A program made the translations under genes and the position numbers. Shown in pieces: positions 1 through 64,000 of a DNA stretch of 64,000 bases. The DNA comes from Escherichia phage vB_EcoM-RPN242. The notes beneath the pieces were generated by a model. It was given only the letters and a program-made list of their open reading frames with translations. It did not search any database and was not told the DNA's origin. Every line of letters begins with the position of its first letter. Positions within the stretch are counted from its first letter, which is position 1. The DNA is taken from the sequence record OL656110.1; one strand, written 5' to 3'.

Positions 1-1802
1 CCTTCCAACGCAGCGATAGAGTTCTCCAGGTCGGTGGTAGGTGTTGGCTGTACAGCCAGTTTACGCTCCAGATCGGCAATAGACGCCACGAGAGGAGCAC
101 GACGGGCTTTCAGCTCGGCGATCTTATCATCGACGGCTTTAATCCCGCTGACGGCATTCTCTCGCGTCTGTTGCAGCGAAGCAGTGATATCTTCAAAACG
201 AACGTTCAGTGCCTTACGGATGTCAAGGATCTTCTGTTGGCATTCACGGTTCAGCGAATTACACTCAATCGTGGCGGCATCATGAAAACCTTGAATATCA
301 CGGCGCAGCTGCTTGATGTTGTCAACGATTTCGTCGGCCTGCTTGCGCATGGCATCCAGTTCAGCATCCAACACAGCAATGTCAGCAACCAGCTTGTCGT
401 CCTGAGCCTTGTGATCATCGATCAGGACATTGATATCGGCGGTAACTTTGTCCAGTTGATCTAACTTCGACTGTAGTTCCTGGATCTGAGGATTGTACTC
501 ACTCTCAATCCGCGCCTTGGTGTCATCAGACACCAGTTGGGTACATGTTGGGCAAGTCCCCATATCGTGGAAGCGCTTGATGGCCGACTGATGCCCCTCC
601 ATTTCAGTCTGGAACTTGATACGGAAGTTCTCACCCTGCTGGCGGCGCTGAATAGCAGCGTTCAGGGTGTCCAGGTTTGTGTTGCGCTCGGTGAGCAGGG
701 TGTTCTTGCGTTCGGCCACTGTAAAGGCGCGGTCACGCAAGACCTGAAGATCATGCTCCGCAGTAGACACTTCGATGCGCTCATAATCGTCAGCCTTGTC
801 CTGCGCGGCGTCCTTCACCGCCTGGATCTTGGCATCAAAGTCTTTCTTGACAGCCTCGATCTCCACCATGGATTCATCATGCAGGCGGCTTTCTACCGTC
901 TTCATTTCCTGGGTGGCTTCAAACTCCACAGCCGTGAGGCGGGTGCGCTCTTCATTCTGGGCGGCGATGTCAGCGTCTAGGGAAGTCAGGGCTTCCTGTT
1001 GCTGTACAAGGATATCGGCCGACTGCTGTTGGATAAGGGCATTGGACCGCTCTATCTGCTGTAGCTGCGTCTTCTTGTTGGTGCGGTCAACAACCTTCAA
1101 CGCACATTCATTCGCGATCGTGTCCAGCTTTTCGTTCGCTTTCTTGATGGCAGCCTTGACATCTTCGTTCATCAGGCTGAAGAAGCCCAAATCCCAGATA
1201 GTCTCCACCATGGCGCGGCGGTCGGCTGTGTACATCTCCGTGAACGGAATGAACTTCTCTTTGCCCAGCACCAGAGAGTTCTCAAACATCTTCTGGTCCA
1301 CGCCGATGAGGTTCACGATGTACTTGTTCATGTCGGCTTTGGCTGCTTCGTTATCGATCTGCAACCACTTGCCGTCCACCATCTGGTAGACTTCAACAAA
1401 GTCAGGTTTAATGCCACGGCGAACCTTCCATTCGCTACCACGGCAGGCAAACTCCACCTCACCCACACATTCCTTGCGGCTCTGTGAGTTAACCAGACCT
1501 GCCTTCTTCTCCTTCTTGCTGTATGTGTCGTTGTACAGTACGAAAAACAGCAGCCATACCAGCATCGTGGATTTACCCGCGCCGTTGTCATCAGACGTAA
1601 CAAGGGTGGCCGGGTTGCGCTGATAATCAATCTCCATGAACTGATTGCCGATGGAGCGGAAGTTCTTGGCGCGGCCTTTGCGGAAGGTCAGTTTGTGTGT
1701 AACAACGTTACGCACTTCAAATGGGACTTCAACCTCGACCGGGGCGTCGGCTTCCTTCAAAAGATTACCAAATTTGGTCAAGATATCTGTGCTCTGAGTC
1801 AT
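1..1802 (-). CDS. 46: SbcC/Rad50-like recombination ATPase (T4 gp46-like), C-terminus beyond window edge
   Basis: Minus-strand frame opens at ATG 1800-1802 and is still open at position 1. N-terminal Walker A DDNGAGKST, long coiled-coil stretch, CPTC zinc-hook-like motif. Sits directly downstream of the SbcD-like gene. Confidence 0.8.
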   Translation of the reverse strand, partial: MTQSTDILTKFGNLLKEADAPVEVEVPFEVRNVVTHKLTFRKGRAKNFRSIGNQFMEIDYQRNPATLVTSDDNGAGKSTMLVWLLFFVLYNDTYSKKEKKAGLVNSQSRKECVGEVEFACRGSEWKVRRGIKPDFVEVYQMVDGKWLQIDNEAAKADMNKYIVNLIGVDQKMFENSLVLGKEKFIPFTEMYTADRRAMVETIWDLGFFSLMNEDVKAAIKKANEKLDTIANECALKVVDRTNKKTQLQQIERSNALIQQQSADILVQQQEALTSLDADIAAQNEERTRLTAVEFEATQEMKTVESRLHDESMVEIEAVKKDFDAKIQAVKDAAQDKADDYERIEVSTAEHDLQVLRDRAFTVAERKNTLLTERNTNLDTLNAAIQRRQQGENFRIKFQTEMEGHQSAIKRFHDMGTCPTCTQLVSDDTKARIESEYNPQIQELQSKLDQLDKVTADINVLIDDHKAQDDKLVADIAVLDAELDAMRKQADEIVDNIKQLRRDIQGFHDAATIECNSLNRECQQKILDIRKALNVRFEDITASLQQTRENAVSGIKAVDDKIAELKARRAPLVASIADLERKLAVQPTPTTDLENSIAALE

Positions 1803-1803
1803 G

Positions 1804-2919
1804 TTATGCATCCAGTTTGTTCAGGCGTTGTTGGGCAGCATTATAGAAGTGCTCTGCCAGTTTACAGACGTTGTCGGGGCGCTGAATGTTGTTCCCGGCG
1901 CGGATATCCTTCTTCAGGACTTCCACCGCATCGGTCGCCACCATCTCTTCGGTGACCTCAACCTTCTCGGCAGCAACAGTAATCGTCCGGTCGATGAAGT
2001 TGTAGTCAATGCACTTACAGCGCTTCATGGCATCACAGAACTTTTCATAATGCTTAGCATTGTCACGGTTCTGTACAATAACCTTAACAATTTGCCCTTC
2101 AATACCCAAGCCTGTGTTCAACCATTCCGGGTCGATCCAATTACCTTCTTCATCAGATGACAACTTGGTGTAATCATATTCCACATAGCGGAACAGCGTC
2201 TGGTGCTCGGCGTTCGGGATAAAGATCTCACCACCACGCATGTCGTCCACATAGAAGCCACGGTTAGTGCCGTCTTTGTAGTCTTCCCAGTTCAGGTGAT
2301 ATGGAGTCCCAATATATTGAATGTTACCTTCCATCGAACGGGTATGGAAATGGCCCGTGTCGACCCTGGTAAACTTGGAAAGCAGAGCAACGTCGATCTG
2401 ACCGTGATCACAAGTAGAAGACTGGTACATTTTGAACCCCGCCAGCTCCAGATGCGCAAAACAGTACTCGGCGTCTGTATCTTGTATCGCTTTAATAGAC
2501 GCATCATAGTTCTCCTTGTTGATCCAAGGCAGCAGCAGAGTCTTGACACCCTCGATCATCACTTCGGTCGGTTCGCTGTAATAGCAGTACACATCCGGGT
2601 CGAGTTCGTTCAGGTAGGATGGCCAGTTGATGCGGTTGGACTCTTCCAGGGTGATGTCATGGTTGCCCACGATGCCATTCCACTTGATACCAGCCGCTTT
2701 CAACGCAGGGGTGAGTTCATCCTTCAGCCAGTCTTTGTCGCGCCCGTACATGAATTTGCGGACATCAAACGTATCACCGAACTGCCAGACCTCTTTGATA
2801 TCAGAGTCGGCAAGTTCAGGAATGAAATAATTGATAAGATAGTTCTTGATGAAGTCGCGAACGTATCGAGAACCATTACGGCTCCCGATATGCAGATCGC
2901 CAATTTTAGCAATCGCCAT
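1804..2919 (-). CDS. 47: SbcD/Mre11-like recombination nuclease (T4 gp47-like)
   Basis: 371-aa ORF with calcineurin-like phosphoesterase motifs GDLHIG, GNHD and GHFH; SD GGGAGA upstream of ATG 2919. Confidence 0.85.
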   Translation of the reverse strand: MAIAKIGDLHIGSRNGSRYVRDFIKNYLINYFIPELADSDIKEVWQFGDTFDVRKFMYGRDKDWLKDELTPALKAAGIKWNGIVGNHDITLEESNRINWPSYLNELDPDVYCYYSEPTEVMIEGVKTLLLPWINKENYDASIKAIQDTDAEYCFAHLELAGFKMYQSSTCDHGQIDVALLSKFTRVDTGHFHTRSMEGNIQYIGTPYHLNWEDYKDGTNRGFYVDDMRGGEIFIPNAEHQTLFRYVEYDYTKLSSDEEGNWIDPEWLNTGLGIEGQIVKVIVQNRDNAKHYEKFCDAMKRCKCIDYNFIDRTITVAAEKVEVTEEMVATDAVEVLKKDIRAGNNIQRPDNVCKLAEHFYNAAQQRLNKLDA

Positions 2920-3697
2920 TGTTCTTTTTCTCCCGTTCTTCTAATCTTTGTTTGAGGGCTTCCCAATCTGGTTCCATCGCACAGATATCATCTTCCAGAT
3001 TGAATTGGGTTTTGCCGAAGTCTTGATCTGAATTGTCTTCGGCCTGCGCTGTTACCGTATTCTTAGCCTGCGCCATGTATTGAAGTATGCCTTTCGCAAT
3101 CTTTTTATTCGATTCTGCGAGACGAGCTGCCTCCACCTTCTCTCGCTCCTTCTGCCTTTGAGCGTCCTTTTTGTTCTCAAAGTTGCCGATACGTTCACGG
3201 AAGTCCATGCCAATTCCTGTAGCATCAACAAAGACCTCTTGTTGGAAGTCGGGATCGTCTGCCAGGCCTGCGAACCCACCCGCCTCTTCAAATGAGCGCA
3301 ATTTAATGTACGTGTGCTCTTCTTCGATATTCAGTTTACGAGCGAATGATCGATCAGCACACATGGTCACCCAAGAGAAGAAGTTGATCTTCCCTTTCTT
3401 TCCAATGTGTTCGACGTCAAATGTGTGGAGGTAGCGCAAGATGTTGACTATTGCTTCAGAGACCATGTCTTCACGGAAGGGATAGTCGCGATAGTTGTAG
3501 CGGGTGCTCATCTTGGTGATGATGCGCTGGACCTGTAGAGCAACATAGTTGGGGATCTTTGGAAGCCTGGTGCCTTCAGCCAGAGCCTTCTTACGAGCAG
3601 GGATCCAATCACGAAGGATACTGATGACACGCTCGTTATCTTCGTCTGTGAAATATTTGACGACATTCTCCCCTCTGTCCACGAAGTTCATTCCCAT
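2906..3697 (-). CDS. 55: late-transcription sigma factor (T4 gp55-like)
   Basis: 263-aa ORF; central region aligns by eye with T4 gp55 conserved blocks; SD GAGGGA 8 nt upstream of the ATG. Confidence 0.75.
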   Translation of the reverse strand: MGMNFVDRGENVVKYFTDEDNERVISILRDWIPARKKALAEGTRLPKIPNYVALQVQRIITKMSTRYNYRDYPFREDMVSEAIVNILRYLHTFDVEHIGKKGKINFFSWVTMCADRSFARKLNIEEEHTYIKLRSFEEAGGFAGLADDPDFQQEVFVDATGIGMDFRERIGNFENKKDAQRQKEREKVEAARLAESNKKIAKGILQYMAQAKNTVTAQAEDNSDQDFGKTQFNLEDDICAMEPDWEALKQRLEEREKKNNGDC

Positions 3698-3708
3698 TAT
3701 GAAATCCC

Positions 3709-4236
3709 TCAGATACCGATAAATTCATCAAAAGATCCAACAACCTTCTTCACCGAGATCTTGTCATTCTCAATCAGGAAGTTGCTGTCGTTTTTGGCTG
3801 CTGTGGCCCAGTCATCGGCAAGTTCGTTGCCTTCGTGCCCCGCATGACCCTTAACCCATTTTAGTTCAACATCACAAATTGAACAAACGAGATCATAGAT
3901 TCTGAACAGATCTTTGATGAGTTCAACGTTCTTTTCTGGGAAACCCTGATACTCCCACTTCGCTCGCCATTCGGTGACGCTCTTGATAGCATATTGGCTG
4001 TCAGACCAAATTGTTGCCTTTGGTATTCTGCGCTCACCCTTTCCTGAGAATGCCCACAGTAGCTTCAATGCGTTGGTCACACCCAACAACTCGGCGATAT
4101 TGTTAGTGGACGGGGGAGGTAGATGACCGAAGAACACCTTCCATTGCATACCCGTTATTGGCCTGATGACAAATGCCCATCCTGCGGCCTGGTTGGTCTT
4201 CGGGTTAGAACCCCCGTCAGAATAAATTTCTATCAT
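3709..4236 (-). CDS. ribonuclease HI (RnhA family)
   Basis: Motifs YSDGGS, NNIAEL, IWSDSQY and WVKGHAGHEGNELAD closely match E. coli RNase HI. Start trimmed to the internal ATG (MIEIYSDGG). Confidence 0.8.
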   Translation of the reverse strand: MIEIYSDGGSNPKTNQAAGWAFVIRPITGMQWKVFFGHLPPPSTNNIAELLGVTNALKLLWAFSGKGERRIPKATIWSDSQYAIKSVTEWRAKWEYQGFPEKNVELIKDLFRIYDLVCSICDVELKWVKGHAGHEGNELADDWATAAKNDSNFLIENDKISVKKVVGSFDEFIGI

Positions 4237-4281
4237 GATATAAATATCCCAAACTGGTTTTATAGAAAGAGGAATGAAACT

Positions 4282-5049
4282 ATGGCACCCCGCGCATATC
4301 GTTTCAGTCTCACCGCCCCGCAGATTGAGCAATTGCTCCTCTCTATCTATGATGCTATCAAGTCAGAAGATATCATCTATGATTATGCTGCAGGTGGGAC
4401 TGCTGGACAAGTCGCAGCAGCTTCTGCTGTCAAGAACATGTGGTTGAAGCTCAACGAGATGGTGACAGGCCAAGGTCTCAAAGATGCCATCAACGATGCA
4501 GAAGACAGCAACGTGTTCACCGACTATTATAAGTCTTTACTGGATCGCGAAGGTTGGAAATTTATTGGATCTCCAGCAGATGAACTTCAGCGAGGCGACA
4601 TCGATACCTCGAACTTCAAAGGTGGTGAGGTCATTCTACTTCAGAAGAACGCTTCGGGCAACCCAGAATTCCAATACTGGAAGCGAACCCCTGTTGCTGG
4701 GGGTGATCCTACCTTTGCATGGGCTTCGGTCTATGAAGGGAACTCCAATGATTCCAGCATAGAGATTCCCGTGGTTGGCACCAGCGTACTCAAGGACATC
4801 CCCAAGGCACTCTTCCATATGATCGAGTTCAGAGTGCATGTCTACGATGAGACACTGGGTCATTGGCAAGACACCGACGGGAAGGTAGGGTATCGTGGCG
4901 AGGATCTGATCTACAGTGTATACAACCATATTCAGACCAAACCTCTCGCCACCATTGACTTCAGCCAAGATACGGACAATATGACGGTTTCTGTAACGTC
5001 GTTGGAACCGAATGTCAAGTGCCATCTGTCCTTCGTTGCGGGTTACTAA
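4282..5049 (+). CDS. hypothetical protein (plus-strand gene, diverges from RNase H gene)
   Basis: 255-aa ORF with SD AAGAGGAA 8 nt upstream of ATG 4282; stop overlaps the convergent helicase gene. Confidence 0.6.
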   Translation: MAPRAYRFSLTAPQIEQLLLSIYDAIKSEDIIYDYAAGGTAGQVAAASAVKNMWLKLNEMVTGQGLKDAINDAEDSNVFTDYYKSLLDREGWKFIGSPADELQRGDIDTSNFKGGEVILLQKNASGNPEFQYWKRTPVAGGDPTFAWASVYEGNSNDSSIEIPVVGTSVLKDIPKALFHMIEFRVHVYDETLGHWQDTDGKVGYRGEDLIYSVYNHIQTKPLATIDFSQDTDNMTVSVTSLEPNVKCHLSFVAGY

Positions 5050-6764
5050 ACCTCAAACACGGCATCAGTGAACCAAGCGGGGAAGAACTCTGGGTTGCGC
5101 ATCATCAGTGATTCAAAAGAAGAATCAAGGATGTACGTCGCAGCCCAGTCATTCACACCCCTGACCGAACGCCCACACATCTGAACGATACGCAGTACCG
5201 CCATCCTGAAGTACGCCGATGGGTCCACGCTGTTGACGTGGGCCACCAGAGGATCACCAAGGTAATCATATGGCACCTTGATCAAGATCTGAAATCGACT
5301 ATAATCGCCTTTGAAGTCATACCCCTCTTCCATGGCCGGACTGGCGATGACACAAGGCGTCTTCGTCCTGAACGCGTGTTCCATGATGTCCATCAGAGCC
5401 TTACGAGTACGAGGAACGTGAATCATATTCCGGTACTTACTGAACTTTTGTAGAGCCAGGGCGCGGTCATAACTGACTGTGTGAATGATGCCAGACTGCC
5501 CAGGGTGGAACGCGATAATTTCATCCACGTATTCAGCCAGCTTCTTCATCTCGTAGTCGCCCATGTTCGCTGTCATCTTCATGATGGGCATGTAGTTGAC
5601 TTTCCGGTTCTCAATCGGGATAGGGTTGCCGATCTGTATCTTGTGGTACTCACCCTCGCGGATACCCAGTGACCGGGCGTACGAGTCAATCCCACAAATG
5701 GTAGCCGACATGTGGACGTGGTAGTCACCCTTGCGGAACAGACCGAACTGGGATACATCAGAGGCGATGACAGGCTTGAACTGAATCATACCCTTGTCCT
5801 TCTCCTGTACGATGAAAGTGCTGGCGTTGGTCTGCCCCATGATACCACAGTAGTCGCTGAGGTTGTGAAGATTATCAATAATATCAGACAGCTTCATCAC
5901 CTGGGCTTCAGTCAGGCGCTCGTCCTCTACCAGTTCCTCAAGAGTTTCCAATAGGGCTTCAACCTTGCCATACAGTTCATCAAATATCGCATGCATCTCA
6001 CCAGACAGGGAATACAGCTTGCCCAATTCGTAGTTCTCTGTGCGGATGATGATATCCTTGATGGTCTCCACGATAGGCACTCCCTCGGGGATCGTAAGCA
6101 ACCCTTCCACAGCCTTTATGTTGTATTCCATGATAGTATGCTCTAGGAGCGTAGAGGGCATCTTATGACACTCGTCAAGGATCAGCATATCGGCACGGTT
6201 TTCCGGCTTCATACAAATCGTCGTACACATCTCCACCATCATGGCGGCGTTGGTGCAGCGCAGGGAGGAGACGTCGGTCCACTGTCTACGCGCCTGAACA
6301 TATGGGCAACGATTCTTACTACAGTGGCCATCACGGCATGCCATACGGCACTGAATGGCGTTGTAGTATAGGTCGGGACTGATGTGGCAACGATAGTTCT
6401 TCTTGCCCTTCAGGATGTCTATCGCCACGGCTTTCTCTGCTGCATACTGATCCTGTAAACCTTTGGTCGGCGTCGTGATAGACGTGCGGAACTGACCATA
6501 CGGGTTGTGCTCAAGAACCAAATGGCGAAGCACGTTATGGATGGTAGTGCCGATGAGGGATTTACCTACACCAGTCGGAGCCTCGATGATCACGTGTTTG
6601 AATTTCTTATTCACAAGGGCATCGATGGCTTCAACGATGCATTCCATCTGGCCGGGGTTGGCGGTGTCATACGGGAAGAACTCAGTGGCAAGAGACTTGA
6701 TGCGGTCTATGCTGACTGGTCCGACGCCGTTAAGCGCCTTGGTATATTGGTTGAATGCTGTCAC
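5046..6764 (-). CDS. DinG/XPD (Rad3)-family Fe-S DNA helicase
   Basis: 572-aa ORF with Walker A EAPTGVGKS, DECH box and a Cys cluster between the motor motifs. GTG start preceded by a strong SD AGGAGG at 6 nt spacing. Confidence 0.8.
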   Translation of the reverse strand: MTAFNQYTKALNGVGPVSIDRIKSLATEFFPYDTANPGQMECIVEAIDALVNKKFKHVIIEAPTGVGKSLIGTTIHNVLRHLVLEHNPYGQFRTSITTPTKGLQDQYAAEKAVAIDILKGKKNYRCHISPDLYYNAIQCRMACRDGHCSKNRCPYVQARRQWTDVSSLRCTNAAMMVEMCTTICMKPENRADMLILDECHKMPSTLLEHTIMEYNIKAVEGLLTIPEGVPIVETIKDIIIRTENYELGKLYSLSGEMHAIFDELYGKVEALLETLEELVEDERLTEAQVMKLSDIIDNLHNLSDYCGIMGQTNASTFIVQEKDKGMIQFKPVIASDVSQFGLFRKGDYHVHMSATICGIDSYARSLGIREGEYHKIQIGNPIPIENRKVNYMPIMKMTANMGDYEMKKLAEYVDEIIAFHPGQSGIIHTVSYDRALALQKFSKYRNMIHVPRTRKALMDIMEHAFRTKTPCVIASPAMEEGYDFKGDYSRFQILIKVPYDYLGDPLVAHVNSVDPSAYFRMAVLRIVQMCGRSVRGVNDWAATYILDSSFESLMMRNPEFFPAWFTDAVFEV

Positions 6765-6809
6765 TTTCTTCCTCCTATGGGATTCGCCTTTAGTTTAACC
6801 GATTCCCAG

Positions 6810-6846
6810 GAACGAAAAAGCCGGAGCATTGTACTCCGGCTTTCTC
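6810..6846 (-). terminator. intrinsic terminator after HU gene
   Basis: 9-bp stem AAGCCGGAG/CTCCGGCTT with T-rich flanks on both strands. Confidence 0.55.
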
Positions 6847-6892
6847 TTTTGCCATACCCTGATTGCAGAGCCTGGCCGCGCGTCAGATAGAA

Positions 6893-7171
6893 TTACTTGC
6901 CGTTGGCAGCGTTCTTCAGACCTTCGCCCACTTTGAATTTCACAACGTTTTTCGCCGCGATCTGAATGGTCTGGCCGTTCAGAGGGTTGCGACCTTCACG
7001 CGCTTCTTGGTGTTTCACTTCGAACGCACCGAAGCCAACCAGCTGTACAGATGCGCCTGCAGCAACTGCAGTTTTAACACCGTCGATAAAGGATGCCACT
7101 ACTTTCTCCGCTTCGCCTTTGGTGATATTCTGGGTCGAAGCAATGTGGGCAACAAATTCAGTACGATTCAT
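6893..7171 (-). CDS. HU/IHF-family histone-like DNA-binding protein
   Basis: 92-aa ORF; NRTEFVAHIA...GRNPLNGQTIQIAAKNVVKFKVG matches the HU fold signature (RNP-G-T arm); SD GGAGA. Confidence 0.85.
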   Translation of the reverse strand: MNRTEFVAHIASTQNITKGEAEKVVASFIDGVKTAVAAGASVQLVGFGAFEVKHQEAREGRNPLNGQTIQIAAKNVVKFKVGEGLKNAANGK

Positions 7172-7264
7172 CTGGATTTCTCCGTTGGGTTAATGTTTAC
7201 TTTCATGTTCACTACAAGAGGACTACATCTTACCTAACAAAACATATTGAATAAAGCGAAATTA

Positions 7265-7513
7265 TTAGCCTTTCGCCACGTCTTCAGTCGTCATCGTGCC
7301 ATAACATCCACAGCGTTCACAAATCACTCTGACGCAAGGCTTAAAAGTCTGAATATTAGTCACAGGAACGTTCACCGCCTTTGAAGAAACTTGCATTTCG
7401 CGGACTTCAACCCGTTGTTCGGCCAGGCGCTCATCGTCCAAGAAGGTGATCGTCTTGTGAGAACAACGCATTGACGATTCACCAACCCAGATTATTGCCA
7501 TGTTGGGACTCAT
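7265..7513 (-). CDS. hypothetical small Cys-containing protein
   Basis: 82-aa ORF with strong SD GGAGGT; ATGA start/stop overlap with the upstream gene; C-terminal CERCGCYG. Confidence 0.55.
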   Translation of the reverse strand: MSPNMAIIWVGESSMRCSHKTITFLDDERLAEQRVEVREMQVSSKAVNVPVTNIQTFKPCVRVICERCGCYGTMTTEDVAKG

Positions 7514-7788
7514 GATTTGACCTCCGATTTGGAGATTAACGATTCCATCTCCTGACGACCAATGACAGTCTCAACTTTGTCTTCTTCAACCATCATTTCA
7601 TTCAGAAGATCGTACCCCAGGACTTGTACACCAAAAGACTTTTTGTTCAGTTCTGCCTCAATATTGAGAACTCGCTGAACCGTCAGGCCACCGGAAGAGA
7701 ACGGTACTGGATAGAAGGCGGAACGCACTTGGACACACCCATTTACGCTGTAACGAACCAGCAAGACATCACACCATACGCCAGCCAT
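7510..7788 (-). CDS. hypothetical protein
   Basis: 92-aa ORF with SD GGAGGTG upstream of ATG 7788. Confidence 0.5.
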   Translation of the reverse strand: MAGVWCDVLLVRYSVNGCVQVRSAFYPVPFSSGGLTVQRVLNIEAELNKKSFGVQVLGYDLLNEMMVEEDKVETVIGRQEMESLISKSEVKS

Positions 7789-7789
7789 G

Positions 7790-8452
7790 TCACACCTCCA
7801 CCGCGTGAGACTTCAGGAGTTCATCAATCTCTTTCTGCCCCATGTATGAGAACGGGGTGCGCTGGTAGAACGCCCAGAGTACTAACTGGACAACAGCACG
7901 GGAACGGGTTTCGGCCGTCATCACCAGGCCACTGAAATGAGGAGACTCAGCTGTCCATTGTATCTCTTCGCCCAGGTCTTGATTACAGGTCACCGAGATG
8001 CGGAACTTGTTGCACAGATTGTCGACTTCTTTGTACGCATCGGTAGACACACGAAGTTGTTCCGAATGTGCCCACGGAGTTGTGACGATTCTTTCACCCA
8101 TCACTTTATCAGAGATAAACCAATCAATACATTCGGTAAACTCACTAAAATGGTCTATACGATAAATGCAGTCTCCCCCTTCCATAGAACGCATGGCATG
8201 ATAGCGAGAGTCGATTTCGTTGTTGTGCATCGCGTTGAAGTCGATGAACACGCGACGCGCCAGCACAACGTCTTCTGGTTGAAGTGCCAGGAAATCGTTC
8301 AGGCGGCTATAATGGAGGATATTGGAACCGTCGTGGCCACGTGTGCAATATGCGTAATAGCTACCGATACGGGCGTGGGCAATATAAGACAACGGGGCGA
8401 AGAATAATCCGTCAGGATCAGGACCGACGATAATAGAATAAAGTTTTTCCAT
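7790..8452 (-). CDS. hypothetical protein
   Basis: 220-aa ORF from the first in-frame ATG (track ORF begins at an upstream TTG); tight packing with neighbours. Confidence 0.55.
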   Translation of the reverse strand: MEKLYSIIVGPDPDGLFFAPLSYIAHARIGSYYAYCTRGHDGSNILHYSRLNDFLALQPEDVVLARRVFIDFNAMHNNEIDSRYHAMRSMEGGDCIYRIDHFSEFTECIDWFISDKVMGERIVTTPWAHSEQLRVSTDAYKEVDNLCNKFRISVTCNQDLGEEIQWTAESPHFSGLVMTAETRSRAVVQLVLWAFYQRTPFSYMGQKEIDELLKSHAVEV

Positions 8453-8508
8453 GATATAGTCACTCAAATGAAAGGGCAGCTTTATGATAAGCCGCCCGAG
8501 GTTATTGA

Positions 8509-9375
8509 TTATTGGAAATCGCCAACATACATATTCAGCTTGTCGTCCCAGTTCAGAACGACACGGATCGTTCCAGTATCTTCTGGGAAGGTCAGTTTGT
8601 CACACATGGCGCGATTAACATAAGTCCCGCTCTGGTTGACGTTGTAGTCCTTGCCTTGCATGATACCAAAACGCTTGAAGTCGCGAGTGACCATCATGTT
8701 CAGAGTTGTCCAAGGGATTGCATCGCGCAGGGCTTTGCACAGGACGATCTTGCCATCCGACCTGAACGACACAAACAGCTCGTTGGCGACACGACGGCGA
8801 GTAGGCGGTTCAAGTTCACGCAGGGAAATGAATTGTGAATTCTTTACCTTTTCTGCCAGCGCCTGTACTTCTGCTGGATCCGGCTTGAACGGCTCCACTG
8901 AAGAGTCAGACTTCATCACAACGTCACCCTTGCGCTTCTCGACCAATTGCTCCACAGCCTTTTGACTCACGGGCGGGAGGTATTTGGACTTAGGAACAAC
9001 CGCTGGCTTGATGACAGGGCTTGCATCTGGTTTCGCCTTTGGGGTACTCCGAGCCGCACGCAGCTTTTCCTGGGCTTCCAGAATGCGCTCTTGACGAGAA
9101 AGCGGAGCCTTTGGGGTGATCTTCGTACTGAAGTCAGAAACGCCGACCCAGTCACCCTGGTCATTACGCTTGGCCACCAGAGTCAGTTTGTGGATGATAC
9201 CCTGAAGTTTGCTCTCACGTAAGTTGTCGGCATACCAGAACTTCGCGCCCATCTCGAACTTCTCGGCGAAGATCACGCGAGCGTCTTCGTGTACCAACAT
9301 AACTTTGGCTGCGTTGGGGGCAAAAGCCTTATTCTTTTCGATAATCGCCGCAGCGATTGTTTTGGTCAGGAGCAT
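8509..9375 (-). CDS. hypothetical protein with Pro/Lys-rich linker
   Basis: 288-aa ORF; SD AAGGAA upstream of ATG 9375; two globular halves joined by a PKAKPDASPVIKPAVVPK linker. Confidence 0.55.
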   Translation of the reverse strand: MLLTKTIAAAIIEKNKAFAPNAAKVMLVHEDARVIFAEKFEMGAKFWYADNLRESKLQGIIHKLTLVAKRNDQGDWVGVSDFSTKITPKAPLSRQERILEAQEKLRAARSTPKAKPDASPVIKPAVVPKSKYLPPVSQKAVEQLVEKRKGDVVMKSDSSVEPFKPDPAEVQALAEKVKNSQFISLRELEPPTRRRVANELFVSFRSDGKIVLCKALRDAIPWTTLNMMVTRDFKRFGIMQGKDYNVNQSGTYVNRAMCDKLTFPEDTGTIRVVLNWDDKLNMYVGDFQ

Positions 9376-9414
9376 CACAGTGTATTCCTTCAGTTCACAA
9401 TGTAGGGCTAAATT

Positions 9415-9741
9415 TTAACCCGAAACTTTATTTTGAAATCCGACAAAGTCCTGGGCAATCCCCCGGCAATACATCAGGTCTTTCTTCGTTTGTGGACTGT
9501 TGTCAGCCGCAGTCAGCATCATGGGAAGGTCCAGCGCATTCTCTATCTGATCAACACTGAACAGATCAAGGCGCTTCAGCTCTCCCTCGAAGTCAGACAG
9601 TAGGATAGATGTGTCTTTGTCATCTGGGTGGAACTGCTGATACGTCTCCATCCATGCCACACATGTGTTCAGTTTGGACGGCGGCGCAGCGTTTACACAC
9701 CCGGCTATCAGTACCATCAAGAGCAGGATTTTACATTTCAT
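9415..9741 (-). CDS. putative lipoprotein
   Basis: N-terminus MKCKILLLMVLIAGC is a signal peptide with lipobox LIAGC; SD AAGGAGA; start overlaps the upstream stop. Confidence 0.6.
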   Translation of the reverse strand: MKCKILLLMVLIAGCVNAAPPSKLNTCVAWMETYQQFHPDDKDTSILLSDFEGELKRLDLFSVDQIENALDLPMMLTAADNSPQTKKDLMYCRGIAQDFVGFQNKVSG

Positions 9742-10427
9742 CACTCGTTCTCCTTCATCATATTGTCGCAGTCAACACGAGTCTGCTGAAGTTCGCGCGA
9801 CATGCGAGGATCATCAAGGTTCACGCTCAGATTCGTGGCCAGGTCTTTCAGACCGTTCTGAACCCTGTCTTCAAAGTAATAATCGTTCTCAACCAGCCAG
9901 GCTCTGAGACCAAGAGCGCGGGTGCGCCATTCCTTCTTCAGGACGCGATCAGAGGTCTGCGTAGCGCTGTATTCGAATACTTTGATGCACTGGTTGCCAT
10001 CGTTGATAAGGTTCAGGTGGCGGCGACCAACCTGCACACCCTTCTGTAATGCCGGAGAAGGGAGCGAACGGCACTGTCTTACGGTCATTCGGCCTTGGGT
10101 GCCCATTCGGCCAGTCATGATCAAATCGCCAGCCTCCATGCCTCCACGGTTAAATTCGTCGTCATTGAGGTAGCCTTTGAGGTTATAGGCTCCCTGTTTG
10201 TAACGGTTGAACTCAATTCCGGCATTGACGACAGCAGTGGAGACGTTGCCTGTGTTCCAGAGTTCAGCGAAGTTCTCTATGGAACCAGACTTGTCGATGG
10301 CAACCGCCTGGGAGAACCCAGCACAATAGGAAAGGTCGGACCACAGTTTATCACCTGTGGAGTTCAGCTTGGCAGCGGCGGGTAATGCCAGACCAGCCAG
10401 CACAACCCCGAGGATTAAACGTTTCAT
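9741..10427 (-). CDS. secreted protein (signal peptide)
   Basis: Start trimmed to MKRLILGVVLAGLALPAAA (Sec signal, AAA-K cleavage site) with SD AAGGAGA; 228 aa. Confidence 0.6.
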   Translation of the reverse strand: MKRLILGVVLAGLALPAAAKLNSTGDKLWSDLSYCAGFSQAVAIDKSGSIENFAELWNTGNVSTAVVNAGIEFNRYKQGAYNLKGYLNDDEFNRGGMEAGDLIMTGRMGTQGRMTVRQCRSLPSPALQKGVQVGRRHLNLINDGNQCIKVFEYSATQTSDRVLKKEWRTRALGLRAWLVENDYYFEDRVQNGLKDLATNLSVNLDDPRMSRELQQTRVDCDNMMKENE

Positions 10428-10506
10428 GGCGATTCTCCTTATTTCATTGGATGAAATGATAGGCGGCTCACCATGATGAGTAAAGGGTTTCAATAAACTA
10501 TCGTAT

Positions 10507-10956
10507 TCAGAAACGGGTATCGCTGACCGTTCTGTATCGCACACCCTGAAACTGTTTAGCGAGTTTAACAAATTCCATCGCTGGCAAATCAACTTTGTAG
10601 ACCTTCATGCGCTGTTTGCCATCCATGTTCAACGCAGCGACAAATCGGTGAGAACCGTCAATAACGTAATTGTCAGAAGACACCCAAACTCGACCCATAG
10701 GTTTCTTATTTCTGATCTGCTTCATAATCTTCCAGACCTTCATTTTATTGATTTCGTTCTGGGTGAGACGAAGCATTTTGATGGGCACTTGCACAGCATC
10801 TATGGACACGCCGTTGTCTTCAAGATATTTGTGAAAATCTTCTTGTTTGTCGGCATCGATTTGTGGCATAGAAGAACGAGAAAGCCCGAGGTTCCCAACA
10901 GGAATCCTCAGGCCGTTAATGATGTTCAACCAGTCAATAAAGGATGTAAGGAACAT
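10507..10956 (-). CDS. ParB/Srx-like nuclease-domain protein (tentative)
   Basis: 149-aa ORF with VIDGSHRFVAA resembling the ParB N-terminal domain core; SD GAGGTG. Confidence 0.45.
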   Translation of the reverse strand: MFLTSFIDWLNIINGLRIPVGNLGLSRSSMPQIDADKQEDFHKYLEDNGVSIDAVQVPIKMLRLTQNEINKMKVWKIMKQIRNKKPMGRVWVSSDNYVIDGSHRFVAALNMDGKQRMKVYKVDLPAMEFVKLAKQFQGVRYRTVSDTRF

Positions 10957-10988
10957 GACACACCTCGGGATATAGGGTTATCCCTTAG

Positions 10989-11147
10989 TTAGCGCATCCA
11001 TCGATCCTTTCTCTCTTTCTCCTTGCGTTCGCGACGTTTCTGGTCGGATCGTAATAACCAATAGAAGAAGTTCCCACCCAAGATGAAAACCACCGCGATT
11101 ATTACTAGGACACCCTTCACAATTTCCCAAACCAATTCTTTATCCAA
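10989..11147 (-). CDS. small membrane protein (TTG start, tentative)
   Basis: No in-frame ATG. A TTG sits after SD GAGGTG; hydrophobic helix VLVIIAVVFILGG followed by a basic tail. Confidence 0.3.
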   Translation of the reverse strand: MDKELVWEIVKGVLVIIAVVFILGGNFFYWLLRSDQKRRERKEKERKDRWMR

Positions 11148-11148
11148 A

Positions 11149-11436
11149 TTACACCTCGTCTTCTTCAGGTCCACCGTCAATCAGGATACGAGCGGTGTCG
11201 AAAGTTTCCCCGCCCGTGTTCAGCAGCTTGGTCAGATCGTCAAGATATCGGACCGTACCAAGATCAGATGACCGCGATATAAACTCCAGCATGCCATACA
11301 ACGCTGTTTGGAATCGGCTGTTATCGATATCGTTCTTTATTACCATCAGGCGCAAGATGTTCTCTGACTGAGTATGGTCAACACACGCCTTGTCTCTGAT
11401 CATCTCCTTGATAGAACTTCTCTCTGATGGTGTCAT
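11149..11436 (-). CDS. hypothetical protein
   Basis: 95-aa ORF; SD GGGGGT; ATGA overlap with the upstream gene. Confidence 0.5.
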   Translation of the reverse strand: MTPSERSSIKEMIRDKACVDHTQSENILRLMVIKNDIDNSRFQTALYGMLEFISRSSDLGTVRYLDDLTKLLNTGGETFDTARILIDGGPEEDEV

Positions 11437-11807
11437 AACGTACCCCCGACAGAGATCAAGAACTCTTCTTGCATGGTCTTGACCGGGTGGTGGTTGCGGG
11501 TTTCGAACATGAAGCCCCAGCCACCGTCGGCGACGTTGCCAAAGGTCTTGACGCCAAAGGACTTCGTCCCGTTAGAGCAGGAATAGATGTCCAGGACGTA
11601 TGGGCTACCCTGATTGTCGATCCCACGATTCACGTCGTCTGATACGCAGCGCTCAATCATCTTCCCGTTCTTATACAGAACGAGGTCTTGGCCATACGCC
11701 TTGAAAGCATAAACACCGTTGGTAGACACTCCGGTGATGACAGGAGGGGCGGAAACAGCAGCAAAGGAAGCGCCCAGCAGAGCAACAGCGAGGATTAACT
11801 TTTTCAT
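11433..11807 (-). CDS. secreted protein (signal peptide)
   Basis: Start trimmed to MKKLILAVALLGASFAAVSA (Sec signal); SD AAGAGA. Confidence 0.6.
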   Translation of the reverse strand: MKKLILAVALLGASFAAVSAPPVITGVSTNGVYAFKAYGQDLVLYKNGKMIERCVSDDVNRGIDNQGSPYVLDIYSCSNGTKSFGVKTFGNVADGGWGFMFETRNHHPVKTMQEEFLISVGGTL

Positions 11808-11866
11808 GATATAGTCTCTTGGTTTCAAATGGGCGGGGTAATCATACCCCGCCCAAAGTTATAGAA

Positions 11867-12106
11867 TTAACTGATGTGCTTCAGAAGAGCGAAGAGGATC
11901 GCGGCCTTGGCCTTTACCTTTCCCACGATGCCTGTCTCGACATCAACTTCTTCAGCAACCCACTCTTTGCCTTTCTTGCTGATGATCACGTCACGGCGCT
12001 GTGCGTAGACTTCTTTGGTCGCATACACACGACGGAACCCTTTAGCGCGGAGCAATCCCCAATTACGATCAATTTCTACTGAGGTTTCTACCATTTTGTT
12101 CTTCAT
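11867..12106 (-). CDS. hypothetical protein
   Basis: 79-aa ORF followed by a hairpin at 11831-11854. Confidence 0.5.
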   Translation of the reverse strand: MKNKMVETSVEIDRNWGLLRAKGFRRVYATKEVYAQRRDVIISKKGKEWVAEEVDVETGIVGKVKAKAAILFALLKHIS

Positions 12107-12190
12107 GATATAATCTTACCTTTCAACCCGGTGAACCCATCGTTCGCCAGTTATTGAATAATAGGACATTCCTTAGAGGAAGTAAACCCC

Positions 12191-12222
12191 TAAAAGTAAA
12201 AATCCCCAACGTTTGTTGGGGA
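12191..12222 (-). terminator. intrinsic terminator after ACP-like gene
   Basis: Hairpin TCCCCAAC-gttt-GTTGGGGA followed on the minus strand by TTTTTACTTTT. Confidence 0.6.
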
Positions 12223-12228
12223 CTTCTG

Positions 12229-12552
12229 TTATTTGCGCAGGGCAACCACGAGTTCAGCGAGTTCACCAATGGTCGGGTCATCACCTTTACTACCCAGCCA
12301 ACCGTCGTCGATTTCGACCTGAAACTCTTCTTCTAGTTCCATTACGATTTCGATGGCATCCAGTTCGTCACCGCCGAGGTCTTTCTTGGTACGGAGACCA
12401 GCCAGCTTGTCCAGGGCGTCCTCGTTCTGAGATGCCACGTCGTCCAGCAATTTGCGCTTGTCATCGTCACGCCACAGATCCATATTCAGATTGTCAGTGG
12501 CGTACTGAGCCAGATGACGCATGACTTCAACATATGTTGGTTTACTGCTCAT
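12229..12552 (-). CDS. acyl-carrier-protein-like protein with Ser-to-Glu substitution at the phosphopantetheine site
   Basis: KKDLGGDELDAIEIVMELEEEFQVEIDD aligns with E. coli ACP [28 protein letters not shown]. The attachment Ser is encoded here as GAA (Glu), confirmed by reading the codon. SD GGGAGAA. Confidence 0.7.
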   Translation of the reverse strand: MSSKPTYVEVMRHLAQYATDNLNMDLWRDDDKRKLLDDVASQNEDALDKLAGLRTKKDLGGDELDAIEIVMELEEEFQVEIDDGWLGSKGDDPTIGELAELVVALRK

Positions 12553-12560
12553 GCTACTTC

Positions 12561-12587
12561 TCCCAAAGAAAGGCGGGTTGCCCCGCC
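12561..12587 (-). terminator. intrinsic terminator after vWA gene
   Basis: GGCGGG-ttgc-CCCGCC hairpin followed on the minus strand by TTTCTTT. Confidence 0.5.
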
Positions 12588-12594
12588 CGTTGGA

Positions 12595-14796
12595 TTAGAT
12601 TTTGATTTCTTTCTCTGTCAGTTCGGCAGTGACCTTGTACTTCACGCCATCCACTTCAACTTCCATGGTGGACTCTTCCAGGTCGAGGTCGGTGAACCAG
12701 CCGTGGCCAGCAACGATACCATACACCACTTTAGACAGTGTCTTGTTCAGGGCACGGACTTCGGTGATGGCCGCCTTGGCAGCAGCGTCGATCCAGTTTT
12801 CGATCAGCTGTTTCTGTAAGGCTTCAGGCACGGCAGTGATCATAGGAGACTTCACGAATGCTTCGTACTCTTTCAGAGCATTGGCGATGAACAAGTCACC
12901 AGCATTGAGTTTCTTGTTCTCTGCGATCTTCTTCTGTACTGCCGCGATGCTCGGTAGTGAAGACGCCCCGGCGATCTTCACGTTCAGCTCACGGCTCATG
13001 TAGAAGTCGGTAGACTCTTTGGTCTCAGTCTTCGGTGAGAAGCCGTAATCGCGGATGCCGTAGGAGGACAGGAACTCGGCCGCCTCAGCGCCGTACTGTA
13101 CTGCCAGGCCTTTGGCGTTACCCTTACCAACCAGGGCGTCTCGATAGAACTTCAGCACCTTCTGCTTGCCTTTCAGGGCTTCCAGACGGACATTATCCGC
13201 AAAGAACTGAGCAGCACTGATGTTCTTGACCATGGCGCGGTTGACCAGCGGTACGCTTTCCAGGTTCAGGACAAACACTTCCGGACCACCAAACACGTGG
13301 ACGCCCATTTCGATCAGCTTCTGTACAACTTCGATATCAGCCTTGAACGGCAGAGTCTTCACGTTAATGATACCGTCTTTGACGATGGTGTAGTTGCGCC
13401 ACTGGAAAGTATCCAGTTCTTCAGGCAGGCCAAACTTCTTCTGTGCGAATTCAGGCACAGCCACAGTACCGTGTTGAATTGTACGCACACTGATGTTCGG
13501 GCGCTCGGAGTTATAGACCAAATCACTGATTGGCACAACACCCAGATCGTTGGTAGGTTCGAACGTCGGGTTCCACTCTTCGTGCTCTGCCAGCTTGAGA
13601 GCCAGGGCTTTACGCTCTTCTTTGGACTGAGCATTCGCGATCTGTTCTGCCAGCTTGTCTTCGGTGTCGTCGGTTTTCTGCACAGTACCGCGCCCGATGC
13701 TCTTGTAGGAGAACATCGGATGCTTGGTAGCAACAGGCACACCAGCTTCAGCCAGGTACGTCAGAACATCAACGACGGTCGTCGCATCTTCGGCCGGAAC
13801 CAGGTCATAGTCAATACCGTCAACGCCGCGCAGCTGGTCATCAACGATGGCCTGGGTCAGATCGTTCTTGATGTTGGAGTAGTCCTGCTTGGTGAAGCAG
13901 TTGCTGTACTGTTTGATGAAGCGAACGTCGCCCGTCTTCTTCAGCGCAGCCCAAACCAGATCTGCGTCCATAGTGTGTACGCCGTAGAACGCCAGCACGT
14001 ATGCCGCCTGGATGTCCGCCAGGCTATCCATCTGGTCGATCATGTTAGGGTTTACAACCCACAGCTTGGTGACGCTCTCAGGGATGCTCACGTGGCCGAT
14101 AGGATGGTCTTCATCCGGCTGTACCGCCAGAACAGTTGCTACGCCGTTTTCAACATAGATAGCGTGGGTGTATAGCAGAGGCACATCAACAACCACCTTC
14201 GGTACTGATGACTTCAGCACGTTTTCCAGTTCGGTCTGGTATTCGGTCTGACCTTCGGCAAACACGTGAGTAGCACCAGAGCGTTCGGCCATCTGCGTCA
14301 GCAGTTCACGGTTACAGTGCCAGCCGTATTCGATAAATGTAATGTTATCGAAAGCAAATGGCAGGGTCTCAGCAACCAGTAGAATTTCGTTGGTACGCCA
14401 GCAGTTGTCATACCCGTCAGTCATGAACGCCAGGTTGTTGACGTAGCCAGGTTTCTTCAGGTCACGCGCAGTATCCATCGCCAGTTTCAATGGCTCAACG
14501 AATCCAGTACATCCGGACGGTTGCAGGAAGCGATCGATCAGTTTGTTCAGCTCGCTCAGGTCAGACGCAGCACCAACCTGGCGGCCAGCGAACACAGTGC
14601 CAAAGTCGCCTTTGGATGAGAAGTATAGAACACTTACAGTGTCTTCCGGTTTCACCAGGGAAGGCAGGTTCTCCTTCAGGTGCTTGCGGACTTCAGGAAG
14701 CGCACGGTACATAGAGCCGGAAATGTCTACAACGATTACATGGTTGGACGGAGCAGCAGTCGCAACCGCATTCTTAAATTCTAATGATTCAATCAT
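12595..14796 (-). CDS. von Willebrand factor A (vWA) domain protein, 733 aa
   Basis: N-terminal MIDAS motif VIVVDISGSM (DxSxS) followed by about 550 aa of unassigned sequence. Start taken at the ATG with an AAGAGA RBS (track start is further upstream). Confidence 0.7.
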   Translation of the reverse strand: MIESLEFKNAVATAAPSNHVIVVDISGSMYRALPEVRKHLKENLPSLVKPEDTVSVLYFSSKGDFGTVFAGRQVGAASDLSELNKLIDRFLQPSGCTGFVEPLKLAMDTARDLKKPGYVNNLAFMTDGYDNCWRTNEILLVAETLPFAFDNITFIEYGWHCNRELLTQMAERSGATHVFAEGQTEYQTELENVLKSSVPKVVVDVPLLYTHAIYVENGVATVLAVQPDEDHPIGHVSIPESVTKLWVVNPNMIDQMDSLADIQAAYVLAFYGVHTMDADLVWAALKKTGDVRFIKQYSNCFTKQDYSNIKNDLTQAIVDDQLRGVDGIDYDLVPAEDATTVVDVLTYLAEAGVPVATKHPMFSYKSIGRGTVQKTDDTEDKLAEQIANAQSKEERKALALKLAEHEEWNPTFEPTNDLGVVPISDLVYNSERPNISVRTIQHGTVAVPEFAQKKFGLPEELDTFQWRNYTIVKDGIINVKTLPFKADIEVVQKLIEMGVHVFGGPEVFVLNLESVPLVNRAMVKNISAAQFFADNVRLEALKGKQKVLKFYRDALVGKGNAKGLAVQYGAEAAEFLSSYGIRDYGFSPKTETKESTDFYMSRELNVKIAGASSLPSIAAVQKKIAENKKLNAGDLFIANALKEYEAFVKSPMITAVPEALQKQLIENWIDAAAKAAITEVRALNKTLSKVVYGIVAGHGWFTDLDLEESTMEVEVDGVKYKVTAELTEKEIKI

Positions 14797-15004
14797 TGTT
14801 CTCTTCGCCTTGTGCGTAAGGGTTAAGTTCAGACTCATCAGCGGCTTCGATGCGCGTCTTTACAGAGTCCAGCATATTGTTGATAAACTCACGAGACTGC
14901 TCCAGCTGAGCCAAGAGCACATCCTTTGGAGCATAGTTCTGAATGCAAGCCGGAATACTTTCAGACGTCGCCTTCAGGTCGGTAAAACATTCTTTCAGTA
15001 TCAT
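14789..15004 (-). CDS. hypothetical protein
   Basis: 71-aa ORF; its end overlaps the vWA gene start by 8 nt; weak SD. Confidence 0.45.
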   Translation of the reverse strand: MILKECFTDLKATSESIPACIQNYAPKDVLLAQLEQSREFINNMLDSVKTRIEAADESELNPYAQGEENND

Positions 15005-15086
15005 TTGATCTCACTTAACAGAGACGACACCCTGTTGGGATTTAATAGCGGTCTTCACGCGCCAGGGGTGATAGAATCACCGTAGA

Positions 15087-15320
15087 TCAGGCCGATGTGC
15101 TCATCCAACAGGAAGTGCCCAGTTTCAAAGATCTCCCACAGGCGCTGGATAGAGCCAACCGCTTCTGAACGTCTGATGATTTGATGTGAGCATCAATCAC
15201 CACGTTCTGAACATGGCCGATAGGGATACCAGATTTTTGAATCTTGATATGTTCCTCACCACCTGGGAAGGTGAAGTGTTTGTAGAACACATCTTGGTCG
15301 TTCAATTTCAAACGAAACAT
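15087..15320 (-). CDS. hypothetical protein (possible frameshifted gene continuing to about 15055)
   Basis: 77-aa ORF with SD GAGGT; the C-terminal 27 aa are low-complexity while another frame carries a more protein-like continuation. Confidence 0.4.
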   Translation of the reverse strand: MFRLKLNDQDVFYKHFTFPGGEEHIKIQKSGIPIGHVQNVVIDAHIKSSDVQKRLALSSACGRSLKLGTSCWMSTSA

Positions 15321-15428
15321 AATGTAACCTCATGGTGTATTGTACAGCCGTATTATACTGTGATGTACAAATTGAAACGCCCAGCATTTACGCTGGACGT
15401 TATTGATATTGAAAAGGTTTTGACAAAC

Positions 15429-15662
15429 TCAGGATTTGGAGGAAGCGCCCTTCCATGTCTGACGTTTGTAGTGGGAAGCCATGGCCATCGACCCGGCGTA
15501 TTGCGTTTCACCCCTGACCACCACAGCCACAACCAGCTTATGTCGTAACAGGAAGTCCAGACCTGACTTAGACGGGATATCGCCAATGCTCAGTGGACCA
15601 CGATTGTACAGGGCATACATGGTGTCAAGCGCCGCCCCGGTAAAGATAATCTCTTTAGACAT
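15429..15662 (-). CDS. hypothetical protein
   Basis: 77-aa ORF from the internal ATG (MSKEIIFTG...). Confidence 0.4.
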   Translation of the reverse strand: MSKEIIFTGAALDTMYALYNRGPLSIGDIPSKSGLDFLLRHKLVVAVVVRGETQYAGSMAMASHYKRQTWKGASSKS

Positions 15663-15669
15663 GGCGGTC

Positions 15670-15975
15670 TCACTTAAACGAGTCAACGATGGATGTAAGA
15701 ATTTCGGGGGTGGGTTTGGCGTCTTGTGGTTCACGGAAACCCACCTTTGCGATGCGGCCCAAGACATTGTACACTTCGCGCGGAAGGGTGTCTACGACCG
15801 TGTCCGACATGAACGCCACGTCTTCTTGGATGGCGTTGTATTCGGCCAGTTTAGCCAGTTCTGATTCTACCAGGGACTTCAGCTTTTGCAATGGGTCGTT
15901 GCAATAGTTGAGACGGTTGCAGTTGGTGAGCGCCTGAGTTAGATTCTCAAACGCTTCTTGTATTTCCTTTGACAT
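15670..15975 (-). CDS. hypothetical protein
   Basis: 101-aa ORF from ATG 15975 with SD GAGG (track start is an upstream TTG). Confidence 0.45.
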   Translation of the reverse strand: MSKEIQEAFENLTQALTNCNRLNYCNDPLQKLKSLVESELAKLAEYNAIQEDVAFMSDTVVDTLPREVYNVLGRIAKVGFREPQDAKPTPEILTSIVDSFK

Positions 15976-16357
15976 TGATATGTGCCTCGTATTGTTGACA
16001 GACAACAACTACTTTACGGCACATGTCGATATCGAACAAGCCAATATGACACTCACGCTTCTTTATCCCCAGCTTATGCGCCAGCCAACTATAAGCGTCG
16101 CTCCTGCTCCTCTCTCCGCTTTTCCACAATGGGTCAAACGATCTATGGGCTTCCTGCTTAGCAGCACGGAGAGCGGCATTCGCCATCCTTCCCAAAGGTT
16201 GTCTGCCGTCGCCATGGGTATGGCAACCGACACGGGCATCACATGGAGTGCACACCCAGAACTTCAGATTGCGGAGGTCAGGGCGATGAGGGTAGAGAAC
16301 ATCACCACCGACGAATTCGGCTGGGAGGCCGCAGTAATCACAAATGACAGGTTTCAT
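15947..16357 (-). CDS. Cys-rich zinc-ribbon protein
   Basis: MKPVICDYCGLPAEF...VCTPCDARVGCHTHGDG carries paired Cys motifs; the track start is a GTG, trimmed here to the ATG. Confidence 0.5.
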   Translation of the reverse strand: MKPVICDYCGLPAEFVGGDVLYPHRPDLRNLKFWVCTPCDARVGCHTHGDGRQPLGRMANAALRAAKQEAHRSFDPLWKSGERSRSDAYSWLAHKLGIKKRECHIGLFDIDMCRKVVVVCQQYEAHINVKGNTRSV

Positions 16358-16361
16358 ATTC

Positions 16362-16393
16362 TTTGTCCAAAAGAAACCCCGCACATGGCGGGG
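16362..16393 (-). terminator. intrinsic terminator after gene 16418..16789
   Basis: CCCCGC-acatg-GCGGGG hairpin followed on the minus strand by TTTCTTTT. Confidence 0.6.
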
Positions 16394-16417
16394 TTGCTCA
16401 GGCTGAGGTCAGACAGA

Positions 16418-16789
16418 TTATTTCAGGAGTGCTTCCAGTTCTTCAACAGATTTGCTTTCCAGCTCTTGCTGTTTCTTACGTTGGATCAGCTCCAGGATAA
16501 CCTGGTTGTTCGCCTTACGCTCTGCCGCTTCTCTGCTGTCGTCACGTTCTTTCAGCTTAACGCCGATGATGTGCTTGACAACGTCGAAGCGCAGCTGCAG
16601 TTCGGAGTCAACGTTGCTTTTGGTACCAATGAAATCTTCTTCATCGGTTTCTGCTGCTTTCACCTGACGGCTCAGACCTTTCGCCATTTCGTTCAGGGCA
16701 GTCAGGCTCAGGTCCCAGACCTGCTCAACAGACAGCAGACCTTTGTTAGACTCGAAGCGCAGTTTCATACGGGTTGCTTTATCAAACAT
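16418..16789 (-). CDS. hypothetical protein
   Basis: 123-aa ORF with SD GAGGA 8 nt upstream; followed by an intrinsic terminator. Confidence 0.55.
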   Translation of the reverse strand: MFDKATRMKLRFESNKGLLSVEQVWDLSLTALNEMAKGLSRQVKAAETDEEDFIGTKSNVDSELQLRFDVVKHIIGVKLKERDDSREAAERKANNQVILELIQRKKQQELESKSVEELEALLK

Positions 16790-16833
16790 TTTACTATCCT
16801 CAATGATGAATGGGTTACAATTTCAAATCAGGT

Positions 16834-18852
16834 TTAGAACACAACTTTCACAGTGCGGTTGAACGAACCGCTCACCTTCACGAACACGTGGTTGCGTTGG
16901 GTGGTAGAGAAGCCCAGACCGGACAGCTGCTCAGTGCTTGGCTGTACTTTAATCTTACCACCTAACATTTCAAAAACCTTGCGGTGTTTATCAAGTTCCG
17001 GCTTCAGATATTCGTTATAGAAACCACGGGTGCCGACAGGGTTAGCACAACCTTCCAGGATGAAGAACACGTGCTTGTTGCCAGTCTGCTCGCCGTCCCA
17101 ATGGTTTGGTGAGTTCAGAACCAGCTGTACCTTCTGGAAGACGGAGGTCTTGATGCCCCAGATTTCCTGAGAGCGAGCGTCGTCTTTCAGGGTAGAACTG
17201 ATGTCAACCACCTGACCAGCGCGAACCTGAACCACAACAGCCAACGTGCGATCTTTGTTGCCCAGGCCAGGGTGTGAGAAGCGCTTAGTCTGGCCTTTGT
17301 ATTCAACTTCGATTTCGAAACCAACGTCACAGGTTTCACGCTTGTTGAAGTTGGTGACATAGAACTCATAATTCCCGTCACGCAACTTGCGTTCATCGCT
17401 AAAGAAGATGTTCTCCACCGGACGGCGGTTTGGATCAATGCCGTCCATACCGTTCATGTCGATGTCCAGAGTTGCGCCAGTTGTCGAACGACGGTTGCGA
17501 AAATATACGTGGTTGTGAAGAGGATCGTTCATGCTCAGATCCAGGTCGTCGTTGTTATGCCAAGCCAGTGACACGCGGAGGAAGCTGTCGACATTGCCGC
17601 CTGCGGTCTTCACGCGCTCTTTGATGGAGTCGGCCACTTCGCCATTGTACGACCAGCTGAAGCCGTTGTTCCACTTGAACAGGTTAGGAGCGCCTGCGGT
17701 AGCCGGAGCGATCAGGGACATCAGGTTGCCAATGTGAGAGTTTTCGACCAGCACTTCTAGGGAATGCGCCTTTGGCAACACGTTGGTCAGGAAGTCGTCG
17801 ATCGTGATCTCTTCAACCTTGTCCAGGGACTTTGTCGGAGTCTTCACTTCAGACGCCAGCTGAGCAAACGGGTCCATCTTCTTCTGAGCTGCCAGATCGG
17901 CGAACAGAACGTTGTTGATGGTCAGATCGTCATACACGGCATAACGGCGACCCAGTGAATCAGTCAGACCCAGCGCTTCGACTTCTTTCTGCGCGTTTTC
18001 AATCATCGACTTCGTGACCAGCGCGGTTGGGCGCTTGTAGTTCGTCGGAGCGACTTTGGCTTCAAAGGACTTCACGGCGGTTTCCAGATCCCGGCCTTCA
18101 TTGAGGTCTACCAGCAGAGAGCCAATCACGGTATTACGAATGCCGTGAGGGGTATGACCGTTTGCACGGTAGCCAGTGCGCCAAGCCCACAGAGCGCGTT
18201 TCTCTTCTGCAGTTTGTTCGTACAGGGTCTTGTTCACCACGAACGCCTGCACTGCCGCTTTGTGCTCTTCACCGCGATACAGAGAATTCTGGTCGATCAA
18301 TTCCAGAACGATTTCAGCCGATTCCAGAGACAGTTCACGCAGGCCGCGCTCAAACACTTCAATCGCCTGGCGGATTTCACCCTTCTTAGAAGCGATGGTA
18401 TCTGCCCGCAGAACATAGCTGCTCAGCAGGTCGGTGTGGAAGTGGTTGTAGGTGCGGACAATACCGTCTTTCATTTCGTGATTCGACCCAACACCAACTT
18501 TCTTGGTGTCGTTGAAGTACACGTCGACGATTGCGTGCTGCTTAACATATGCTGACAGCGCCGCAGCGACAACGTCGTATTCGTTACCCAACTGAATGTT
18601 ATCCCAGATAGAGATCACGTTCAGGTCGGAGTCGATGGTGACCACACCGCCGATGTTACGGATGAATTGTTTACAGCAGGTGCAGTCGTGCTCGGTACGC
18701 TCACGATAAAGCGGGTTAGTGCCAGCAGGGAAAGAAGACAGATACAGATCCCACAGAGCATCTTTATCGATGTTGGTCATGAACAGACCAGTTGCTGACA
18801 TGGCCCGCACGTTATTGTTGACAGCTACTGCGAAGGACTTAAAATCTGACAT
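16834..18852 (-). CDS. hypothetical large protein (672 aa)
   Basis: Long ORF with SD AGGAAG; no motif I can assign. Confidence 0.65.
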   Translation of the reverse strand: MSDFKSFAVAVNNNVRAMSATGLFMTNIDKDALWDLYLSSFPAGTNPLYRERTEHDCTCCKQFIRNIGGVVTIDSDLNVISIWDNIQLGNEYDVVAAALSAYVKQHAIVDVYFNDTKKVGVGSNHEMKDGIVRTYNHFHTDLLSSYVLRADTIASKKGEIRQAIEVFERGLRELSLESAEIVLELIDQNSLYRGEEHKAAVQAFVVNKTLYEQTAEEKRALWAWRTGYRANGHTPHGIRNTVIGSLLVDLNEGRDLETAVKSFEAKVAPTNYKRPTALVTKSMIENAQKEVEALGLTDSLGRRYAVYDDLTINNVLFADLAAQKKMDPFAQLASEVKTPTKSLDKVEEITIDDFLTNVLPKAHSLEVLVENSHIGNLMSLIAPATAGAPNLFKWNNGFSWSYNGEVADSIKERVKTAGGNVDSFLRVSLAWHNNDDLDLSMNDPLHNHVYFRNRRSTTGATLDIDMNGMDGIDPNRRPVENIFFSDERKLRDGNYEFYVTNFNKRETCDVGFEIEVEYKGQTKRFSHPGLGNKDRTLAVVVQVRAGQVVDISSTLKDDARSQEIWGIKTSVFQKVQLVLNSPNHWDGEQTGNKHVFFILEGCANPVGTRGFYNEYLKPELDKHRKVFEMLGGKIKVQPSTEQLSGLGFSTTQRNHVFVKVSGSFNRTVKVVF

Positions 18853-18966
18853 GATGTAATCTTCCTGTTTCAGTTCAAATGTGCGCCCCGTTTGCCAGGG
18901 CGCTTCGTTTAAGTGAGGTCAGTATACGCTGGATTGAGTTATTGAAGAACGAAGTAAAGGGAATCT

Positions 18967-19896
18967 TTATTCAGAAGAACCATATCGTTCTGTCCATTTA
19001 GGACATTTCAAAGGTTCCCACCCTCTATTGAAACGTTCGATAATGCTGTTTGTCGCATTAAAAGCCTTCAGGTCTTTTGTTCTGTACACATGCATGAGGG
19101 CTTCCGCTCTTTTCATTGTTTTTATTGCTTCAAGGAATTTATCAGCTTTTGACCAATACGCATCATTGTCGGGGTTCCATTTACCCTTCTCCCAAGGCAT
19201 CTTAGCCAACATGCCTTTCTGAGCGTTTTCTTTCTGTTTGGCGCGTTGCTCTGGTGTGAATGAGTTGGTTAAGTCCTTCCCATAATTGGGATTGAGTTCC
19301 CCAAGTTTAGCTTTACTGGCACGTTCAGAAAATTGTTCTAAATCTATGTTGGCGCGGCGTTTCTCTAAAACCCGCCTTTTATATTCAGGATCAGAAGCCA
19401 TCCTTTCATGGATTTTCATCAATCCTTTGGTAATTTTCTTGACTTGCTCTGGGGTTCTCTTATATCCATATTGGGGATTATTCTTTCCTCTTCTCCCATA
19501 CATTGGGTTGTTTGCCCCGACGCATTTGGAGACACCCTTTGTGAGTTTGGATATTCTTTGTCCAAATTCTTTCCTTAACTTTTCGTAAAGGTGAGAATTA
19601 AATTTTATACCCGTTGGTGTATACCTACCCCCACGGCTCATCAAAAGAACAGCATATACCATATCAGAATTCGGGAAAGCCAAGGCCAAGCATACATGGA
19701 CAAGATAATGTTGTCTGCCTGTTAATCGAACCAAATTTATCTTATCTTTAGAATATTCAGGGAACATGCTCTTGGGAAGGATGTGGTGCAATTCAGTGTA
19801 GTCACCATCAGAATATTTGAAAGATTGAACCATCATCAAATACTTCTTGATGAAATGCGGTTTACCGCCTTTAGAAATCAATAATTCGTAAAACAT
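18967..19896 (-). CDS. HNH homing endonuclease with NUMOD-like repeats (free-standing)
   Basis: HNH core TELHHILPKSMFPEYSKDKINLVRLTGRQHYLVH plus repeated NPMYGRRGKNNPQYG motifs; sits between core genes. Confidence 0.8.
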   Translation of the reverse strand: MFYELLISKGGKPHFIKKYLMMVQSFKYSDGDYTELHHILPKSMFPEYSKDKINLVRLTGRQHYLVHVCLALAFPNSDMVYAVLLMSRGGRYTPTGIKFNSHLYEKLRKEFGQRISKLTKGVSKCVGANNPMYGRRGKNNPQYGYKRTPEQVKKITKGLMKIHERMASDPEYKRRVLEKRRANIDLEQFSERASKAKLGELNPNYGKDLTNSFTPEQRAKQKENAQKGMLAKMPWEKGKWNPDNDAYWSKADKFLEAIKTMKRAEALMHVYRTKDLKAFNATNSIIERFNRGWEPLKCPKWTERYGSSE

Positions 19897-19955
19897 AACA
19901 GGAACTCCAAATGAAAGTTCCTGTTATAATATACTTTCTTAACTCACAAAGTAAG

Positions 19956-21149
19956 TTACTTTTTAAATAAATTTAGTAGGTTTTTAGAACCAGATGTCGC
20001 TTTAGGTTGTCCTTCCCCATCGTATCCAACCTTCCCGCGCGGTTTTTTACCTTGCTGTACAGCCTCTACACAACGGGTATATTTCTGAAGTTCACAAAAC
20101 ATATTTTCTCCTGCCATTATATTTAAATGGCGATCCCAAGGCTCTTCCACAGACCAAAATTCTTCCCTGTTATACCCAAGAGGACCATAAACTGCGTCCT
20201 GGTTGTCCCGTAGCCAGAAGATGCATTCTTCGTGGGTCATACCGTCTTTGTTCAGGAACAGCAGATCAATACCTGCGCGACAGCCTGGTCCAGCAACCGT
20301 GAAGTGGTTCTCACTGAAAGGATATTCAGGAATGTAAGTGAAGTCTACCCAGATCTGATAGGCCAGGAATGGACCAAGCCCTTCGATGTCGTCATACATG
20401 CGCTGGTATACTTCCAAAGGAGTACCAAGGCGCAGCAGGTCATGGAAATAATTTGGATACTTGTTGACGAATGCCTTCAGGGAGCGGATGACACGCATTG
20501 GCATGTACGGTTCCCAACCTTCGATGGTGTAGAAGTCCGGCTCTGCTTCGGCTATCGCCTTGGCTTCTTTATAATCCATGTTCTGGGTTGAACCGTCTTT
20601 ACAGATCAGATTCACCATCATCCCACCGAAGCGCTGCTCCTTGTGGTTGACAACCATCTCAGGGAAAGCCAGGCATTGCTTCAGGCCGCCCGTGTTGAAG
20701 GCATTGGTGAATACCTTACCGCCGTCGGCCTCGAACTTCTGAAGTCGTTCGCGGGTTGCATCGAGGTTGATCTCGGCGAATTCTTTGATCGTCATCGCGC
20801 CGCCGATAGCCTGGATTGGATCCCAGAGGTTGAACATGCGGAACATCACGCAGTTGAACATCTTGTCGGCCATACCCAGAGCATCGTTGTTGACAATGTT
20901 GTTGATCAGGTTGAGAGACTGCCTGTCGTGCTCTCTCCGGACATTACAGAACTTGACCTGCCGTAGTATGGGATTATCAGTCCAAGGAGCAGGAAGGCGC
21001 TGGACGTCCTTCTTGACGTGGATCTGATAACGATCGCGCATCCATTCGTAAGACAGGCGGGTATGGGTCGGACTGAGAACCGGTTTGGCCGACTTTATCT
21101 TTTCTTCACGGACACCGCAGTACGGGACGTCTAGGGCTTTATCTTTCAT
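19956..21149 (-). CDS. hypothetical protein (397 aa)
   Basis: ORF with good SD AGAGGA 5 nt upstream; no assignable motif. Confidence 0.65.
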   Translation of the reverse strand: MKDKALDVPYCGVREEKIKSAKPVLSPTHTRLSYEWMRDRYQIHVKKDVQRLPAPWTDNPILRQVKFCNVRREHDRQSLNLINNIVNNDALGMADKMFNCVMFRMFNLWDPIQAIGGAMTIKEFAEINLDATRERLQKFEADGGKVFTNAFNTGGLKQCLAFPEMVVNHKEQRFGGMMVNLICKDGSTQNMDYKEAKAIAEAEPDFYTIEGWEPYMPMRVIRSLKAFVNKYPNYFHDLLRLGTPLEVYQRMYDDIEGLGPFLAYQIWVDFTYIPEYPFSENHFTVAGPGCRAGIDLLFLNKDGMTHEECIFWLRDNQDAVYGPLGYNREEFWSVEEPWDRHLNIMAGENMFCELQKYTRCVEAVQQGKKPRGKVGYDGEGQPKATSGSKNLLNLFKK

Positions 21150-21157
21150 GGTATCCT

Positions 21158-21195
21158 CTTAGAATACGAAAACAGAGGCCATTATAGCCTCTGTT
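21158..21195 (-). terminator. intrinsic terminator after gene 21218..22090
   Basis: 9-bp stem AACAGAGGC/GCCTCTGTT followed on the minus strand by TTCGTATTCT. Confidence 0.5.
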
Positions 21196-21217
21196 GTTTA
21201 GTGAATAACTGTATATC

Positions 21218-22090
21218 TTAATCGATACGGGTCAGTTGGGTGATAGATGATTGCACTGGGCTGGCCACATAGATACGGACGTTGGCTTTCCATTCACCCC
21301 AGATCAACGGCAGAGTTGGGAAGTTGTCTTCATTGAAAACAAACACGGGAATGTAGCTCTCGACTGTTTCGCCAGAGAACGCCTGAAAGCCCATCTTGGT
21401 GTATCCCATGATCTCGTCAATAAAATCGAACGGAGCGAAGGCAACACCAGCGTGTTCGTTAGAACCGAGCTGGCCTGGAATGGCCGTGCCCGTCAGAATG
21501 ATTTCGGTGATCTGGCGCTTAGGCTCGGTGGTCAACATATCAGAGAAGTCAGGCTCTTTGAAGGTTGCCATGTTCTTCAGGAACTTGCCAGCCGGGTACT
21601 CTTTGCCGTCGACAGTGATGGTGTCCACCACTTTGATGCACGCCTGAGGGAATTCCCCTTCGATGCGCAGACTTTCGCGTGGGAAGCCTTTGTTGTAGTA
21701 GTAATCCAGTGCAGGCACAACTTCACCTTCATTACGGATGAACTTGCTCATGTTAGAGGCATACACGCGCTGTAGGCATTCGTCACCGTCGAAACCAGCA
21801 ATATGAGCCACACCGTCGTTGACTGTTGTGATGTCGCCCTGGGCGTCCATGATCTGGCGCATGATGTCTTTGATGTCGACAACAACGGGTTCTTTCAGGA
21901 CTCGCGGAGATGCAGTGAACTCAATTTTCACCTCGTGGTCGAAATACGCCGCTTCCAGCAGTTCACGGGTTTCTTCCAGCACCAGTTTCGCCTGATTGCG
22001 GATCTTACCAAAGTCGGGCGATGTGACGTCGCCCTTTGCATTACCGAAAGCCAGATTCAGATTCACGTTCTTGGAAAATGTAGTTGTCAT
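21218..22090 (-). CDS. hypothetical protein (290 aa)
   Basis: ORF with SD GGAG; followed by a terminator hairpin at 21171-21195. Confidence 0.6.
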   Translation of the reverse strand: MTTTFSKNVNLNLAFGNAKGDVTSPDFGKIRNQAKLVLEETRELLEAAYFDHEVKIEFTASPRVLKEPVVVDIKDIMRQIMDAQGDITTVNDGVAHIAGFDGDECLQRVYASNMSKFIRNEGEVVPALDYYYNKGFPRESLRIEGEFPQACIKVVDTITVDGKEYPAGKFLKNMATFKEPDFSDMLTTEPKRQITEIILTGTAIPGQLGSNEHAGVAFAPFDFIDEIMGYTKMGFQAFSGETVESYIPVFVFNEDNFPTLPLIWGEWKANVRIYVASPVQSSITQLTRID

Positions 22091-22106
22091 AATATAGCGA
22101 CTCCAG

Positions 22107-22571
22107 TTATTCGCTTTTTGCCTTTGTAGGCCGGATGATGTATTTTGGAACCAGCTTCCATTCAGGAACCTGATCGTGTTTAACCACTTTAATGCGAGAC
22201 ATATCGGCTGCTTCGGTGACCTGCTCAGGATGAATGACCTTCACCATGTTCCACTGCTCCAGCAGCTTGATGATTCGGTTCATCCTCAGGACATCTTCGC
22301 GGTTAAATCCGTTGTAATGCCCGTCCAGCATAAATAGATGCTTAAAGTGGACGATATAATACTTACCACACTTATGAAGAATATGGCAAGTCTGATACAG
22401 AGTATTCGGCTCTTGGCGCGTGTTTACCCCAATTCGACTCAGTGTTTCCTTGATCCCCAGAAATATACCTGGCCGATCTTGGTTCAATTGAACTTCAACC
22501 ATACAATCAACGATGCTGGCCTCATCGTTGACTGCTGAAATATTCAATATGTCTAGCGTATTACGCGCCAT
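22107..22571 (-). CDS. regA: translational repressor RegA
   Basis: KETLSRIGV...LYQTCHILHKCGKYYIVHFKHLFMLDG...EWKLVPKYIIRP matches T4 RegA blocks; SD AAGGGGA upstream of ATG 22571. Has an N-terminal extension of about 30 aa relative to T4. Confidence 0.75.
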   Translation of the reverse strand: MARNTLDILNISAVNDEASIVDCMVEVQLNQDRPGIFLGIKETLSRIGVNTRQEPNTLYQTCHILHKCGKYYIVHFKHLFMLDGHYNGFNREDVLRMNRIIKLLEQWNMVKVIHPEQVTEAADMSRIKVVKHDQVPEWKLVPKYIIRPTKAKSE

Positions 22572-22600
22572 GACTCATTCCCCTTTTACAATAGTTTGAA

Positions 22601-23023
22601 CTATTTAGCCTTGCGCGGTTTCGCTTTGGCGTTCAGCTCAGTGCGTCTCATCTTCTCGCGTATCTCGGCCAGGACTTCCTTCGGCAAGAAACGGACGTAC
22701 TCCGATGCCTTCTCCATGCTGATGTAGAAGTACTCTGAGAGTAACTTCACGTCAGGATCAATCGGACCTTTCTTAGACCATTTATCGTAGCGTTTCCGAG
22801 CCGGAATGGTGTAAAAGGCATATGACCATTGCATCCATGGAGTGATAGCATGTAGCTTATTCATCTGTTGCGCAGCCACTAGAGTGTCTTTGCTCTGAGC
22901 TAAACCACGCCGCGTCATAAACGGGTCGAATCCTTTCAACACTTCTGGGTCATCAGACCGCAAAAGGTTTTCTTTGCTGCTGTTCAGAGCAGCCAGGTAA
23001 TCGAACAATCCAAGGGCGGCCAT
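22601..23023 (-). CDS. 62: clamp-loader small subunit (T4 gp62-like)
   Basis: IPARKRYDKWSKK resembles T4 gp62 VPRGKRYGKWAK; start overlaps the gp44 stop, as in T4. Confidence 0.65.
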   Translation of the reverse strand: MAALGLFDYLAALNSSKENLLRSDDPEVLKGFDPFMTRRGLAQSKDTLVAAQQMNKLHAITPWMQWSYAFYTIPARKRYDKWSKKGPIDPDVKLLSEYFYISMEKASEYVRFLPKEVLAEIREKMRRTELNAKAKPRKAK

Positions 23024-23027
23024 AATA

Positions 23028-24017
23028 TCACTTCCACTTGATGTTGAGCATGACATTGGTCAGGAAAAACACGGCATGCAGCCAGACATCGCCGACTTGA
23101 CGGTGTTCAATCTGAGACTGACCACATACGCATACCAGATCAGGGATAGACTCATTCTGAACCAACATTTGCTTCTCTTTATCCTGTGGTACACAGAACT
23201 GGAAGAAGCGGGAATAGAAGTCTTCAGTGATATAGTTCTGGTTGTCGGTCACCCACTGCTTCATCCCAGCCCAGTCATTATCCTTCAACATATCCACCAA
23301 CATGCCCATATCGGCCGATTTTAACACAGCCAGTGCACGTTCGTCAATCTTGCCGTAAGTGGTGACGTTATCCTGTAGAACACCCATGATGCGGCGGTTA
23401 TCAGGGAAATGGCGCTTGACAATAGCAGCCAACACAGGAGGGTCATACTCAACACCTTCGCAGCGAAGGATTTCAGCACAGCGGCGCATGAACTGAAGTT
23501 TGACCTCATCAGCCTCGGTCTCATTCCAGATAAAGTCGATTTCACGGCAACGAGAGCGCAGAGGTTCGTTCACACGTTGCTTGGCGTTGGTGGTCAGGAT
23601 GAATGAACAGTTCTTGGAGACCTTCTCCACAATACCCTTCAGCGACTCCTGTGCCGCCATAGACAGACGCTCTACTTCGTCGAGGATAACGACTTTGCGA
23701 CCACCGAATACGCTCACACCAGTAGAGTACTGAATCACGCGGTCACGGATAACGTCGATGCTGTTGTCCAGGGATGCGTTGATCATCAGTGGTTGCTTAC
23801 AACCGATTTCATTACACACGGCCAGGGCGGAGGTAGTCTTGCCAGTACCAGGCTGAGGGGAGTAGAACAGCATAGACGGGATGTTGCCGTTGCCGCTGGT
23901 GATGTAGCCATGGATTTTAGCGCGGACGTCTTGAGGGATGATAATCTCGTCCAGGTTGTCAGGGCGGAAGCGGTTTTCCCATGCATACTGGTCTTTTACA
24001 ATTGTGATATTAGACAT
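23028..24017 (-). CDS. 44: clamp-loader AAA+ ATPase (T4 gp44-like)
   Basis: Walker A SPQPGTGKTT, DEVE Walker B and sensor motifs; SD GAGG. Confidence 0.85.
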   Translation of the reverse strand: MSNITIVKDQYAWENRFRPDNLDEIIIPQDVRAKIHGYITSGNGNIPSMLFYSPQPGTGKTTSALAVCNEIGCKQPLMINASLDNSIDVIRDRVIQYSTGVSVFGGRKVVILDEVERLSMAAQESLKGIVEKVSKNCSFILTTNAKQRVNEPLRSRCREIDFIWNETEADEVKLQFMRRCAEILRCEGVEYDPPVLAAIVKRHFPDNRRIMGVLQDNVTTYGKIDERALAVLKSADMGMLVDMLKDNDWAGMKQWVTDNQNYITEDFYSRFFQFCVPQDKEKQMLVQNESIPDLVCVCGQSQIEHRQVGDVWLHAVFFLTNVMLNIKWK

Positions 24018-24037
24018 TTTCAGCCTCGTGTAGAAGA

Positions 24038-24068
24038 ATCATTTCAAATAGGCGGGGAACGCCCCGCC
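24038..24068 (-). terminator. hairpin/terminator between gp45 and gp44 genes
   Basis: GGCGGGG-aacg-CCCCGCC hairpin with a moderately T-rich tail. Confidence 0.4.
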
Positions 24069-24098
24069 CACACATTATAGCATCAGGCTGGAGATTGA

Positions 24099-24767
24099 TT
24101 ACTCAATCTGTGCGCCGACGAAGTAATTGATCGTCGCGTCGGATGATTGGAAGTTCACCATCTGTAGATCAGCACAGGCACGCAGAGTGTAGTTGCCTTC
24201 GATCATTTTCAGGTTGGCAACATCCAGCGGCATTACGAAGTCCGGCAGCGCGGTTTCGCCCAGCTCAACAGTGTAGTTGTTGGAGTTGTCCAAGGTAGTG
24301 GTGGTTGCAACCAGGCGAGTTTTGCCACCCTGAGCAACCAGGCGCACAGTCTTGTGTCCGAGGGTAGAGCAGGCGCGGGTCAGTTCTTTCATCTTCTCTG
24401 GAGTGATGATCGCTTCAAAGTCAACAGACGGCAGTTCAATGGTGTCAGCCGGGACAACCGTGAGTTCTTTAGCAGAACGCCAGAATTGCAGCTGAGAGCT
24501 TTCGCCTTTCAACAGGATGTAGTCCTGATGGAATTCGGCTTTGGCACCTTTGAAGGAAGGTAGGCGCTGGATGGCCAGAAGTTTGGTCAGGTCCAGAATC
24601 GGGAACTCAAACGGGAAGTCTTCTTCGATCTGCGCCACGGCGATCACAGTAGAAGAATCATTAATACTGCGCAGCATCTTACCCGGTGTCAGAACGATAG
24701 ATGGGTTGATGGTCTCAAAGTTGGCCAGCAACTGAAGTGTACGTTCGGAGAGAGTGATCTCTTGCAT
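24099..24767 (-). CDS. 45: sliding clamp (T4 gp45-like)
   Basis: 222 aa; N-terminus LLANFETINPSIVL parallels T4 gp45 LLKNFATINSGIML; gene order 45-44-62-regA matches T4. Confidence 0.8.
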   Translation of the reverse strand: MQEITLSERTLQLLANFETINPSIVLTPGKMLRSINDSSTVIAVAQIEEDFPFEFPILDLTKLLAIQRLPSFKGAKAEFHQDYILLKGESSQLQFWRSAKELTVVPADTIELPSVDFEAIITPEKMKELTRACSTLGHKTVRLVAQGGKTRLVATTTTLDNSNNYTVELGETALPDFVMPLDVANLKMIEGNYTLRACADLQMVNFQSSDATINYFVGAQIE

Positions 24768-24898
24768 TTGTATGTATCCTCAAAATATAGTGGGGGTTCA
24801 AGTCATGTTTGACGCAATCTAGTATCGCTGTGTTTTGTTTATAGAACAAGTGGCAAATTGCGCTACGCGTTATTAATAAATGCCTTCGGCATTTATGG

Positions 24899-24952
24899 AC
24901 TTTATTAAAGATAATAACCTTTATTAAAGATAATAATCTTTATTAATCCTAT
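24899..24952. repeat. tandem direct repeat (about 2.5 copies of a 20-bp AT-rich unit)
   Basis: ACTTTATTAAAGATAATAAC / CTTTATTAAAGATAATAATC / TTTATTAATCC, within a 360-bp AT-rich intergenic region. Confidence 0.7.
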
Positions 24953-24979
24953 TCGCTTCGCTCATAAAACAAATACTCG

Positions 24980-25009
24980 TTGTTCGCTAACGCTCACAAC
25001 TCGTATAAT
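24980..25009 (+). promoter_or_regulatory. sigma70-like promoter candidate for the plus-strand gene at 25129
   Basis: TTGTTC, 18-nt spacer, perfect TATAAT, about 120 nt upstream of the start. Confidence 0.4.
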
Positions 25010-25128
25010 ACCACGCCATTGTTCAACAAGAAAGCAGTTTTTATTCAACAGCAAAATTAATTTATTTGGTCTAAACATGCACGCGAAATAATATGTATGT
25101 CATGTTAACCAACACACGAGAGTAATAT

Positions 25129-25500
25129 ATGAAACAGTTCGTAGGTTTATACGCAGTCGGGTGTAGTAAGCCAGACGCCAACCTCACCACAGGTCAATTT
25201 ATCACAGGCACCCCAGTTTATCTGACACAGCTGGCGTCAGACAAGAACTTACCATCGGAACCGCGATTTGTCCCCCTTGGCTTGATGACAGGCCTGAAAG
25301 TTGGTCTGTATGTCGGCGTTGTGACGTTTGAAAACGGCATCGAAGCGAAGGTTCTGCCATTCAAATTGGGTAGTGAACAAATGCTGAAGGATACGATCAG
25401 TGAACACCTGAACTCACAATGTCTGGCTTCTCTGGATAAATTGTTCGGCGTAGTATCTGATGAAGGCGAGGCCACCCCCGCCTATGTGAATCAAGATTAA
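25129..25500 (+). CDS. hypothetical protein (plus strand; possible lipoprotein)
   Basis: 123-aa ORF with SD GAGAG; N-terminus MKQFVGLYAVGC carries a lipobox-like AVGC. Confidence 0.55.
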   Translation: MKQFVGLYAVGCSKPDANLTTGQFITGTPVYLTQLASDKNLPSEPRFVPLGLMTGLKVGLYVGVVTFENGIEAKVLPFKLGSEQMLKDTISEHLNSQCLASLDKLFGVVSDEGEATPAYVNQD

Positions 25501-27005
25501 TCGTGATTACCCAGCGCCACCTTCATGAACTCCACAGGGTGGCGCTCTGCCAGGTAAAACTTGTAACGCTCATGAGAGTGCCTAAGAGCGTGGTTCGTGC
25601 TGGCGTTATACGATGCATCATCCACTAAGTCCCATATCCACGCGACGTCCTTAGAGGAGTGCTGACGCATCAGACGACCCAATGTCTGTATGACGCGGAT
25701 ATATGACTTGCTCGGGTGTGCCAGTACAAGGTGGTGTAGCTTCTTGATCGACACTCCCTGCTGCATTGTCCCGTATGATGCCAACAGGGTGATGTCCTCT
25801 CCATCCTCCATCGCTTTCTGTATGCGGCGGCGGTCTTCGATCTTCACTTCCCCGTTGATGACAAACACGTTGGGCTTGACTGCGCTCAGCATATCATACA
25901 CGACCATCATGTGACCATCAATACGCTCGAACATGATGGCCACGTTTCCTTTCAGATTCAGTGCCATCTTGGCGATCAGTTCGTTGCGGGACTGGTGTGT
26001 AATAAGGTATTCTATTTCCTTGGAATAATCCCCGTCTAGACCAACAGCATCCGCCGGAGTGTGCTTCAGCTGGATCATCTTCACTTTGATGTCAGTGGCG
26101 TACCCGAGATTGATAAGATCGCGAGCCGTGATGATCTTATGGTACGCCCCGAAGTGAGCCACCACCTGAAGCCCGGCAACTTTGGTGTTCGCCAGCGTAC
26201 CTGTAACCCCCAGGCGCTGGTCGGCATAGATGCAGTTGTTCAGGATGTAAGACAGTTTCTCAGACTTGGAGGTGTGCACTTCATCCACCACGATATCACC
26301 GAACTGGTGGAACCATTCCTTCGGCTGGTCTTGAATGCCCTGCCATGTGCTGATGACGATTGGTTTGCTGATCTCCTTTGTCGCGCCCTCAAAAATCAGC
26401 TGGGTGTTAACAACGGGCTTCCAATCACTGCCATGAGCATACTCTTCGAAGTTGTCGTACAGCTGAGTGACTAGGTGGATTGACGGCACCACGATAAGCG
26501 TCTTCAGAGGACTTTCGAGAGCTTCTCTGCGCCGCCTGTAGTACCGCGCCATGACATACAGAATAAAGGACTTACCGGCACTCGTAGCCAGTTCACAGAC
26601 GCATCTGGTTTGACGCATAGCCTTGGCGATGGTGTCGTATTGGTAGTCACGAGTCTCGGCATCGATATATTCGTGATTTTCGGTGCGGATCTTTGGATGC
26701 AGACTGTCGATGAAGTCACGGATTTCTTCATCTGGGATGTCCTGAATGTACTTCAGTGCCGGATCCAGTTCAATGGTGTATCCGTTGTTCTTACAGAACT
26801 TAAATACCTCAAACAGCAGACCGATATCGATTAGACCAGATGACTTGGTAAATAGGCGGACAACCCCGTCCCATTTAGAAAAGGGGTTGGGAACGAAGTT
26901 CGGGTCTTCGAATTTGAAGTAGTCATTAAGTTCTTCCCTGATAGAAAGATCTGCGATGCAACGCATGCGGACTTCGTTAACCTTAACAATCTGAATGTCT
27001 GCCAT
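25497..27005 (-). CDS. uvsW: UvsW-like SF2 helicase
   Basis: Walker A ELATSAGKS, DEVH box and helicase C-terminal motifs; start trimmed to the ATG with SD GGGAGA. Confidence 0.8.
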   Translation of the reverse strand: MADIQIVKVNEVRMRCIADLSIREELNDYFKFEDPNFVPNPFSKWDGVVRLFTKSSGLIDIGLLFEVFKFCKNNGYTIELDPALKYIQDIPDEEIRDFIDSLHPKIRTENHEYIDAETRDYQYDTIAKAMRQTRCVCELATSAGKSFILYVMARYYRRRREALESPLKTLIVVPSIHLVTQLYDNFEEYAHGSDWKPVVNTQLIFEGATKEISKPIVISTWQGIQDQPKEWFHQFGDIVVDEVHTSKSEKLSYILNNCIYADQRLGVTGTLANTKVAGLQVVAHFGAYHKIITARDLINLGYATDIKVKMIQLKHTPADAVGLDGDYSKEIEYLITHQSRNELIAKMALNLKGNVAIMFERIDGHMMVVYDMLSAVKPNVFVINGEVKIEDRRRIQKAMEDGEDITLLASYGTMQQGVSIKKLHHLVLAHPSKSYIRVIQTLGRLMRQHSSKDVAWIWDLVDDASYNASTNHALRHSHERYKFYLAERHPVEFMKVALGNHD

Positions 27006-27030
27006 ACAAAATCTCCCAAGGATTATGGGG

Positions 27031-27037
27031 TATTTAG
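27031..27037 (-). promoter_or_regulatory. late-promoter-like motif CTAAATACCCC upstream of uvsW
   Basis: Minus-strand CTAAATA about 25 nt upstream of the start codon; T4 late consensus is TATAAATA. Confidence 0.45.
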
Positions 27038-27780
27038 TGATCCGGCCAGACTCCGTTTTGTTCTTTATCCATGCGATGATACAGACGAACACGCTCAAAC
27101 ATCTTTGTCAGAATGTCATCACGGTTGAACTCAATGACGGTTGGTAGAGGGGAAGACTCGTTGGCGATCACGTTGATGAGGCGGGTGATCTTGACGCCGA
27201 ACATCTGCTGGAACATGACCGAATATAAGCACAGCTGGATACTGTAATCCTCGATCATGCCCCGCGTCTTCATGGTGTTCGATGTCTTGAAGTCGATGAC
27301 AGCAGGTTTACCCTCATAAACCCCGATAAGGTCTACACGACCTGCAAGACCAAGCACCTCACTATATAATGGGATCTCCTGAGCATAGATCTTTGTCATC
27401 TTGTTCAGGTAAGGGAACAGCTGCTTGAACATGAACATGTATTCGCCAGCCGCTTCCAACACTTCTTTCATTGGGCGGTTCTTTAGATACAGTTCACACG
27501 CAAGGTGCAGCTTCTCCCCTCGGTCAGCACAGCGCATGGTCTCAAGATCAGCGGCCTCTGCGCCCAGCTTCTTCCTCCAAGACTCAAGCCATTCATGATC
27601 TCCAGTGCGTCCCAGCATAGTCGTGACGGATGTCAGTTTTACACCAGACGGTGAAACGTAATGACGACCATTCTCCGTCGTAACACACTCCAGTTCCTTA
27701 TGAGGAAGTTCGTATTGCTGGAATGTGTAATGACGGTTTTCGAAGTCATTCAGCTTGCGTAGATCCTGGAGAGATGCCAT
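27034..27780 (-). CDS. PD-(D/E)XK exonuclease-like protein (YqaJ/lambda-Exo-like)
   Basis: GRVDLIGV...AVIDFKTS...YSIQLCLY fits the D...(D/E)xK...QxxxY nuclease motif; SD GAGGA. Confidence 0.55.
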   Translation of the reverse strand: MASLQDLRKLNDFENRHYTFQQYELPHKELECVTTENGRHYVSPSGVKLTSVTTMLGRTGDHEWLESWRKKLGAEAADLETMRCADRGEKLHLACELYLKNRPMKEVLEAAGEYMFMFKQLFPYLNKMTKIYAQEIPLYSEVLGLAGRVDLIGVYEGKPAVIDFKTSNTMKTRGMIEDYSIQLCLYSVMFQQMFGVKITRLINVIANESSPLPTVIEFNRDDILTKMFERVRLYHRMDKEQNGVWPDH

Positions 27781-27795
27781 TATGTGTGATCCTCG

Positions 27796-28248
27796 TTATA
27801 CACCATCAATATATTTTCTCCACTCAATAGCATTTTTCACTTCGTATCCCAGTTTGTTCAGGCGATCCAAACAAGTCTCTATGAACTTGACTTTTGCTTT
27901 TTGTTCTTGTAACAGAACAGACAACTCCACATAGTCATCGTCTGCTTTGACCCATGTATCTAGGTCAGACTTCAGGGGGCGAACCTTCAGGGGGCGATCT
28001 GCGTAGATGTTAGGGGGTAACTCCCCTGCATAGTAGCGGCGCAGATAGAGATCGATTTGGCGGAAGCGCCCGTTGAGAAATTCAAGATAACGTCCCTCGC
28101 GCAGATAATGCCGCTGTACAGCCATCCAAGAGCGCCCGATTTTCAGTGAGATCTGGTCAAGGTTCATGTCTTCTGGGTCCACTGTGATCAGCGGCTCCAG
28201 TTCGTTCATGATGTCCTCGGTAGCCATTGTCTGTAGTTGTTCTTTCAT
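27796..28248 (-). CDS. UvsY-like recombination mediator (tentative)
   Basis: 150 aa, adjacent to uvsW as in T4; C-terminal region has a UvsY-like pattern but similarity is weak. Confidence 0.5.
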   Translation of the reverse strand: MKEQLQTMATEDIMNELEPLITVDPEDMNLDQISLKIGRSWMAVQRHYLREGRYLEFLNGRFRQIDLYLRRYYAGELPPNIYADRPLKVRPLKSDLDTWVKADDDYVELSVLLQEQKAKVKFIETCLDRLNKLGYEVKNAIEWRKYIDGV

Positions 28249-28290
28249 AAAATATCCCAGCTTGTCAATGTCATAGAATTATACCGCATT

Positions 28291-28791
28291 TCATGGATTA
28301 GAATCAATCGCCTTCCCAACAGATAGTGGAACCAGCTGTTGGAACTTGAAGGTCACTGTCGTCACCAGCTGAGGTACAGCCGCGTCTACGTCCACCAGTA
28401 CGTTGTCCAAAGCAGTCGGGCGGGCTTCCTCCAGCACTAGAGTGAGGCCAATCGGTCGGTTGAGGTTATCCAGCAATTCAATGGTAATGTCCTTGCTGAC
28501 AGGCAAATCCTTGCCGACGTTGCTGGTAATCCATTGGTGGATCTGTAACCATGATTTCCAGTCCTCGTCTATAACGAAAGTAAATACGACGGGATCATAG
28601 GTTAAACGCTCTGAAGGTATAGAAACCAACACGTCACCAGGAGACGGACCATCGATGCCTTCGGAGTACACCCCTGGTATACTGAAGTCGTGGATGTTAC
28701 GGGTTAGGAGTACAAGGTCTCCGATAGTCAGACGCCACTTATCGGACGCCGCGAAATTAGGGTTTTCGTTCTTGAATTGTACGTTGGACAT
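28291..28791 (-). CDS. hypothetical protein (possible baseplate/tail component)
   Basis: 166-aa ORF from the ATG with SD AAGGTG; the longer track ORF overlaps a plus-strand ORF and looks like a shadow extension. Confidence 0.45.
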   Translation of the reverse strand: MSNVQFKNENPNFAASDKWRLTIGDLVLLTRNIHDFSIPGVYSEGIDGPSPGDVLVSIPSERLTYDPVVFTFVIDEDWKSWLQIHQWITSNVGKDLPVSKDITIELLDNLNRPIGLTLVLEEARPTALDNVLVDVDAAVPQLVTTVTFKFQQLVPLSVGKAIDSNP

Positions 28792-29062
28792 AATAGCACC
28801 TTTGCTGTGGAGATATTTTGTGACCCTGATGCGCGGGATCAGTAGATTGTTGTTGGCATGCTCGATGCTCTTGTTTACGAGCTGTCGCATCTTTGTCACG
28901 CCAATAATTTCTGTTTCCGAACTCTGGAACCCAGAAGTGCGCACTGTACCTGTGACGTTGTCGGCCAGCGTTCCCACTTGTAACAAGGGTATGCTGGACA
29001 TCATCGTGCAAGAGTTCCAGCCCTTCCAGAAGCTCGTACCTTTAGGTTGCTTTGATGAGAAC

Positions 29063-29470
29063 ATGAGCACCCTCAAGCCATACTGGAAGACCACAATTCC
29101 TCTCCTGCGGCATGGCGATGAAGGGAAGATTCCATACCTATCAGCAAGTATTTATTACTCTCAGAACAACAGCATCATTATCACTTTTAATCCATCATTC
29201 CATGCCAAGCTGAAGCAACACATGGTTGGGCGACTGGATACAACATCAGATATAATCGTGACGTTCAAGATCATGAATGACTCGGATAAACCAGTACGAA
29301 TCGCAACTCAGGGTGTGTTCGTTAACAACGACGCGGTTGGAAATGGGATGAGTATCTTTGAAGTTAACCCAGGGGGAACGATCTTGATCAGACTGAGTAA
29401 TGTGGGTGTGAACTCCCTGCTGTTGGATGGCATCGAACCAGTGGGAGTTCTTCCGGCGCGGGAGCACTGA
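29063..29470 (+). CDS. hypothetical protein (plus strand inside the late module, tentative)
   Basis: A 375-nt stretch is open on plus with no convincing minus-strand alternative; weak RBS. Confidence 0.35.
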   Translation: MSTLKPYWKTTIPLLRHGDEGKIPYLSASIYYSQNNSIIITFNPSFHAKLKQHMVGRLDTTSDIIVTFKIMNDSDKPVRIATQGVFVNNDAVGNGMSIFEVNPGGTILIRLSNVGVNSLLLDGIEPVGVLPAREH

Positions 29471-30199
29471 TTACTTCAGCGCGTTCTTCAGATTATCGGA
29501 ACCAATGCTGTTGATGACACCTCCGGCGCAGATATCTTTCGCCCACTCTGAGATCACGTTGGCAAAAGAGAAGTTAAGACACTTACCAACCATGTCTTGG
29601 ATATGGGCTAACTCTGCTGCAATACCGTTCGTGATGTCCTGAGCAATAGAGGCTACTGATGCGACAGCAGTGTCGATGGCCTGAGTAACTTCAGCAGCCA
29701 GTGCCTGAATAGCATCAAGACCAGCACCGACGCCCTGAGCTACCAACTCAGCCAGCTCATTCATCTTGTTTGTGATAGTTGTGAGAACACTTTGCATGGT
29801 GTTGATCCACTGTTTGCCGAGGTTCTGAATAACCCCAAATGCATTATTGATCAGATCACAGTTGTTCGGTTCTCGACCTATAGACTTCAGGGCGGACTTA
29901 TACGACACAGATGTACCGATGCGGGAATATGCCTCGTTCACTGACTGGTCGCCATAGTTGTTCAAAGTAGTGATGCTGTTGTTGGCTGAGTTGAACATTG
30001 CTGTAGATTCGTTGAGTTTGGCTGTAGTCAACCCACCTGCCGTCAGCGCTTCCTGAATCTGCGCATTTCCGGTGTTAGCCAGTGACGCTGTAGTCGCCTT
30101 ACCACTGGTGATTAACCCCTGTGAGGCGCTGCTGAGGGACGGGAGAGGATTGGTAAAGGCGTTGCCCTGTGATAGGGCGTCATAGATCTGTGCGTTCAT
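29471..30199 (-). CDS. hypothetical Ala/Thr/Gly-rich structural protein
   Basis: ORF with a CTAAATAC motif 28 nt upstream of ATG 30199; an alternative start at 30241 would make an ATGA overlap with the upstream gene. Confidence 0.5.
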   Translation of the reverse strand: MNAQIYDALSQGNAFTNPLPSLSSASQGLITSGKATTASLANTGNAQIQEALTAGGLTTAKLNESTAMFNSANNSITTLNNYGDQSVNEAYSRIGTSVSYKSALKSIGREPNNCDLINNAFGVIQNLGKQWINTMQSVLTTITNKMNELAELVAQGVGAGLDAIQALAAEVTQAIDTAVASVASIAQDITNGIAAELAHIQDMVGKCLNFSFANVISEWAKDICAGGVINSIGSDNLKNALK

Positions 30200-30227
30200 A
30201 AGAAAATACCCCCATGGATGATGGGGG

Positions 30228-30234
30228 TATTTAG
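30228..30234 (-). promoter_or_regulatory. late-promoter-like motif CTAAATACCCCC
   Basis: 28 nt upstream of ATG 30199; embedded in a palindrome. Confidence 0.4.
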
Positions 30235-30237
30235 GGA

Positions 30238-30408
30238 TCATGGTAGTTTGTAAACGAAGTTGGACCAGAACTTACGAACAAACTTCTTGACATAAACCAT
30301 TCGGTTGGCGTATTCCCCATCCTTCAGGTCATTGTAGGTCTCGATCCCTACCGCGCCCAAGAAGTACGCCGTGAAGATATAGCAGAACAGATTGATGACG
30401 ACAAACAT
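30238..30408 (-). CDS. small membrane protein (56 aa)
   Basis: Below the 60-aa cutoff of the ORF track. SD GGAGATA 4 nt upstream of the ATG; hydrophobic N-terminus MFVVINLFCYIFTAYFLGAVGI. Confidence 0.4.
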   Translation of the reverse strand: MFVVINLFCYIFTAYFLGAVGIETYNDLKDGEYANRMVYVKKFVRKFWSNFVYKLP

Positions 30409-30448
30409 GATGTATCTCCGCTGTGTGTACTCAATTATTTATGGTATG

Positions 30449-30871
30449 TTACAAAAGGCGCTTGGTCTTCGGCTTACCCATTAGAGTGATATCCACAGGC
30501 AGGCCAGCTTTCTTGCAACGGTTGATCATGTCCAGGGTGCCAGTGGACGAACCATCCCACATCGCAATCGGATACACTTCCAGCTTGGTCTGTCTGACGA
30601 GATCCAATGCCTTGTCTAACATGTCCTGATTGCGTTTGTTGCCCATCCCTTTCCCATACTTTTCATAATAGCTCGGAGGTATTGGCATAGGAGTGATATG
30701 AACATAATTGATTTCAGCCCAGTCACGGCAAATCTTGTCCACACCAGAGGCTTCACCCTCAATCAGTGTATAGACCTCACGAGGATCGAGGAGTTCGTCC
30801 AGCTTGGCGAATACCTTATCCCGCTCGGTGATTGAGCGGGAACCCGTAATGAGAACGATATACTTCTTCAT
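30449..30871 (-). CDS. DprA/SLOG-like Rossmann-fold protein (tentative)
   Basis: IVLITGSR and EGEASGVD resemble the DprA/Smf VVGSR and GxARGID motifs; 141 aa. Confidence 0.4.
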   Translation of the reverse strand: MKKYIVLITGSRSITERDKVFAKLDELLDPREVYTLIEGEASGVDKICRDWAEINYVHITPMPIPPSYYEKYGKGMGNKRNQDMLDKALDLVRQTKLEVYPIAMWDGSSTGTLDMINRCKKAGLPVDITLMGKPKTKRLL

Positions 30872-30875
30872 AGAA

Positions 30876-31196
30876 TCACAGCGCCCCAAGATTGCCGATT
30901 ACGTACAGGGAGCACAGAGGAGTACCTGACGAACGAGGTTCGATCGTCATCCCGCTCAGGCGGATCAGTTCCAGTAAGCCGTCAGTGGTCTGATACGCGC
31001 GTGTCGAACCGTTCGGTCGATATAGCTCCAGCTCAGTTCGCCCTTCCTTTATTGCATTTCGAATGCGAGTGAACACACTGTGGTCGCCGAACTTCTGTTT
31101 CAGAAGATCCAGCTTGGTGGTCAGGCGGCGACGTGGTTTGCGCGCACGAGGGTTCTCTTTTACGACCGCTTCTAAAATCGGGATGCTGTTAGCCAT
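30876..31196 (-). CDS. hypothetical protein
   Basis: 106-aa ORF with SD AGAGGA. Confidence 0.5.
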   Translation of the reverse strand: MANSIPILEAVVKENPRARKPRRRLTTKLDLLKQKFGDHSVFTRIRNAIKEGRTELELYRPNGSTRAYQTTDGLLELIRLSGMTIEPRSSGTPLCSLYVIGNLGAL

Positions 31197-31398
31197 GATA
31201 AAGTCCTCTATTTGTAGGGGATAGGGTATGCGGTTAACATACCCTGTTCAAAGGTTTAGAACAAATTGCTGCAATGTTACTTTGTAACGAGAGTGGTGAT
31301 AGTTCCTTCATTTCAGAGTCAGTGTTGTGCTGCTTATGGAATGAAGTATACGGGGTTTATTGAAGAATTAAACCCCGTATATTGAATAAATTTAAAAT

Positions 31399-31635
31399 TT
31401 ATTTGAAGCGATCAGGAAGGGTGTCGTGAACCTCGGCGCTCAGCACCAGAAACTTACCATCCGTCGTTGGGAAGCAATAGTCTTTCTTGATGTGACGCAA
31501 GTGTTCAGCTACAGCTGCTACGCAGTCATCTGTCACGTCGGTCTTCTCACCAACCCACATGCTGGTTTTGGTGTTCAACCTGCCCTGGAATATAGTACCA
31601 GTGAGAGGACTTGCGCCGATCTTTTTGATAATCAT
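31399..31635 (-). CDS. hypothetical protein
   Basis: 78-aa ORF with SD GAGG. Confidence 0.5.
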   Translation of the reverse strand: MIIKKIGASPLTGTIFQGRLNTKTSMWVGEKTDVTDDCVAAVAEHLRHIKKDYCFPTTDGKFLVLSAEVHDTLPDRFK

Positions 31636-31643
31636 GTTTAACC

Positions 31644-32087
31644 TCAGTTGTTAACGCGGAATGCCGCCGGATACCCACCTGGATGCCCTTCTCCGGTCAC
31701 GAAGACCTCGTACCGGGCACCTTTAACCAAACCAGGCAAATTGCCTGAGTCAAGCAGATAGCGGATTTTATCCATAGTCTCCATCCAGGACTTAGCAGGT
31801 TCGGCCTCGGCCTCCCCACGGTTGATTTTGATCACACCCTCTGAATAATACTTCCCATTGTCCTTCATGTAGTACAGCTTGACATCGATAAACTGTGGGG
31901 ATGGAACTTCTGTCCAACCCTCATCGTTCAAATCCTGGCGATCATTGTCGAAACTCTGAAAATCAACATCACCGCATGCCAGGCGATAATCTTTGAATTT
32001 ACGGAAACCTTCCACCTTGTCCCCAACGGAGCTACGGAAGAACTGTTTCTTGGCGGGACTAATGAAAATGAAATTCTTGTCACACAT
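31644..32087 (-). CDS. hypothetical protein
   Basis: 147 aa from ATG 32087 with SD AAGGA (track start is an upstream TTG). Confidence 0.5.
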   Translation of the reverse strand: MCDKNFIFISPAKKQFFRSSVGDKVEGFRKFKDYRLACGDVDFQSFDNDRQDLNDEGWTEVPSPQFIDVKLYYMKDNGKYYSEGVIKINRGEAEAEPAKSWMETMDKIRYLLDSGNLPGLVKGARYEVFVTGEGHPGGYPAAFRVNN

Positions 32088-32104
32088 GATATAGATCCTT
32101 CCTT

Positions 32105-32329
32105 TCAAAGAATGTTGTGTTCGTCGATATCGGACTGCGTTGCAATCTCCCAGCGGACGATGTTCTCGGTTGTGACGAAATCACGGTTCAGGTGAGAGGC
32201 TGGCACATACACCATCGTGTCGACCATGAAGTAACACTGCTCATTGTTACAAGAATCAACGTAAACCTCGATGAGGCACACCTCGGCAACACCGGCTTTC
32301 GGCTTCTTCACGATCTTTTTCAAGTACAT
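32105..32329 (-). CDS. hypothetical protein
   Basis: 74-aa ORF with SD GAGGG; a 32-bp repeat element lies 26 nt upstream. Confidence 0.5.
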   Translation of the reverse strand: MYLKKIVKKPKAGVAEVCLIEVYVDSCNNEQCYFMVDTMVYVPASHLNRDFVTTENIVRWEIATQSDIDEHNIL

Positions 32330-32354
32330 GGTACAACCCTCGGATAAGTAGACG

Positions 32355-32386
32355 GGGCAATAATACCTCTCGCCCCGTTATTGAAA
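32355..32386 (-). repeat. 32-bp conserved intergenic element, copy B
   Basis: GGGCAATAATACCTCTCGCCCCGTTATTGAAA, identical to 32615-32646; ends about 26 nt upstream of the next start codon. Confidence 0.7.
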
Positions 32387-32389
32387 CTG

Positions 32390-32590
32390 TTATCCTTCTT
32401 GTTCTTCCCAACCCCATTCATCTTCCCAAGACTGGCGAGGGGTCTTGCCTGCTTCGTAATCATCACGCCAGGCGTCGGCGTCGGCGGCTGAACCGCCCTG
32501 GCTTTTCGCGACTTTGCATAATACGTCGTGCCACTCACGGAAAGTGGAGTTGGCGACTGTGGTGTTTACAGAATCTTCTTTCAGGCTCAT
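32390..32590 (-). CDS. hypothetical acidic Trp-rich protein
   Basis: 66 aa from the ATG with SD GAGGA; flanked on both sides by copies of the 32-bp repeat. Confidence 0.45.
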   Translation of the reverse strand: MSLKEDSVNTTVANSTFREWHDVLCKVAKSQGGSAADADAWRDDYEAGKTPRQSWEDEWGWEEQEG

Positions 32591-32614
32591 TGTGATTTCC
32601 TCGATTAATAGAGA

Positions 32615-32646
32615 GGGCAATAATACCTCTCGCCCCGTTATTGAAA
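32615..32646 (-). repeat. 32-bp conserved intergenic element, copy A
   Basis: Identical to 32355-32386; ends about 25 nt upstream of ATG 32590. Confidence 0.7.
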
Positions 32647-32653
32647 TGTTCTT

Positions 32654-34126
32654 TTAGTTCAAGACATATTTGATCAGTCCACAATTCCAAATCCTGACCA
32701 ACCCGGCTTCGGTTGCTAACTGGCTTTCTGTTTTGCCTTCTACGTCATACCCCATGCGAGCAAATGAACCTTTTCTGAAACCGAATTTGTGCTCACGCAT
32801 AAATGTGCCAGGCTTGTGATATTTGTAGTCTGGCTTCTGTACTTCCTCTTCTATGAATCCGTGGGATAGGTAAATGTTGGACAACCTGCTTACAACACAC
32901 CTATCCCCAAAGGAATAGATTTTGGTGTCGGCAAATTTTCTTCTGAAGTGTGAAAGAAGTTTACTGAATGCCCCGTGGCAATCATTAGAGGCAAATCTGA
33001 CTAATTCCAGGCCATCTTTCCTTTTAGTGAATAGCATCACGGCTTGTATGACCCCACTCTTGTCAATTAACGATAAATGGTGGGTGGAAGAAACGGAACC
33101 TTGTATGTGGTGGTTGTCTAAAAACTCCCTCAAGCCGCTTATATTTCCCCAAACGACTTTGTGTTGGCGAGCATATGACGCAGGCGTTTTAATGCCAAGT
33201 TTAGCTTTCAGAAGAGATTTGACCACTTCCTGTTTCTCAACCCATTCATCTTCCCAGATGTGGATCAACTGGATACCCTGAGATTCACATATTTCAGTCT
33301 TTTCCAGGTGATAATATTTCTCTTTAAAAACTTCTGAATGCCAGTACAGGCCATTAAATTCAATCGCCAATTTGTGTTCAGGGCAATAGATATCCAGTTG
33401 TTTACCGGATAATATACTGTAATCAGAAACAGTGTTTACAACTCCCATTGAGGTGAGAAACTCGGATATTTCCTTTTCATAAGAAGATTTCTTGTTCCTG
33501 ATAGAACCATTGCTGAACAACGCACGTTTTAGTATGTTCGAGTTTTTCATAGGGTTGTCAACACCATAACGTTCTTGTAACGTTGCCAACGCCTTCTCCC
33601 TCACACCAGGTAATTGTAGTGTGGAGCAGCTTCCGTATTTGGATATATTCGAAGTCTCTATGGCTTTCCGACCAATCCCACCTTTACACATAGAAACCTG
33701 ATAACATTCTTCAGAACAATATGTTCTGTAATCTTTATTATTGATATAAAAGTTGGTTTCCTTGGAACACACCGGGCATATTTTCACGGTTCTATTGTAC
33801 AGCCAAGCTGTGACTTTACAAGCCAAATCTTGTAGGGTGTTGTGGGTATTGGCGAACGCTAAAAGGTCTACATTGATGTGCTTCATAAGCAGTTCAGATT
33901 TGCATTTTTGGATATCCAATTTGTTGTTCTTGGTAAACATATATTTGTAGAAAAATTGGCGATATGATTCCTCGTCAGACAATTCATTCACTGCTTCAAG
34001 GAAACCTTCCGGGAGGTTCTTTAGGGTGTTCGATGCGAAGGTCTTGCAAGCATCTGAACAAAATTTCTTATCTTTCCTGGATGCTTTGAACTGTTCATGG
34101 CAGACACTACAGATTACCTGATACAT
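32654..34126 (-). CDS. zinc-ribbon plus restriction-endonuclease-like (Vsr/DUF559-type) protein; putative free-standing homing endonuclease
   Basis: N-terminal CxxC pairs; C-terminal LAIEFNGLYWHSE...IHIWEDEW resembles the Vsr/PD-(D/E)XK core. Strong SD GGAGGAGA upstream of ATG 34126. Inserted just downstream of the major capsid gene. Confidence 0.45.
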   Translation of the reverse strand: MYQVICSVCHEQFKASRKDKKFCSDACKTFASNTLKNLPEGFLEAVNELSDEESYRQFFYKYMFTKNNKLDIQKCKSELLMKHINVDLLAFANTHNTLQDLACKVTAWLYNRTVKICPVCSKETNFYINNKDYRTYCSEECYQVSMCKGGIGRKAIETSNISKYGSCSTLQLPGVREKALATLQERYGVDNPMKNSNILKRALFSNGSIRNKKSSYEKEISEFLTSMGVVNTVSDYSILSGKQLDIYCPEHKLAIEFNGLYWHSEVFKEKYYHLEKTEICESQGIQLIHIWEDEWVEKQEVVKSLLKAKLGIKTPASYARQHKVVWGNISGLREFLDNHHIQGSVSSTHHLSLIDKSGVIQAVMLFTKRKDGLELVRFASNDCHGAFSKLLSHFRRKFADTKIYSFGDRCVVSRLSNIYLSHGFIEEEVQKPDYKYHKPGTFMREHKFGFRKGSFARMGYDVEGKTESQLATEAGLVRIWNCGLIKYVLN

Positions 34127-34170
34127 AATTATTCTCCTCCATATGGTATCTAGTATAACCTGTTCGATAA

Positions 34171-34204
34171 TATGAACAAATAAAAACCCCGCCGAAGCGG
34201 GGTT
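34171..34204 (-). terminator. strong intrinsic terminator after major capsid gene
   Basis: AACCCCGC-cgaa-GCGGGGTT followed on the minus strand by TTTTTATTTG. Confidence 0.7.
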
Positions 34205-34230
34205 TGTCAGGGTTAAGGACAACTATTCGA

Positions 34231-35553
34231 TTAGAAAAGTCCCTTAATTAACCCTTTGCGGAAATACACGTTGCTGTCCTTGGCGATACCATCCGCAGTC
34301 ACATAGACCTGTGGATCCTGGTTCGCTGGGATCTGAACGAATGGGTTAGCACAAATCCCGTAGCGGGTCTTGAATGCCATACGTGGTGCGAAGGTGGTTT
34401 CACCCTGGGTGCGGTACATTTCCAGCGGTACATACGGTGCGAAGAAGATACCAGCGTCCAGCGCGGTTGCGCCTTTGTATGCCAGGGTGATGTATTCTGC
34501 TACTGCATACGGGTCGATGTAGACACGCATACCGTTAGACAGCACACCAGCGAAGGTCTGGCCAGTCGGATCAATCGCCAGCTTGGTGTTTTCCTGCAGC
34601 GCCGGAGCATAATCCAGCATGCCGGACATCGCCAGAGCGGATGCTACGTTCGGAGAACACAGAACACGGTTGCCTTTACCACGACGGGTATCAACACCGA
34701 TGCCGTTCGCTTCAACTTCCAGCATGAAAGTCATGTACTTCCATTTTTCCAGCGCCCAACGACCGGAGATGTCAGTGGAGATATCTACGATACCATTGGT
34801 GCCGAATTTTTTGAAGCGTACTGCGCTGAAGTTCATGGTGCGGATAAACTCACGGTTCATCTCTGCCTGAATTTCAGTTACCATCACGTCGGACAGGATG
34901 CTGTCAACGTCTTCGCCGTGGATCGCCATCATGTCCTGGCGCAGTTCGTGGCTGTAGTCAGCGTACAGGCCACGAGACTTCGCAGTCACGGTTGCTTTCT
35001 GAACGGTGATACCAACACGTGCCCATGGGTTGGTGGTGGTGCCCAGCAGTTCGGCGTCGGTAGTTGACATACCTTTACCGATGGTGGTAGCAGCGCCGGA
35101 ACCTTCGATCTCAGTCTGGGAGAAGCCAGATGGGTCGCCAGCCTGTGCAGTGTCGTCACCAGAGTAGCCAGAATCAGCTTCCTGCATGAACAGTTCTTTA
35201 CGGGAATGTTGGGTGTTGGAGCCGCCGTCTGAAATGCCCTGGCGAGCACGCAGTGCGAAGATCTGACCGTCAGGACCAGACAACGGCTGAACGCCGAAGA
35301 AGTCCATCGCGATGTTGACCGGAGCCAGACGTTTGGCCATGTCGATCAGGACTGGCTGCCATTTGCCCACAGAGGCGTTCACGGAGCCAGGAGCGTCAGA
35401 TTCGCCCAGGTTTTTGGCGTTCCACTCAGCCTGGTTTTGCAGCAGACGGACGGCAACGTTTTCGGCAGAAAGCGGCTGGATGCTTTCAGATTCTTTCTGA
35501 AGAACTGGCAGCCACTGCTCGCGCATTTGTTCGGTAACAAGTTTCTTAGCCAT
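34231..35553 (-). CDS. 23: major capsid protein (T4 gp23-like)
   Basis: 440-aa ORF with a gp23-type sequence pattern; SD AAGGAA 8 nt upstream of the second ATG; strong terminator downstream; sits in 20-21-22-23 synteny. Confidence 0.85.
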   Translation of the reverse strand: MAKKLVTEQMREQWLPVLQKESESIQPLSAENVAVRLLQNQAEWNAKNLGESDAPGSVNASVGKWQPVLIDMAKRLAPVNIAMDFFGVQPLSGPDGQIFALRARQGISDGGSNTQHSRKELFMQEADSGYSGDDTAQAGDPSGFSQTEIEGSGAATTIGKGMSTTDAELLGTTTNPWARVGITVQKATVTAKSRGLYADYSHELRQDMMAIHGEDVDSILSDVMVTEIQAEMNREFIRTMNFSAVRFKKFGTNGIVDISTDISGRWALEKWKYMTFMLEVEANGIGVDTRRGKGNRVLCSPNVASALAMSGMLDYAPALQENTKLAIDPTGQTFAGVLSNGMRVYIDPYAVAEYITLAYKGATALDAGIFFAPYVPLEMYRTQGETTFAPRMAFKTRYGICANPFVQIPANQDPQVYVTADGIAKDSNVYFRKGLIKGLF

Positions 35554-35644
35554 GATGGTCATTCCTTACATTGATATTCAGTTAAGTTGAAATTACTTAG
35601 TAGTTCAAAATCAAGCCCCCTTTCGAGGGCTGTGGCTGCTAAAA

Positions 35645-36496
35645 TTAGCCGTTGATGCCGAAGCGACGATTATAGTCGGCCAACTGACGCTTGATAGATT
35701 CTTTCAGCTCTTTGTCTGTTTCATCTTCATCGTCATCTTCATCGCCTTCTTTCTTAGGCTTTTTGCCTTCGGCTTTAACATCTTTGTTGTCGTCATCGCC
35801 GTCTTTACCGCCGACTTTGTCCTGGAAGTCATCGTCATCGTCATCGCCTTCTTTCTTCACGGACTTACCTTCTACCAGGTTGCGGAAGGTGTGTACGCGG
35901 GAAGCGAATTCGCTTTCGGTGGTGAACTGCACAGCTTCCAGCAGATTGACAACCGTTGCTTTCTTGGTGTCGACCATACCTTCACAGATACGGGCGATCA
36001 CAGAGTCACGCAGAGTCGCATTCGCGGCTTCTTTGATTTGACGGTTTTCGCTTTCGGCAATCGCAGCACGTCGTTCTGCTTCGGTCAGGCGGGCAGTCAG
36101 CGCAGCGATCTGGCCGTTTTCGTCGGTGGCAAAGTTGATACCAGCTTCTTTCAGAACACCAGTCAGGCCAGTCAGCAGATTTTCAGCCGCTTCACGTTTG
36201 ATCTGAGCATCGATTCCAGGAGCGTTCTTGTTAGCCCACTCTTCTACAACAGCATTCAGGAAGCCATCGACTTTGGTCGCGATTTCCATCAAGTGAGACT
36301 CTTTCAGCTGAGCAATCTCAGCCTGATGAGCTTCAACCAGACGCAGGCGCTCAATGTTGGCAGCGTTTTCGGTTTCTTGAATAGCGTTCAGGCGAGCGGC
36401 TTCTACTTTAGATTCCAGCAGACCAGACACTTTATCCAGGAAGTCGGTGCTGAGGCCGTTAACGCCCTCAAACAGTTTTTGCAATTCAGGTTTCAT
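35645..36496 (-). CDS. 22: prohead scaffold protein (T4 gp22-like)
   Basis: Coiled-coil, highly acidic protein with a DDDDDD/EDDDEDE C-terminal tail; located between protease and capsid genes. Confidence 0.7.
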   Translation of the reverse strand: MKPELQKLFEGVNGLSTDFLDKVSGLLESKVEAARLNAIQETENAANIERLRLVEAHQAEIAQLKESHLMEIATKVDGFLNAVVEEWANKNAPGIDAQIKREAAENLLTGLTGVLKEAGINFATDENGQIAALTARLTEAERRAAIAESENRQIKEAANATLRDSVIARICEGMVDTKKATVVNLLEAVQFTTESEFASRVHTFRNLVEGKSVKKEGDDDDDDFQDKVGGKDGDDDNKDVKAEGKKPKKEGDEDDDEDETDKELKESIKRQLADYNRRFGING

Positions 36497-36523
36497 GATT
36501 GTTTCCTTCTGAACGATTTTCAG

Positions 36524-36530
36524 TATTTAG
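36524..36530 (-). promoter_or_regulatory. late-promoter-like motif CTAAATAC upstream of scaffold gene
   Basis: About 27 nt upstream of ATG 36496. Confidence 0.45.
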
Positions 36531-36541
36531 TGAGGCTGAAT

Positions 36542-37207
36542 TCAGCCCAGATGTTTCAATGCGATATCGAGGCGGCGCAGGAAGTCGTCTTCTAACTGAA
36601 TATTGGTTTTCACCAATGAATCGACCACATGCCCCTTAATGTCCTTAGGAACCCAAATTCCTGAAGATTCATCAAGCTGCCATTCCACAGATTCGCTCAC
36701 AGCCTTTACATAACAAACTTGTCCAGAAGGACGGTCGACTGCATCAACAGCAGTGAGCATAAAGCCGGGTTGAACGTCATCATAGCCGTTCACTGACTTG
36801 GTCTCACCAAGGCCACGTGTAGACACGGCCAGGTTGAAGTCTGCTTCAGCCAGAGCACGAATGATCTGACCTTTCGGTGTATTCAGGATCCGCGCTCGAC
36901 CGATAGCGTTGGTGCCTTCCCAGCGCAAAGATTCGGTTTTGAGTGCAGCGTGTTCGATATCGGGGAAAGGATAATCCGGATGCTTGAGTTCACCGATTGC
37001 ACGACGATCCTGGATATACTCTTTGTCGTATGCTTCGACAGCAGGGATACCCACCTTTTGGAGATCGTAGTTGCGACCATTACGGTTCACCTGGTTACAC
37101 ATCACGAATGGACCTTCGATGTACATGGCCTTGCCGCCAGTAGCCGTGGCCGCTTCACCAATCTGAAGATCTTTCCCTATCGCAGTGATCTCACGCAACA
37201 GTTTCAT
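36542..37207 (-). CDS. 21: prohead core protease (T4 gp21-like)
   Basis: 221 aa at the gp21 position; SD AAGGAG. Confidence 0.75.
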   Translation of the reverse strand: MKLLREITAIGKDLQIGEAATATGGKAMYIEGPFVMCNQVNRNGRNYDLQKVGIPAVEAYDKEYIQDRRAIGELKHPDYPFPDIEHAALKTESLRWEGTNAIGRARILNTPKGQIIRALAEADFNLAVSTRGLGETKSVNGYDDVQPGFMLTAVDAVDRPSGQVCYVKAVSESVEWQLDESSGIWVPKDIKGHVVDSLVKTNIQLEDDFLRRLDIALKHLG

Positions 37208-37217
37208 CATTCGCTCC

Positions 37218-37523
37218 TTAACTCAGTCCCATCATACGACGGAACTTCATTGCTTTTTTCTTACGACGCTCGATTTTGCGCTGGTATCCCATACCCATGC
37301 GTTTCTTGGCTCGGATCGCCTTGCGGTTGCCCAGCTTGCGAGTACGGCGCTCACTGGCGACCATCACCTCACAACGGGAACCATCCGCAGACAGTTTGAA
37401 ACCAGGAGCACACTGAAGACGGCGACGGCGTTTGCCTTTTGCGTTCACCTTGTCAATGACTTTCTGCTCATCCATGCGGGAAGCCAGGAAATCAGCGAAC
37501 GTTGCAACTTCTTCGATTTCCAT
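37218..37523 (-). CDS. prohead core / internal basic protein (gp68-like by position)
   Basis: 101 aa with a very basic C-terminus (KGKRRRRL...RRKKKAMKFRR); SD AAGAGGAA. Confidence 0.5.
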   Translation of the reverse strand: MEIEEVATFADFLASRMDEQKVIDKVNAKGKRRRRLQCAPGFKLSADGSRCEVMVASERRTRKLGNRKAIRAKKRMGMGYQRKIERRKKKAMKFRRMMGLS

Positions 37524-37535
37524 GATACATTCCTC

Positions 37536-37706
37536 TTACTGGTCGTCGCCGAAAGGACCCATGTCTTGGCTCAGGGAGTTCAAGACATATTCAGTACCCT
37601 GCTGGACCAGTTCTTGGGCGCGAGCGGACAGCTCCATTTCGCATTCAGCAGCAGCGGCATCAGTATCACCAGCGATGATTGCTTTTACCAGATCGATAGC
37701 GGCCAT
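37536..37706 (-). CDS. small acidic prohead core protein (gp67-like by position)
   Basis: 56 aa from the ATG with SD AGAGGA at 7 nt; positioned between the portal and core genes. Confidence 0.4.
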   Translation of the reverse strand: MAAIDLVKAIIAGDTDAAAAECEMELSARAQELVQQGTEYVLNSLSQDMGPFGDDQ

Positions 37707-37743
37707 GTTCATATCCTCTAAATGTTTTCTATACTTAGTCGAA

Positions 37744-39438
37744 TTATTCTTCACCACCAGGAGGGTTAGTCGCTGGGATGACGTTAGGTCTGAATTTCAG
37801 TGGACTGACTTCCCCGCTGCCGAAGCCGCCGGACTCATCTGCCTGCACTTCAGGGTATTTGCCTTCTTTCTTCTCTTTCGCGATCTTCTCTTGCTGGTCT
37901 TTGATGTCTTCATCGGACATACGCAGCAAATTGCGTTGAGCAAAATCGATAGAGAAGAGAGTGCCGATATATGGTTCGATCTGACCGAGAGCCGCCATAC
38001 GCTGTGACAAGATTTCGTTCTCTTGTTGTTCACGGATGAAGCTGTCAGAAGTGAATTCGAACTTGACGAACGGCTTGATCTTCTCATTCCAGTCAGCCTG
38101 ATCTGTAATGCCTTTCAATATCAGTTGACGGCGCAGAAGTTCCAGGAAGATACCAGAAGAATAACGACGGCGCAGGCTCGCACAGAACTTGTTGAAGCGC
38201 AGTTCTTCCTGTGTGATTTCAGCAAGATTGGAACCACCGATGTTGATGGAACCTTCCTCTTGCAGGCGGCTCTTAGGGATCATCAGAGCCTCGTAGAGCT
38301 TCTCGCGGAAGTATACCACATGATCCATTTGACCCAGTTGATCGCCACCGCCTACGTTGGAGATCTCGGTTGCGTTCTGCCCTTCGCGACGTGGTAGCCA
38401 GTAGTCCTCAGCGATACCCATCAAATGAGTGTTACCAGCCACCTTACCAGTGGTGCGATCATACGCCAGGCGGTTCTTGAATTTGCCCATCATGGCTTGC
38501 ATGTATTCTTCGGCCGACTTCTTACCCAGCGTACCCACGTCGAGATAGAAAGCTCGCTTCTCAGGAGCACGTGTGATCGCATAGATCACCGTTGCATCTT
38601 CAGTTGTAACAAGGTTGTTCAGGGGACGGATAGCTGGGTTCAGCAGGCTTGGTACAACCCCATTCGCCAGAGGCTCTTCACCACTGTCCAGATACACTAT
38701 GCTCTCATCATCAAACACCAGCTCTTGCTGTGACGGTTGGAAGTTCTGAGACGTACCGGACTGGCCAGTGAATTGGTTGCGGTTGTAGTTCGGGTTGTAG
38801 TAGTATTGAAGTTTTACGTCATTGATGACTTCGATACCGTCGCGCATCGCCTTTTGAACGATGTACACTGGGCGGATACAGCGTGAGTCCATCATGATGA
38901 GTTTGGCGATACCCGCTTTCTTGTTCTTCGGGTCCACTACAACGTGGAATGCCTGACGGCCTTCAATATACCATTTGCGGATCTTCTGATACGCTGTGTT
39001 GTCAAAGTCAAGGAGATGCATGATCTCTTTGAATGCGTCAGTGATCTTCTCTTTGACTTCGTCTGTGATGCCATCTACCTTTTCCAGGTTGATGGTTACA
39101 GGAGTCTCTTCCTCTTCACAAGTGACGACGTCGTTGACAATGATATCCACAGCCTTACGAATCTCAGGCTGCTGAGCCATAGACTGGTACTCTTCGACCA
39201 GCTGTTTGACGTTGAGCAACTCATTCTCAACACCAACGAAATTGAATGTGTTCGCGCCGCCCTGGAGGATGATGGAACCATCCTGAGAATCGTCCAGCGC
39301 AACAACAGTCGCTTTTGAAAGCAACTTCTCTTCTTGGTTCGTGACCATCTTGTCGGTATCAATCGGCGCTTCTACTTTGCCGCCTCTGCCGAACAAGCCG
39401 AAGAACCCATTTCCGAATGCACCATTACCGAATGCCAT
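37744..39438 (-). CDS. 20: portal vertex protein (T4 gp20-like)
   Basis: 564 aa, Gly-rich N-terminus, SD TGAGGA; at the T4 gene 20 position. Confidence 0.8.
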   Translation of the reverse strand: MAFGNGAFGNGFFGLFGRGGKVEAPIDTDKMVTNQEEKLLSKATVVALDDSQDGSIILQGGANTFNFVGVENELLNVKQLVEEYQSMAQQPEIRKAVDIIVNDVVTCEEEETPVTINLEKVDGITDEVKEKITDAFKEIMHLLDFDNTAYQKIRKWYIEGRQAFHVVVDPKNKKAGIAKLIMMDSRCIRPVYIVQKAMRDGIEVINDVKLQYYYNPNYNRNQFTGQSGTSQNFQPSQQELVFDDESIVYLDSGEEPLANGVVPSLLNPAIRPLNNLVTTEDATVIYAITRAPEKRAFYLDVGTLGKKSAEEYMQAMMGKFKNRLAYDRTTGKVAGNTHLMGIAEDYWLPRREGQNATEISNVGGGDQLGQMDHVVYFREKLYEALMIPKSRLQEEGSINIGGSNLAEITQEELRFNKFCASLRRRYSSGIFLELLRRQLILKGITDQADWNEKIKPFVKFEFTSDSFIREQQENEILSQRMAALGQIEPYIGTLFSIDFAQRNLLRMSDEDIKDQQEKIAKEKKEGKYPEVQADESGGFGSGEVSPLKFRPNVIPATNPPGGEE

Positions 39439-39503
39439 GATTAAGTCCTCAACATTTTCTTGTAATTAGTGAGGGGGAATAAGATCCCCCAGCACTGAGG
39501 ACA

Positions 39504-40037
39504 TTAGAGAGACTTGTCTGAGATGGCCTGGAAGTAACGCAGGTCAACAGTGAACTGAGTATAAGAGTCCATTGCAGACATGTCCAGTTCCAGCTGACCG
39601 AGGTTCTGAGGCCAGGCACCCTGAAGGGTCCAGGTCTTGGTGACGTTGTCATTCGCATCCAACAGTTCCATGATTACATCACGGAAATAATCATCTGGGT
39701 TAGCAGACGCACGGTTGTTGTTGCTGCCGTTGATATACTGCTGCCAGACTTCGAATGCGTTGTACGGGGCGTTGTCCACGACGTTGATGAACGTCACAGG
39801 CAGAGCCTCGAAGCGGCGGTCACCTGGGAATGGAAGTTCACGACCACCCCATGGGACGAGTATTTCCCCGAGCTGGCCTGTTGGGGTATTTGTGGTCACC
39901 GCCAACAGCGAAACATCACGGATAGTATCGCTTCCAGCCACGAAGGAAGGGAAGTTAACAGTCACACGCCAACGGTGTTGGCGCTGAACGCCACCCCCGC
40001 GTGACATAGCTGCTCTGAATTCATTAACTGTAGCCAT
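39504..40037 (-). CDS. 19: tail tube protein (T4 gp19-like)
   Basis: 177 aa; C-terminal GAWPQNLGQLELDMSAMDSYTQFTVDL parallels T4 gp19 GLWPTNVGELQLDWDSNNEIQTFEVTL. Confidence 0.8.
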   Translation of the reverse strand: MATVNEFRAAMSRGGGVQRQHRWRVTVNFPSFVAGSDTIRDVSLLAVTTNTPTGQLGEILVPWGGRELPFPGDRRFEALPVTFINVVDNAPYNAFEVWQQYINGSNNNRASANPDDYFRDVIMELLDANDNVTKTWTLQGAWPQNLGQLELDMSAMDSYTQFTVDLRYFQAISDKSL

Positions 40038-40057
40038 TATAGATTCTCCAGAAAGAG

Positions 40058-40771
40058 TTACACAATTCTAATTAGCTGCCAACCCGTCGTGTTCAAACGC
40101 TCTGCGGTCGCAGTTTTCCTATGATACACAGACGGTGGTGGAACTGGAATACCCTTGTCGATGTAATCATAGAGTGCTGAATATTTAAGTCCCAACCTCT
40201 CCACGTATTCGCGACAATTCCCGTGGATTTCGTATTCTTCGCCGGATGGAGATACCAATTTGAATCGCTTGGCATGACCGTTGTTCTTGCCCTTTCTGAT
40301 TCCAGTTTCAATGCATTTTCGACTAAATGATAATTTACCTTCTTCTTTCCATTCAACCCCGATCCGACAGCTAATGATTTCTCCTGTTTTCCACCGTGGA
40401 TCATCGCAATCAACTAAACCGAGATGTTCACCAGTAGAAGTCAAAACTGCTCCGTGTTTATTGGAAAATGTGGACCCGTCTCCACCCCAGGTCTTGTTGT
40501 ACCCTTTCTGAGTTGACATGTGGGTTCCGTGTTGCTTTATAAGAATGATTTCCAATTCTTTTAGATCTTCCAGGGATTTGGTCTGGGCTAACACTTGAAC
40601 AGAAAAGGACTCTTCTCCGTACTTTCTTATTGCTTGGTGAATAAAGTAATCAGATCCCTTCTGAGCACTATTGCAGTGCTCCCACCACCTTTGCATAGGG
40701 TCTCTCGTCGTTATCCCAATATAGGCTTTCTGATTGACTAGATTTGTAATTTTGTAAACACTTCCGATCAT
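40058..40771 (-). CDS. GIY-YIG homing endonuclease (free-standing, between tail tube and sheath genes)
   Basis: N-terminal GSVYKITNLVNQKAYIGIT...RWWEH is a classic GIY-YIG module; 237 aa. Confidence 0.8.
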   Translation of the reverse strand: MIGSVYKITNLVNQKAYIGITTRDPMQRWWEHCNSAQKGSDYFIHQAIRKYGEESFSVQVLAQTKSLEDLKELEIILIKQHGTHMSTQKGYNKTWGGDGSTFSNKHGAVLTSTGEHLGLVDCDDPRWKTGEIISCRIGVEWKEEGKLSFSRKCIETGIRKGKNNGHAKRFKLVSPSGEEYEIHGNCREYVERLGLKYSALYDYIDKGIPVPPPSVYHRKTATAERLNTTGWQLIRIV

Positions 40772-40853
40772 TTCGATGCTCTCTCAGTAAAATCGTTCCA
40801 TTTTAACCCGCGAGAGACCATTGAAATGCCCTCCGAAGAGGGCATGGGGTAAA

Positions 40854-42749
40854 TTAAGAAGCGGCTACGATACCACCACCGGATTCGATCTCACTGAATT
40901 CCATGTCTGGACGCACGGAAGCAAAATCAAGATACACCCAATTTATACTGTACTCTGGTTTCAGCCAGATACCCGCGACCATGGTGTTGGCTGCGATAAC
41001 ATCAGCGGTGTTGTTGTCCTCGTCACACTTCACCATCCCGTCATAGATCGCGCCCATGTTGGCCAACTGGCGGATATATGGGCGGACAGCGTTGCTGAAC
41101 AACCCACGAGTGAATGCATCGTTGTTCTCACCAAGGTAGTATTTGGCGATGGCTGCGATATTCTGCTCTGCCATAATGAACAGACCACGAACGTTGATGC
41201 GGTCGAACGCAGATGGGCGGGTCAGGCCAGTCTTGTCGCCGTACAACACGATGCCTTCGTTGGAGAAGGTGACGATGCTGTTGATCTGGTTGCGATACAG
41301 CACAGCACGCTCATCAGAAGACGCAGACCACGCCATTCGATTATAGTTGTTGTATTTACCACGGTTGTGGAACGCCGGAGATTTGTAGATACCCGCGATT
41401 TCAATGCTTCGCGCCCAAACACCTGCGGTGCCGCCACAAGCCGGAATCCAACGCATTTTGTCGTTGTACTTGTCGTACACATACGCCCAGTTGTCATCCA
41501 TGAAGAAGTAGGAGGAGTCGCGAACAAGGCTTTCACGCCAGGCCACAACATCATCCATCTCACGGCCACGGTTTCCGACGACCGTATCGCGAAGAGGAGA
41601 CACGAAGGACACTGTGTCTTTACGCTCGGTGGACAGGTCGATCAGTGCCTGCTGCTCAATCAGTTCTTCACAGAAACCGAACACTGGCTTGGCATCATAC
41701 GCTTCGGCGTTGTTCAGTGCCTGGATAGCCGCAACACGGTTCCCAGTGTAATCGTCTACACCACCTTCGAGTTCAATCACACCAGCAGCCAGGGTAGTGG
41801 CGAAGGTGTACACCCAATTTGAGGTGCCGTTGATCACGTCTTTGAAGTACGCATTGGATCCATCAGATTTCTTAGAACCCTGAGCGGTCTGCACCAGTTC
41901 ATACTTCTCGATGATCGTACCGGAAGCACCAACAGTTGTGACGGCAGCGGTGGCAGTCAGACCATTCGCGTCTGGAACAATCGCAGTCGCAGCCTGAGGA
42001 CCGATTGCTTTGTGAGTGACGGTGACGGTGTTGGACTTCACGACAACAGAAGAATACACGTCAGACAGGGACGTCAGCGCGGTTCCGATCTTTGTCGCCA
42101 GAGTCGCCGGGGTGTCAGCGTCAGTGTACGCCACGGCTTCACCAGCAACAGAGATGGAACCAGCAGCGGTGGCAGTACCGGATACAGAGATACGATCAAC
42201 CTGACTAACAGCGCCAGAAGAGTCGGTAATGCGACCTACTTTGTCAACGATGGCGATATGGTACTCGCCATCCTGTGGAGCATATGCGAAGTTGTTACGG
42301 AATTCCCAGGTCGGGAACAGCGCAGCATCACAGATGTTCACAGCAATGTCGTTACCCAGAGAGCCAGCATAGCGGCCTGTCCAGGTAATAGACGCAGATG
42401 GGGACGCAGTTTCGAAGTCTAGTTTGTTGCGGATAAGGATTGCAGTCTGACCTTTGGTTACAGCGTTGCGTGCCGCCGGACCGACCACACGGGTCACCCA
42501 TGCAACAGAGCTGTAAGACAGGAAGTCAGCAATCACCAAGAAGTCGGTGGCAGTTGCATCGTTTGGCTTGAAGAATTTCTTCACCAGACCAGTTTCGCCA
42601 CCAGTGACCAACACAGGGAGTTCTGCTTCACCCCATTGGAATTTGCCGACAGTCGCACCCTGAACAACAACGGATGGAGACGTCTGAAGCGTGGCATCAC
42701 GCTCAGTCCACTGTACGGACGGCGCAACGCTGAAGCTTTGAGTTGCCAT
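40854..42749 (-). CDS. 18: tail sheath protein (T4 gp18-like)
   Basis: 631 aa from ATG 42749 with SD AAGGAA; CTAAATAT motif about 45 nt upstream; at the gene 18 position. Confidence 0.85.
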   Translation of the reverse strand: MATQSFSVAPSVQWTERDATLQTSPSVVVQGATVGKFQWGEAELPVLVTGGETGLVKKFFKPNDATATDFLVIADFLSYSSVAWVTRVVGPAARNAVTKGQTAILIRNKLDFETASPSASITWTGRYAGSLGNDIAVNICDAALFPTWEFRNNFAYAPQDGEYHIAIVDKVGRITDSSGAVSQVDRISVSGTATAAGSISVAGEAVAYTDADTPATLATKIGTALTSLSDVYSSVVVKSNTVTVTHKAIGPQAATAIVPDANGLTATAAVTTVGASGTIIEKYELVQTAQGSKKSDGSNAYFKDVINGTSNWVYTFATTLAAGVIELEGGVDDYTGNRVAAIQALNNAEAYDAKPVFGFCEELIEQQALIDLSTERKDTVSFVSPLRDTVVGNRGREMDDVVAWRESLVRDSSYFFMDDNWAYVYDKYNDKMRWIPACGGTAGVWARSIEIAGIYKSPAFHNRGKYNNYNRMAWSASSDERAVLYRNQINSIVTFSNEGIVLYGDKTGLTRPSAFDRINVRGLFIMAEQNIAAIAKYYLGENNDAFTRGLFSNAVRPYIRQLANMGAIYDGMVKCDEDNNTADVIAANTMVAGIWLKPEYSINWVYLDFASVRPDMEFSEIESGGGIVAAS

Positions 42750-42791
42750 AATCTTATTCCTTCTCTGTAGAGTTTCGCTCAATTTGAAAGA

Positions 42792-42798
42792 TATTTAG
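42792..42798 (-). promoter_or_regulatory. late-promoter-like motif CTAAATAT upstream of sheath gene
   Basis: About 45 nt upstream of ATG 42749. Confidence 0.45.
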
Positions 42799-42801
42799 TG
42801 A

Positions 42802-45012
42802 TCACCGTCTCAGCCATTCTTCCATAGACATACCAGAGCGTTCATCATAAACCTGAATTCCACCGAACCCTGGGATGTTCTCCACAGAGTGAGGATCTGG
42901 CGTCGTCATCATGCCCCCAAATGGTAGCATCTGTGATTCTTCCATCGCAGACAACCGTCCTCTCATATCCACAGAGATATTTGAATTGGTGAGATCACTA
43001 AACCATTCTTGTTTCACCGCCCATGCATACAACACGAGGGGCATTACACAGTCATCATGACAACCATCATCGGCTTCATACCTTGTTCCAGTCCATACGA
43101 ATGTACTGAGTTCATCTATCGTGTCCTGGTCATCTATCACCAGCATTTCACGTTCAATCAGGGCTTTCAGGTTGGCACAGCCGTTTGTGCGCACCTTCTT
43201 GTTGGTATTGATACCAGGCTCAGGACGGCGACCACCGATTCTCTTGCCTGTGCCCTTGGTATCTGTTGTAGTGAAGATGATCTCGGGATATTCAATTTCC
43301 TGGTATAGAATTGTGATTACCTGACCACCCACGTCGTTGTTGGTCTCGACTAGCATCGGGCACGTTCCATACTTCTCGCCCATATCGGCGATTGTGTACG
43401 CATACATCATTGGAGGTATCGTGTTATTTCGATACTTGGCTGCGATCTTGTGAGGATAGTCTGTGATGTCGATAATGGTCAGCACAGAATAATCCCCTTC
43501 GACACCCTTGCCTGTATCTGCGATACCCATATAGATGCGCTTAGGATCGTAGTCGTGATAAATCTTGGTGAACTCGTTCGGCTCCTGATACAGCTTCGAG
43601 GTCATCTTGTCCAGACACTTGGCAGGTATCAGTGATCCCACAGAACCACGGAACTTAATGCCAAATTCTTGATCGAAACGTGCATCACCCAGCTTCGCCC
43701 TTTGTTTGGATTCCCAGTCTGGATCTTTGGTGTACGTTGGAACACGATACCATGGGACCTCGGTGAGTTTGAAGTCGTTGTATTGTGGGTGTTCTGGGTT
43801 CGCCTTGGTGACGATGTCGTAGAACAACCCGCGCTGACCTTTCGGCGTACTGGTCAGAATACAACGTGAAGTCTCTGCAGATGCAATCGCCGGGAATGTA
43901 GACTCCCAGAATTCAAAGTCGTTTTCAATGAACGCCACTTCGTCCACATACAGGAGCGATACAGATCGACCACGGATGGAGTCGGAAGATGTCGCATAGG
44001 CGTAGATCTTTGATCCGTTTTCGAACTCTATCAGCGTGGAACCGAACTTCTCACAACCCTGTTGGAGGAAGAATGGCAAATCTTGATATGCTTTGCGAAT
44101 ACGATCTAGGATTTCAATCGCCTGCTTCTCTTTGTTCGCCAGTACTGCGATCTCTTTGTCGGAGTGGAACATCGCATACCAGAGCAGGAACGCTGCCACG
44201 ACAGTCGTGTTGTGGCTGAGGAAGCCGTTGGTGTAGTAGCGCTGATCACTAGATTTCACCTGTAGGTCATACATGTGATGCGTCTCACCAGTCTGCCAAA
44301 CCTCACGGATTTCTTCTGGACCTTCTGACGTCATGATGTATGACCCAGCATTCAGGTCTTTGGCAAATATCTCCTTCATTTCCGGAGTGAAGAATATATG
44401 TTCGTCGGCCACGTTAATTCGCCGCCCAGTAACAGTCACAATAACGAATTCCGCATATTTCTTCGTCTTATGCGCTGCGATAACCGGAACCCAGCCACTA
44501 TCGGATTGCACAAAGTAACGCTTGCCGAAGCGGCTGTCCACGAACTTGTCATGGTTGCCAATGGTATTCAGCGGCACGGCGTGATTGACGTCCTCGAAGC
44601 GACTGTGAAGCTCCCCTATGGTCAGGAGCAACTGCTCTTGGCTGAGAGTATCGTAAACTGTGACAAGCGTGTCACCTTTTACACATTTCCCAGACTGACG
44701 AGCCTGGACGACCGCATTGAATCGATAGTCCTGGAAGTCATGGAACAACTGCTTCTGGTAATCGTGCATGTCAAAGAGGATGAAGCCTTTATCGATGGTC
44801 GTGATCTTGTAGTAGTTGGCGGCGAAGTAATGGGCGTCCATCGCGCACTCGACGAACTCCGATTCTTGTTCGTCGGTTAGCATCAACTCCACACGAGGTG
44901 CACGCACAGACGGCTTGCGCATGAACGTTTGGTCCATACGCAGTCTGACGTCTTCTGTCTTAAACCCCGTCTTGAGCGGGGCGTATTCTACATCACGCTT
45001 CTGATACGCCAT
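42802..45012 (-). CDS. 17: terminase large subunit (T4 gp17-like) interrupted by a mini-intein
   Basis: Extein sequence QARQSGK|TTVVAAFLLWYAMF...YVDEVAFI aligns with T4 gp17 SRQLGKTTVVAIFLAHF...YIDECAFI. Start taken at the ATG with SD GGAGAAGG. Confidence 0.85.
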   Translation of the reverse strand: MAYQKRDVEYAPLKTGFKTEDVRLRMDQTFMRKPSVRAPRVELMLTDEQESEFVECAMDAHYFAANYYKITTIDKGFILFDMHDYQKQLFHDFQDYRFNAVVQARQSGKCVKGDTLVTVYDTLSQEQLLLTIGELHSRFEDVNHAVPLNTIGNHDKFVDSRFGKRYFVQSDSGWVPVIAAHKTKKYAEFVIVTVTGRRINVADEHIFFTPEMKEIFAKDLNAGSYIMTSEGPEEIREVWQTGETHHMYDLQVKSSDQRYYTNGFLSHNTTVVAAFLLWYAMFHSDKEIAVLANKEKQAIEILDRIRKAYQDLPFFLQQGCEKFGSTLIEFENGSKIYAYATSSDSIRGRSVSLLYVDEVAFIENDFEFWESTFPAIASAETSRCILTSTPKGQRGLFYDIVTKANPEHPQYNDFKLTEVPWYRVPTYTKDPDWESKQRAKLGDARFDQEFGIKFRGSVGSLIPAKCLDKMTSKLYQEPNEFTKIYHDYDPKRIYMGIADTGKGVEGDYSVLTIIDITDYPHKIAAKYRNNTIPPMMYAYTIADMGEKYGTCPMLVETNNDVGGQVITILYQEIEYPEIIFTTTDTKGTGKRIGGRRPEPGINTNKKVRTNGCANLKALIEREMLVIDDQDTIDELSTFVWTGTRYEADDGCHDDCVMPLVLYAWAVKQEWFSDLTNSNISVDMRGRLSAMEESQMLPFGGMMTTPDPHSVENIPGFGGIQVYDERSGMSMEEWLRR
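44209..44685 (-). mobile_element. mini-intein (159 aa) inserted in the terminase Walker A P-loop
   Basis: Insert begins with Cys (CVKGDTLV), ends ...YTNGFLSHN and is followed by Thr. Excising it restores SGKTTVVA. Blocks A and F/G are present; there is no endonuclease-sized central domain. Confidence 0.8.
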
Positions 45013-45694
45013 CGTCTTCACCTTCTCCATTCGGCTCTGCCTGAACGTCGATTACATCTTCTTCGGGATCAGGTCCTTTGGGCGCAGCTTTCGCTGCAGC
45101 ACGTTCTTCAGCACGTTTACGGGCGTCTTCGATGGTCTTCAGTAGATCACGGGAAGACCTGGCCTGTTTACCGACGTTGACCGTGGTTGTGCCATCAGGG
45201 GACGTGGTGACCTCGACGGTTGTTTCGTCTCCAGGAGGTGGCTCTCTGTCGCCCGTGACCGCCTTGATAGTTTTCTGGTTCTCCATCAGGTCTTTGTTCA
45301 GGCCGCGCATGAGTTCACCCAACTCTTTGAAGACTGTGAAGGCACGGGGTGCTTCAGTCGTCGTCGCGAGTTTGGCTGCCTGTCCCATCATGAACATCGT
45401 GGCTTCCTGCATGGCATAAGTCGTGTCACGGATGCGTTTGTAGTCGGTGGTGGCATCAGTGTCTTCGAAGTCTGGAACCTTAGACTCCTTGGGCTTCAGC
45501 TCTTCTGGGTCCAATGAAGGAGGAAACACCACAGGCTCATACCCCGCAGGCTTTTCACCCAACCATTCGCCTGTATCCGGATCGTAATTTTTTCCGGCCA
45601 TAGGCGAGGTCTTCTCCATGACTTCTTGAGCGACCTCATCCCGCGCTTGGATAGCACTGAGGGTGGATAATAGGCGTTCTGACATAGCACTCAT
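44993..45694 (-). CDS. putative terminase small subunit (gp16-like by position)
   Basis: 233 aa from the ATG with SD GGAGA; immediately upstream of and overlapping the large subunit gene. Confidence 0.5.
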   Translation of the reverse strand: MSAMSERLLSTLSAIQARDEVAQEVMEKTSPMAGKNYDPDTGEWLGEKPAGYEPVVFPPSLDPEELKPKESKVPDFEDTDATTDYKRIRDTTYAMQEATMFMMGQAAKLATTTEAPRAFTVFKELGELMRGLNKDLMENQKTIKAVTGDREPPPGDETTVEVTTSPDGTTTVNVGKQARSSRDLLKTIEDARKRAEERAAAKAAPKGPDPEEDVIDVQAEPNGEGEDDGVSEA

Positions 45695-45696
45695 AA

Positions 45697-46392
45697 TCAA
45701 TCTCCAGGATGATGTACACCGTCTTTGTCAACACGGAACCACTCCGGCAGTTCCGTCCACGGTGTTTTCAAATCATTAGACATTTCGATAATTATCTCTT
45801 TGATCCCGTTAGGATCCCCGCCTCCCTCGTTGTCCACCCAATAGTCATACCCGTAGATGAAGCCGCTCAGCTGGAACATGAAGGAGCAGTCGACGTGTGG
45901 TGAATCAGAAGCATCCCCTTCCCAGTTATCGGACATCTGGTGGCTGATCAGTTGGATCTTGATCTTCTGGTCTTGCTGTAGTGTATCGTTGTCCTTGATA
46001 CCACAGTCTAGAGAGGGAGTGAATACCGAATAAACCTGCTCTAGCACCTGTAACATCTCAACCAATTTCTTGGTTCGGATATTGTACTCAAAATCGATAA
46101 TCAGGGGGATTCGCTGCTTCGCCCCTGCTGTTGGTGTCGATTGTCGATTGTGGTACGTCTTCGTCACCTGTTTGTTGATCTCAAACTGGCCAAAAGAGAA
46201 TGTCGCAAATGGAAGCATGTTGGACGGCACGTTCCTGTTGAGGTCATTGCGTCTCCCGATGGCCATGTGTAATGGGACTTCCATAAGACCACGCTCTGTG
46301 TTCACCTTCAGATCAGACATAATGGTGGCAAACAGATTGATGTATTTCATCAATGAATCATGGTAGAAGTAATTTTCAAATGGTCTGGCCAT
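45697..46392 (-). CDS. 15: tail sheath stabiliser / completion protein (T4 gp15-like)
   Basis: N-terminus MARPFENYFYHDSLMKYINLFATIMSDL parallels T4 gp15 MFGYFYNSSFRRYATLMGDLFSNI; SD TGGAGAA. Confidence 0.65.
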   Translation of the reverse strand: MARPFENYFYHDSLMKYINLFATIMSDLKVNTERGLMEVPLHMAIGRRNDLNRNVPSNMLPFATFSFGQFEINKQVTKTYHNRQSTPTAGAKQRIPLIIDFEYNIRTKKLVEMLQVLEQVYSVFTPSLDCGIKDNDTLQQDQKIKIQLISHQMSDNWEGDASDSPHVDCSFMFQLSGFIYGYDYWVDNEGGGDPNGIKEIIIEMSNDLKTPWTELPEWFRVDKDGVHHPGD

Positions 46393-46394
46393 GA

Positions 46395-47045
46395 TTATTC
46401 TCCAAAGTCGATCTTCATATTGTCTGTTGCAAGCCCCTTCTCAAGATCATCTGCTAAAGCATTGTCGGTCTGCAGAGAAGAATCCTTGTACACGTCCGGT
46501 TCGTTCTCTTCGTCCAAGATGGACAGACGTTTGTCGATATCGTCGATCTCCGGAACGCCCGTATCGAAGTTTTCGTTGCCGTACTGGAACAACGTGCACG
46601 GCAGAGAGAACGTATACCATTTGCCAAATTGCATGAAGTCTTCATCGTTGTTCGGGTTGTTGACCTTGAAGATCTTGTTCGCCAGTGGTAGATAGATCAG
46701 GTCACCTTCCTGAGGTTGTTGTTCAAACCCAACACCGTTGCCTATCACCTCGGCAAATCGGCGGCGCGAGATAGAGAACGTCACTTCGTCTTGCAATTGG
46801 ATACCCCCAAACTTCTCCCACATCTGGGTGTTGAAGCCCTGATAATCCTGCATGTACGCTTCGATGTCGAACGCCTGGTCGAATCTGTGGTTAGCGTCGT
46901 TGGTGATAGGAAATTTTTCAACGATGGAACGGGGTATATACTTGATGTCTATCCCGCGCAACTCAATCATTTCCTGTACCAAATCTTCAATCAGCTTCTG
47001 TGTGCCTTGGTGATTGGTGGCGTTGAAATATTTAGAAGTGGCCAT
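46395..47045 (-). CDS. neck protein (gp14-like by synteny)
   Basis: 216-aa ORF between the gp15-like and gp13-like genes; SD GAGGG; CTAAATACC motif upstream. Confidence 0.5.
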   Translation of the reverse strand: MATSKYFNATNHQGTQKLIEDLVQEMIELRGIDIKYIPRSIVEKFPITNDANHRFDQAFDIEAYMQDYQGFNTQMWEKFGGIQLQDEVTFSISRRRFAEVIGNGVGFEQQPQEGDLIYLPLANKIFKVNNPNNDEDFMQFGKWYTFSLPCTLFQYGNENFDTGVPEIDDIDKRLSILDEENEPDVYKDSSLQTDNALADDLEKGLATDNMKIDFGE

Positions 47046-47068
47046 ATCAATACCCTCAATTTTGAAGG

Positions 47069-47075
47069 TATTTAG
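47069..47075 (-). promoter_or_regulatory. late-promoter-like motif CTAAATACC upstream of neck gene
   Basis: About 24 nt upstream of ATG 47045. Confidence 0.45.
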
Positions 47076-47104
47076 TCGAAGTTTATTCTTTTGAGGAATA
47101 GCTC

Positions 47105-47317
47105 ATGCAAGTGGAAGACATCAAAGAAGTTCGCAGCGGTCGTCGCGTCCGAATCATCTGTGTGGACGCCAAGATTGGAGGTGGTGATTACGACATCGTC
47201 GGTCTGGTGAAAGAAGTAGATGGCACAGACTTCATTGAATGGTGGAACTCCAAAGACAAGACAGAAGACGGTCTGCTGCGTGGTAGTGGCAACGGAAACC
47301 TGGATTTGAAAATCTAA
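47105..47317 (+). CDS. hypothetical small protein (plus strand)
   Basis: 70 aa with SD GAGGAA 7 nt upstream; followed by a 12-bp-stem bidirectional terminator. Confidence 0.5.
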   Translation: MQVEDIKEVRSGRRVRIICVDAKIGGGDYDIVGLVKEVDGTDFIEWWNSKDKTEDGLLRGSGNGNLDLKI

Positions 47318-47350
47318 AAGAAGGGCGGGAACCCGCCCTTCTTTTACCCC
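47305..47350. terminator. bidirectional terminator between convergent genes
   Basis: 12-bp stem AAGAAGGGCGGG/CCCGCCCTTCTT with T-runs on both strands. Confidence 0.65.
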
Positions 47351-48096
47351 ATGTAGAAGTCGATAGGGTACTGCTGACCAGTACGCAATTCTTCCTCTAA
47401 ACGCTCGATCTCCGCTTCAGCCTCACTGAACATACTATCGCCATCCAGCTCGATACCGCCAGGGAGACGGATGCCTCTTGCCTTCTTGAGCACTTCTGCC
47501 CAGCGGCGCTTGACCAACGCAGTTGCATATGCCTTCAGCCACATATCATTCCATGCTTCTTCATTACCCTCAACCTCTGGGTCGATGTTCTGGAAGCATT
47601 TGAACGCCAACACCTCGTCCTTTGTCAGGGCGAATTGTGGGTAGAGTTTGCGCTGGAATTTCTTGTAAACGAAGGTGCGTTTCACGTTCAGCACACTGGT
47701 GATGTCAGACAAACGCTGTTGCATTGAAACATAGTCGACCAAGCGGATGGAAACGAGGGCGGCCTTTGGTACCAACATGGCTTGGGCCATCTGCCATTGA
47801 GGGGTTGCCCAGTTACCGATCGATTCAATCGGAGGGCCAACGATGACTTCAACCACGTCGTCGATGTCTTTGGGGAATTCGATGTAACCGTTGGTGATAG
47901 TTTCTTCAGTCACCTGGTGAACAAAGAATGCGTCCTGACTGCCATCACGATGATACTCCCAAAACTTCTGTAGAGCATCGTCTACAGCATCCGAAACTTG
48001 CGTTGGGTCAAGGTTGATCTGAATTACAGGTGCCCCCAATTTCTTGAGAATGTAATTCATAAATCCTTTACGATCAACAATAGAATTAACGGCCAT
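47344..48096 (-). CDS. 13: neck protein (T4 gp13-like)
   Basis: MNYILKKLGAPVIQINLDPTQV...EYHRDG parallels T4 gp13 [22 protein letters not shown]...EYHFDG; C-terminal LPGG motif also shared. Confidence 0.75.
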   Translation of the reverse strand: MAVNSIVDRKGFMNYILKKLGAPVIQINLDPTQVSDAVDDALQKFWEYHRDGSQDAFFVHQVTEETITNGYIEFPKDIDDVVEVIVGPPIESIGNWATPQWQMAQAMLVPKAALVSIRLVDYVSMQQRLSDITSVLNVKRTFVYKKFQRKLYPQFALTKDEVLAFKCFQNIDPEVEGNEEAWNDMWLKAYATALVKRRWAEVLKKARGIRLPGGIELDGDSMFSEAEAEIERLEEELRTGQQYPIDFYMG

Positions 48097-48424
48097 TGCC
48101 ATTCCCCTTGTTGCTCTGGATATCAGCGACGGTGATACGTAAAGTGCGAACGTCATCGGATAGACTGTTGCTATTGAGTTTCAACTCAGCAACGTTCTGC
48201 TTGACGTAGTTAACGTCTGTGTTTAACACAGCAATCTTCTCATTCATATCGTTCACCTTGGTGAGGATTAGGTTGACCTTGTTGGAGTCACGCTCAACCA
48301 CATCAAGGCGATTCTCAAATTTACCCATCATCCAAACAACCGAGCCAACAGAGACTATCGTCGCCGTCAGCACCCCGGTGAGGATCGCTTTCACATCGAT
48401 CACAGTGTCAGTTTGGGCTGCCAT
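48086..48424 (-). CDS. membrane-anchored coiled-coil protein
   Basis: 112 aa from the ATG with SD AGGAGG; N-terminal TM helix ILTGVLTATIVSVGSVVWMM followed by coiled-coil. Confidence 0.5.
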   Translation of the reverse strand: MAAQTDTVIDVKAILTGVLTATIVSVGSVVWMMGKFENRLDVVERDSNKVNLILTKVNDMNEKIAVLNTDVNYVKQNVAELKLNSNSLSDDVRTLRITVADIQSNKGNGNGR

Positions 48425-48656
48425 CTTGGCCTCCTGACGGGAGTTCAATCCCGAGGTGTTCCGCCATGAGTTGTACCATCGCTGTCAGTTGATCTATTTG
48501 CGCTGCCTGCGCTGCAATAGTTCTGTCCTTTTCTTCCTGATTTCGACGAGCGTTCAATGCTGCCAAACCGGCAGCATTGTCTGTGCAGATGATAGCCCCA
48601 GGGCAAGAGCTACTTCTCATCATCGATGCATGCCCTTGTACTTTTACACCACGCAT
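48408..48656 (-). CDS. hypothetical small protein
   Basis: 82-aa ORF with SD AGAGGA 8 nt upstream. Confidence 0.45.
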   Translation of the reverse strand: MRGVKVQGHASMMRSSSCPGAIICTDNAAGLAALNARRNQEEKDRTIAAQAAQIDQLTAMVQLMAEHLGIELPSGGQDGSPN

Positions 48657-48705
48657 GATAATATCCTCTGTTAATGGCGGGGCAACCCCGCCTTGTTAAT
48701 ACTAC

Positions 48706-51700
48706 TTATGCCAGAGCAATCAAACGGAAATCTTTGAATGACGGCGGTGCTATGCGGTTGCCTCTGACCAGCAGGCGGATCTTCAGACCAACGAAAGGAT
48801 TGGTGCTGTCTACAGTCTTGTCATACTCATATTCGAAGAATGCAGAACCGTCATTGACCAGAGGGGATGTCGGTGTCACAGTTTCCCATGCCACATTATC
48901 CATCTCCTGACCTGCGCGCAGCAGTTTAACCTGCACAGTCATTGAAGACTGAGAAGGTAGCATCGCGCCGAAGTATTGCTTCAGAGTGGTGCAAGGGTTA
49001 TCGAATCCGATATCCTTGGTCACATAGCTGAACACATCTTCAAACGGATCCACACCGTAGGTGTTGAAGATGATAGTGAAATCATCACCGTCGATCATTG
49101 GAGCCGTGTAGACATTACTCTCGTTGCGAGTCATGGTTGCACGAACCTGGAAGTCGCCCACCTGACGATAGATACCTTCCGTCGGCAGAGACACGTCCGT
49201 ATCGGATTCGAACTCAACCCAATCAGAGAATGAGTTGGAGGTCGCATCGCGATAGCGGTATTCCAGTTTCAATACAGATCCTTCTAGGGCTGAATTGGTG
49301 ACGCTTGCGTAGAACATGTCTACCAAGTAGTTGCCTAGGAAAGAAGCCGCTTCACCACCAATCTGACCGTCGGAGTCGGCGTTGGAACTCAGAACGAATT
49401 TGAACGTCGTGAACGTCGCATCAGTCACAGTGTGTTGAGCGTTCAGTTGCTCAGGAGTGAAACCGCAACCACCCGTCAACCCAGACAGAGTAACACTTTC
49501 ACCCGCAGTCAGGCCATGCCCCGGAGCGTACACAGTAACAGTTGAAGAACCGTTGACACATTTCACGGTGTTCAGACCCAGAGGGCGGATCTTCGGACCG
49601 ACTTTAGCATCGAAGGTCACGATGTTTGAACCAGCGGAGAAGTTACAGCGATACACACGGAACTTCATATCGGCAGTCTGGTTTGGAGTCCAGGTCGTAC
49701 CATTTGAAGATGTGAAGAACACGCCAGTGTACGGCTGTTTGGCAATGAACTCGTTGGTCAGCAAGTTCTTCTTACCCATCTCTGCGATGTATGCGTTGTA
49801 GTCCTGAGTGTTGGCCAAGAGAACAATCGCGAACTCAGTCTGCGCCTGCAGATACACAGGATAATCAAACTTGAACATCGTCGGCACAGAAGAGTCTGTG
49901 GAGATGGAAACTTCTGATGGATTCAGAGTCTTACGAGTGACGACAGTCGTCGCTGGCAGACCATTGCTCATCTCACGGATTTCCAGAGTGATCGGGATAT
50001 CACGGGACTTGGTAGAGAAGAACACTTCAATACCTTCGATGTATTCGCCGCCGATATTGGTGGCAACCATGAAGGACTGGGCGATAGGATCTTTCCACTT
50101 CGCGACTTCAACCGTCTCTGTTTTGTTTTCCGTAGACTTGGTCGCAGTGTATCCCAGGACGCGAGTGTTGACATAAGTCTTCTGGATGCCCTGTTTCTTG
50201 CCGAAGGACTTATGAACAGCCTCGGCATTGGTCAGGGTATCATCAGCAGACTTGCTATCCACAGGACTGTCAGTCAGACGGAAGACGTTGTCGCCCGTGT
50301 TAAACTTGATAGTCTCGTTCTGAGGAACCGCAAACACACCTTTGATGTTACCGTTGGCATCAGTGTTCAACGCACCACCCAGTACACCACCGTTTGGGGT
50401 ACAGTACGCGCTCACATCACGCCCAGAGAAGAACGGATACACACGAGTAAATGGACGCAGGCCTGTGGCTTCGAAGTTGATGTTCGTTTTGCGCATGTAT
50501 GGGATAACCTGCGTTTCAACGATCTGCTCGCCAGTCAGGGTAGTGGTCGTCTTGTCGGTGTACGTGTACGTGGTGACGTCACGGGTAGACACAGTCGTGC
50601 GGTAGCGATAGCCCCACCATACACCACCTGCACCATGCGGTTCCCACACACGCTCAGACACAGACACAGTACGCCATGTGCCATACACAGAACCTTCTTT
50701 GATCGCACCACGGGTGTTGATCGTTTCGTTGACCACACGTGGGGTGACATAGTAGTTCTCAAACCAGTAATCAGTAGTTGGGTTCAGCTTCAAGAAACCT
50801 TCCCAGTTGAACACCGCATACGGGTTCACGTTGATGGTCGTGGTTGCATAGTCCTGGCGGACAGAGATCTCACGGGTGTAGTTGCATACAACCATGCCAT
50901 CCTGAACGTTGTTCCAACCGACTGGCGTCAGGTCAATCGCGTTCTGCTGAACAAACGGGCGTAGGCGACCATTGTCAGTGTCGATTGAACCCACCCAGTC
51001 TGCAGACAAATCGTCGATCAGACGGAAGTCTTTGAACGGGTCTGCTGCGATACCGTTCTTGAAGCGCGGGTTGCCAGTAATTGGATCGAACACCTGTTGT
51101 GACATCGCCGAGGATTCCAGCTGAGACAGTGAGGTGTAATATTCGACATTGGAGATACGGGTCTCCAGTTTACCGATATCGCGCATCGTGTAGCGGCGGT
51201 TGTCGATAGTACGAATCTGGATGTCGTCAATGTTGGCCGTGTATGGTGGGATCATCAATTCATACAGGCGCATGCCGTTGTCTGGGATCGCAGGGGAAGC
51301 CAGGTTGTTGGAACTCACACCACGAGCAACGTTGAACACGCCGTTGTCTGCCAGATACACAGCATCAATACGAGGCAGATAGTACTCTGCATCTAGGATG
51401 ATCGCGGTGTTCGGGCGAACCATGTCCGTGTCAGACGCTCCGCTGGTGATCTTGGGACGGAAGTCCAGACTGTCGGCCAACCCATACACAGTACCAGAAC
51501 TGGATGAAACATAGTTCGGGATGTCTGGGTAGTTGATGGACGAATAGGAGTCCGCTGTGAAGAAATCACCAGAGCTGTGAGCGAAATACTGATACACCAC
51601 CGTGAACGTCCCTGAAATGGCTCCTGTGGACGATATGAGGTTAGAAAGGTAGTATGCAGCATCACGCTGACCGCCGTCCAGAGTGAAGTTAGAGGTGACG

Positions 51701-53544
51701 TCAGCGCCATTTGCGTTCTTCACGCTGATCAGCTTGTAACCATCATGGTTCCCAAGTTGTGCGCTGGCCGCCGCAGTAAACGTCACAGTCTCGGTGACTT
51801 CGGTAACAGTCTTGGTCTTGATCGTCGCTGTGGTGCGGACCATCAATGCCAACAGGTTGATAGACTGGTTGGCGTACCCCGCGCCCAGGGAAATCTGTAG
51901 TGCTGAACCAACCGGAGTACCAGCCAGGGACAGTCCCGAAGAGATATCAAACTGAGCTGCAGTGCCATCTGCCTTCGCTGCGGAGTACAGTGAAAACTCA
52001 GGGCTGAAGCTGTAACCCAGAGGAGCAGAAATTGAGCCTGCACCAGCGGCGTTCAACGTGATCTTGTTTGACCGCAGGACAGTGTAGTTGATGTCGATGG
52101 TGCCTGTAGGTGCTAGAGTCTTCACACCAAATACAGGCAGAGGGAAGATCAGGTCAATCGCCGAACTCTGGCTGAACTGATTGGACTCCAGTTCGCAAGA
52201 GAACATCGTTGTACCGCTTTCTTCATAAGCGACTTTGGTCACCGTGCCCATGTCCCCAGTCACAACCAGGTCGCGCATATACAGACGGAATTCAGTACCA
52301 GAGCGCTCTGCCGAAATCAACAGGGCGGTGGCCTGCACATCGCTGGATGCGTTCAGGAACTTGTAGCGGATTGTGCGGGAGACAACCGGAACCCCTTTGG
52401 AGTTCTTGGACACCAGATAGTTTCCAGTCGAAACAGCCACAGGGTTGTTGTTCAGGATATCAGTGTCACGGGCTTTGTCAATTATGACCAGCTCTTCGCC
52501 GAGGTTTTCGATACGACGACCACGAACGTAGGAAATGCCTGGCTTCATAACCGCCACGAATTTGCTTTCATCACCGCCTTCAGCCGGAGTGTAAACGCCG
52601 CCGTTGTTGTTCTGTTTCAGATGTTCACGCAGGTCGATCTGGTGAGTAGAGACGTTGTAGTCACCATTGGTCTCATAGGTACGCTGAGCCATGGCGTCTT
52701 CGAGGATGTTGTACGTTGACTGGGTGACCATGGACTGAATGCGACCGTCTTTCACCTTCGCCAGTTCGACGAAGTCGGCCACTTCTTCATCATAACCGTA
52801 GCGAGACAACACGAGGTCGACGCGCAGGCGATGCGCACCAGGGGCTTTAGAGTTCGGAGTACCCTGAGCATTGGAGAACAGACTTTCATCTTCTGCTTCG
52901 GTCACGATTGTTTCTGTAACTTTGAAGCCAATGCGGTGAGATGTAGAGTTCGATGCGTTGTCTACGATCAGAGTGGCTGGTTCAACATCCAGGAACATAC
53001 CACGAACGAAATAAACACCCTTTGTCATGCGAGCGACAATCGAACCACCAACAGTATCGGCCACACCATAGCCGACACGGATGAAGTTATCGTTCACGTC
53101 ATAGGTGTTGAAATATAGATTGTCGCCAGCTTCGAAACCGTCTGAACTACCACTTTCAGTCATCTCTAAGATGGCATACATTGTATCTGGCTCAGCTGGA
53201 TAACGTTCCAAGGACAGGACGCGTGCTTTCGCATTGTTGTCCTTGCCCAGAACATAGAGTTCGGAGATACCTTCCAGATCAGTGAACTCACTACCACCAG
53301 CCAGAGTGAACTTCATGGACACAGCAGTGTTGGTGATCGTTAGGCCGCCGGGGATAACCATTGAACCGTCTTTGAACAGATGGTTGCCAAGTTTCTCCAG
53401 TTGATCCTGGAAGATGGTCTGCATCTGGTTCAGTTCACGCGTCTGAACTTTGATAGGTGCCGGACGGAATAGGATGCGCGAAAAACGCTTCTCTGGATTC
53501 CAGTCATCCCAATATGGGCGGCGGTTGAGGTTCATTTCTTGCAT
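48706..53544 (-). CDS. large tail/baseplate-associated structural protein (1612 aa)
   Basis: Very long ORF; start trimmed to the ATG with SD GGAG (MQEMNLN...); CTAAATAT motif 35 nt upstream; lies upstream of the tailspike cluster. Confidence 0.7.
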   Translation of the reverse strand: MQEMNLNRRPYWDDWNPEKRFSRILFRPAPIKVQTRELNQMQTIFQDQLEKLGNHLFKDGSMVIPGGLTITNTAVSMKFTLAGGSEFTDLEGISELYVLGKDNNAKARVLSLERYPAEPDTMYAILEMTESGSSDGFEAGDNLYFNTYDVNDNFIRVGYGVADTVGGSIVARMTKGVYFVRGMFLDVEPATLIVDNASNSTSHRIGFKVTETIVTEAEDESLFSNAQGTPNSKAPGAHRLRVDLVLSRYGYDEEVADFVELAKVKDGRIQSMVTQSTYNILEDAMAQRTYETNGDYNVSTHQIDLREHLKQNNNGGVYTPAEGGDESKFVAVMKPGISYVRGRRIENLGEELVIIDKARDTDILNNNPVAVSTGNYLVSKNSKGVPVVSRTIRYKFLNASSDVQATALLISAERSGTEFRLYMRDLVVTGDMGTVTKVAYEESGTTMFSCELESNQFSQSSAIDLIFPLPVFGVKTLAPTGTIDINYTVLRSNKITLNAAGAGSISAPLGYSFSPEFSLYSAAKADGTAAQFDISSGLSLAGTPVGSALQISLGAGYANQSINLLALMVRTTATIKTKTVTEVTETVTFTAAASAQLGNHDGYKLISVKNANGADVTSNFTLDGGQRDAAYYLSNLISSTGAISGTFTVVYQYFAHSSGDFFTADSYSSINYPDIPNYVSSSSGTVYGLADSLDFRPKITSGASDTDMVRPNTAIILDAEYYLPRIDAVYLADNGVFNVARGVSSNNLASPAIPDNGMRLYELMIPPYTANIDDIQIRTIDNRRYTMRDIGKLETRISNVEYYTSLSQLESSAMSQQVFDPITGNPRFKNGIAADPFKDFRLIDDLSADWVGSIDTDNGRLRPFVQQNAIDLTPVGWNNVQDGMVVCNYTREISVRQDYATTTINVNPYAVFNWEGFLKLNPTTDYWFENYYVTPRVVNETINTRGAIKEGSVYGTWRTVSVSERVWEPHGAGGVWWGYRYRTTVSTRDVTTYTYTDKTTTTLTGEQIVETQVIPYMRKTNINFEATGLRPFTRVYPFFSGRDVSAYCTPNGGVLGGALNTDANGNIKGVFAVPQNETIKFNTGDNVFRLTDSPVDSKSADDTLTNAEAVHKSFGKKQGIQKTYVNTRVLGYTATKSTENKTETVEVAKWKDPIAQSFMVATNIGGEYIEGIEVFFSTKSRDIPITLEIREMSNGLPATTVVTRKTLNPSEVSISTDSSVPTMFKFDYPVYLQAQTEFAIVLLANTQDYNAYIAEMGKKNLLTNEFIAKQPYTGVFFTSSNGTTWTPNQTADMKFRVYRCNFSAGSNIVTFDAKVGPKIRPLGLNTVKCVNGSSTVTVYAPGHGLTAGESVTLSGLTGGCGFTPEQLNAQHTVTDATFTTFKFVLSSNADSDGQIGGEAASFLGNYLVDMFYASVTNSALEGSVLKLEYRYRDATSNSFSDWVEFESDTDVSLPTEGIYRQVGDFQVRATMTRNESNVYTAPMIDGDDFTIIFNTYGVDPFEDVFSYVTKDIGFDNPCTTLKQYFGAMLPSQSSMTVQVKLLRAGQEMDNVAWETVTPTSPLVNDGSAFFEYEYDKTVDSTNPFVGLKIRLLVRGNRIAPPSFKDFRLIALA

Positions 53545-53578
53545 TTTGATGCTCCATCGATAGGTGCCATTATAGAGA

Positions 53579-53585
53579 TATTTAG
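53579..53585 (-). promoter_or_regulatory. late-promoter-like motif CTAAATAT upstream of 1612-aa tail protein gene
   Basis: About 35 nt upstream of ATG 53544. Confidence 0.45.
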
Positions 53586-53947
53586 TATACAACCAACCGA
53601 GGAATAGAAAGAAATAAGCCCGAAGGGGCTTTGATTATCTTTCTGTGGTTATGGTCATGGATTCAAGACCTCCGCATTCTTCAGGAACTATTGCAGGGGT
53701 GCTGGTACAGCCAGGGAATGGAGAACGCAAACAAGGCGAACCAATGGAACCACAGTAGTAGGTTCAGATGCTAGTGTTAAGGTACAGGGTACAGACATTG
53801 CCAACAGAGATAACGTATTAGCCACTTACACACTTGGTTCGACAGACCCTTTCATGGTAGAAGGTATTCAATTGGGTATGTTTAATATCTCTGGGCAAGT
53901 AATCACCTTAACAGCAGTATCAATTAGGGTAATGCAAACAGTAAATT

Positions 53948-53978
53948 CTATATAAGAAAAGACCCCAAATGGGGTCTT
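53948..53978 (-). terminator. intrinsic terminator after tailspike 1
   Basis: AAGACCCCA/TGGGGTCTT hairpin followed on the minus strand by TTTTCTTATATAG. Confidence 0.6.
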
Positions 53979-53995
53979 AGTTTTACAGTTATAAG

Positions 53996-56221
53996 TCACG
54001 CTTCTGGCGAGGGGATAGTAAACCAATCGGACGCTGTTCCTGTTGTAGTGCCTTTATGCCTCCAGCCACTAACAGTTCTTTTTACCGTAGGGCTATCCTG
54101 CCAACCTGTTGCCGGGAGAAAGAAATTCCTCACTGGGGCGGGGTTTAACGCTCCAGTAGCTGGCGTGGCGGTTCCAGTCTGAGATGATACGAAGGTGGTT
54201 ACTGTTGAGTAATCTATTACGTTATCATCATGAAACGCATTCGTGTATAGATTTGCGGGTGCTGAGTTAACGAAGAATGCCGTAGTAACCCCGCTAACCT
54301 TGTTTCTATATACGTTGTTCCATCTACAGTTACCACCAAGGCGTATACCCTCAGAATCAGAAGCCCCCGCAATGGTGTTACTATCTATGTCACAATATTG
54401 GAAACTTTGAGCTACTAAAAACCGGCAACTATTACGCGTAACCCTGCCGTAAGTAGACGTACCATTGGCATAGTAAACTGTTATATTGCCAGATGTTAAA
54501 CAGTCTTTAATCGAGAAATTGGTCATAGGGCTAGTAAGGTATACACTGCCAGTACCTTTCACTGTAATGTTTATATTTTTTCTAACTGTCAGGGTGTATG
54601 CGGGCGCGCTATACATACTGACTATATACCCGTTCGCCCCTGTATTTACAGGGACATTTGCATCCACTGTCACATAATCACAGTCCTTAATTAATATCGC
54701 AGCGGTTGTTTGAGCGCCAGTCTTTACGAATCTAATAGACGGGTTTGTGATGGTAAAGTTCTGGCATTGCTCCATAAAGATAACGCCTGATACTTGATCG
54801 TCTGCCGCCAGCGAGTCTACAACAATACGCTGAGCACCAAATGCCCCCATAACCCCATACTTTCCGCCTTTAATATAATCAGCATGGGTGTTGCAGTCGA
54901 AGCATTTTGCACCAAAATATATACCTCCGTTGTTGGCCGTAGGTTTTAGGGTGTTATGGGATGTACGGATGTTACGGCAGCCAGCATAAGATATTATTTG
55001 CGCATCCCCACCGGTCCCTCCAATGTGGGTCGTACCTGTAACAGTACAATCTGTAGATCCGTAACCAAAAAATATATTACCATTTCCGACACGCCCGGTA
55101 TGGGTAGTGTTGTGGTACACCACACCGTACGCGTTATCATGCCTTGAACCGCCATTTCCATTATAATCAAAAACAGTACCATGGAACTCTATAAGCGAAG
55201 CCCCCACAGATTGGTACATGTAGCTAGACCCTGACGCAGAATTTTTTAAGATTCCCCCGATGAACTTAGTAGCGTTGCCTTTTATAAGATAAATAACCGA
55301 ATTGGTGGTAGTTAGGTCCCACGGTAAAGCCGTTGCTAAATTTACGGTAGCACCTGATATGGACGAGATTAAAAAAGATTCGCCTTGGTATCCGGTTACA
55401 TCCGGATTCTGTGCGTTGGCAATATACCAAGCGTCACTTGTGTCCTCAGTGCGTATTACCAACGCCCGAGTATACCCAGTTCCTGCCACCTCAGATGTTA
55501 ATGTGATGGACGTTGCTCCGGAAGCCGCAGGGGAAAGCAAGCTGAATTGGCTCTCGCTGACGAAATTAAGAGCATTAGCGGTCAATGATGTCAACCCAGC
55601 ACCGTGACCGAAAGTAAAAATCGTACCTTTTGGTATGTTGACTTGTGAATGGGAAATTGTCATGCCCGGAGGAACAAAAACATTCCCCGAGTTAATGGCT
55701 AACTGTAAACTAGATGCCTCATCAGACCCATCACCGACAACCCCAAAAGCACGCACGTCCCGTAAATTAGGATCTGTCTGCGGCTTCCAGTCAGCGTTAC
55801 CAACTGGGTTAGTTCCTGCGACAATAGTTACAGGTAAGGAACCTAAGTAGGTGTAACCTATGCCATTATAAAATAGTAATTCATTTCTAGTATTCACAAC
55901 TAAACCAGTAGCAAACGAGTCGGATAGGTTCACGAACTCTCTACGTGTAGCAGCCAGTTCCCCCAAATCAACTGTGCCTGCGGAATGAACCAGGACTGCA
56001 TGTTTATTGAGGCTTACGGCAGTGGTTCCTACTGGAAGTACAGGTAATGAGTAAGCACGTTGGGTAGACTTGTCATAGATTACTTTGTAGCCACCCAAGT
56101 CCACTCCCACAGCAAAGTAGACTACTTCATTTTGCTTAACACCAAACTTACGAGCAATGGCTTGCTTATTGGTAAGAATACCAGTAGAGCCTTTACCGCC
56201 TTGTGAGAACATTTCGTTCAT
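53996..56221 (-). CDS. tailspike protein 1 (beta-helix type)
   Basis: 741 aa; N-terminal module NKQAIARKFGVKQNEVVYF...VLVHSAGTVDLGELA is shared with the other tailspikes; C-terminus is repetitive and Gly/Asn/Thr-rich, typical of a parallel beta-helix. Confidence 0.75.
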   Translation of the reverse strand: MNEMFSQGGKGSTGILTNKQAIARKFGVKQNEVVYFAVGVDLGGYKVIYDKSTQRAYSLPVLPVGTTAVSLNKHAVLVHSAGTVDLGELAATRREFVNLSDSFATGLVVNTRNELLFYNGIGYTYLGSLPVTIVAGTNPVGNADWKPQTDPNLRDVRAFGVVGDGSDEASSLQLAINSGNVFVPPGMTISHSQVNIPKGTIFTFGHGAGLTSLTANALNFVSESQFSLLSPAASGATSITLTSEVAGTGYTRALVIRTEDTSDAWYIANAQNPDVTGYQGESFLISSISGATVNLATALPWDLTTTNSVIYLIKGNATKFIGGILKNSASGSSYMYQSVGASLIEFHGTVFDYNGNGGSRHDNAYGVVYHNTTHTGRVGNGNIFFGYGSTDCTVTGTTHIGGTGGDAQIISYAGCRNIRTSHNTLKPTANNGGIYFGAKCFDCNTHADYIKGGKYGVMGAFGAQRIVVDSLAADDQVSGVIFMEQCQNFTITNPSIRFVKTGAQTTAAILIKDCDYVTVDANVPVNTGANGYIVSMYSAPAYTLTVRKNINITVKGTGSVYLTSPMTNFSIKDCLTSGNITVYYANGTSTYGRVTRNSCRFLVAQSFQYCDIDSNTIAGASDSEGIRLGGNCRWNNVYRNKVSGVTTAFFVNSAPANLYTNAFHDDNVIDYSTVTTFVSSQTGTATPATGALNPAPVRNFFLPATGWQDSPTVKRTVSGWRHKGTTTGTASDWFTIPSPEA

Positions 56222-56497
56222 AATGACCTCTTTGTTTTTCTAAGTAAGCCTCCCAACGTGGGGAGGCATGTAAGTAAAGTTATTTACCGATTCTCAATTC
56301 AGCTAACCAACCTAGAATTTGTTTATTGATTCTAGACGGGTAAGCAGCCTCTAACCATGCACATCGGTCTGGTATTAAACCTCACCTTGAACCAGCAGGA
56401 GTAACAAATTCTTTCCATCCTTTCTGTAGAACTCAGGTATACGCTTCTTTAATACCATTATTACCAACAATACTTGCATACACAACAGACACTAAAC

Positions 56498-56530
56498 TCT
56501 ATATAAGAAAAGGTCCCGAATGGGACCTTT
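56498..56530 (-). terminator. intrinsic terminator after tailspike 2
   Basis: AGGTCCC-gaat-GGGACCT hairpin followed on the minus strand by TTTCTTATATAG; the same flanking motif CTATATAAGAAAAG as at 53948. Confidence 0.55.
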
Positions 56531-56539
56531 ATAATAAAA

Positions 56540-58963
56540 TTAAGGGCTAACCCGATACCACCCGTCGTAGCTAATATACAAACGTTTACCGGACACAACT
56601 GCATCAATGCGAAGCGTTTTTTCACCTTCAGTAAAGAACGCTCCTCCAGTGTTCCCGATGTTCATTCGAAAGCTGGCTGGAATATTTCCAGAGGTAAAAC
56701 CGATGTCCCCGTTGTTCACCCCTGTTACTGCTATGTATGCGTAATCCCGCGCGACAGGAAATCCTGTCACAGATATGAACTGACTGGTGCCGGAACTCCA
56801 TTCAATTGTCACATCAAACACACCGAATATATGAGCAAAATCTCCGACATAATTTATGTTATGTACGGTATACTCGCCGTATGATATCACCGCATTGGTG
56901 CCTGATTGAACTGTAATTTCAGGCGAACCGGGGTCATTCGCTAAGAAAGTACGGTCTGGTCTGATTTTGGCGGATGAATTCGCCACCGTTCTGGTAACGT
57001 TGTTGAGCCAACCGGCCTCCACCGGATCCCCATTTCGCGTAGACCTTACAATGTTGTTACGCAATATTGCGTTAAAAAACGTAATATCGGAGATGTAAAT
57101 ATTATGGTGCTGCCCGGCTACGGCCCCGCCAAACAACATCCCATTAGAGTTGTACTCATAAGATACGTTGTTCTCAATGATGCTGTTGCGCGCCACTCCA
57201 TTTAATTCTAGCCATGATATGTTAGACGGGCCTGTGTAATCAGAACCAAGTCTAATACTGGTGTTATTGGTGAATGAGCTATGGTCGAAATTATCCAATC
57301 TCCAGTTAATACCCAGAGTGCCTTCTTGACCATTCCCAGTTACCGTTACCCCTAGCAGGTTCTGTAATATATAGCCATAACACACTCTTGTCCTGTCCGG
57401 ATAATAGTCGTTCCTGTTAGTGTGATCACAGGCATTAGCCTCTATAACAGAGTATTTAAGATCCCGATAGCAATGCCCATAATCACGGCAACTATTACTA
57501 TAGTTAGTAGATATTACGCATGAAGTGCCGTTGTTTATAAATATCCCACCGAGACATGCGGTAACGCGGTTGTTTCCTACTCGCGACGCAAATACAACAG
57601 GGAGAATTAGCCCATACTTGCAATCGTAAATATAGACGTCTTCTATCGTGGCGTCGGATACCACGCCTGCATTTACGATACCAAATTCTACCGCGTGGTT
57701 TTCCGTTGTAGTTTTTGTCCCATGCAGAGTAACCCCTGTGATGACACCGGACCATCTTGAACTACTAGAATCCCCTAAACAAATAACCGCATTCATATCT
57801 GTAGGCAGGGTTCCGGTATATCCTCCAGATAGTGCAGGCGCCGTCACCAGAACTGTAACGGTAGTGGATGTCGTTTTCGTTATAGTAACTGATTCGCGAC
57901 TTCTCCCTATTACTGATACATTCGATGGTAGAGCAAGAGTACTGCTTATTTTATAGTTACCATCCGGGAAATAAACCACGCCTTTTGTGGTGCTGGCATA
58001 AGCTATAGCTGCTTTTATAGCTACCGTATCATCAGTAGCTCCGTCACCAACAGCACCAAAATCTTTAACGTTATAGTAGTCTTTAAAATGGCTATCAATG
58101 GTTCGCTTAATTGCAGAAGAAACACCAGATAAGCCAGAATTTACTAATGTTCCCCCATCAGTAACCATAGCCGTTTTATATACCTGCAACTCATTCTCCA
58201 CTGGAGTTACATCATTGGGTGCAGGGAGCAGGTCAACAACAATCCCACCAGGATTGTATGTTAGTTGGTCACCATTAACGGAAGAAATATATACGTTAGT
58301 AGGCAATGTAGGCAACCCATATGCCTTCTGCTCACTAACAGAATAAATAATCTTCTTACCATTGAGGGACTGAGTAGTATCGGTGCTAAGAATTACTTCA
58401 CTATCTTTAACGTTAGTAGCACGAGCGATTTCTTGAATACTTCGGTCAAACAACGGACTGATATTCGGTTGTTTAACAGACATTTCAGCGACTACCCAAA
58501 CGCCTGCTGTCAGCGCAGTTTGTAAAGACACTTTCCCTGTCGTGCTGTCATAGGAATATTCAATTTCGGGTGTTTTGTACTCACCACCGATATAAAGAGA
58601 TTGGACTCCATAAGATGTGTAATCAGGAGTGAACTCGGTTTCACCTCCTATAGCCTGAAACTTATAGATTCGAATCCCAGTTTTATAATCTTCTGGAGAC
58701 AGAATCTTATCAAACAGACAGAACACAACGTCACCTTTGGATAATGCGCGTCCGAGATTTAACGTATTTCCATCGATTTCAAAGTTGTCTAACGGAACTT
58801 GCATACCACCGTTGATTGTGACTATACCAGTGACAGGGTAGAAAGGGAGGGAGATAAACTTCTCTCCGCCCGTTGCTGTGTAAGTGTATGGAATCTGGTG
58901 CGGAGCTGTTACGACCGCTCCAAAGATGCTCTCGACGTTTCTGGTCATTTGAAAATACCCCAT
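56540..58963 (-). CDS. tailspike protein 2 with extended N-terminal anchor and pectate-lyase-like beta-helix
   Basis: 807 aa; an N-terminal region of about 200 aa precedes the shared ARATNVKDSEV module; YNVKDFGAVGDGATDDT is the pectate-lyase-superfamily signature. Confidence 0.8.
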   Translation of the reverse strand: MGYFQMTRNVESIFGAVVTAPHQIPYTYTATGGEKFISLPFYPVTGIVTINGGMQVPLDNFEIDGNTLNLGRALSKGDVVFCLFDKILSPEDYKTGIRIYKFQAIGGETEFTPDYTSYGVQSLYIGGEYKTPEIEYSYDSTTGKVSLQTALTAGVWVVAEMSVKQPNISPLFDRSIQEIARATNVKDSEVILSTDTTQSLNGKKIIYSVSEQKAYGLPTLPTNVYISSVNGDQLTYNPGGIVVDLLPAPNDVTPVENELQVYKTAMVTDGGTLVNSGLSGVSSAIKRTIDSHFKDYYNVKDFGAVGDGATDDTVAIKAAIAYASTTKGVVYFPDGNYKISSTLALPSNVSVIGRSRESVTITKTTSTTVTVLVTAPALSGGYTGTLPTDMNAVICLGDSSSSRWSGVITGVTLHGTKTTTENHAVEFGIVNAGVVSDATIEDVYIYDCKYGLILPVVFASRVGNNRVTACLGGIFINNGTSCVISTNYSNSCRDYGHCYRDLKYSVIEANACDHTNRNDYYPDRTRVCYGYILQNLLGVTVTGNGQEGTLGINWRLDNFDHSSFTNNTSIRLGSDYTGPSNISWLELNGVARNSIIENNVSYEYNSNGMLFGGAVAGQHHNIYISDITFFNAILRNNIVRSTRNGDPVEAGWLNNVTRTVANSSAKIRPDRTFLANDPGSPEITVQSGTNAVISYGEYTVHNINYVGDFAHIFGVFDVTIEWSSGTSQFISVTGFPVARDYAYIAVTGVNNGDIGFTSGNIPASFRMNIGNTGGAFFTEGEKTLRIDAVVSGKRLYISYDGWYRVSP

Positions 58964-58984
58964 AAAGGATTTGCCAATATGGGG

Positions 58985-58991
58985 TATTTAG
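58985..58991 (-). promoter_or_regulatory. late-promoter-like motif CTAAATACCCC upstream of tailspike 2
   Basis: Part of a conserved cassette repeated at 61647. Confidence 0.45.
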
Positions 58992-59014
58992 TCTGAACTA
59001 ATAAATTTATAAAC

Positions 59015-59044
59015 AAATGTATAGAGAAACCCCGCCGAAGCGGG
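59015..59044 (-). terminator. intrinsic terminator after tailspike 3
   Basis: CCCCGC-cgaa-GCGGGG hairpin, the same core as at 34187 and 61693; T-rich on both sides. Confidence 0.6.
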
Positions 59045-59066
59045 GCTAGTTTTTATTTGTGGTGTG

Positions 59067-61616
59067 TCAATTGAGTTTTGATATCTCTACAGTTATACCG
59101 AATACGTTATTCGGTCTACTTGTGGTTGTAGCTATAGTTAGCTCAAAGAAATGCGCGTTTATATCTGGTGACTGTGTGTATCCCGCAGAATTAGTTAATG
59201 TTACATTGAGTGATATGTCCGAATCTGTTACGCCGTTTATGCGAATTTCATTCACAGGTCCTGATAGCGACGCGGCGGAAGTTGCACCTATCTTATGATT
59301 TACCAGGTACGTCTTCTCAATATAAGCAACGGATCCCCCATTATTATATGAAGAGCACGACTTAACTTTTACCAGTAGGTTTTGCGATTCTAATGTTCCA
59401 TAGTTATCAAAAATCTTTAAAACTTTGTTAGCAGATGCACCAGAAATGCTTCCACAGTTCACTTCCCATAATGTAGTTCTATTCGCATTCGGTGCGTTCT
59501 CATACATGTAGAAACTACCATCTGGAATTACCCTGTTGTTTATTAATGTTTTCAGATTTCCGCAGTTACCTATTAGTCTCACGTGGGCATTGATGTTTGT
59601 TAATGTTACTGTTTTTATTTTTGATTCTGTGTTTGCGCACCTAATAGAACCACCCATGCAGTTAATATTTTCGTAATAGACATTACCAGCTTGCCACGGT
59701 AACGCGAAAATATCGTCCGCCCGGTTTTTATAATTGAGCGCAACATTAGCAGCAATCCAGTCTCGGTGCATAGAAGAATCACCAGTAAATGTGACGATAC
59801 CTATTTGAGGGTCTTCTGCTGGGGTTGTGCCCAAACTGGCAACTATATTGATATCTGTCAGCTCACCACCAAGACATCTTATATTTGGCATATCATATTC
59901 TTCGGTGGCAAATACGTTACGCCATTTAGCATCAAAACCAGCGTGCGAGTCCATCGTGGCGAAGTTATTATAACCGAAGCACTTTTTAACCTCGAACTTG
60001 TTGAACCATGTTGTTGGGGAGGCAGCATGTCTACAGAATGATGCTGTGATGCTATCAACAACTGTATCGTAAGTGCCCGCCGCAGGGCTGATAGGATACT
60101 GACACCTATTAGCAACTACATTGCCAATCCTTGGCATATAGCAAGCTATTAATAAGTACGAGGAACCACCACTGGTTTCCACGTCACCAGAAAAGACTGG
60201 CATATAAAAACCACGGAACCATGAAGATGAAACCCCAAATGATGCGGTGCCTATATTAACAAAAGATGAGTTATCACGGTTGTTAAAGTGCTCCATCTTG
60301 AAGTTATTGAAAATCAACCTTACCGGTTTGTACCTGTTAACCTTAACGTTGTTTGCTACTAGATGATCGAATAGCGCTGGCCTATCAACTTTCATATTAG
60401 AACCAGATTCACGCTCTGCAATAAACAACTCCCTTGAGTTAAAATTCCACTGAGTCTCGTACGTCTTGTTGTCCTCTATATAAATCAAATCACCCTCTAC
60501 AGCCCCAGCCACCCGCGCAACTGTGGAGCCGCTTACCATATCAGCTAGAAGTGAAGACTGAATCTCGGTTGATGACAGGTGCATTTCCACCCCATCAGAG
60601 GCCCCGAACAGCTTTATGCCAGACCAATCAACAACTAAGTTTTTATCAATCGACAATAGTTCTATATTACTGGTTACAGTAACCTCACCGACTGACCTGA
60701 AGTATCCACGGCACCCGGATGTGTAAGCTACAGTCAGGAATTCAGATATAGTCTGGCCTGATACAGACCCTCCAGCGGTTATGCCGAAATCATCTCCGCA
60801 AATCGCGCTTATAGGGGTAAATGATGTTAATGCCGGCTGGGAAGCAGACCTGACCCACATTGTACCGCCGGTTGAGCATACCGAATCTACAGGTAACTCT
60901 GCCTCCGTGGACGCAATCATCTCGTAAAAAGAGGAGAAATGTTTGTATATTCCAGCAACTTTGTAACCACCAGTTATAGGATTAGTCCCAGCGACAACTA
61001 TACCAGCAGGACCGGAGAACGCCTTACCAGTGCGTTCTTGTAGTAGCACATCGTTGGCGTTCACTAGTGTACCGCCCGACTCAAAGCTACCATCTACTAG
61101 ATTATAGCCTGCTGTTGCATAGCTACGGCGCAACGCCTCACGGGTCTGTGTACTTGTGAACTGATTGGAGCACCTAATATAACCACTCCCTGGAAGAGTA
61201 GGGTCTGTGCCAGCAGGAACTACTTTAGGTAATGCCCCATCCCAACGGTACTTCCCATCTGTAAAGACAACTAATTCATTCTTGGTATTAACTGTTACAC
61301 CGGTATCAAATGACCCAGACAATGTGACGTACTCTTCACGAGATACAGCCAATTCCCCGAGATCTACAGAACCTGCTGAATGTACCAGGATTGCCTGTTC
61401 GTTCAGACTTATCGCAGTCGTTCCTGAAACAATACCTGAAGGAAGAGAATAAGCCCGTTGGGTAGACTCATCATAAATTACTTTAAATCCACTGAGATCA
61501 ATACCAGCAGTGAAATAAATGACTTCGTCTTCTTTGACACCGAAATTTCGAGCGATAGATTGTTTGTTAACTTCTATGGAAGTGGAGCCGCGTGGTTGAT
61601 TGAATTGAGAAATCAT
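59067..61616 (-). CDS. tailspike protein 3
   Basis: 849 aa; N-terminus VNKQSIARNFGVKEDEVIYF and a 60-aa block nearly identical to tailspike 4. Confidence 0.75.
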   Translation of the reverse strand: MISQFNQPRGSTSIEVNKQSIARNFGVKEDEVIYFTAGIDLSGFKVIYDESTQRAYSLPSGIVSGTTAISLNEQAILVHSAGSVDLGELAVSREEYVTLSGSFDTGVTVNTKNELVVFTDGKYRWDGALPKVVPAGTDPTLPGSGYIRCSNQFTSTQTREALRRSYATAGYNLVDGSFESGGTLVNANDVLLQERTGKAFSGPAGIVVAGTNPITGGYKVAGIYKHFSSFYEMIASTEAELPVDSVCSTGGTMWVRSASQPALTSFTPISAICGDDFGITAGGSVSGQTISEFLTVAYTSGCRGYFRSVGEVTVTSNIELLSIDKNLVVDWSGIKLFGASDGVEMHLSSTEIQSSLLADMVSGSTVARVAGAVEGDLIYIEDNKTYETQWNFNSRELFIAERESGSNMKVDRPALFDHLVANNVKVNRYKPVRLIFNNFKMEHFNNRDNSSFVNIGTASFGVSSSWFRGFYMPVFSGDVETSGGSSYLLIACYMPRIGNVVANRCQYPISPAAGTYDTVVDSITASFCRHAASPTTWFNKFEVKKCFGYNNFATMDSHAGFDAKWRNVFATEEYDMPNIRCLGGELTDINIVASLGTTPAEDPQIGIVTFTGDSSMHRDWIAANVALNYKNRADDIFALPWQAGNVYYENINCMGGSIRCANTESKIKTVTLTNINAHVRLIGNCGNLKTLINNRVIPDGSFYMYENAPNANRTTLWEVNCGSISGASANKVLKIFDNYGTLESQNLLVKVKSCSSYNNGGSVAYIEKTYLVNHKIGATSAASLSGPVNEIRINGVTDSDISLNVTLTNSAGYTQSPDINAHFFELTIATTTSRPNNVFGITVEISKLN
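61239..61385 (-). repeat. near-identical coding repeat in tailspike 3 N-terminal module
   Basis: About 145 bp with only a few mismatches against 63519-63665; encodes the shared VLVHSAGSVDLGELAVSREEYVTLSGSFDTGVTVNTKNELVVFTDGKYRWDG block. Confidence 0.8.
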
Positions 61617-61646
61617 GATAATACCCCAAGAATGACCAATATGGGG

Positions 61647-61653
61647 TATTTAG
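61647..61653 (-). promoter_or_regulatory. late-promoter-like motif CTAAATACCCC upstream of tailspike 3
   Basis: Part of a conserved cassette repeated at 58985. Confidence 0.45.
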
Positions 61654-61675
61654 TCTGAACTAATAAATTTATGAA

Positions 61676-61710
61676 CAAAGTTATAATAAGAACCCCGCCG
61701 AAGCGGGGTT
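61676..61710 (-). terminator. intrinsic terminator after tailspike 4
   Basis: AACCCCGC-cgaa-GCGGGGTT hairpin with T-rich flanks. Confidence 0.6.
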
Positions 61711-61715
61711 TATTG

Positions 61716-64000
61716 TTATGATGCATTTGCTGATTTGTTTAAATACCATCCGTAGTTCGTTTTTATTAACTCTACAATCTCCCCGTTTGTCTTGTATTTT
61801 GTCTTCCCGGTTTCTGTATTATACATAATTCTGTCGGTGACAGAGACGCCGGACGCTTGTTTTGAAAGCGTCACAACAGTGTTGCCGGATAACGGAAGTA
61901 TTGATATCCTTTGTCCGATATATCCACCAGTGATTGACGTTATCACTGATCCATTACTTCCAGCGTCGAGATAAAATACGTCGCAAGAGTTGGCATCTAA
62001 TGTAGTTGTTTCAGTTGTTAGCGTTTTCGTTGGCGACGAAATACCAAGCACAAATGATGAACCGTTCCATGTATATTCTTTGCCGTCAGCAAGACCAATC
62101 ACTCGCTCGTTGATTCTTAAATCGGGTGCAAAAGTCTTTCTAATGTCAACAATTTTAATAGTGCCACAAAACGGGACAGGGATAATCACGTTACCTGCAA
62201 GCCTGTTAATAGTGTAAATTGAATTGCTGATCGTCCACTGTCTACCGTTCCACATACTCATAAATGAACCAGAAGATAGAAGCACGGTTGAACTGTAACC
62301 TGCTTCCAAAGCATTTGTGTCTGTTATCATGCCGCGATCAATAGGATTGCTAAAATCGTCAGAGCAGTCGAATACTCTAATGTTTGCACGTCCTTCATAA
62401 TTACCTGATTGACCAACAGGTGCGATAACAAAGAGATAATCCTTATCAAAACCATAATCAGGGCCAACGCGTAAGAACGACGCCATACAGTTAGTGGTAG
62501 GGAACTGTCCTTTTACAACCCACTTTCCACTAGAATCTTGCATCAATAGCTTTTGAATGGCTATTTTGTACGGCTTAGTGGTCGTATCTGCTGCGCGCTC
62601 AATGGCAAACGGTGTTCCGTCATAAAAATTTCCGAAACCAATTTCACCGCCAGATGTACCGAGAGTATCGGTATCCGTGTCTTTCCTGACATCTTCACCG
62701 TAGGTGTAGTTACCGCTATCATCAACTGTGATATACCCCTCAACTATTCCGGTAGATAGTTGAGTTAAATAATAATAAGGAATTGCAGGCTTGCCATTTA
62801 TGTACCCGACTTGTGTAGGTGCAATTGATGAGAAGTAAGCACCAGATGGTTTAACCAATGGCGTAATATCAACAGGGGTGCTCCATGTATTGCCACCATC
62901 CTTTGATATGACATATTCAATAGTTGATGTTGTGTCAGGGTTAGTTCCTTGTTGTGCATGCCCCCACCCAGTAATCCCCTTCATTGATGTAAAGAAACAA
63001 TACAAATATCCATCAAGATTATTTAGGAATAGTACCGTTTCAGAAGTGGCATATCCTGGCCCTTTGTTAACAACAGTTCCAGTGGTCCAGTTCACACCGT
63101 TATCATCAGATATTAGGTAATCAATGTGCATAGGTGTGCCGTCCTGTCCTGGGTCAATATTAGCACCATCCTTCACTGTGTAGATACATACCACCCGCCC
63201 ACTTGGAAGTGACACCGCTTTTGGTGCAAAGTTAAATACATTCTCCACATAAGTTTGCAACTGTAAGCGCAAATTATTGTTAAAGCTTCTTGAGTATTTA
63301 TTCCCAAAAGCGAAATTAAATCTATTTTTTGCAATTGATTGCCTTTTGTAAAGCTCAAAATCTTTATCCTTGACTGCTCCGTTAACTAAATCAACTCCGT
63401 CATCATCAGCCAGGTCACTTCTTAAACTTACATCACCAACACTTAACCATTTTCCTGCACCAGTACCACCAGCACTCCCTGGGGTTGAGCCAGCAGAAAC
63501 CTCTTTAGGCAATTCCCCATCCCAGCGATACTTCCCATCTGTAAAGACAACTAATTCATTCTTGGTATTAACTGTTACACCGGTATCAAATGACCCGGAC
63601 AATGTGACGTACTCTTCACGAGATACAGCCAATTCCCCGAGATCTACAGAACCCGCTGAATGCACAAGTACAGCGGAAGGACTAAGACTGACAGCAGTAG
63701 TACCAGGGGCAATATCAGCAGGCAAGGGATAAGCCCTTTGCGTCTCCTTGTCATAAATAACTTTATACCCACTTAACGCAGCACCAACACTAAAATAAAC
63801 GACCTCTGTATCTTTAACATTGGTTACACGAGCAACTTCCCGCAAAGTATAATCAATTTGATTGTAGATGTTTGGTGTTCCATTGATAATTACAACAACT
63901 TCATCCTCTGGTTCCAGTTCTTGCGCAAGAGTGATTTTACTGGTTGATGGATCGAATGTGAATCCCAGATTTTTATACTGGCGACTTCCGTTTATATCAA
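61716..64000 (-). CDS. tailspike protein 4 with BNR/Asp-box repeats, N-terminus beyond window edge
   Basis: Frame remains open upstream of the track start (a TTG) to position 64000; the upstream translation matches the tailspike 2 linker. Two Asp-boxes, SDDNGVNWT and SKDGGNTWS. Confidence 0.75.
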   Translation of the reverse strand, partial: DINGSRQYKNLGFTFDPSTSKITLAQELEPEDEVVVIINGTPNIYNQIDYTLREVARVTNVKDTEVVYFSVGAALSGYKVIYDKETQRAYPLPADIAPGTTAVSLSPSAVLVHSAGSVDLGELAVSREEYVTLSGSFDTGVTVNTKNELVVFTDGKYRWDGELPKEVSAGSTPGSAGGTGAGKWLSVGDVSLRSDLADDDGVDLVNGAVKDKDFELYKRQSIAKNRFNFAFGNKYSRSFNNNLRLQLQTYVENVFNFAPKAVSLPSGRVVCIYTVKDGANIDPGQDGTPMHIDYLISDDNGVNWTTGTVVNKGPGYATSETVLFLNNLDGYLYCFFTSMKGITGWGHAQQGTNPDTTSTIEYVISKDGGNTWSTPVDITPLVKPSGAYFSSIAPTQVGYINGKPAIPYYYLTQLSTGIVEGYITVDDSGNYTYGEDVRKDTDTDTLGTSGGEIGFGNFYDGTPFAIERAADTTTKPYKIAIQKLLMQDSSGKWVVKGQFPTTNCMASFLRVGPDYGFDKDYLFVIAPVGQSGNYEGRANIRVFDCSDDFSNPIDRGMITDTNALEAGYSSTVLLSSGSFMSMWNGRQWTISNSIYTINRLAGNVIIPVPFCGTIKIVDIRKTFAPDLRINERVIGLADGKEYTWNGSSFVLGISSPTKTLTTETTTLDANSCDVFYLDAGSNGSVITSITGGYIGQRISILPLSGNTVVTLSKQASGVSVTDRIMYNTETGKTKYKTNGEIVELIKTNYGWYLNKSANAS
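63519..63665 (-). repeat. near-identical coding repeat in tailspike 4 N-terminal module
   Basis: Pairs with 61239-61385. Confidence 0.8.

Follow-up and report, generated by a model that had tools for sequence, protein, structure and literature searches.

A conserved stretch downstream of regA in a ViI-like Escherichia phage: an ortholog of ViI gp160 among elements that are probably unrelated

Introduction

One of the proteins considered here belongs to a gene set described in phages with hypermodified thymidine. The base 5-NeOmdU was rebuilt from five lysates, one of which was that of gp160 of phage ViI (PMC5889632). In reconstitution in vitro with purified components, gp160-type proteins were dispensable for the formation of both 5-NeOmdU and N-alpha-GlyT (PMC8989533). 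In gp186 of phage SP10 the kinase is fused to a clade-1 domain (PMC5889632, Table 3), and the SP10 kinase domain is active in isolation (PMC8989533). A 5-hmdU phage also needs a dTTPase (PMC8989533), and a demonstrated precedent for a dTTPase/dUTPase in such a phage is gp18 of phage SH-Ab 15599 (PMC13458397). In the related phage SW16-7 the 5-hmdU DNA kinase, the clade-2 transferase and the PLP decarboxylase have been reported, and a separate dUTP diphosphatase is annotated (PMC10458263).

Here we analyse a block of genes at positions 16834-22090 of the window, a stretch of 64,000 nucleotides from Escherichia phage vB_EcoM-RPN242 (OL656110.1). The phage of the window is an Agtrevirus-like, ViI-like member of the Ackermannviridae, and two of the proteins show 100% identity to ones recorded for vB_EcoM-RPN242. 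In our view the block is very probably a conserved early/middle stretch of this family, lying downstream of 45-44-62-regA and holding four unrelated elements, and not one system.

Results

The upstream order 45-44-62-regA, proposed in the initial annotation from the sequence alone, was confirmed by Pfam matches of each gene: gp45 (24099-24767, weak match to gp45-slide_C), gp44 (23028-24017, AAA and Gp44_lid), gp62 (22601-23056, Phage_clamp_A) and the translational repressor regA (22107-22571, Translat_reg, E 2.1e-34), which anchors the block on its upstream side. These genes and all the others of the block lie on the minus strand, in tight packing. The four open reading frames of 290, 397, 309 and 672 aa were found where they had been placed, and are real genes since each of them has hundreds of conserved homologues. 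A sequence search matched 282 phage records. AV101 is 94% identical to the query with 100% coverage; PC3 and PH4 are 98% identical except for the HNH gene, and PC3, PH4, ZQ1 and A221 show 97-98% identity over just 83% of the query. The gene order of the block is annotated alike in AV101, SJ3, Vi01 and PC3.

The 397-aa protein (19956-21149, minus strand) matches Pfam PF18723 (HMUDK_hel) with an E-value of 1.8e-78 and 264.2 bits (cut-off 25), the alignment spanning profile positions 4-280 of 281. Over its full length it is 76% identical to Vi01_130c (= orf00160, gp160), and both genes are situated between the MazG-like gene and DUF8224. By family membership the protein is assigned firmly to the thymidine-hypermodification gene set, as an aGPT-Pplase of clade 1. 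The genes of the block had been called unknown; in fact, public records already name two of the products, the 397-aa protein going under 5-hmdU DNA kinase helical-domain or aGPT-Pplase clade 1 in UniRef and in one or more phage records, and many records labelling the 290-aa protein a MazG-like pyrophosphatase.

The 397-aa protein is probably an active enzyme, because its cysteine and the glutamate four residues upstream appear to match the motif of nucleophile and metal ligand in PUGT, a clade-2 glycine transferase of solved structure. The candidate active-site motif reads E348-N-M-F-C352-E353-x2-K356-Y357, and C352, E353, K356 and Y357 are invariant from the Ackermannviridae to PaMx11 gp50 and gp53 of the Microbacterium phage Morrigan, in which Gln replaces the upstream Glu of the motif. 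A weak pairwise BLASTP alignment (E 0.038) sets it against E243-T244-x2-C247 of PUGT (residues from PMC11472151), and the comparison of clade-1 and clade-2 profiles gave no detectable relationship (hhalign probability 0.1). The protein would act after replication on 5-hmdU DNA, in the gene set that makes 5-NeOmdU, where it may attack C6 of the C5-substituted uracil alongside the 5-hmdU DNA kinase; the candidate reactions are a second group transfer or the conversion of 5-phosphomethyl-dU to thymidine.

It is possible, if rather doubtful, that the protein is not an enzyme itself and serves the 5-hmdU DNA kinase as a non-catalytic helical accessory in DNA binding or base flipping. So much is implied by the Pfam name, '5-hmdU DNA kinase, helical domain', and would suit the fusion to the kinase in SP10 gp186, the arrangement in PaMx11, where the start codon of the clade-1 gene gp50 overlaps the stop codon of gp49, the kinase gene immediately before it, and the dispensability of the protein with purified components together with the activity of the isolated SP10 kinase domain. 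In the Ackermannviridae, however, the clade-1 gene lies far from both kinase genes, and invariance of Cys-Glu-x2-Lys-Tyr across Ackermannviridae, Pseudomonas and Microbacterium phages, in a context resembling that of the catalytic Cys247 and the metal-binding Glu243 of PUGT, would be unusual for a purely structural domain.

The 290-aa protein (21218-22090, minus strand) matches phrog_2144, 'MazG-like pyrophosphatase', with E 4e-132 and is the ortholog of Vi01_131c (60% identity). Taken by itself its sequence gave no direct match to the MazG fold in Pfam or PDB, whereas a profile of 42 of its remote relatives matched the DR2231 dUTPase at E 1.8e-6, and relatives matched the Pfam families PRA-PH (n = 14), MazG-like (n = 5) and MazG (n = 4). 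The acidic metal-binding motif ExxE ... (E/D)xxxD is present, and E40, E43, D82 and D86 are invariant across the 42 sequences, whose mean column identity is 19%. The AF2 model, with a mean pLDDT of 40.6, was unusable for a check of the four-helix bundle. Profile matches and acidic motif establish the protein, at the level of sequence, as an all-alpha NTP pyrophosphohydrolase of the MazG/DR2231 type. Its catalytic domain takes up the N-terminal ~190 aa and is followed by a C-terminal extension of ~100 aa, which was seen only in full-length relatives, namely in records of Ackermannviridae and in the library's three closest representatives. The catalytic domain by itself has homologues at 50-54% identity in N4-like phages of Pectobacterium, Kosakonia and Klebsiella (Cbunavirus-type) and at 33% in PAK_P1-like Pseudomonas phages. 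Neither of these two groups is known to use 5-hmdU.

Most likely the 290-aa enzyme would convert dTTP and/or dUTP to the monophosphate, and by this removal 5-hmdUTP could take the place of dTTP during replication. Such clearance is plausible, not demonstrably its task, and only one possibility, because the N-terminal domain occurs also in phages that are not known for 5-hmdU and a classical dUTPase is encoded in the same genomes (PMC10458263). A pyrophosphatase with no part in thymidine replacement, devoted to general house-cleaning or to signalling nucleotides (non-canonical dNTPs or alarmones, for instance), appears the less probable assignment but has to be taken seriously: besides the homologues in N4-like and PAK_P1-like phages and the separate dUTP diphosphatase of SW16-7, the PRA-PH and MazG families matched by the remote relatives have diverse substrates. 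Against it stand the best solved relative, which is the dUTP-specific enzyme DR2231, and the gene's neighbour, which in all the Ackermannviridae genomes examined is the gp160-type gene. The dTTPase which a 5-hmdU phage requires (PMC8989533) likewise found no candidate in this analysis other than the 290-aa protein.

The 309-aa protein (18967-19896, minus strand) had been called an HNH homing endonuclease, and rightly so: it matches phrog_655 (E 3.8e-61), phrog_12434 'HNH endonuclease' (E 7e-18) and Pfam NUMOD3 (25.3 bits, cut-off 20.4). On these matches we regard it as a free-standing HNH/NUMOD3 homing endonuclease, and on its patchy occurrence as an optional mobile element. The gene is missing in PC3, PH4, ZQ1, A221 and ViI, the flanks of the relatives without it being otherwise 96-98% identical to the window, and its GC content is 0.40 as against 0.49-0.52 in the neighbouring genes. 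Junctions mapped against relatives delimit an inserted or replaced segment from ~18975 to ~20015. The gene would have entered where the gp160-type gene has its 3' end, bringing a replacement tail to it. An RNA hairpin at 19894-19928 (minus strand; MFE -20.4 kcal/mol, z -5.0, with 0/200 shuffles folding as well) covers the GGAG Shine-Dalgarno sequence and the AUG of the endonuclease gene, whose ribosome-binding site it would hide; we infer a regulatory role for it. Hairpins that sequester the ribosome-binding site are known for the intron-borne and free-standing endonuclease genes of T4.

The 672-aa protein (16834-18852, minus strand) belongs to phrog_1735. All its close homologues, including 99% identical ones, carry the precomputed label PF26675 (DUF8224), while the window protein itself was unmatched in the local copy of Pfam. 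The conserved N-terminal region has an invariant CxxC (C57, C60) and H137, and a TerD-like insert at about residues 415-560, which has the TerD beta-sandwich fold, is followed by a conserved C-terminal domain. The Pfam TerD profile itself found no match in 31 full-length members (E up to 1) or in seven excised domains (E up to 10). A gene for a protein of ~125 aa (16418-16789, minus strand; phrog_2018, E 1.4e-47) follows directly downstream. A homologous small gene stands in the same place in 7/8 inspected contexts, and at 77/78 IMG/VR loci the partner is downstream on the same strand, in 59 of them within 300 bp. Our best guess for DUF8224 is a role in DNA or nucleotide metabolism as a protein that binds metal or Ca2+.

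DUF8224 was found in 556 phage records of many lineages, the clade-1 protein in 404 with a different spread of taxa. Searches for a clade-1 transferase homologue found none in the DUF8224-bearing Vequintavirinae, Bastillevirinae, phiCbK-like, Schitoviridae and cyanophage genomes. With high probability, then, DUF8224 and its ~125-aa partner are a two-gene module of many unrelated large phages, independent of thymidine hypermodification.

The DNA polymerase gene had been noted as missing after regA, and Pfam and PHROG profile searches of the block confirmed that no family-B polymerase gene stands directly downstream of regA and that none of the four proteins matches a polymerase, exonuclease or P-loop family; nor did tblastn with the Vi01 polymerase find one in the 64-kb window. 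To describe the block as standing 'instead of gene 43' is nevertheless misleading, for this gene order differs from that of T4 throughout the family and the polymerase has not been replaced. In Vi01 it lies at 145-148 kb and the block at about 85-90 kb, ~55 kb apart; in ViI the polymerase gene adjoins those of the kinase and the clade-2 transferase, and AV101 has it at 6.1-9.1 kb, with ~95 kb between it and the block. In all likelihood the gene is elsewhere in the present genome too, as in all sequenced relatives examined. The 5-hmdU DNA kinase, the clade-2 transferase and the PLP decarboxylase were likewise not found inside the 64-kb window; AV101, the closest complete relative, has a kinase (gp243 type), a clade-2 transferase (gp247 type), a PLP enzyme (gp226 type) and the DNA polymerase, all at 2-14 kb.

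It had been suggested that the block as a whole encodes base modification and that the 397-aa and 672-aa proteins are the best candidates for novel enzymes. The link holds for the 397-aa protein as a PF18723 member and gp160 ortholog, is plausible only for the 290-aa protein and is unsupported for the 672-aa one, whose family is common in phages where the search for the clade-1 transferase found no homologue. A base-modification operon that replaces gene 43, includes the 672-aa gene and contributes two novel modification enzymes is very unlikely. The 397-aa protein does belong to the hypermodification gene set, the 290-aa protein could perform a pre-replicative step, and the genes are co-oriented and tightly packed. 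However, the HNH gene is an optional insertion, in AV101 ~95 kb separate the block from the genes of the kinase, the clade-2 transferase, the PLP enzyme and the polymerase, and DUF8224 occurs with its partner in Mydovirus, Bastillevirinae, phiCbK-like, Zurivirus, Fukuivirus, Xp12-like and jumbo phages and in a giant virus, where the clade-1 transferase was not found. In all probability the four elements of the block are unrelated and do not make up one base-modification unit.

That DUF8224 forms, with the neighbouring 747-aa vWA protein (12595-14838, 2 kb off), a Ter-like, vWA/MoxR-linked stress or counter-defence module is scarcely credible: despite the TerD-like domain, the DUF2201 (vWA-like) and MoxR-type AAA proteins directly upstream in Alteromonas phage AD45-P1 and the AAA ATPases also near in phages Zuri and BMBsp2, the vWA protein is distributed otherwise (Ackermannviridae, Slopekvirus/Karamvirus-type T4-like, PBS1 and Rhizobium phages), neighbour clustering of 80 loci linked only the small partner consistently to DUF8224, PADLOC gave no hits, and the shorter homologues of Xp12, PaMx74 and KpLz-2_45 have no TerD-like insert.

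Discussion

Most of the block is already known, and the module of DUF8224 and its partner is the sole real unknown in it. The family of the 290-aa protein has in common with DR2231 of Deinococcus radiodurans, and with the all-alpha MazG/HisE enzymes, the profile match and the four invariant acidic residues, and differs from DR2231 in the extra C-terminal domain of ~100 aa, nearly all carriers of which are Ackermannviridae.

The clade-2 amino-acid:DNA transferases PUGT (PaMx11 gp46), M6 gp51 and ViI gp247 share a gene set with the clade-1 protein, and both clades are predicted to have the same HhH glycosylase-like class of fold (PMC8989533). They also resemble each other locally, in that a Cys close to the C-terminal end has a Glu four positions upstream of it (EVETILC in gp46, EVEHTLC in gp50, GENMFC in the 397-aa protein), but have no significant overall similarity in sequence or profile. 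Amino-acid transfer is a feature of clade 2, whereas reconstitution from purified components succeeded without the clade-1 protein (PMC8989533).

The endonuclease is like the free-standing homing endonucleases of the T4 type in its HNH and NUMOD3 matches, its intergenic place, its patchy presence among near-identical genomes, its lower GC content and the hairpin at its ribosome-binding site; unlike their clean intergenic placement, however, the insertion in the window reaches into the final codons of the gene beside it. TerD, the Ca2+-binding beta-sandwich of tellurite resistance (PDB 2kxt, 2qz7), has its counterpart in DUF8224 only as an insert, the protein as a whole being far larger.

For the block as a whole the nearest described counterpart is phage ViI (Vi01), in which Vi01_131c, Vi01_130c (gp160) and Vi01_129c/128c follow regA in the same order and orientation as in the window. 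The three proteins are orthologs of those in the window, the MazG-like pair being 60% identical, the gp160 pair 76% and the DUF8224 pair about 80%. Vi01 is without an endonuclease at the site, flanked by the gp160-type gene and DUF8224, where the window has the HNH gene; relative to Vi01 the gp160-type gene of the window has an altered 3' tail, whereas the DUF8224 gene, annotated as two CDSs in Vi01, is a single open reading frame in the window.

Genomic context of the block

The four ORFs of 290, 397, 309 and 672 aa that the initial annotation had listed after the gene order 45-44-62-regA were all found on the minus strand at 16834-22090. Immediately 5' of the block, also on the minus strand and in order of transcription, are the genes of the sliding clamp (24099-24767), of the large (23028-24017; AAA and Gp44_lid) and small (22601-23056; Phage_clamp_A) subunits of the clamp loader and of RegA (22107-22571; Translat_reg, E 2e-34). 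Searches of Pfam, PHROGs and NCBIfam gave no match to a polymerase, exonuclease or P-loop family for any of the four proteins, which confirms what had been noticed from the sequence alone. The proposal that the block is present instead of gene 43 does not hold. A DNA polymerase gene was not found anywhere within the 64-kb window; in phage Vi01 this gene (Vi01_190, at 145-148 kb) is about 55 kb from the block and a few genes upstream of those of the gp243 kinase and the gp247 transferase, and in Escherichia phage AV101 (Aglimvirinae) about 95 kb separate the block from the polymerase gene at 6.1-9.1 kb, the 2-14 kb region of AV101 also holding the genes of the gp243-type kinase, the gp247-type transferase and the gp226-type PLP enzyme. 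Since the polymerase is encoded elsewhere in both phages, the block does not replace gene 43 and the gene order is merely different. According to a review of the family, genes are more widely dispersed in Ackermannviridae than in T4-like phages (PMC11721090).

The block is a standard Ackermannviridae arrangement. Megablast of the region 16400-22600 returned 282 phage records, essentially all of them Ackermannviridae, with AV101 94% identical across the entire query and PC3, PH4 and ZQ1 about 98% identical at 83% coverage. Escherichia phage vB_EcoM-RPN242 has proteins that match the 290-aa and 397-aa products with 100% identity. The annotated order of regA, MazG-like gene, gp160-type gene, optional HNH gene, 672-aa gene and a gene of about 123 aa is the same in AV101, SJ3, Vi01 and PC3. 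The description of these genes as unknown was too strong, the 397-aa gene being published, the 290-aa gene already annotated as MazG-like and the 309-aa gene encoding a mobile endonuclease. The hypermodification link was published in 2018-2021, and papers or public annotation already cover most of the content. What seems to be new is modest: a clade 1 motif paralleling the clade 2 active site, the mode of endonuclease insertion, and the near-obligate pairing of DUF8224 with its partner together with an optional TerD-like insert.

Further along the minus strand, a 145-aa DUF3268 zinc-finger protein (15947-16384; Pfam E 2.7e-37) is encoded by a real conserved gene, and the 285-aa plus-strand ORF (15980-16837) that overlaps this gene and that of the DUF8224 partner, and is unannotated in the relatives, looks like an antisense shadow ORF. 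The region 15045-15320 (minus strand; 77-aa ORF at 15087-15320) is the remnant of a cassette of NAMPT and ribose-phosphate pyrophosphokinase genes, of which the first 89 or so codons of the latter (65% identity) and a 44-residue NAMPT fragment are left; in AV101 both genes are intact between the vWA and DUF3268 genes, and the cassette is variable among Agtrevirus phages (PMC11721090, a review). Beyond the remnant lies the gene of a 747-aa vWA-domain protein (phrog_2426; 12595-14838, minus strand), which is followed by a 107-aa acyl-carrier-protein-like gene (12229-12552, minus strand).

The homing endonuclease and its insertion

The assignment of the 309-aa product (18967-19896) as an HNH endonuclease was borne out by phrog_655 ('homing endonuclease', E 3.8e-61) and by a Pfam NUMOD3 match. 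The GC content of the gene is 0.40, against 0.49-0.52 in the adjoining genes. In the alignment with PC3 the identity continues to position 18974 and includes the stop codon and the last codons of the PC3 gp160-type gene, reused as the end of the HNH ORF; past this position about 1 kb is absent from PC3, and the homology comes back near 20015, within the 3' end of the 397-aa gene. Thus the HNH ORF terminates, at 18967-18974, on the stop and the last Glu codon of the ancestral gp160-type gene, and as the insertion reaches the 3' end of the 397-aa gene, the C-terminal tail of the latter is unlike those in PC3 and Vi01. The new 20-residue tail (about 19956-20015; ..SGSKNLLNLFKK) nevertheless resembles the old one (..RGSVNLLDRLKKPE in Vi01), and a diverged version of the target gene's end seems to have come with the inserted cassette.

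The Shine-Dalgarno sequence (GGAG) and the AUG of the HNH gene are buried in a strong hairpin at 19894-19928 (minus strand; -20.4 kcal/mol, z -5.0). Ahead of the hairpin comes TATATTATAA, a sequence loosely similar to a T4-type late promoter. The hairpin and the promoter-like sequence suggest that translation of the endonuclease may be gated by which transcript is made. In AV101 (L001, 22573-22797) an extra 74-aa ORF of about 244 bp, lacking in the window, lies between the HNH gene and the DUF8224 gene, and a 97-aa ORF occupies this position in SJ3; the junction that flanks the endonuclease gene is a minor indel hot spot.

DUF8224 and its partner

The 672-aa protein (16834-18852) matches more than 5,400 protein clusters, most with about 50% identity along the full length and all bearing the precomputed label PF26675 (DUF8224). 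A literature search for DUF8224, PF26675 and phrog_1735 found no paper, and a virion proteomics paper on Vi01-like phages held no information on this protein. Foldseek comparison of its model with the PDB gave only generic beta-sandwiches, the BFVD search only uncharacterised viral homologues, and the family profile search against the PDB, the direct PDB sequence searches with the 290-, 397- and 672-aa proteins and the NCBIfam and PADLOC searches nothing relevant. Public records of phages Gloob and pSC20 (OL615011, OK539832) call the protein 'DNA-directed RNA polymerase', a label for which the present analysis found no support, and other records call it 'putative YfaP' or 'galactose-binding domain protein'; in Vi01 (L008, 13301-15320) the gene is annotated as two CDSs, Vi01_128c and Vi01_129c.

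A CxxC motif (C57, C60) and H137 in the N-terminal region are invariant among 31 full-length members and also in the short homologues, and Y37, E51, R52 and D56 only among the full-length members. In the alignment of the short homologues from Xp12, PaMx74 and KpLz-2_45, the N-terminal region and the C-terminal domain are kept and exactly the TerD-like segment (residues 415-560 or so) is missing. A TerD domain detectable by sequence was ruled out, as sequence profiles give no TerD match.

The most constant companion of DUF8224 is the 123-aa partner gene (phrog_2018; 16418-16789, minus strand) directly downstream of it. A partner homologue lies immediately 3' of DUF8224 in seven of the eight contexts inspected by hand, and among 80 IMG/VR loci, most of them 43-52% identical to the 672-aa protein, the partner HMM placed it 3' of DUF8224 and in the same orientation in 77 of the 78 with enough sequence, within 300 bp in 59. 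It was not detected beside the short (Xp12-type) or Cellulophaga homologues. Clustering of the neighbours in the 80 loci revealed no other consistently conserved gene. A gene of about 486 aa upstream was dropped as a second partner because it occurs in only 9 of the 80 loci and, judging by its sequence, looks repeat-rich and possibly structural. The idea that DUF8224 acts with the neighbouring vWA protein was rejected since the vWA protein has a different spread, being common to Slopekvirus/Karamvirus-type T4-like phages (KP15, KP27, GAP161), PBS1 and Rhizobium phages, and since in the Bradyrhizobium context the DUF8224 neighbour is a GHKL ATPase and not a vWA protein.

Ribonucleotide reductase genes lie directly upstream of the DUF8224-type gene, or at most two small genes away, in three unrelated phages: Xp12 (L015, 3839-5488; class Ia), PaMx74 (L016, 3899-5512; NrdJ) and phi17:2 (L014, 4010-6178; alpha and beta subunits). 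A DNA ligase gene comes a short way further on in Xp12 and PaMx74, and other neighbours include a DNA polymerase in a Mydovirus and a ligase-like protein in a metagenomic contig. These variable but often DNA- or nucleotide-related neighbours give a weak hint of a role in DNA or nucleotide metabolism.

By tblastn, DUF8224 is present in 556 phage records, including Ackermannviridae, Vequintavirinae (Mydovirus), Bacillus Bastillevirinae, one Schitoviridae phage, one Microcystis phage, phiCbK-like and Seuss-like Caulobacter phages and phages of Alteromonas, Vibrio and Cellulophaga. The clade 1 transferase encoded by the 397-aa gene occurs in 404 records, from Ackermannviridae, Vibrio, Microbacterium and M6/PaMx11-type Pseudomonas phages, and these differing spreads indicate that DUF8224 is not tied to thymidine hypermodification. 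With over 5,400 clusters and 556 records, DUF8224 and its partner are among the more widely distributed functionally unassigned phage gene pairs, and the partner linkage and the optional TerD-like insert provide an entry point for experiments. It is possible, and in our opinion rather doubtful, that the two genes form an undescribed and very widespread viral module (invariant CxxC...H, optional TerD-like Ca2+-binding insert, recurrent replication or ribonucleotide reductase neighbours) with a novel role either in the DNA or nucleotide metabolism of phages or in taking over the host and that, separately, the clade 1 aGPT-Pplase is the long-missing enzyme converting 5-phosphomethyl-dU in DNA to thymidine.

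Relation to thymidine hypermodification

The supposed link of the block to base modification stands for the 397-aa gene, which belongs to the published hypermodification set, and is only plausible for the 290-aa gene; it does not extend to DUF8224, nor is the entire block likely to be a base-modification unit.

The 290-aa protein (21218-22090) matches phrog_2144 ('MazG-like pyrophosphatase', E 4e-132) and, more weakly over residues 2-193, a nucleotide pyrophosphohydrolase family in PHROGs. It is 60% identical to Vi01_131c, and many public records annotate its homologues as nucleoside triphosphate pyrophosphohydrolase. As a query it had no direct Pfam or PDB match, and its AlphaFold model, built from 16 close homologues, reached a pLDDT of only 40.6. 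An exhaustive HMMER search retrieved 236 more distant relatives which, beyond the closest few, align to residues 1-190 or so only; E40, E43, D82 and D86 are invariant in the alignment of 42 of them. The match of the relatives' profile to Deinococcus DR2231, a MazG-like NTP pyrophosphohydrolase (E 1.8e-6), these acidic residues and the Pfam matches among family members (14 PRA-PH, five MazG-like, four MazG) support the predicted membership in the all-alpha NTP pyrophosphohydrolase superfamily. Phages using 5-hmdU need a dTTPase (PMC8989533). Against a dTTP/dUTP role counts the presence of the catalytic domain in N4-like phages of Pectobacterium, Kosakonia and Klebsiella (50-54% identity) and in PAK_P1-like Pseudomonas phages (33%), and we give dTTP/dUTP as the substrate roughly even odds.

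The 397-aa protein (19956-21149) matches Pfam PF18723 (HMUDK_hel, that is, aGPT-Pplase clade 1; 264 bits) and is 76% identical to Vi01_130c, which its note 'orf00160' equates with the gp160 of Lee et al. (PMC5889632, Table 3). There, gp160 was among five lysates that jointly rebuilt 5-NeOmdU, and the authors stated that they could not say which of these were required. In later work the kinase, gp247 (serine transfer) and gp226 (decarboxylation) account for the pathway and gp160 is given no role (PMC8989533). Nevertheless, the clade 1 protein is conserved wherever the thymidine hypermodification pathway occurs. From the borohydride result of PMC8989533 and older phiW-14 work we infer the reduction of 5-phosphomethyl-dU to thymidine as a candidate reaction. 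The present analysis sharpens two questions, the reaction of the clade 1 aGPT-Pplase and the function of DUF8224 with its partner.

In PaMx11 (L023, 2911-4367) the 5-hmdU DNA kinase gene gp49 runs straight into the clade 1 gene gp50, which begins at the gp49 stop codon and adjoins the dUMP hydroxymethylase homologue gp51. The gp49/gp50 junction mirrors the situation in SP10, where the kinase and the clade 1 domain are fused (PMC5889632).

Alignment of the Ackermannviridae proteins with PaMx11 gp50 and Microbacterium phage Morrigan gp53 shows C352-E353-x2-K356-Y357 to be invariant, along with F67, N69, R72, D75, R104, N107 and G287-P-G289. The profile search with the clade 1 family against the PDB found nothing, hhalign of its profile with ViI gp247 indicated no relationship, and gp46 of PaMx11, the solved clade 2 enzyme PUGT, aligns weakly with gp50 (BLASTP E 0.038). 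The resemblance of the motif to the PUGT active site in this weak alignment is suggestive of a catalytically competent clade 1, and the conserved Glu-x3-Cys-Glu motif offers specific residues for mutagenesis. In PUGT, Cys247 is the proposed nucleophile and the metal is held by Glu243 and Thr244 (PMC11472151); the context of C352, GENMFC in the window and EVEHTLC in gp50, resembles the EVETILC at Cys247 of that enzyme.

What the first reader, a model, noticed from the sequence alone, without database searches (positions are those of the whole stretch)
18967..40771. Three different free-standing homing-endonuclease-like genes inserted between core genes
An HNH/NUMOD gene (18967..19896) lies in the replication region, a zinc-ribbon plus Vsr/DUF559-like gene (32654..34126) lies directly downstream of the capsid gene, and a GIY-YIG gene (40058..40771) lies between the tail tube and sheath genes. 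Together with the terminase intein, the window carries four selfish-element insertions of four distinct catalytic families.
Basis: partly seen in the sequence, partly recalled or inferred. Interest (0 to 1): 0.4.

Follow-up and report, generated by a model that had tools for sequence, protein, structure and literature searches.

The report
Three homing endonuclease genes in phage
This ViI-like (Ackermannviridae) phage carries three real free-standing homing-endonuclease genes of three nuclease families plus an old, fixed mini-intein in its terminase, which is ordinary and already-described biology for this phage family.

Summary

Each gene is sporadic among about 280 relatives (about 14%, 8% and 23% carry the same gene at the same site). 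Clean empty or differently filled sites exist. Flank identity drops next to A and C, as expected for co-conversion during homing.

The terminase intein is real (C116-N274, inside Walker A). It is a 159-aa mini-intein with no endonuclease domain, has background GC, and is present in essentially all relatives, so it is fixed, not mobile.

Homologues are already named in Dickeya phage LIMEstone1 (the F-Lim series), so novelty is low.

Two side observations are less ordinary. At site A, an HNH and a GIY-YIG domain alternate on one shared C-terminal module. Hef-type enzymes carry a highly conserved C-terminal Mom-like GNAT domain that I could not find described.

The parts
18967..19896 (-). HEG A: free-standing HNH + NUMOD3 homing endonuclease gene (309 aa)
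   Evidence: PHROG 655 at 4e-61 and NUMOD3 above the Pfam cutoff. GC 0.400, z = -4.1. Absent from YX22, ZQ1, Ag3 and ViI, among others.
19627..19896 (-). HNH (beta-beta-alpha-metal) nuclease domain of A, residues 1-90; motif E35, H37, H38, N54, R61, H63, H67
   Evidence: These residues are invariant in 8 diverse homologues. The domain profile hits the HNH domain of the 6ME0 maturase at E = 0.003. The AF2 model gives beta 34-38, beta 55-59 and helix 60-73 at pLDDT 80-93. Homologue P0010 carries Pfam HNH.
18970..19512 (-). C-terminal NUMOD3 and putative DNA-binding module of A (residues 129-309), shared with the GIY-YIG enzyme F-LimVI
   Evidence: 65% identity over 183 aa to P0008 (F-LimVI), roughly 90% over the last ~120 aa. 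F-LimVI occupies the same site in RC-2014.
19894..19928 (-). 15-bp RNA hairpin burying the GGAG Shine-Dalgarno sequence and the AUG of HEG A
   Evidence: -20.4 kcal/mol, z = -4.86, 0 of 200 shuffles fold as well; the same hairpin is present in phiD3.
18975..20016 (-). A cassette relative to YX22: HEG A, its leader, and a replacement 3' end for the hmdU kinase gene
   Evidence: 1,042 bp here against about 80 bp in YX22. The junction shares TTATTCAG, which serves as the HEG stop here and the kinase stop in YX22. The kinase C-terminus is recoded and shorter.
20017..20816 (-). Divergence gradient in the kinase gene next to A (likely co-conversion tract and likely target region)
   Evidence: Identity to YX22 per 100 bp runs 80, 67, 94, 95, 93, 91, 94, 96, then 97-99%.
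32654..34126 (-). HEG B: free-standing Hef-type (EDxHD, Vsr-like) homing endonuclease gene (490 aa)
   Evidence: PHROG 3339 at 2.5e-156. 87% identical to F-LimVII (P0018). GC 0.407, z = -3.9. Replaces 724 bp in MK-13.
33704..34111 (-). N-terminal region of B with two zinc ribbons (C6/C9/C23/C27 and C117/C120/C137/C141) and a helical linker
   Evidence: The cysteines are conserved in the homologues that have this region. Weak YacG hits. The AF2 model has pLDDT around 90.
33197..33487 (-). Vsr-like PD-(D/E)xK nuclease domain of B (residues 214-310); E217, D245, N258, H263 (plus invariant E256, H273, K276, D293)
32657..33181 (-). C-terminal Mom-like GNAT-fold domain of B (residues 316-490)
40058..40771 (-). 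HEG C: free-standing GIY-YIG homing endonuclease gene (237 aa)
   Evidence: Pfam GIY-YIG at 5e-9 and TIGR01453 above its cutoff. Matches the I-TevI catalytic domain. GC 0.431, z = -2.8.
40472..40771 (-). GIY-YIG catalytic domain of C (residues 1-100): Y6, Y17, R28, H32, E74, N92
   Evidence: These align with I-TevI Y6, Y17, R27, H31, E75, N90.
40081..40818 (-). C cassette relative to the empty site in Shigella phage Gloob
   Evidence: 738 bp here against 2 bp in Gloob. LHE287 has an unrelated 1.2-kb insert with two small ORFs. CBA120 has a truncated 152-aa orthologue.
40827..41026 (-). Diverged 3' end of the sheath gene next to C (likely co-conversion tract or target region)
   Evidence: 88-89% identity to LHE287 over 200 bp, then 97-100% beyond; the other flank is 97-100%.
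44209..44685 (-). Mini-intein (159 aa, C116-N274, +1 T275) splitting the Walker A motif of the large terminase
   Evidence: The exteins align contiguously with T4 gp17 (SRQLGK-TTVVA). Boundaries are given. Weak intein HMM hits. Present in essentially all relatives. GC 0.497.
42802..45030 (-). Large terminase subunit gene (742 aa precursor) hosting the intein
   Evidence: Terminase_6N and Terminase_6C domains; gp17 structures 3EZK and 3CPE match at about 1e-64.

Best explanation
The three genes are free-standing homing endonuclease genes (HEGs): selfish nuclease cassettes lodged between essential phage genes.

Inferred mechanism, based on the T4 seg/mob/hef paradigm. During co-infection with a relative that lacks the cassette, the enzyme cuts that genome in or near the conserved neighbouring gene. 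For A the likely target is the 3' end of the hmdU kinase gene; for C, the 3' end of the sheath gene; for B, the region downstream of the capsid gene. Recombinational repair then uses the HEG-carrying genome as template and copies in the HEG together with some flanking DNA (co-conversion). The carrier's own flank is diverged and therefore resistant to cutting.

The enzymes. A is an HNH nuclease joined to NUMOD3 and a helical DNA-binding module. Its translation is probably held off by a hairpin over its ribosome-binding site and start codon, as in T4 HEGs. B is a Hef-type member of the Vsr-like EDxHD family, with N-terminal zinc ribbons and a C-terminal Mom-like GNAT domain. C is an I-TevI/Seg-like GIY-YIG enzyme with a C-terminal DNA-binding extension.

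The terminase intein is a different kind of element. It is an ancient mini-intein that has lost any endonuclease domain, persists by protein splicing, and is inherited vertically across the family.

Shown here: gene integrity, family membership by sequence, fold and catalytic residues, sporadic distribution, clean insertion junctions, flank-divergence gradients, and absence of introns. Inferred only: enzymatic activity, the exact cleavage sites, present-day mobility, and the regulatory role of the hairpin.
For: Family assignment. Conserved catalytic residues. Compositional foreignness (GC z = -4.1, -3.9, -2.8).

Presence/absence. The same gene occupies the same site in about 40/281, 23/288 and 65/279 records. 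The empty site for A is in YX22 and for C in Gloob. Alternative occupants occur at all three sites: the GIY-YIG enzyme F-LimVI at A in RC-2014; a 621-aa Hef variant at B in PC3, small ORFs in MK-13 and an unrelated ORF in SS3; unrelated ORFs at C in LHE287, a truncated orthologue in CBA120 and F-LimVIII in LIMEstone1.

Co-conversion-like identity gradients next to A and C. Hairpin over the ribosome-binding site. No group I intron.

Literature. LIMEstone1 has 14 HEGs in GIY-YIG, HNH and Hef-like groups, including F-LimVII downstream of its capsid gene (PMC3296691). Hef-type enzymes are placed in the EDxHD family (PMC3239194).

Intein.
Against: No cleavage or homing was measured; everything rests on sequence and models.

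A has no Pfam or NCBIfam HNH hit of its own, and the whole-chain Foldseek search of its model found nothing.

In B, the fifth EDxHD residue (I-Bth0305I D222) aligns to the variable E275, which is E in only 20 of 44 homologues.

Some form of GIY-YIG gene at site C is very widespread in the family, so that lineage is old and partly degenerate. Part of the pattern could therefore reflect vertical inheritance with losses.

The flank-divergence gradients could also come from ordinary mosaic recombination.

These phages have hypermodified thymidine, and whether the enzymes cut such DNA is unknown.
Confidence: 0.85

Rival explanations
1. The genes are relics or domesticated descendants of HEGs. They are no longer mobile and are kept because they help the phage in another way, for example by cutting competitor genomes (marker exclusion) or by acting as DNA-binding regulators.
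For: A GIY-YIG gene at site C is nearly ubiquitous in the family and is truncated to 152 aa in CBA120-like phages, which shows long residence and decay. B and C are 97-99% identical in YX22, consistent with plain vertical inheritance among close relatives. Domesticated HEG domains are documented in other phages (PMC10055350).
Against: The window's copies are full length with all catalytic residues and DNA-binding modules. The closest relative lacks A, and the junction is clean with a flank-divergence gradient. Strongly deviant GC content argues against long amelioration in this genome. Marker exclusion is in any case a consequence of HEG activity, not an alternative to it.
Confidence: 0.1
2. 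B is not simply a homing nuclease. It is a bifunctional enzyme whose Mom-like GNAT domain chemically modifies DNA, or flips out and reads a base. This could protect the carrier genome or define the target, making B a single-chain cut-and-modify element.
Against: Mom's catalytic S124 has no conserved counterpart, and R151 is displaced in B. B itself gives no Pfam Mom hit. The profile-to-sequence comparison is statistically weak. GNAT folds are often reused as inert scaffolds. I-Bth0305I works without such a domain.
Confidence: 0.15
3. The three ORFs are ordinary accessory ('moron') genes that happen to contain nuclease-like motifs and were gained by illegitimate recombination, with no endonuclease-driven mobility.
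For: The same intergenic sites also hold unrelated small ORFs in LHE287, MK-13 and SS3, so these are general hotspots for insertion.
Against: All three belong to families with experimentally proven homing members: I-TevI and Seg for C, Hef and I-Bth0305I for B, HNH Mob-type for A. They show strong profile or fold matches and conserved active sites. Different nuclease families recur at the same sites in different phages, which is typical of HEG turnover.
Confidence: 0.03

Closest known systems
Free-standing HEGs of Dickeya phage LIMEstone1 (F-LimI to F-LimXI; Adriaenssens et al. 2012, PMC3296691)
   Same: Same phage family and gene order, and the same three enzyme groups (GIY-YIG, HNH, Hef-like). 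F-LimVII is 87% identical to B and sits at the same place downstream of the capsid gene. The annotators of phage XF4 label the gene at site C 'F-LimII'.
   Different: The window has 3 HEGs in 64 kb and no intron-borne ones, against 14 in the LIMEstone1 genome. At site A many Dickeya phages carry the GIY-YIG enzyme F-LimVI instead of the HNH enzyme. LIMEstone1 has F-LimVIII, not C, near the tube gene.
I-Bth0305I and the EDxHD (Vsr-like) homing endonuclease family, including phage Hef (Taylor et al. 2011, PMC3239194; Sandegren et al. 2005)
   Different: I-Bth0305I is intron-encoded, 266 aa long, and has N-terminal NUMOD/HTH motifs with the nuclease at the C-terminus. B is free-standing, 490 aa long, and has zinc ribbons and KYGV-type repeats at the N-terminus plus an extra C-terminal Mom-like GNAT domain.
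I-TevI and the T4 Seg proteins (GIY-YIG homing endonucleases)
   Same: C's N-terminal ~100 aa match the I-TevI catalytic domain, with Y6, Y17, R28, H32, E74 and N92 in place. It has a two-domain layout with a C-terminal extension, and TIGR01453 scores above its cutoff.
   Different: C is free-standing, not intron-encoded. Its C-terminal 140 aa match no described DNA-binding family.
HNH homing endonucleases with NUMOD modules (T4 Mob-type, I-HmuI-type)
   Same: A has the HH...N...H...H motif on a predicted beta-beta-alpha unit followed by NUMOD3 repeats, and occupies an intergenic position next to a conserved DNA-metabolism gene.
   Different: A is too diverged for the Pfam HNH models. It has no CxxC zinc site in the HNH domain, and only 15 detectable homologues in 5.8 billion proteins.
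Mini-inteins in phage large terminase subunits (annotated in phages Maynard and Magnus)
   Same: Cys1, a terminal His-Asn and Thr+1; inserted in the ATPase P-loop; the same element is annotated as 'intein' in relatives.
   Different: Unlike canonical mobile inteins it has no LAGLIDADG or HNH endonuclease domain, and it is fixed across the family.

Membership tests
HNH (beta-beta-alpha-metal) homing endonuclease: gene A | HNH motif: catalytic His on strand 1, Asn before strand 2, metal-ligand His on the helix | tested here: met
   E35, H37, H38, N54, R61, H63 and H67 are invariant in 8 homologues at 29-82% identity. The motif aligns with the HNH domains of the 6ME0 maturase (E = 0.003) and pyocin AP41.
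HNH (beta-beta-alpha-metal) homing endonuclease: gene A | beta-beta-alpha fold | tested here: inconclusive
   The AF2 model shows beta 34-38, beta 55-59 and helix 60-73 at pLDDT 80-93. The whole-chain Foldseek search gave no significant match. The isolated domain could not be searched.
HNH (beta-beta-alpha-metal) homing endonuclease: gene A | Match to a curated HNH profile | tested here: not met
   No Pfam or NCBIfam HNH hit for A or its N-terminal domain, even at E <= 10. Homologues P0010 and P0012 do hit PF01844. PHROG 12434 'HNH endonuclease' scores 7e-18.
HNH (beta-beta-alpha-metal) homing endonuclease: gene A | Nuclease-associated DNA-binding module (NUMOD) | tested here: met
   NUMOD3 at 25.3-27.5 bits, above the 20.4 cutoff.
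EDxHD / Hef-type Vsr-like homing endonuclease: gene B | Vsr-like PD-(D/E)xK fold | tested here: met
EDxHD / Hef-type Vsr-like homing endonuclease: gene B | Active-site residues E170, D196, N208, H213 and D222 of I-Bth0305I | tested here: inconclusive
   E217 (43/44), D245 (44/44), N258 (39/44) and H263 (44/44) are conserved. D222 aligns to E275, which is E in only 20 of 44. Other invariant residues are E256, H273, K276 and D293. Four of five are met; the fifth is uncertain.
EDxHD / Hef-type Vsr-like homing endonuclease: gene B | Homology to named Hef-like phage enzymes | tested here: met
   87% identity to F-LimVII; 43-44% to F-LimIII and F-LimX. These are classed as Hef-like in PMC3296691.
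EDxHD / Hef-type Vsr-like homing endonuclease: gene B | I-Bth0305I-type architecture (N-terminal NUMOD/HTH, C-terminal nuclease) | tested here: not met
   B has two zinc ribbons and a partial DUF7487 at the N-terminus, and an extra Mom-like GNAT domain at the C-terminus.
GIY-YIG homing endonuclease: gene C | Curated GIY-YIG profile match | tested here: met
   PF01541 at 36.7 bits (cutoff 22.6); TIGR01453 at 59 bits (cutoff 56.05).
GIY-YIG homing endonuclease: gene C | Catalytic residues (I-TevI Y6, Y17, R27, H31, E75, N90) | tested here: met
   Y6, Y17, R28, H32, E74 and N92, by alignment to 1MK0 and 1LN0.
GIY-YIG homing endonuclease: gene C | Separate C-terminal DNA-binding domain | tested here: inconclusive
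   About 140 aa follow the catalytic domain but match no family. The CBA120 orthologue lacks the last ~105 aa.
Free-standing homing endonuclease gene (all three) | Not inside an intron or intein; own translation signals; lies between intact genes | tested here: met
   No Rfam family, including group I introns, reaches threshold in the 64-kb window. Flanking genes are complete. Ribosome-binding sites are visible.
Free-standing homing endonuclease gene (all three) | Sporadic presence/absence among close relatives with precise junctions | tested here: met
   alternative occupants.
Free-standing homing endonuclease gene (all three) | Site-specific cleavage of the HEG-less allele and super-Mendelian inheritance | not testable with these tools
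   Needs enzyme assays and phage crosses. The only indirect support is the flank-divergence gradients.
Intein (HINT): terminase insert | Splice-junction residues (Cys/Ser1, terminal His-Asn, +1 Cys/Ser/Thr) and contiguous exteins | tested here: met
   C116, H273-N274 and T275. The exteins rejoin as ARQSGK-TTVVA, against SRQLGK-TTVVA in T4 gp17.
Intein (HINT): terminase insert | Curated intein profile match | tested here: inconclusive
   Intein_splicing at 28.8 bits (cutoff 35.8), TIGR01445 at 19.3 (cutoff 24.5), TIGR01443 at 12.9 (cutoff 15.6). All fall in the right places but below their cutoffs.
Intein (HINT): terminase insert | Embedded homing endonuclease domain and sporadic distribution (i.e. 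a mobile intein) | tested here: not met
   Only 159 aa, with no LAGLIDADG or HNH motif. The region is covered in one piece in essentially all 274 relatives. GC content equals the background.
Mom family (GNAT-fold DNA-modifying enzyme): C-terminal domain of B | GNAT fold and Pfam PF25680 match | tested here: inconclusive
   The fold criterion is met. Seven of 14 homologous domains hit PF25680, and full-length homologues score 28-35 bits against a 27.1 cutoff. B itself gives no hit.
Mom family (GNAT-fold DNA-modifying enzyme): C-terminal domain of B | Mom's essential residues R111, S124, D149 and R151 | tested here: inconclusive
   R111 aligns to R377 and D149 to D408 (and Y159 to Y419). S124 has no conserved counterpart, and R151 is displaced in B. 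The alignment is statistically weak (residues from PMC13219725).

The most novel reading that the evidence does not exclude
Hef-type (EDxHD) homing endonucleases, a family with about 1,900 detectable members of which gene B is one, are not just a nuclease plus a DNA-binding region. They carry a C-terminal Mom-like GNAT domain that is the best-conserved part of the protein and keeps several of Mom's essential active-site residues. This domain may be functional: a base-flipping reader of the target, or a DNA-modifying activity coupled to cleavage. I found no paper that describes it. Separately, site A shows an HNH and a GIY-YIG domain swapped onto one shared target-binding module at a single locus.
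Probability: 0.2. Interest if true: 0.55.

Novelty: already known. Interest (0 to 1): 0.2.

Why it matters
For genome annotation, this tells curators that three 'hypothetical proteins' in YX22-like phages are homing endonucleases. It also tells them that the terminase precursor needs its 159-aa intein removed to give the mature enzyme.

Biologically it adds a clean example of the HEG life cycle in Ackermannviridae, a family used for biocontrol and phage therapy. The stages seen are invasion (A, absent from the nearest relative), replacement (sites B and C), truncation (CBA120) and loss (Gloob). HEG-driven co-conversion shapes the mosaic structure of these genomes.

None of this is surprising to a specialist. 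The two side observations could be worth a small follow-up because they bear on how homing endonucleases acquire new specificities and functions. These are the nuclease-domain swap on a shared DNA-binding module and the conserved Mom-like GNAT domain in Hef-type enzymes.

Tried and rejected
1. Pfam and NCBIfam scans of A and of its isolated N-terminal domain found no HNH model, even at E <= 10. The assignment had to come from a family alignment and a profile search against solved-structure sequences.

2. A whole-chain Foldseek search of A's model found only noise, because long flexible helices dominate the model. The tool cannot search a sub-domain.

3. A sequence search of A against the PDB returned spurious coiled-coil hits only.

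5. hhalign of that profile against the Mu Mom sequence gave a weak score. I used it only to map residues.

6. I searched the window for further HEGs using phmmer with A, B and C against all 372 six-frame ORFs, plus GIY-YIG, HNH and LAGLIDADG motif scans. Nothing further turned up.

7. The Rfam scan found no introns. The only sub-threshold hit is the A hairpin mis-scored as a miRNA precursor.

8. The sigma-70 promoter scan around A was not above shuffled expectation. The leader's T4-late-promoter-like TATATTATAA deviates from the TATAAATA consensus, so a late promoter is only a guess.

9. The hairpins upstream of B (z = -1.0) and C (z = -3.2, but the fold overlaps the sheath terminator) were not convincing.

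10. The original Hef paper (PMC1275590) is not held in the library.

11. I rejected the idea that the intein is a fourth mobile insertion.

Full report
WHAT THE WINDOW IS. The region has T4-like structural and replication genes: gp23 capsid, gp20 portal, gp19 tube, gp18 sheath, gp17/gp16 terminase, gp44/45 clamp loader and clamp, and a UvsW helicase. It also has a 5-hmdU DNA kinase. Megablast places it in Ackermannviridae, subfamily Aglimvirinae. The closest records are Escherichia phages YX22, LHE287, vB_EcoM-ZQ1 and AV101, at 95-99% identity in the structural region. Window 24018-53679 is collinear with YX22 at 98.3% identity.

THE OBSERVATION. The three ORFs are at the stated coordinates on the minus strand with the stated neighbours. 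Each lies in a compositional trough. GC content is 0.400 (A), 0.407 (B) and 0.431 (C), against 0.498 +/- 0.024 for 38 other ORFs, giving z = -4.1, -3.9 and -2.8. Third-position GC is 0.41-0.46, against 0.58-0.61 in the flanking genes. No other HEG-like ORF was found in the window, and no Rfam family, including group I introns, reaches threshold. The genes are therefore free-standing.

GENE A (18967-19896, 309 aa).
- Family hits: PHROG 655 'homing endonuclease' at 4e-61 and NUMOD3 above the Pfam cutoff.
- The HNH domain is too diverged for Pfam or NCBIfam, so I tested it another way. Only 15 homologues exist in 5.8 billion proteins. In those that have the N-terminal domain, the residues E35, H37, H38, N54, R61, H63 and H67 are invariant.
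- A profile of this domain hits the HNH domain of a group II intron maturase (6ME0, E = 0.003; TEIHHILPK...DNLV...H...H) and, weakly, the pyocin AP41 DNase.
- The AF2 model shows strand-strand-helix at exactly those positions with pLDDT 80-93.
- Homologue P0010 carries Pfam HNH.
- A whole-chain Foldseek search was uninformative.

Site A junction.
- YX22 has no gene here. Window 18975-20016 (1,042 bp) replaces about 80 bp in YX22.
- The left junction shares TTATTCAG. This reads as '...GSSE*' at the end of HEG A in the window and as '...KKPE*' at the end of the kinase gene in YX22. The window's kinase has a recoded, shorter C-terminus. The cassette therefore entered inside the 3' end of the kinase gene and brings a substitute 3' end with it.
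- Identity to YX22 in the kinase gene runs 80, 67, 94, 95, 93, 91, 94, 96 and then 97-99% per 100 bp moving away from the cassette. The other flank is 95, 92 and then 98-100%. This is the pattern expected from co-conversion with a diverged donor, and it points to a target in the kinase 3' end (inference).
- A 15-bp hairpin (19894-19928; -20.4 kcal/mol; z = -4.9) pairs both the GGAG and the AUG of the HEG. T4 uses the same device to keep HEG translation off in read-through transcripts (established knowledge; Edgell et al. 2010, cited). Its function here is inferred.

GENE B (32654-34126, 490 aa).
- Homology: PHROG 3339 at 2.5e-156 and 87% identity to LIMEstone1 F-LimVII. Adriaenssens et al. class F-LimVII as 'Hef-like' and place it downstream of the capsid gene (PMC3296691).
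- Sequence search hits I-Bth0305I (3R3P, E = 0.003). Taylor et al. 2011 already place Hef-type phage enzymes in this Vsr-like 'EDxHD' family (PMC3239194).
- E217, D245, N258 and H263 correspond to I-Bth0305I E170, D196, N208 and H213 and are conserved in 39-44 of 44 homologues. The fifth residue, D222, aligns to the variable E275. E256, H273, K276 and D293 are also invariant.
- This domain holds 16 of the family's 24 invariant columns. In a statistically weak profile-to-sequence alignment, Mom's essential R111, D149 and Y159 fall on R377, D408 and Y419. The catalytic S124 has no counterpart (residues from PMC13219725). I found no paper that links Hef-type enzymes with Mom or GNAT domains.

Site B occupancy. 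The same gene is present in about 23 of 288 records. MK-13 has two small ORFs (724 bp) in place of the window's 1,535 bp. SS3 has an unrelated 215-aa ORF. PC3 has a 621-aa Hef-type variant with the same nuclease and Mom-like core (55% overall, near-identical over the last ~85 aa) but more N-terminal 'KYGV' repeats.

GENE C (40058-40771, 237 aa).
- Pfam GIY-YIG and TIGR01453 are both above their cutoffs. The gene matches the I-TevI catalytic domain, with Y6, Y17, R28, H32, E74 and N92 in register with I-TevI Y6, Y17, R27, H31, E75 and N90.
- Relative to Shigella phage Gloob the cassette is a clean 738-bp insertion (40081-40818 against 2 bp).
- LHE287, 98-99% identical in the flanks, has an unrelated 1.2-kb insert with two small non-nuclease ORFs.
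- Against LHE287 the sheath 3' end is only 88-89% identical for 200 bp and then 97-100%; the tube side is 97-100%.
- About 65 of 279 records carry C's type. Most Kuttervirus and Taipeivirus phages have a shorter GIY-YIG gene here. CBA120 orf195 (152 aa) is 44% identical to C residues 5-132 and lacks the C-terminal ~105 aa. LIMEstone1 has F-LimVIII instead.
- The site therefore shows invasion, truncation, replacement and loss.

THE INTEIN. The 742-aa terminase aligns with T4 gp17 in two blocks that abut at the Walker A lysine: ARQSGK|C116...N274|T275TVVA against SRQLGK-TTVVA. The insert is 159 aa (window 44209-44685) and has weak intein HMM hits in the right places. It is too short for an endonuclease domain, has background GC content (0.497), and is covered in one unbroken piece in essentially all 274 related records. 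It is annotated 'intein' in phages Maynard and Magnus. It is a fixed mini-intein, not a current mobile insertion.

MECHANISM. The evidence fits the standard model for free-standing HEGs. The enzyme cuts the HEG-less allele in a neighbouring conserved gene during co-infection. Recombinational repair then copies the HEG and adjacent markers, and the carrier is protected because its own flank has diverged. Integrity, family, active sites, distribution, junctions and gradients are shown here. Activity, cut sites and regulation are inferred.

SIDE OBSERVATION AT SITE A. F-LimVI of the Dickeya phages (P0008, 261 aa) shares A's C-terminal 183 aa at 65% identity (roughly 90% over the last ~120 aa). 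Its N-terminus is GIY-YIG-type, with weak SegE_GIY-YIG and GIY-YIG hits, and it is listed as GIY-YIG in PMC3296691. It occupies the same site directly downstream of the kinase gene in RC-2014, while phiD3 has the HNH type there. This looks like a nuclease-domain swap on a common targeting module. Domain shuffling among phage HEGs has been reported in general terms (PMC10055350).

VERDICT. The biology is already described for this phage family, so interest is low (0.2). The Mom-like domain of Hef-type enzymes and the HNH/GIY-YIG swap are modest leads worth a follow-up.

Noticed in passing
window 18970-19512 (C-terminal module of gene A); L006 1504-2289 (RC-2014); L005 2603-3526 (phiD3): Nuclease-domain swap at one locus. 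The HNH enzyme A and the GIY-YIG enzyme F-LimVI share a C-terminal NUMOD3/DNA-binding module (65% identity over 183 aa, roughly 90% over the last ~120 aa). They occupy the same site downstream of the hmdU kinase gene in different phages.
   Followed up: partly
window 32657-33181 (residues 316-490 of gene B): Hef-type (EDxHD) homing endonucleases carry a C-terminal Mom-like GNAT-fold domain. It is the most conserved part of the family and retains counterparts of Mom R111, D149 and Y159 but not S124. I found no description of it in the searchable literature.
   Followed up: partly
window 19894-19928, minus strand: A 15-bp hairpin (-20.4 kcal/mol, z = -4.9) buries the Shine-Dalgarno sequence and the AUG of HEG A. 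An AT-rich TATATTATAA element overlaps its 5' arm and resembles, imperfectly, a T4 late promoter. The hairpin is also present in phiD3.
   Followed up: partly
window 24018 (between the gp44 clamp-loader and gp45 clamp genes); L001 11737-12392: YX22 carries an extra 655-bp gene (218 aa, 'hypothetical') inserted precisely between the clamp-loader and clamp genes; the window lacks it. It may be another mobile cassette. I did not analyse it.
   Followed up: no
window 15058-15170; L001 1436-3850: YX22 has about 2.4 kb here (a nicotinamide phosphoribosyltransferase gene and an 855-bp gene), where the window has about 110 bp. This is an indel in the auxiliary-metabolism region.
   Followed up: no
window 53680-64000: Four large minus-strand ORFs (741, 807, 849 and 709 aa) have low GC content (0.42-0.45), and nucleotide similarity to YX22 is lost beyond 53679. 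These are probably exchanged tail-spike/host-range genes typical of Ackermannviridae. I did not run domain searches on them.
   Followed up: no
L009 1355-3220 (phage PC3, site B): A 621-aa Hef-type variant at site B has the same nuclease and Mom-like core as B but several additional N-terminal 'KYGV...' repeats (DUF7487). This suggests that repeat expansion in the presumed DNA-binding region changes specificity.
   Followed up: partly
L004 2140-3389 (phage LHE287, site C): The tube-sheath intergenic site holds two small non-nuclease ORFs (100 and 118 aa; GC 0.42) in LHE287 instead of a HEG. The site is therefore a general insertion hotspot.
   Followed up: partly
window 17175-17574: A 400-bp patch inside the conserved 672-aa gene is only 85-94% identical to YX22, within otherwise 98-100% identical sequence. 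It looks like a small recombination or mosaic tract unrelated to the HEG junction.
   Followed up: no
window 24768-25128: A very AT-rich (GC about 0.35) intergenic region lies between the minus-strand gp45 gene and a plus-strand 123-aa ORF (25129-25500). It is probably a divergent promoter region.
   Followed up: no

Follow-up and report, generated by a model that had tools for sequence, protein, structure and literature searches.

The 361-bp gap between the sliding-clamp gene gp45 and a small divergent gene is probably a two-way promoter and control region that is conserved across the family Ackermannviridae, and the tandem repeat at its centre would be a variable spacer. Conservation is concentrated in the two flanks of the gap, where hexamer pairs with promoter-like spacing face both genes. 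The central repeat varies in copy number between closely related phages, and the gap has neither coding capacity nor a conserved RNA structure. Its two targets would be the gp45-gp44-gp62-regA block on the minus strand and an orphan gene for a 123-aa protein on the plus strand, and the promoters in both conserved flanks would be of the host sigma70-like type.

The gap and its gene neighbourhood

The window, i.e. the whole stretch of 64 kb that was analysed, belongs to an Agtrevirus-like phage of the Ackermannviridae. A 2-kb query around the gap matches phages of this family, with 97-98% identity over the 2 kb to the Escherichia phages LHE287, A221, YX22 and AV101, ~94% to the Shigella phages Ag3 and SKML-39 (Agtrevirus) and ~91% to Dickeya Limestonevirus; for Salmonella Kuttervirus, identity is in the range of 60-80%. 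The local gene order in LHE287 is regA, gp62, gp44 and gp45 (all minus strand), the gap, a hypothetical gene of 123 aa (plus strand) and, beyond it, uvsW, a hypothetical gene and uvsY on the minus strand. In all five genera examined the gap is flanked by gp45 on the minus strand and the small divergent 123-aa gene on the plus strand. Nearly all genes of the window lie on the minus strand and the 123-aa gene is the lone plus-strand gene in a long minus-strand block, hence the divergent arrangement is local and does not mark a genome-scale strand switch. The clamp gene, whose match to the Pfam family PF09116 (gp45-slide_C) is weak (18.6 bits, with a gathering cut-off of 25 bits), stands first in the gp45-gp44-gp62-regA block that the gap region would serve.

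The protein encoded on the other side, which carries the motif ASLDKLFG, matches only phrog_4255, a PHROG family of unknown function. No Pfam family and no DNA-binding signature was found for it, and its AlphaFold model (pLDDT 79) has no fold match in the PDB at E <= 0.001. Comparison with RpbA of T4 showed no similarity (hhalign probability 0.06%), and a role as regulator or initiator was set aside for a protein that lacks a functional family, a fold match and a DNA-binding signature.

An earlier note on this DNA had singled out the gap as a long, AT-rich non-coding stretch between the clamp gene and a plus-strand gene, and both features hold. When genes are called with a crude greedy procedure, no other ORF-free stretch of the window is as long, and its GC content is 0.33 vs 0.48 for the window. 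According to nearest-neighbour energies, it also contains the 50-bp segment with the lowest stability in the window (GC 0.14); at a scale of 100-360 bp the gap region ranks second, the stretch at 19.6-20.0 kb being the least stable. The segment 24870-25069, which comprises the repeat tract, the site P1 and its first 60 downstream bases, has a GC content of 0.29. The features discussed below are collected in Table 1.

Table 1. Positions in the window of the genes, conservation blocks and sequence elements discussed in the text
Feature	Position	Strand	Sequence	Remarks
gp45 sliding-clamp gene	24099-24767	minus		From the ORF list, the annotation of 98%-identical LHE287 and a weak Pfam match
P0, promoter-like site	24762-24791	plus	TTGCAT-18-TATAGT	Spacer 16 to 18 across genomes; -35 overlaps the gp45 start codon
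ORF-free gap	24768-25128			361 bp, between gp45 (minus) and the 123-aa ORF (plus)
Block A	24768-24852
gp45 Shine-Dalgarno	24777-24781	minus	GAGGA	Read from the sequence; plus-strand TCCTC invariant
Small conserved stem	24802-24814	minus	GTCA/TGAC	In the putative gp45 leader; from the alignment
P45, promoter-like site	24849-24821	minus	TTGTTC-17-GATACT	Candidate clamp-operon promoter, ~45 bp upstream of the gp45 start codon
Block B	24853-24950			Hairpin and repeat
Palindrome (hairpin)	24876-24896		ATAAATGCC-TTC-GGCATTTAT	9-bp stem, 3-nt loop, 3 G-C pairs
Tandem repeat	24900-24946		CTTTATTAAAGATAATAAC x 2.5	19-bp unit; from TRF
Least stable 50 bp	24902-24951			GC 0.14
Block C	24951-25012
Box 1	24953-24963	plus	TCGCTTCGCTC	Upstream of P1; 80% invariant; conserved even in Miltonvirus Kevin
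P1, promoter-like site	24980-25009	plus	TTG(T/C)TC-17/18-TATA(A/T/G)T	Faces the 123-aa gene; TTGTTC-18-TATAAT in the window
Box 2	24984-24995	plus	TCGCTAACGCTC	TCGCAAAGCTC in other genera; repeats the box within the spacer of P1
Block D	25013-25128
11-bp palindrome	25019-25029		TTGTTCAACAA	Lies a few bases beyond the start predicted for P1; 82% invariant
P2, promoter-like site	25066-25094	plus	TTGGTC-17-TA(A/T)TAT	TAATAT in the window; A/T-rich stretch upstream; ~35 bp before the ATG
123-aa orphan gene (phrog_4255)	25129-25500	plus		25118-25500 with the Shine-Dalgarno GAGAG

Conserved flanks and promoter-like sites

A search with the 361-bp gap finds 273 phage records, 270 of which cover at least 80% of it; the matches include Kuttervirus (~77-79% identity), Taipeivirus (~70%) and, in part, Miltonvirus. 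For a closer view, ten genomes with representatives of five Ackermannviridae genera were aligned. Third codon positions of gp45 are 48-54% identical to those of Kuttervirus and Taipeivirus, which is near saturation. In the same comparison the outer blocks of the gap are far better preserved, with 78-84% identity in block A, 78-80% in block C and 68-74% in block D; across the whole alignment, columns 24782-24820 are 79% invariant. For block B, with the hairpin and the repeat, identity drops to 58% in Kuttervirus and to 30-35% in Taipeivirus, and this middle part drifts at about the neutral rate. These values support strong purifying selection on the flanks across the five genera, and with conserved hexamer pairs facing both genes they lend substance to the suggestion of the earlier note that the gap is a regulatory hub with divergent promoters. 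Among the more distant relatives, identity of the 123-aa protein falls to 37-47%, so the DNA upstream is much better kept than the gene that it adjoins. A scan of IMG/VR for exact matches to GCTCACAACTCGTATA returned 20 loci, of which 16 represent the homologous Ackermannviridae region and four (three distinct sequences) are unrelated chance matches. Fourteen of the 16 homologous loci, two of them partly cut at a locus end, derive from isolate-type genome records; one metagenome contig of 154 kb has a repeat number identical to that of the window, and locus L029 covers the distal part only. The scan added no deeper divergence.

Promoter-like sites were sought with a simple -35/-10 weight matrix on both strands of the ten aligned sequences, and those falling in the same alignment column were kept. 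Four such sites, P0, P1, P2 and P45, are common to nine of the ten genomes. The hexamers of P45, P1 and P2 are 83-100% invariant, and the spacers of P45 and P2 are 41-47% invariant with a length that is fixed in nine genomes, such that the latter two sites display what looks like the classic footprint of a promoter, namely hexamers invariant at 5-6 of 6 positions and separated by a drifting spacer of fixed length. At P45 both hexamers are invariant (6/6 each) and the spacer, constant in length, is invariant at 8/17 positions; its weight-matrix score is only 6.3 and its -10 hexamer (GATACT) is poor. From its position and conservation we infer that P45 is the promoter of the clamp operon. The corresponding values for P2 are 6/6 for the -35 hexamer, 7/17 for the spacer and 5/6 for the -10 hexamer. 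Every -35 hexamer in the gap matches the consensus only at TTG.

P1 scores 9.9-11.5 across nine of the ten genomes, and its -10 hexamer varies only at the fifth base (TATAAT, TATATT or TATAGT), whereby T1, A2 and T6 are kept. The earlier note had described this site as near-consensus. The pair is indeed present in the window and its -10 hexamer is perfect, but the description was too generous, as the match is 9/12 with an 18-bp spacer and the -35 hexamer agrees at only 3/6 positions; for the same reasons P1 was missed by a consensus scan. In a position-weight scan, 31 sites of the window are at least as good as P1, compared to 30.6 expected from shuffles, and the support for P1 therefore comes from its position and its conservation rather than from the bare motif. 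The same applies more generally to the divergent arrangement, in which pairs spaced by 16-18 bp face each of the two genes with a bare motif strength at chance level. The spacer of P1 is 78% invariant, and together with the region upstream it is highly conserved. Read on the minus strand, the -10 hexamer of P1 is TATTAT, and two-way initiation from this site is possible. As for P0, the minus-strand reading of its bases is CACTATATTT, directly upstream of the Shine-Dalgarno sequence of gp45, and their conservation may instead serve the expression of gp45. The small GTCA/TGAC stem in the putative gp45 leader has a loop that is 2 nt longer in Taipeivirus with an unchanged stem; four invariant pairs are predicted, and no covariation was seen.

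Around P1, conservation extends beyond the hexamers. The two boxes share the form TCGC-N3/4-GCTC, which is even clearer in Kevin, the most distant genome, and Box 1 is a candidate factor-binding site upstream of P1. The 11-bp palindrome, followed 22 bp further on by the half-repeat TTATTCAACA, is unique in the window as an exact match and its position is operator-like. Boxes and palindrome alike have the look of factor-binding sites. A plain untranslated leader would not call for the degree of conservation seen in the block downstream of P1, so more than promoters seems to be preserved there. The conserved boxes, palindrome and blocks do not recur elsewhere in the 64-kb window; with the boxes and the palindrome unique, no regulon can be defined and no binding protein named.

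It should be noted that two phage-specific promoter motifs recur in the window. ACTAAATAC occurs in five exact copies, each on the minus strand and directly upstream of a gene, uvsW being one of these, and TCAATAAC-N11-TAnnnT has four matches, where 0.13 would be expected. Both are absent from the gap. Use of the T4 late motif TATAAATA by this phage was rejected; it has only two chance matches in the window, both on the plus strand. The record of LIMEstone1 marks a 'putative middle promoter' and 'putative promoter' features within the gap, which were placed in silico by pattern searches (PMC3296691). The annotated positions differ from those of the pairs that are best conserved in our alignment. 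In the literature that we searched, nothing experimental on transcriptome, 5'-end, promoter or origin mapping in Ackermannviridae was found.

The central repeat, the hairpin and RNA readings

The tandem repeat had been described in the earlier note as 2.5 copies of a 20-bp unit. The copy number stands, but the period is 19 bp and the limits of the array are those given in Table 1. With 96% matches and a TRF score of 87 it is by far the best array of the window; its unit gives two matches against 0.02 expected, and none elsewhere in the window. In the Aglimvirinae the tract reads CTTTATTAAAGATAATAA(C/T) followed by CTTTATTAA. There are 1.5 copies in Ag3, LIMEstone1, AV101, fGh-Ecl02, SW16-7 and CAU_YEP3, 2.5 copies in the window, LHE287, YX22 and one IMG/VR metagenome contig, and 3.5 copies in A221. 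Copy number thus differs by whole units among phages that are 97-98% identical over the surrounding 2 kb, the behaviour by which a variable-number tandem repeat (VNTR) is recognized between near-identical genomes. Kuttervirus and Taipeivirus lack the repeat and have unrelated A/T-rich sequence in its place, and Serratia phage IME250 carries an independent 8-bp tandem duplication at the same position. With only 15% invariant columns, the repeat tract is the least conserved part of the gap.

The 1.5-copy state, which we take as ancestral, carries CTTTATTAA as a 9-bp direct repeat able to seed slippage. Each additional unit of 19 bp alters both the distance between the flanks and their helical phase, yet 1.5-3.5 copies are tolerated, which argues that neither distance nor phase is critical. 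Hence, the sequence comparison suggests that the repeat is most likely a slippage-prone spacer of variable copy number rather than a set of origin iterons. It has all the marks of intergenic VNTRs and slipped-strand duplications in A/T-rich spacers, with head-to-tail copies that are 95-100% identical, whole-unit copy differences, the 9-bp seed and the independent duplication in IME250, and we see no notable difference from them.

The earlier note had also considered the iteron-like repeats compatible with a replication origin. At an iteron origin, an initiator would bind the 19-bp direct repeats and melt the adjacent A/T-rich DNA in the manner of plasmids or lambda. The repeats are of iteron-like length, an A/T-rich region that could be unwound is adjacent (24902-24951), and replication genes adjoin. 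In T4, oriE has evenly spaced 12-nt repeats of unproven role that are conserved in syntenic regions of relatives (PMC3016281). Short direct repeats, an A/T-rich intergenic region and a nearby early-type promoter are what the gap shares with oriE and with plasmid iteron origins. However, the repeats of oriE are 12 nt long, evenly spaced, multiple and conserved, whereas those of the gap are 19 bp long, number 1.5-3.5, are restricted to one lineage and are polymorphic in length. Where an iteron origin should have at least three evenly spaced and conserved repeats, the window has only 2.5 copies and most Aglimvirinae have 1.5, with a number that varies among phages 97-98% identical. Furthermore, Kuttervirus and Taipeivirus have retained the remainder of the gap but lack the repeat, a period of 19 bp does not match the helical phase, and the unit is found nowhere else in the window. 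Nor does an initiator-like gene adjoin, the 123-aa protein showing no family, no fold match and no signature of DNA binding. The comparative data seem already to have largely refuted iterons, and we regard an origin of this type as barely credible.

Next to the repeat lies the palindrome, for which the earlier note was right about the 9-bp stem and the TTC loop and two bases off in placing its start at 24874 instead of 24876. As RNA it would fold with -9.3 kcal/mol on the plus strand and -8.8 kcal/mol on the minus strand, with z values of about -3.2 to -3.8. Aglimvirinae and Kuttervirus have the same stem but different loops (TTC vs TGAC); Taipeivirus has a different, A/T-only palindrome at this place (-3.5 kcal/mol), and no obvious palindrome is found there in Kevin. 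No compensatory changes or covariation were seen among the aligned genomes. A terminator scan lists the hairpin on the plus strand only, as the sole terminator-like site in the area, and its minus-strand tail is U-poor. The gp44-gp45 terminator, by comparison, is G+C-rich and covaries between genera, and likewise the other terminators upstream of window genes. The hairpin could at best terminate or insulate weakly and about equally in both directions, or it could be a palindrome bound by a protein.

The gap does not appear to encode a protein or a structured RNA. Among small ORFs of at least 15 codons in the ten genomes, none is conserved in frame, with reading frame, start codon and extent all changing, and a 38-aa minus-strand ORF was rejected as a conserved gene, being specific to the window and broken in Ag3. 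An Rfam search of 24600-25300 at E <= 10 gave two chance-level matches only (best E = 2.4). For the plus-strand leader, RNAalifold predicts 0 consensus pairs and folding is no better than for shuffles (z = +0.69); in the upstream stretch (24795-24910) it predicts 10 mostly invariant pairs only and no conserved structure. A structured non-coding RNA or riboswitch leader was accordingly discarded for want of covariation, an Rfam family match and a consensus structure. The scan result for the hairpin could nevertheless be read as the end of a small non-coding RNA of ~105 nt, which would start near 24798 from P0 and terminate with the hairpin and a U-rich tail at ~24905. In favour of such an RNA, P0 (TTGCAT-16..18-TATAGT) is kept in nine of ten genomes, the only terminator-like scan result of the area is the hairpin on the plus strand, and the stretch in between is well conserved. 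The P0 hexamers, however, overlap the start codon and translation-initiation region of gp45, which explains their conservation, and the proposed RNA has no consensus structure, no convincing covariation and no Rfam match. Its hairpin contains only 3 G-C pairs and is replaced by an A/U-only stem (-3.5 kcal/mol) in Taipeivirus, while the real terminators of the phage are G+C-rich with compensatory changes. Taken together, a small RNA at this position is very improbable.

Replication, comparison with T4 and significance

Origins of replication in T4 may be simpler than iteron arrays. The minimal oriF and oriG of T4 comprise ~100 bp with a promoter and a downstream A/T-rich unwinding element that has no sequence requirement; some T4 origins lack a skew signal, and skew is a weak guide in T4-like phages (PMC3016281). 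In the window, cumulative GC skew, one of the checks that the earlier note had proposed, falls monotonically at 2-kb resolution with no extremum or turning point near the gap at 25 kb, and a local change of sign at 300-bp resolution coincides with the change of coding strand.

An origin of the oriF/oriG type, in which a promoter transcript forms a persistent R-loop in the A/T tract and primes the leading strand, would draw on much of the anatomy described above. As in oriF (uvsY) and oriG (PMC3016281), promoter-like sites and easily melted A/T-rich DNA, here the least stable 50 bp of the window, lie within ~100-150 bp of each other near uvsW and uvsY; gp45 adjoins as well, and uvsW carries a late-promoter-like motif, as in T4. 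A minus-strand start at the TATTAT of P1 would moreover run into the A/T tract 50-100 bp downstream. In contrast to the T4 origins, however, the least stable tract lies upstream of the best promoters, P1 and P2, which are directed away from it, and is downstream only of the weak minus-strand site sharing the -10 hexamer of P1. There is neither a GC-skew turning point nor a strand switch, over 100-360 bp the stretch at 19.6-20.0 kb equals or exceeds the gap region in instability, and the candidate middle-class motif of the phage, TCAATAAC-N11-TAnnnT, is absent from the gap. Finally, an unwinding element needs A/T richness only and would leave the sequence conservation of the flanks, which far exceeds such needs, unexplained. 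We therefore consider an oriF/oriG-type origin unlikely as the explanation of the gap. An origin made of a promoter and an unwinding element could coexist with promoter function and is compatible with the anatomy, but nothing specific indicates one, and we give it a slim chance. It is tempting to speculate further that 24951-25128 is a platform for an Ackermannviridae-specific factor that couples expression of the clamp and clamp-loader operon to the initiation of replication, with a factor-controlled, oriF-like R-loop origin for which the A/T repeat tract would be a length-tolerant unwinding element; this, too, is a long shot.

We favour the reading of the gap as a two-way promoter and control region. 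P45 would drive the clamp and clamp-loader operon, whose leader of ~45 nt and ribosome-binding site are conserved, and P1 and P2 in tandem on the plus strand would drive the orphan gene. The two TCGC-N3/4-GCTC boxes and the 11-bp palindrome around P1 probably bind a regulator of the host or the phage, either operator- or activator-like. The central 100 bp would separate and insulate the two sets of promoters, the hairpin may damp transcription entering from either side, and the 19-bp repeat presumably grew from the 1.5-copy ancestral state by slipped-strand duplication. Which of the hexamer pairs fire, when they do so during infection and that a factor binds the boxes is what we infer from the conservation and arrangement of these elements.

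Close counterparts are the sigma70 promoter regions that stand back to back at early and replication genes of T4-type phages, an example being the control region of the 45-44-62-regA cluster of T4, which likewise lies upstream of the same block, is A/T-rich, contains several -10/-35-like pairs and has a conserved translation-initiation region, with the translational repressor gene regA in the same operon. T4 has rpbA upstream of 45, transcribed in the same direction and separated from it by only ~55 bp, whereas in the present phage the upstream gene is a divergent orphan with no detectable similarity to RpbA and the gap, at 361 bp, is long and conserved. The T4 late motif is not used here either, and no element of the MotA-box type was recognised. 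The gap is probably an element of an ordinary kind, a conserved divergent promoter region; what is left as new is how deeply the sequence around P1 is conserved.

The tandem repeat, although it catches the eye most, looks the least functional of all parts of the gap, and it provides a handy length-polymorphic marker for the typing of close Agtrevirus-like phages. The Ackermannviridae include ViI, CBA120, LIMEstone and many phages that have been proposed for biocontrol. For this family, the gap is a source of family-wide promoter parts and, since few non-coding stretches close to the replication genes are as well conserved, a sensible target for 5'-end mapping.

Recurrent motifs as candidate phage promoters

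Exact matches to ACTAAATAC occur five times in the window, each on the minus strand and directly upstream of genes, namely uvsW, the scaffold gene, gp14 and two tail-spike genes. The T4 late motif TATAAATA showed no enrichment in the window, and we propose that ACTAAATAC is probably the late-promoter motif of the Ackermannviridae, in place of the T4 element. The copy at 27030 falls between the listed TTG start of uvsW (27098) and its annotated ATG (27005), a placement that argues for the shorter version of the gene.

Another recurrent pattern, TCAATAAC-N11-TAnnnT, was observed four times against 0.13 expected in the window, always with the same orientation and 11-bp spacing; the two copies at about 32.4-32.6 kb are identical 25-mers. 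Its layout recalls that of T4 middle promoters, and it is predicted to be a second phage-specific promoter class.

Positions of recurrent motifs and of the gp44-gp45 terminator in the window
Feature	Position	Strand	Basis
ACTAAATAC	27030-27038, 36523-36531, 47068-47076, 58984-58992, 61646-61654	minus, all	exact matches in window
TCAATAAC-N11-TAnnnT	8484-8508, 18921-18945, 32360-32384, 32620-32644	minus	motif count in window
gp44-gp45 intergenic terminator GGCGGGG...CCCCGCC	24018-24098, and homologues		alignment A5

The surroundings of the clamp gene

The stem of the gp44-gp45 terminator carries compensatory changes between genera, and directly upstream on the minus strand lies TGCTATAAT, an extended -10 hexamer predicted for gp44. 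In some relatives (YX22, SW16-7 and CAU_YEP3), gp44 and gp45 are separated by an inserted gene of the homing-endonuclease type.

The 123-aa orphan protein (25129-25500, plus strand) is phrog_4255, found in Ackermannviridae only, and some records label it 'clamp loader subunit'. Its segment ASLDKLFG, followed by an invariant GEATPAYVNQ tail, matches at 7 of 8 residues the ASLDFLFG C-terminal tail of T4 DNA polymerase, the tail that binds the gp45 clamp. An AlphaFold model (pLDDT 79) gave no match at E <= 0.001 in a PDB fold search. The shared segment suggests that this may be a clamp-binding protein encoded beside the clamp gene.

Variation within the gap in relatives

Serratia phage IME250 carries an 8-bp tandem duplication, CTCAAATA x 2, in the spacer equivalent to 24897-24950, at the same spot as the window's 19-bp repeat and of independent origin. 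This independent duplication suggests that the gap spacer is generally slippage-prone.

Salmonella phage Se-I (MN871497; about 1700-1870 of the locus compared) is flagged UNVERIFIED_ORG. Its sequence is Kuttervirus-like up to the -10 hexamer of the candidate promoter P1, and downstream, in block D, 95% identical to the Aglimvirinae-type window. Either Se-I arose by recombination between subfamilies, the junction falling within the invariant GCTCACAACTCGTATA block, or its assembly is chimeric.

A/T-rich tracts and DNA hypermodification

The lowest thermodynamic stability in the window at 100-360 bp lies at 19637-19996 (GC 0.23-0.34), where the A/T content equals or exceeds that of the gap (24768-25128). 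This tract is situated around the start of the 5-hmdU DNA kinase gene and a NUMOD3-containing ORF.

The kinase gene itself (19956-21149, minus strand; PF18723, E = 1.8e-78) leads us to expect hypermodified thymidines in the phage DNA. A/T-rich control regions such as the gap would be densely modified in mature phage DNA, and such dense thymidine modification may affect their promoter and melting behaviour.
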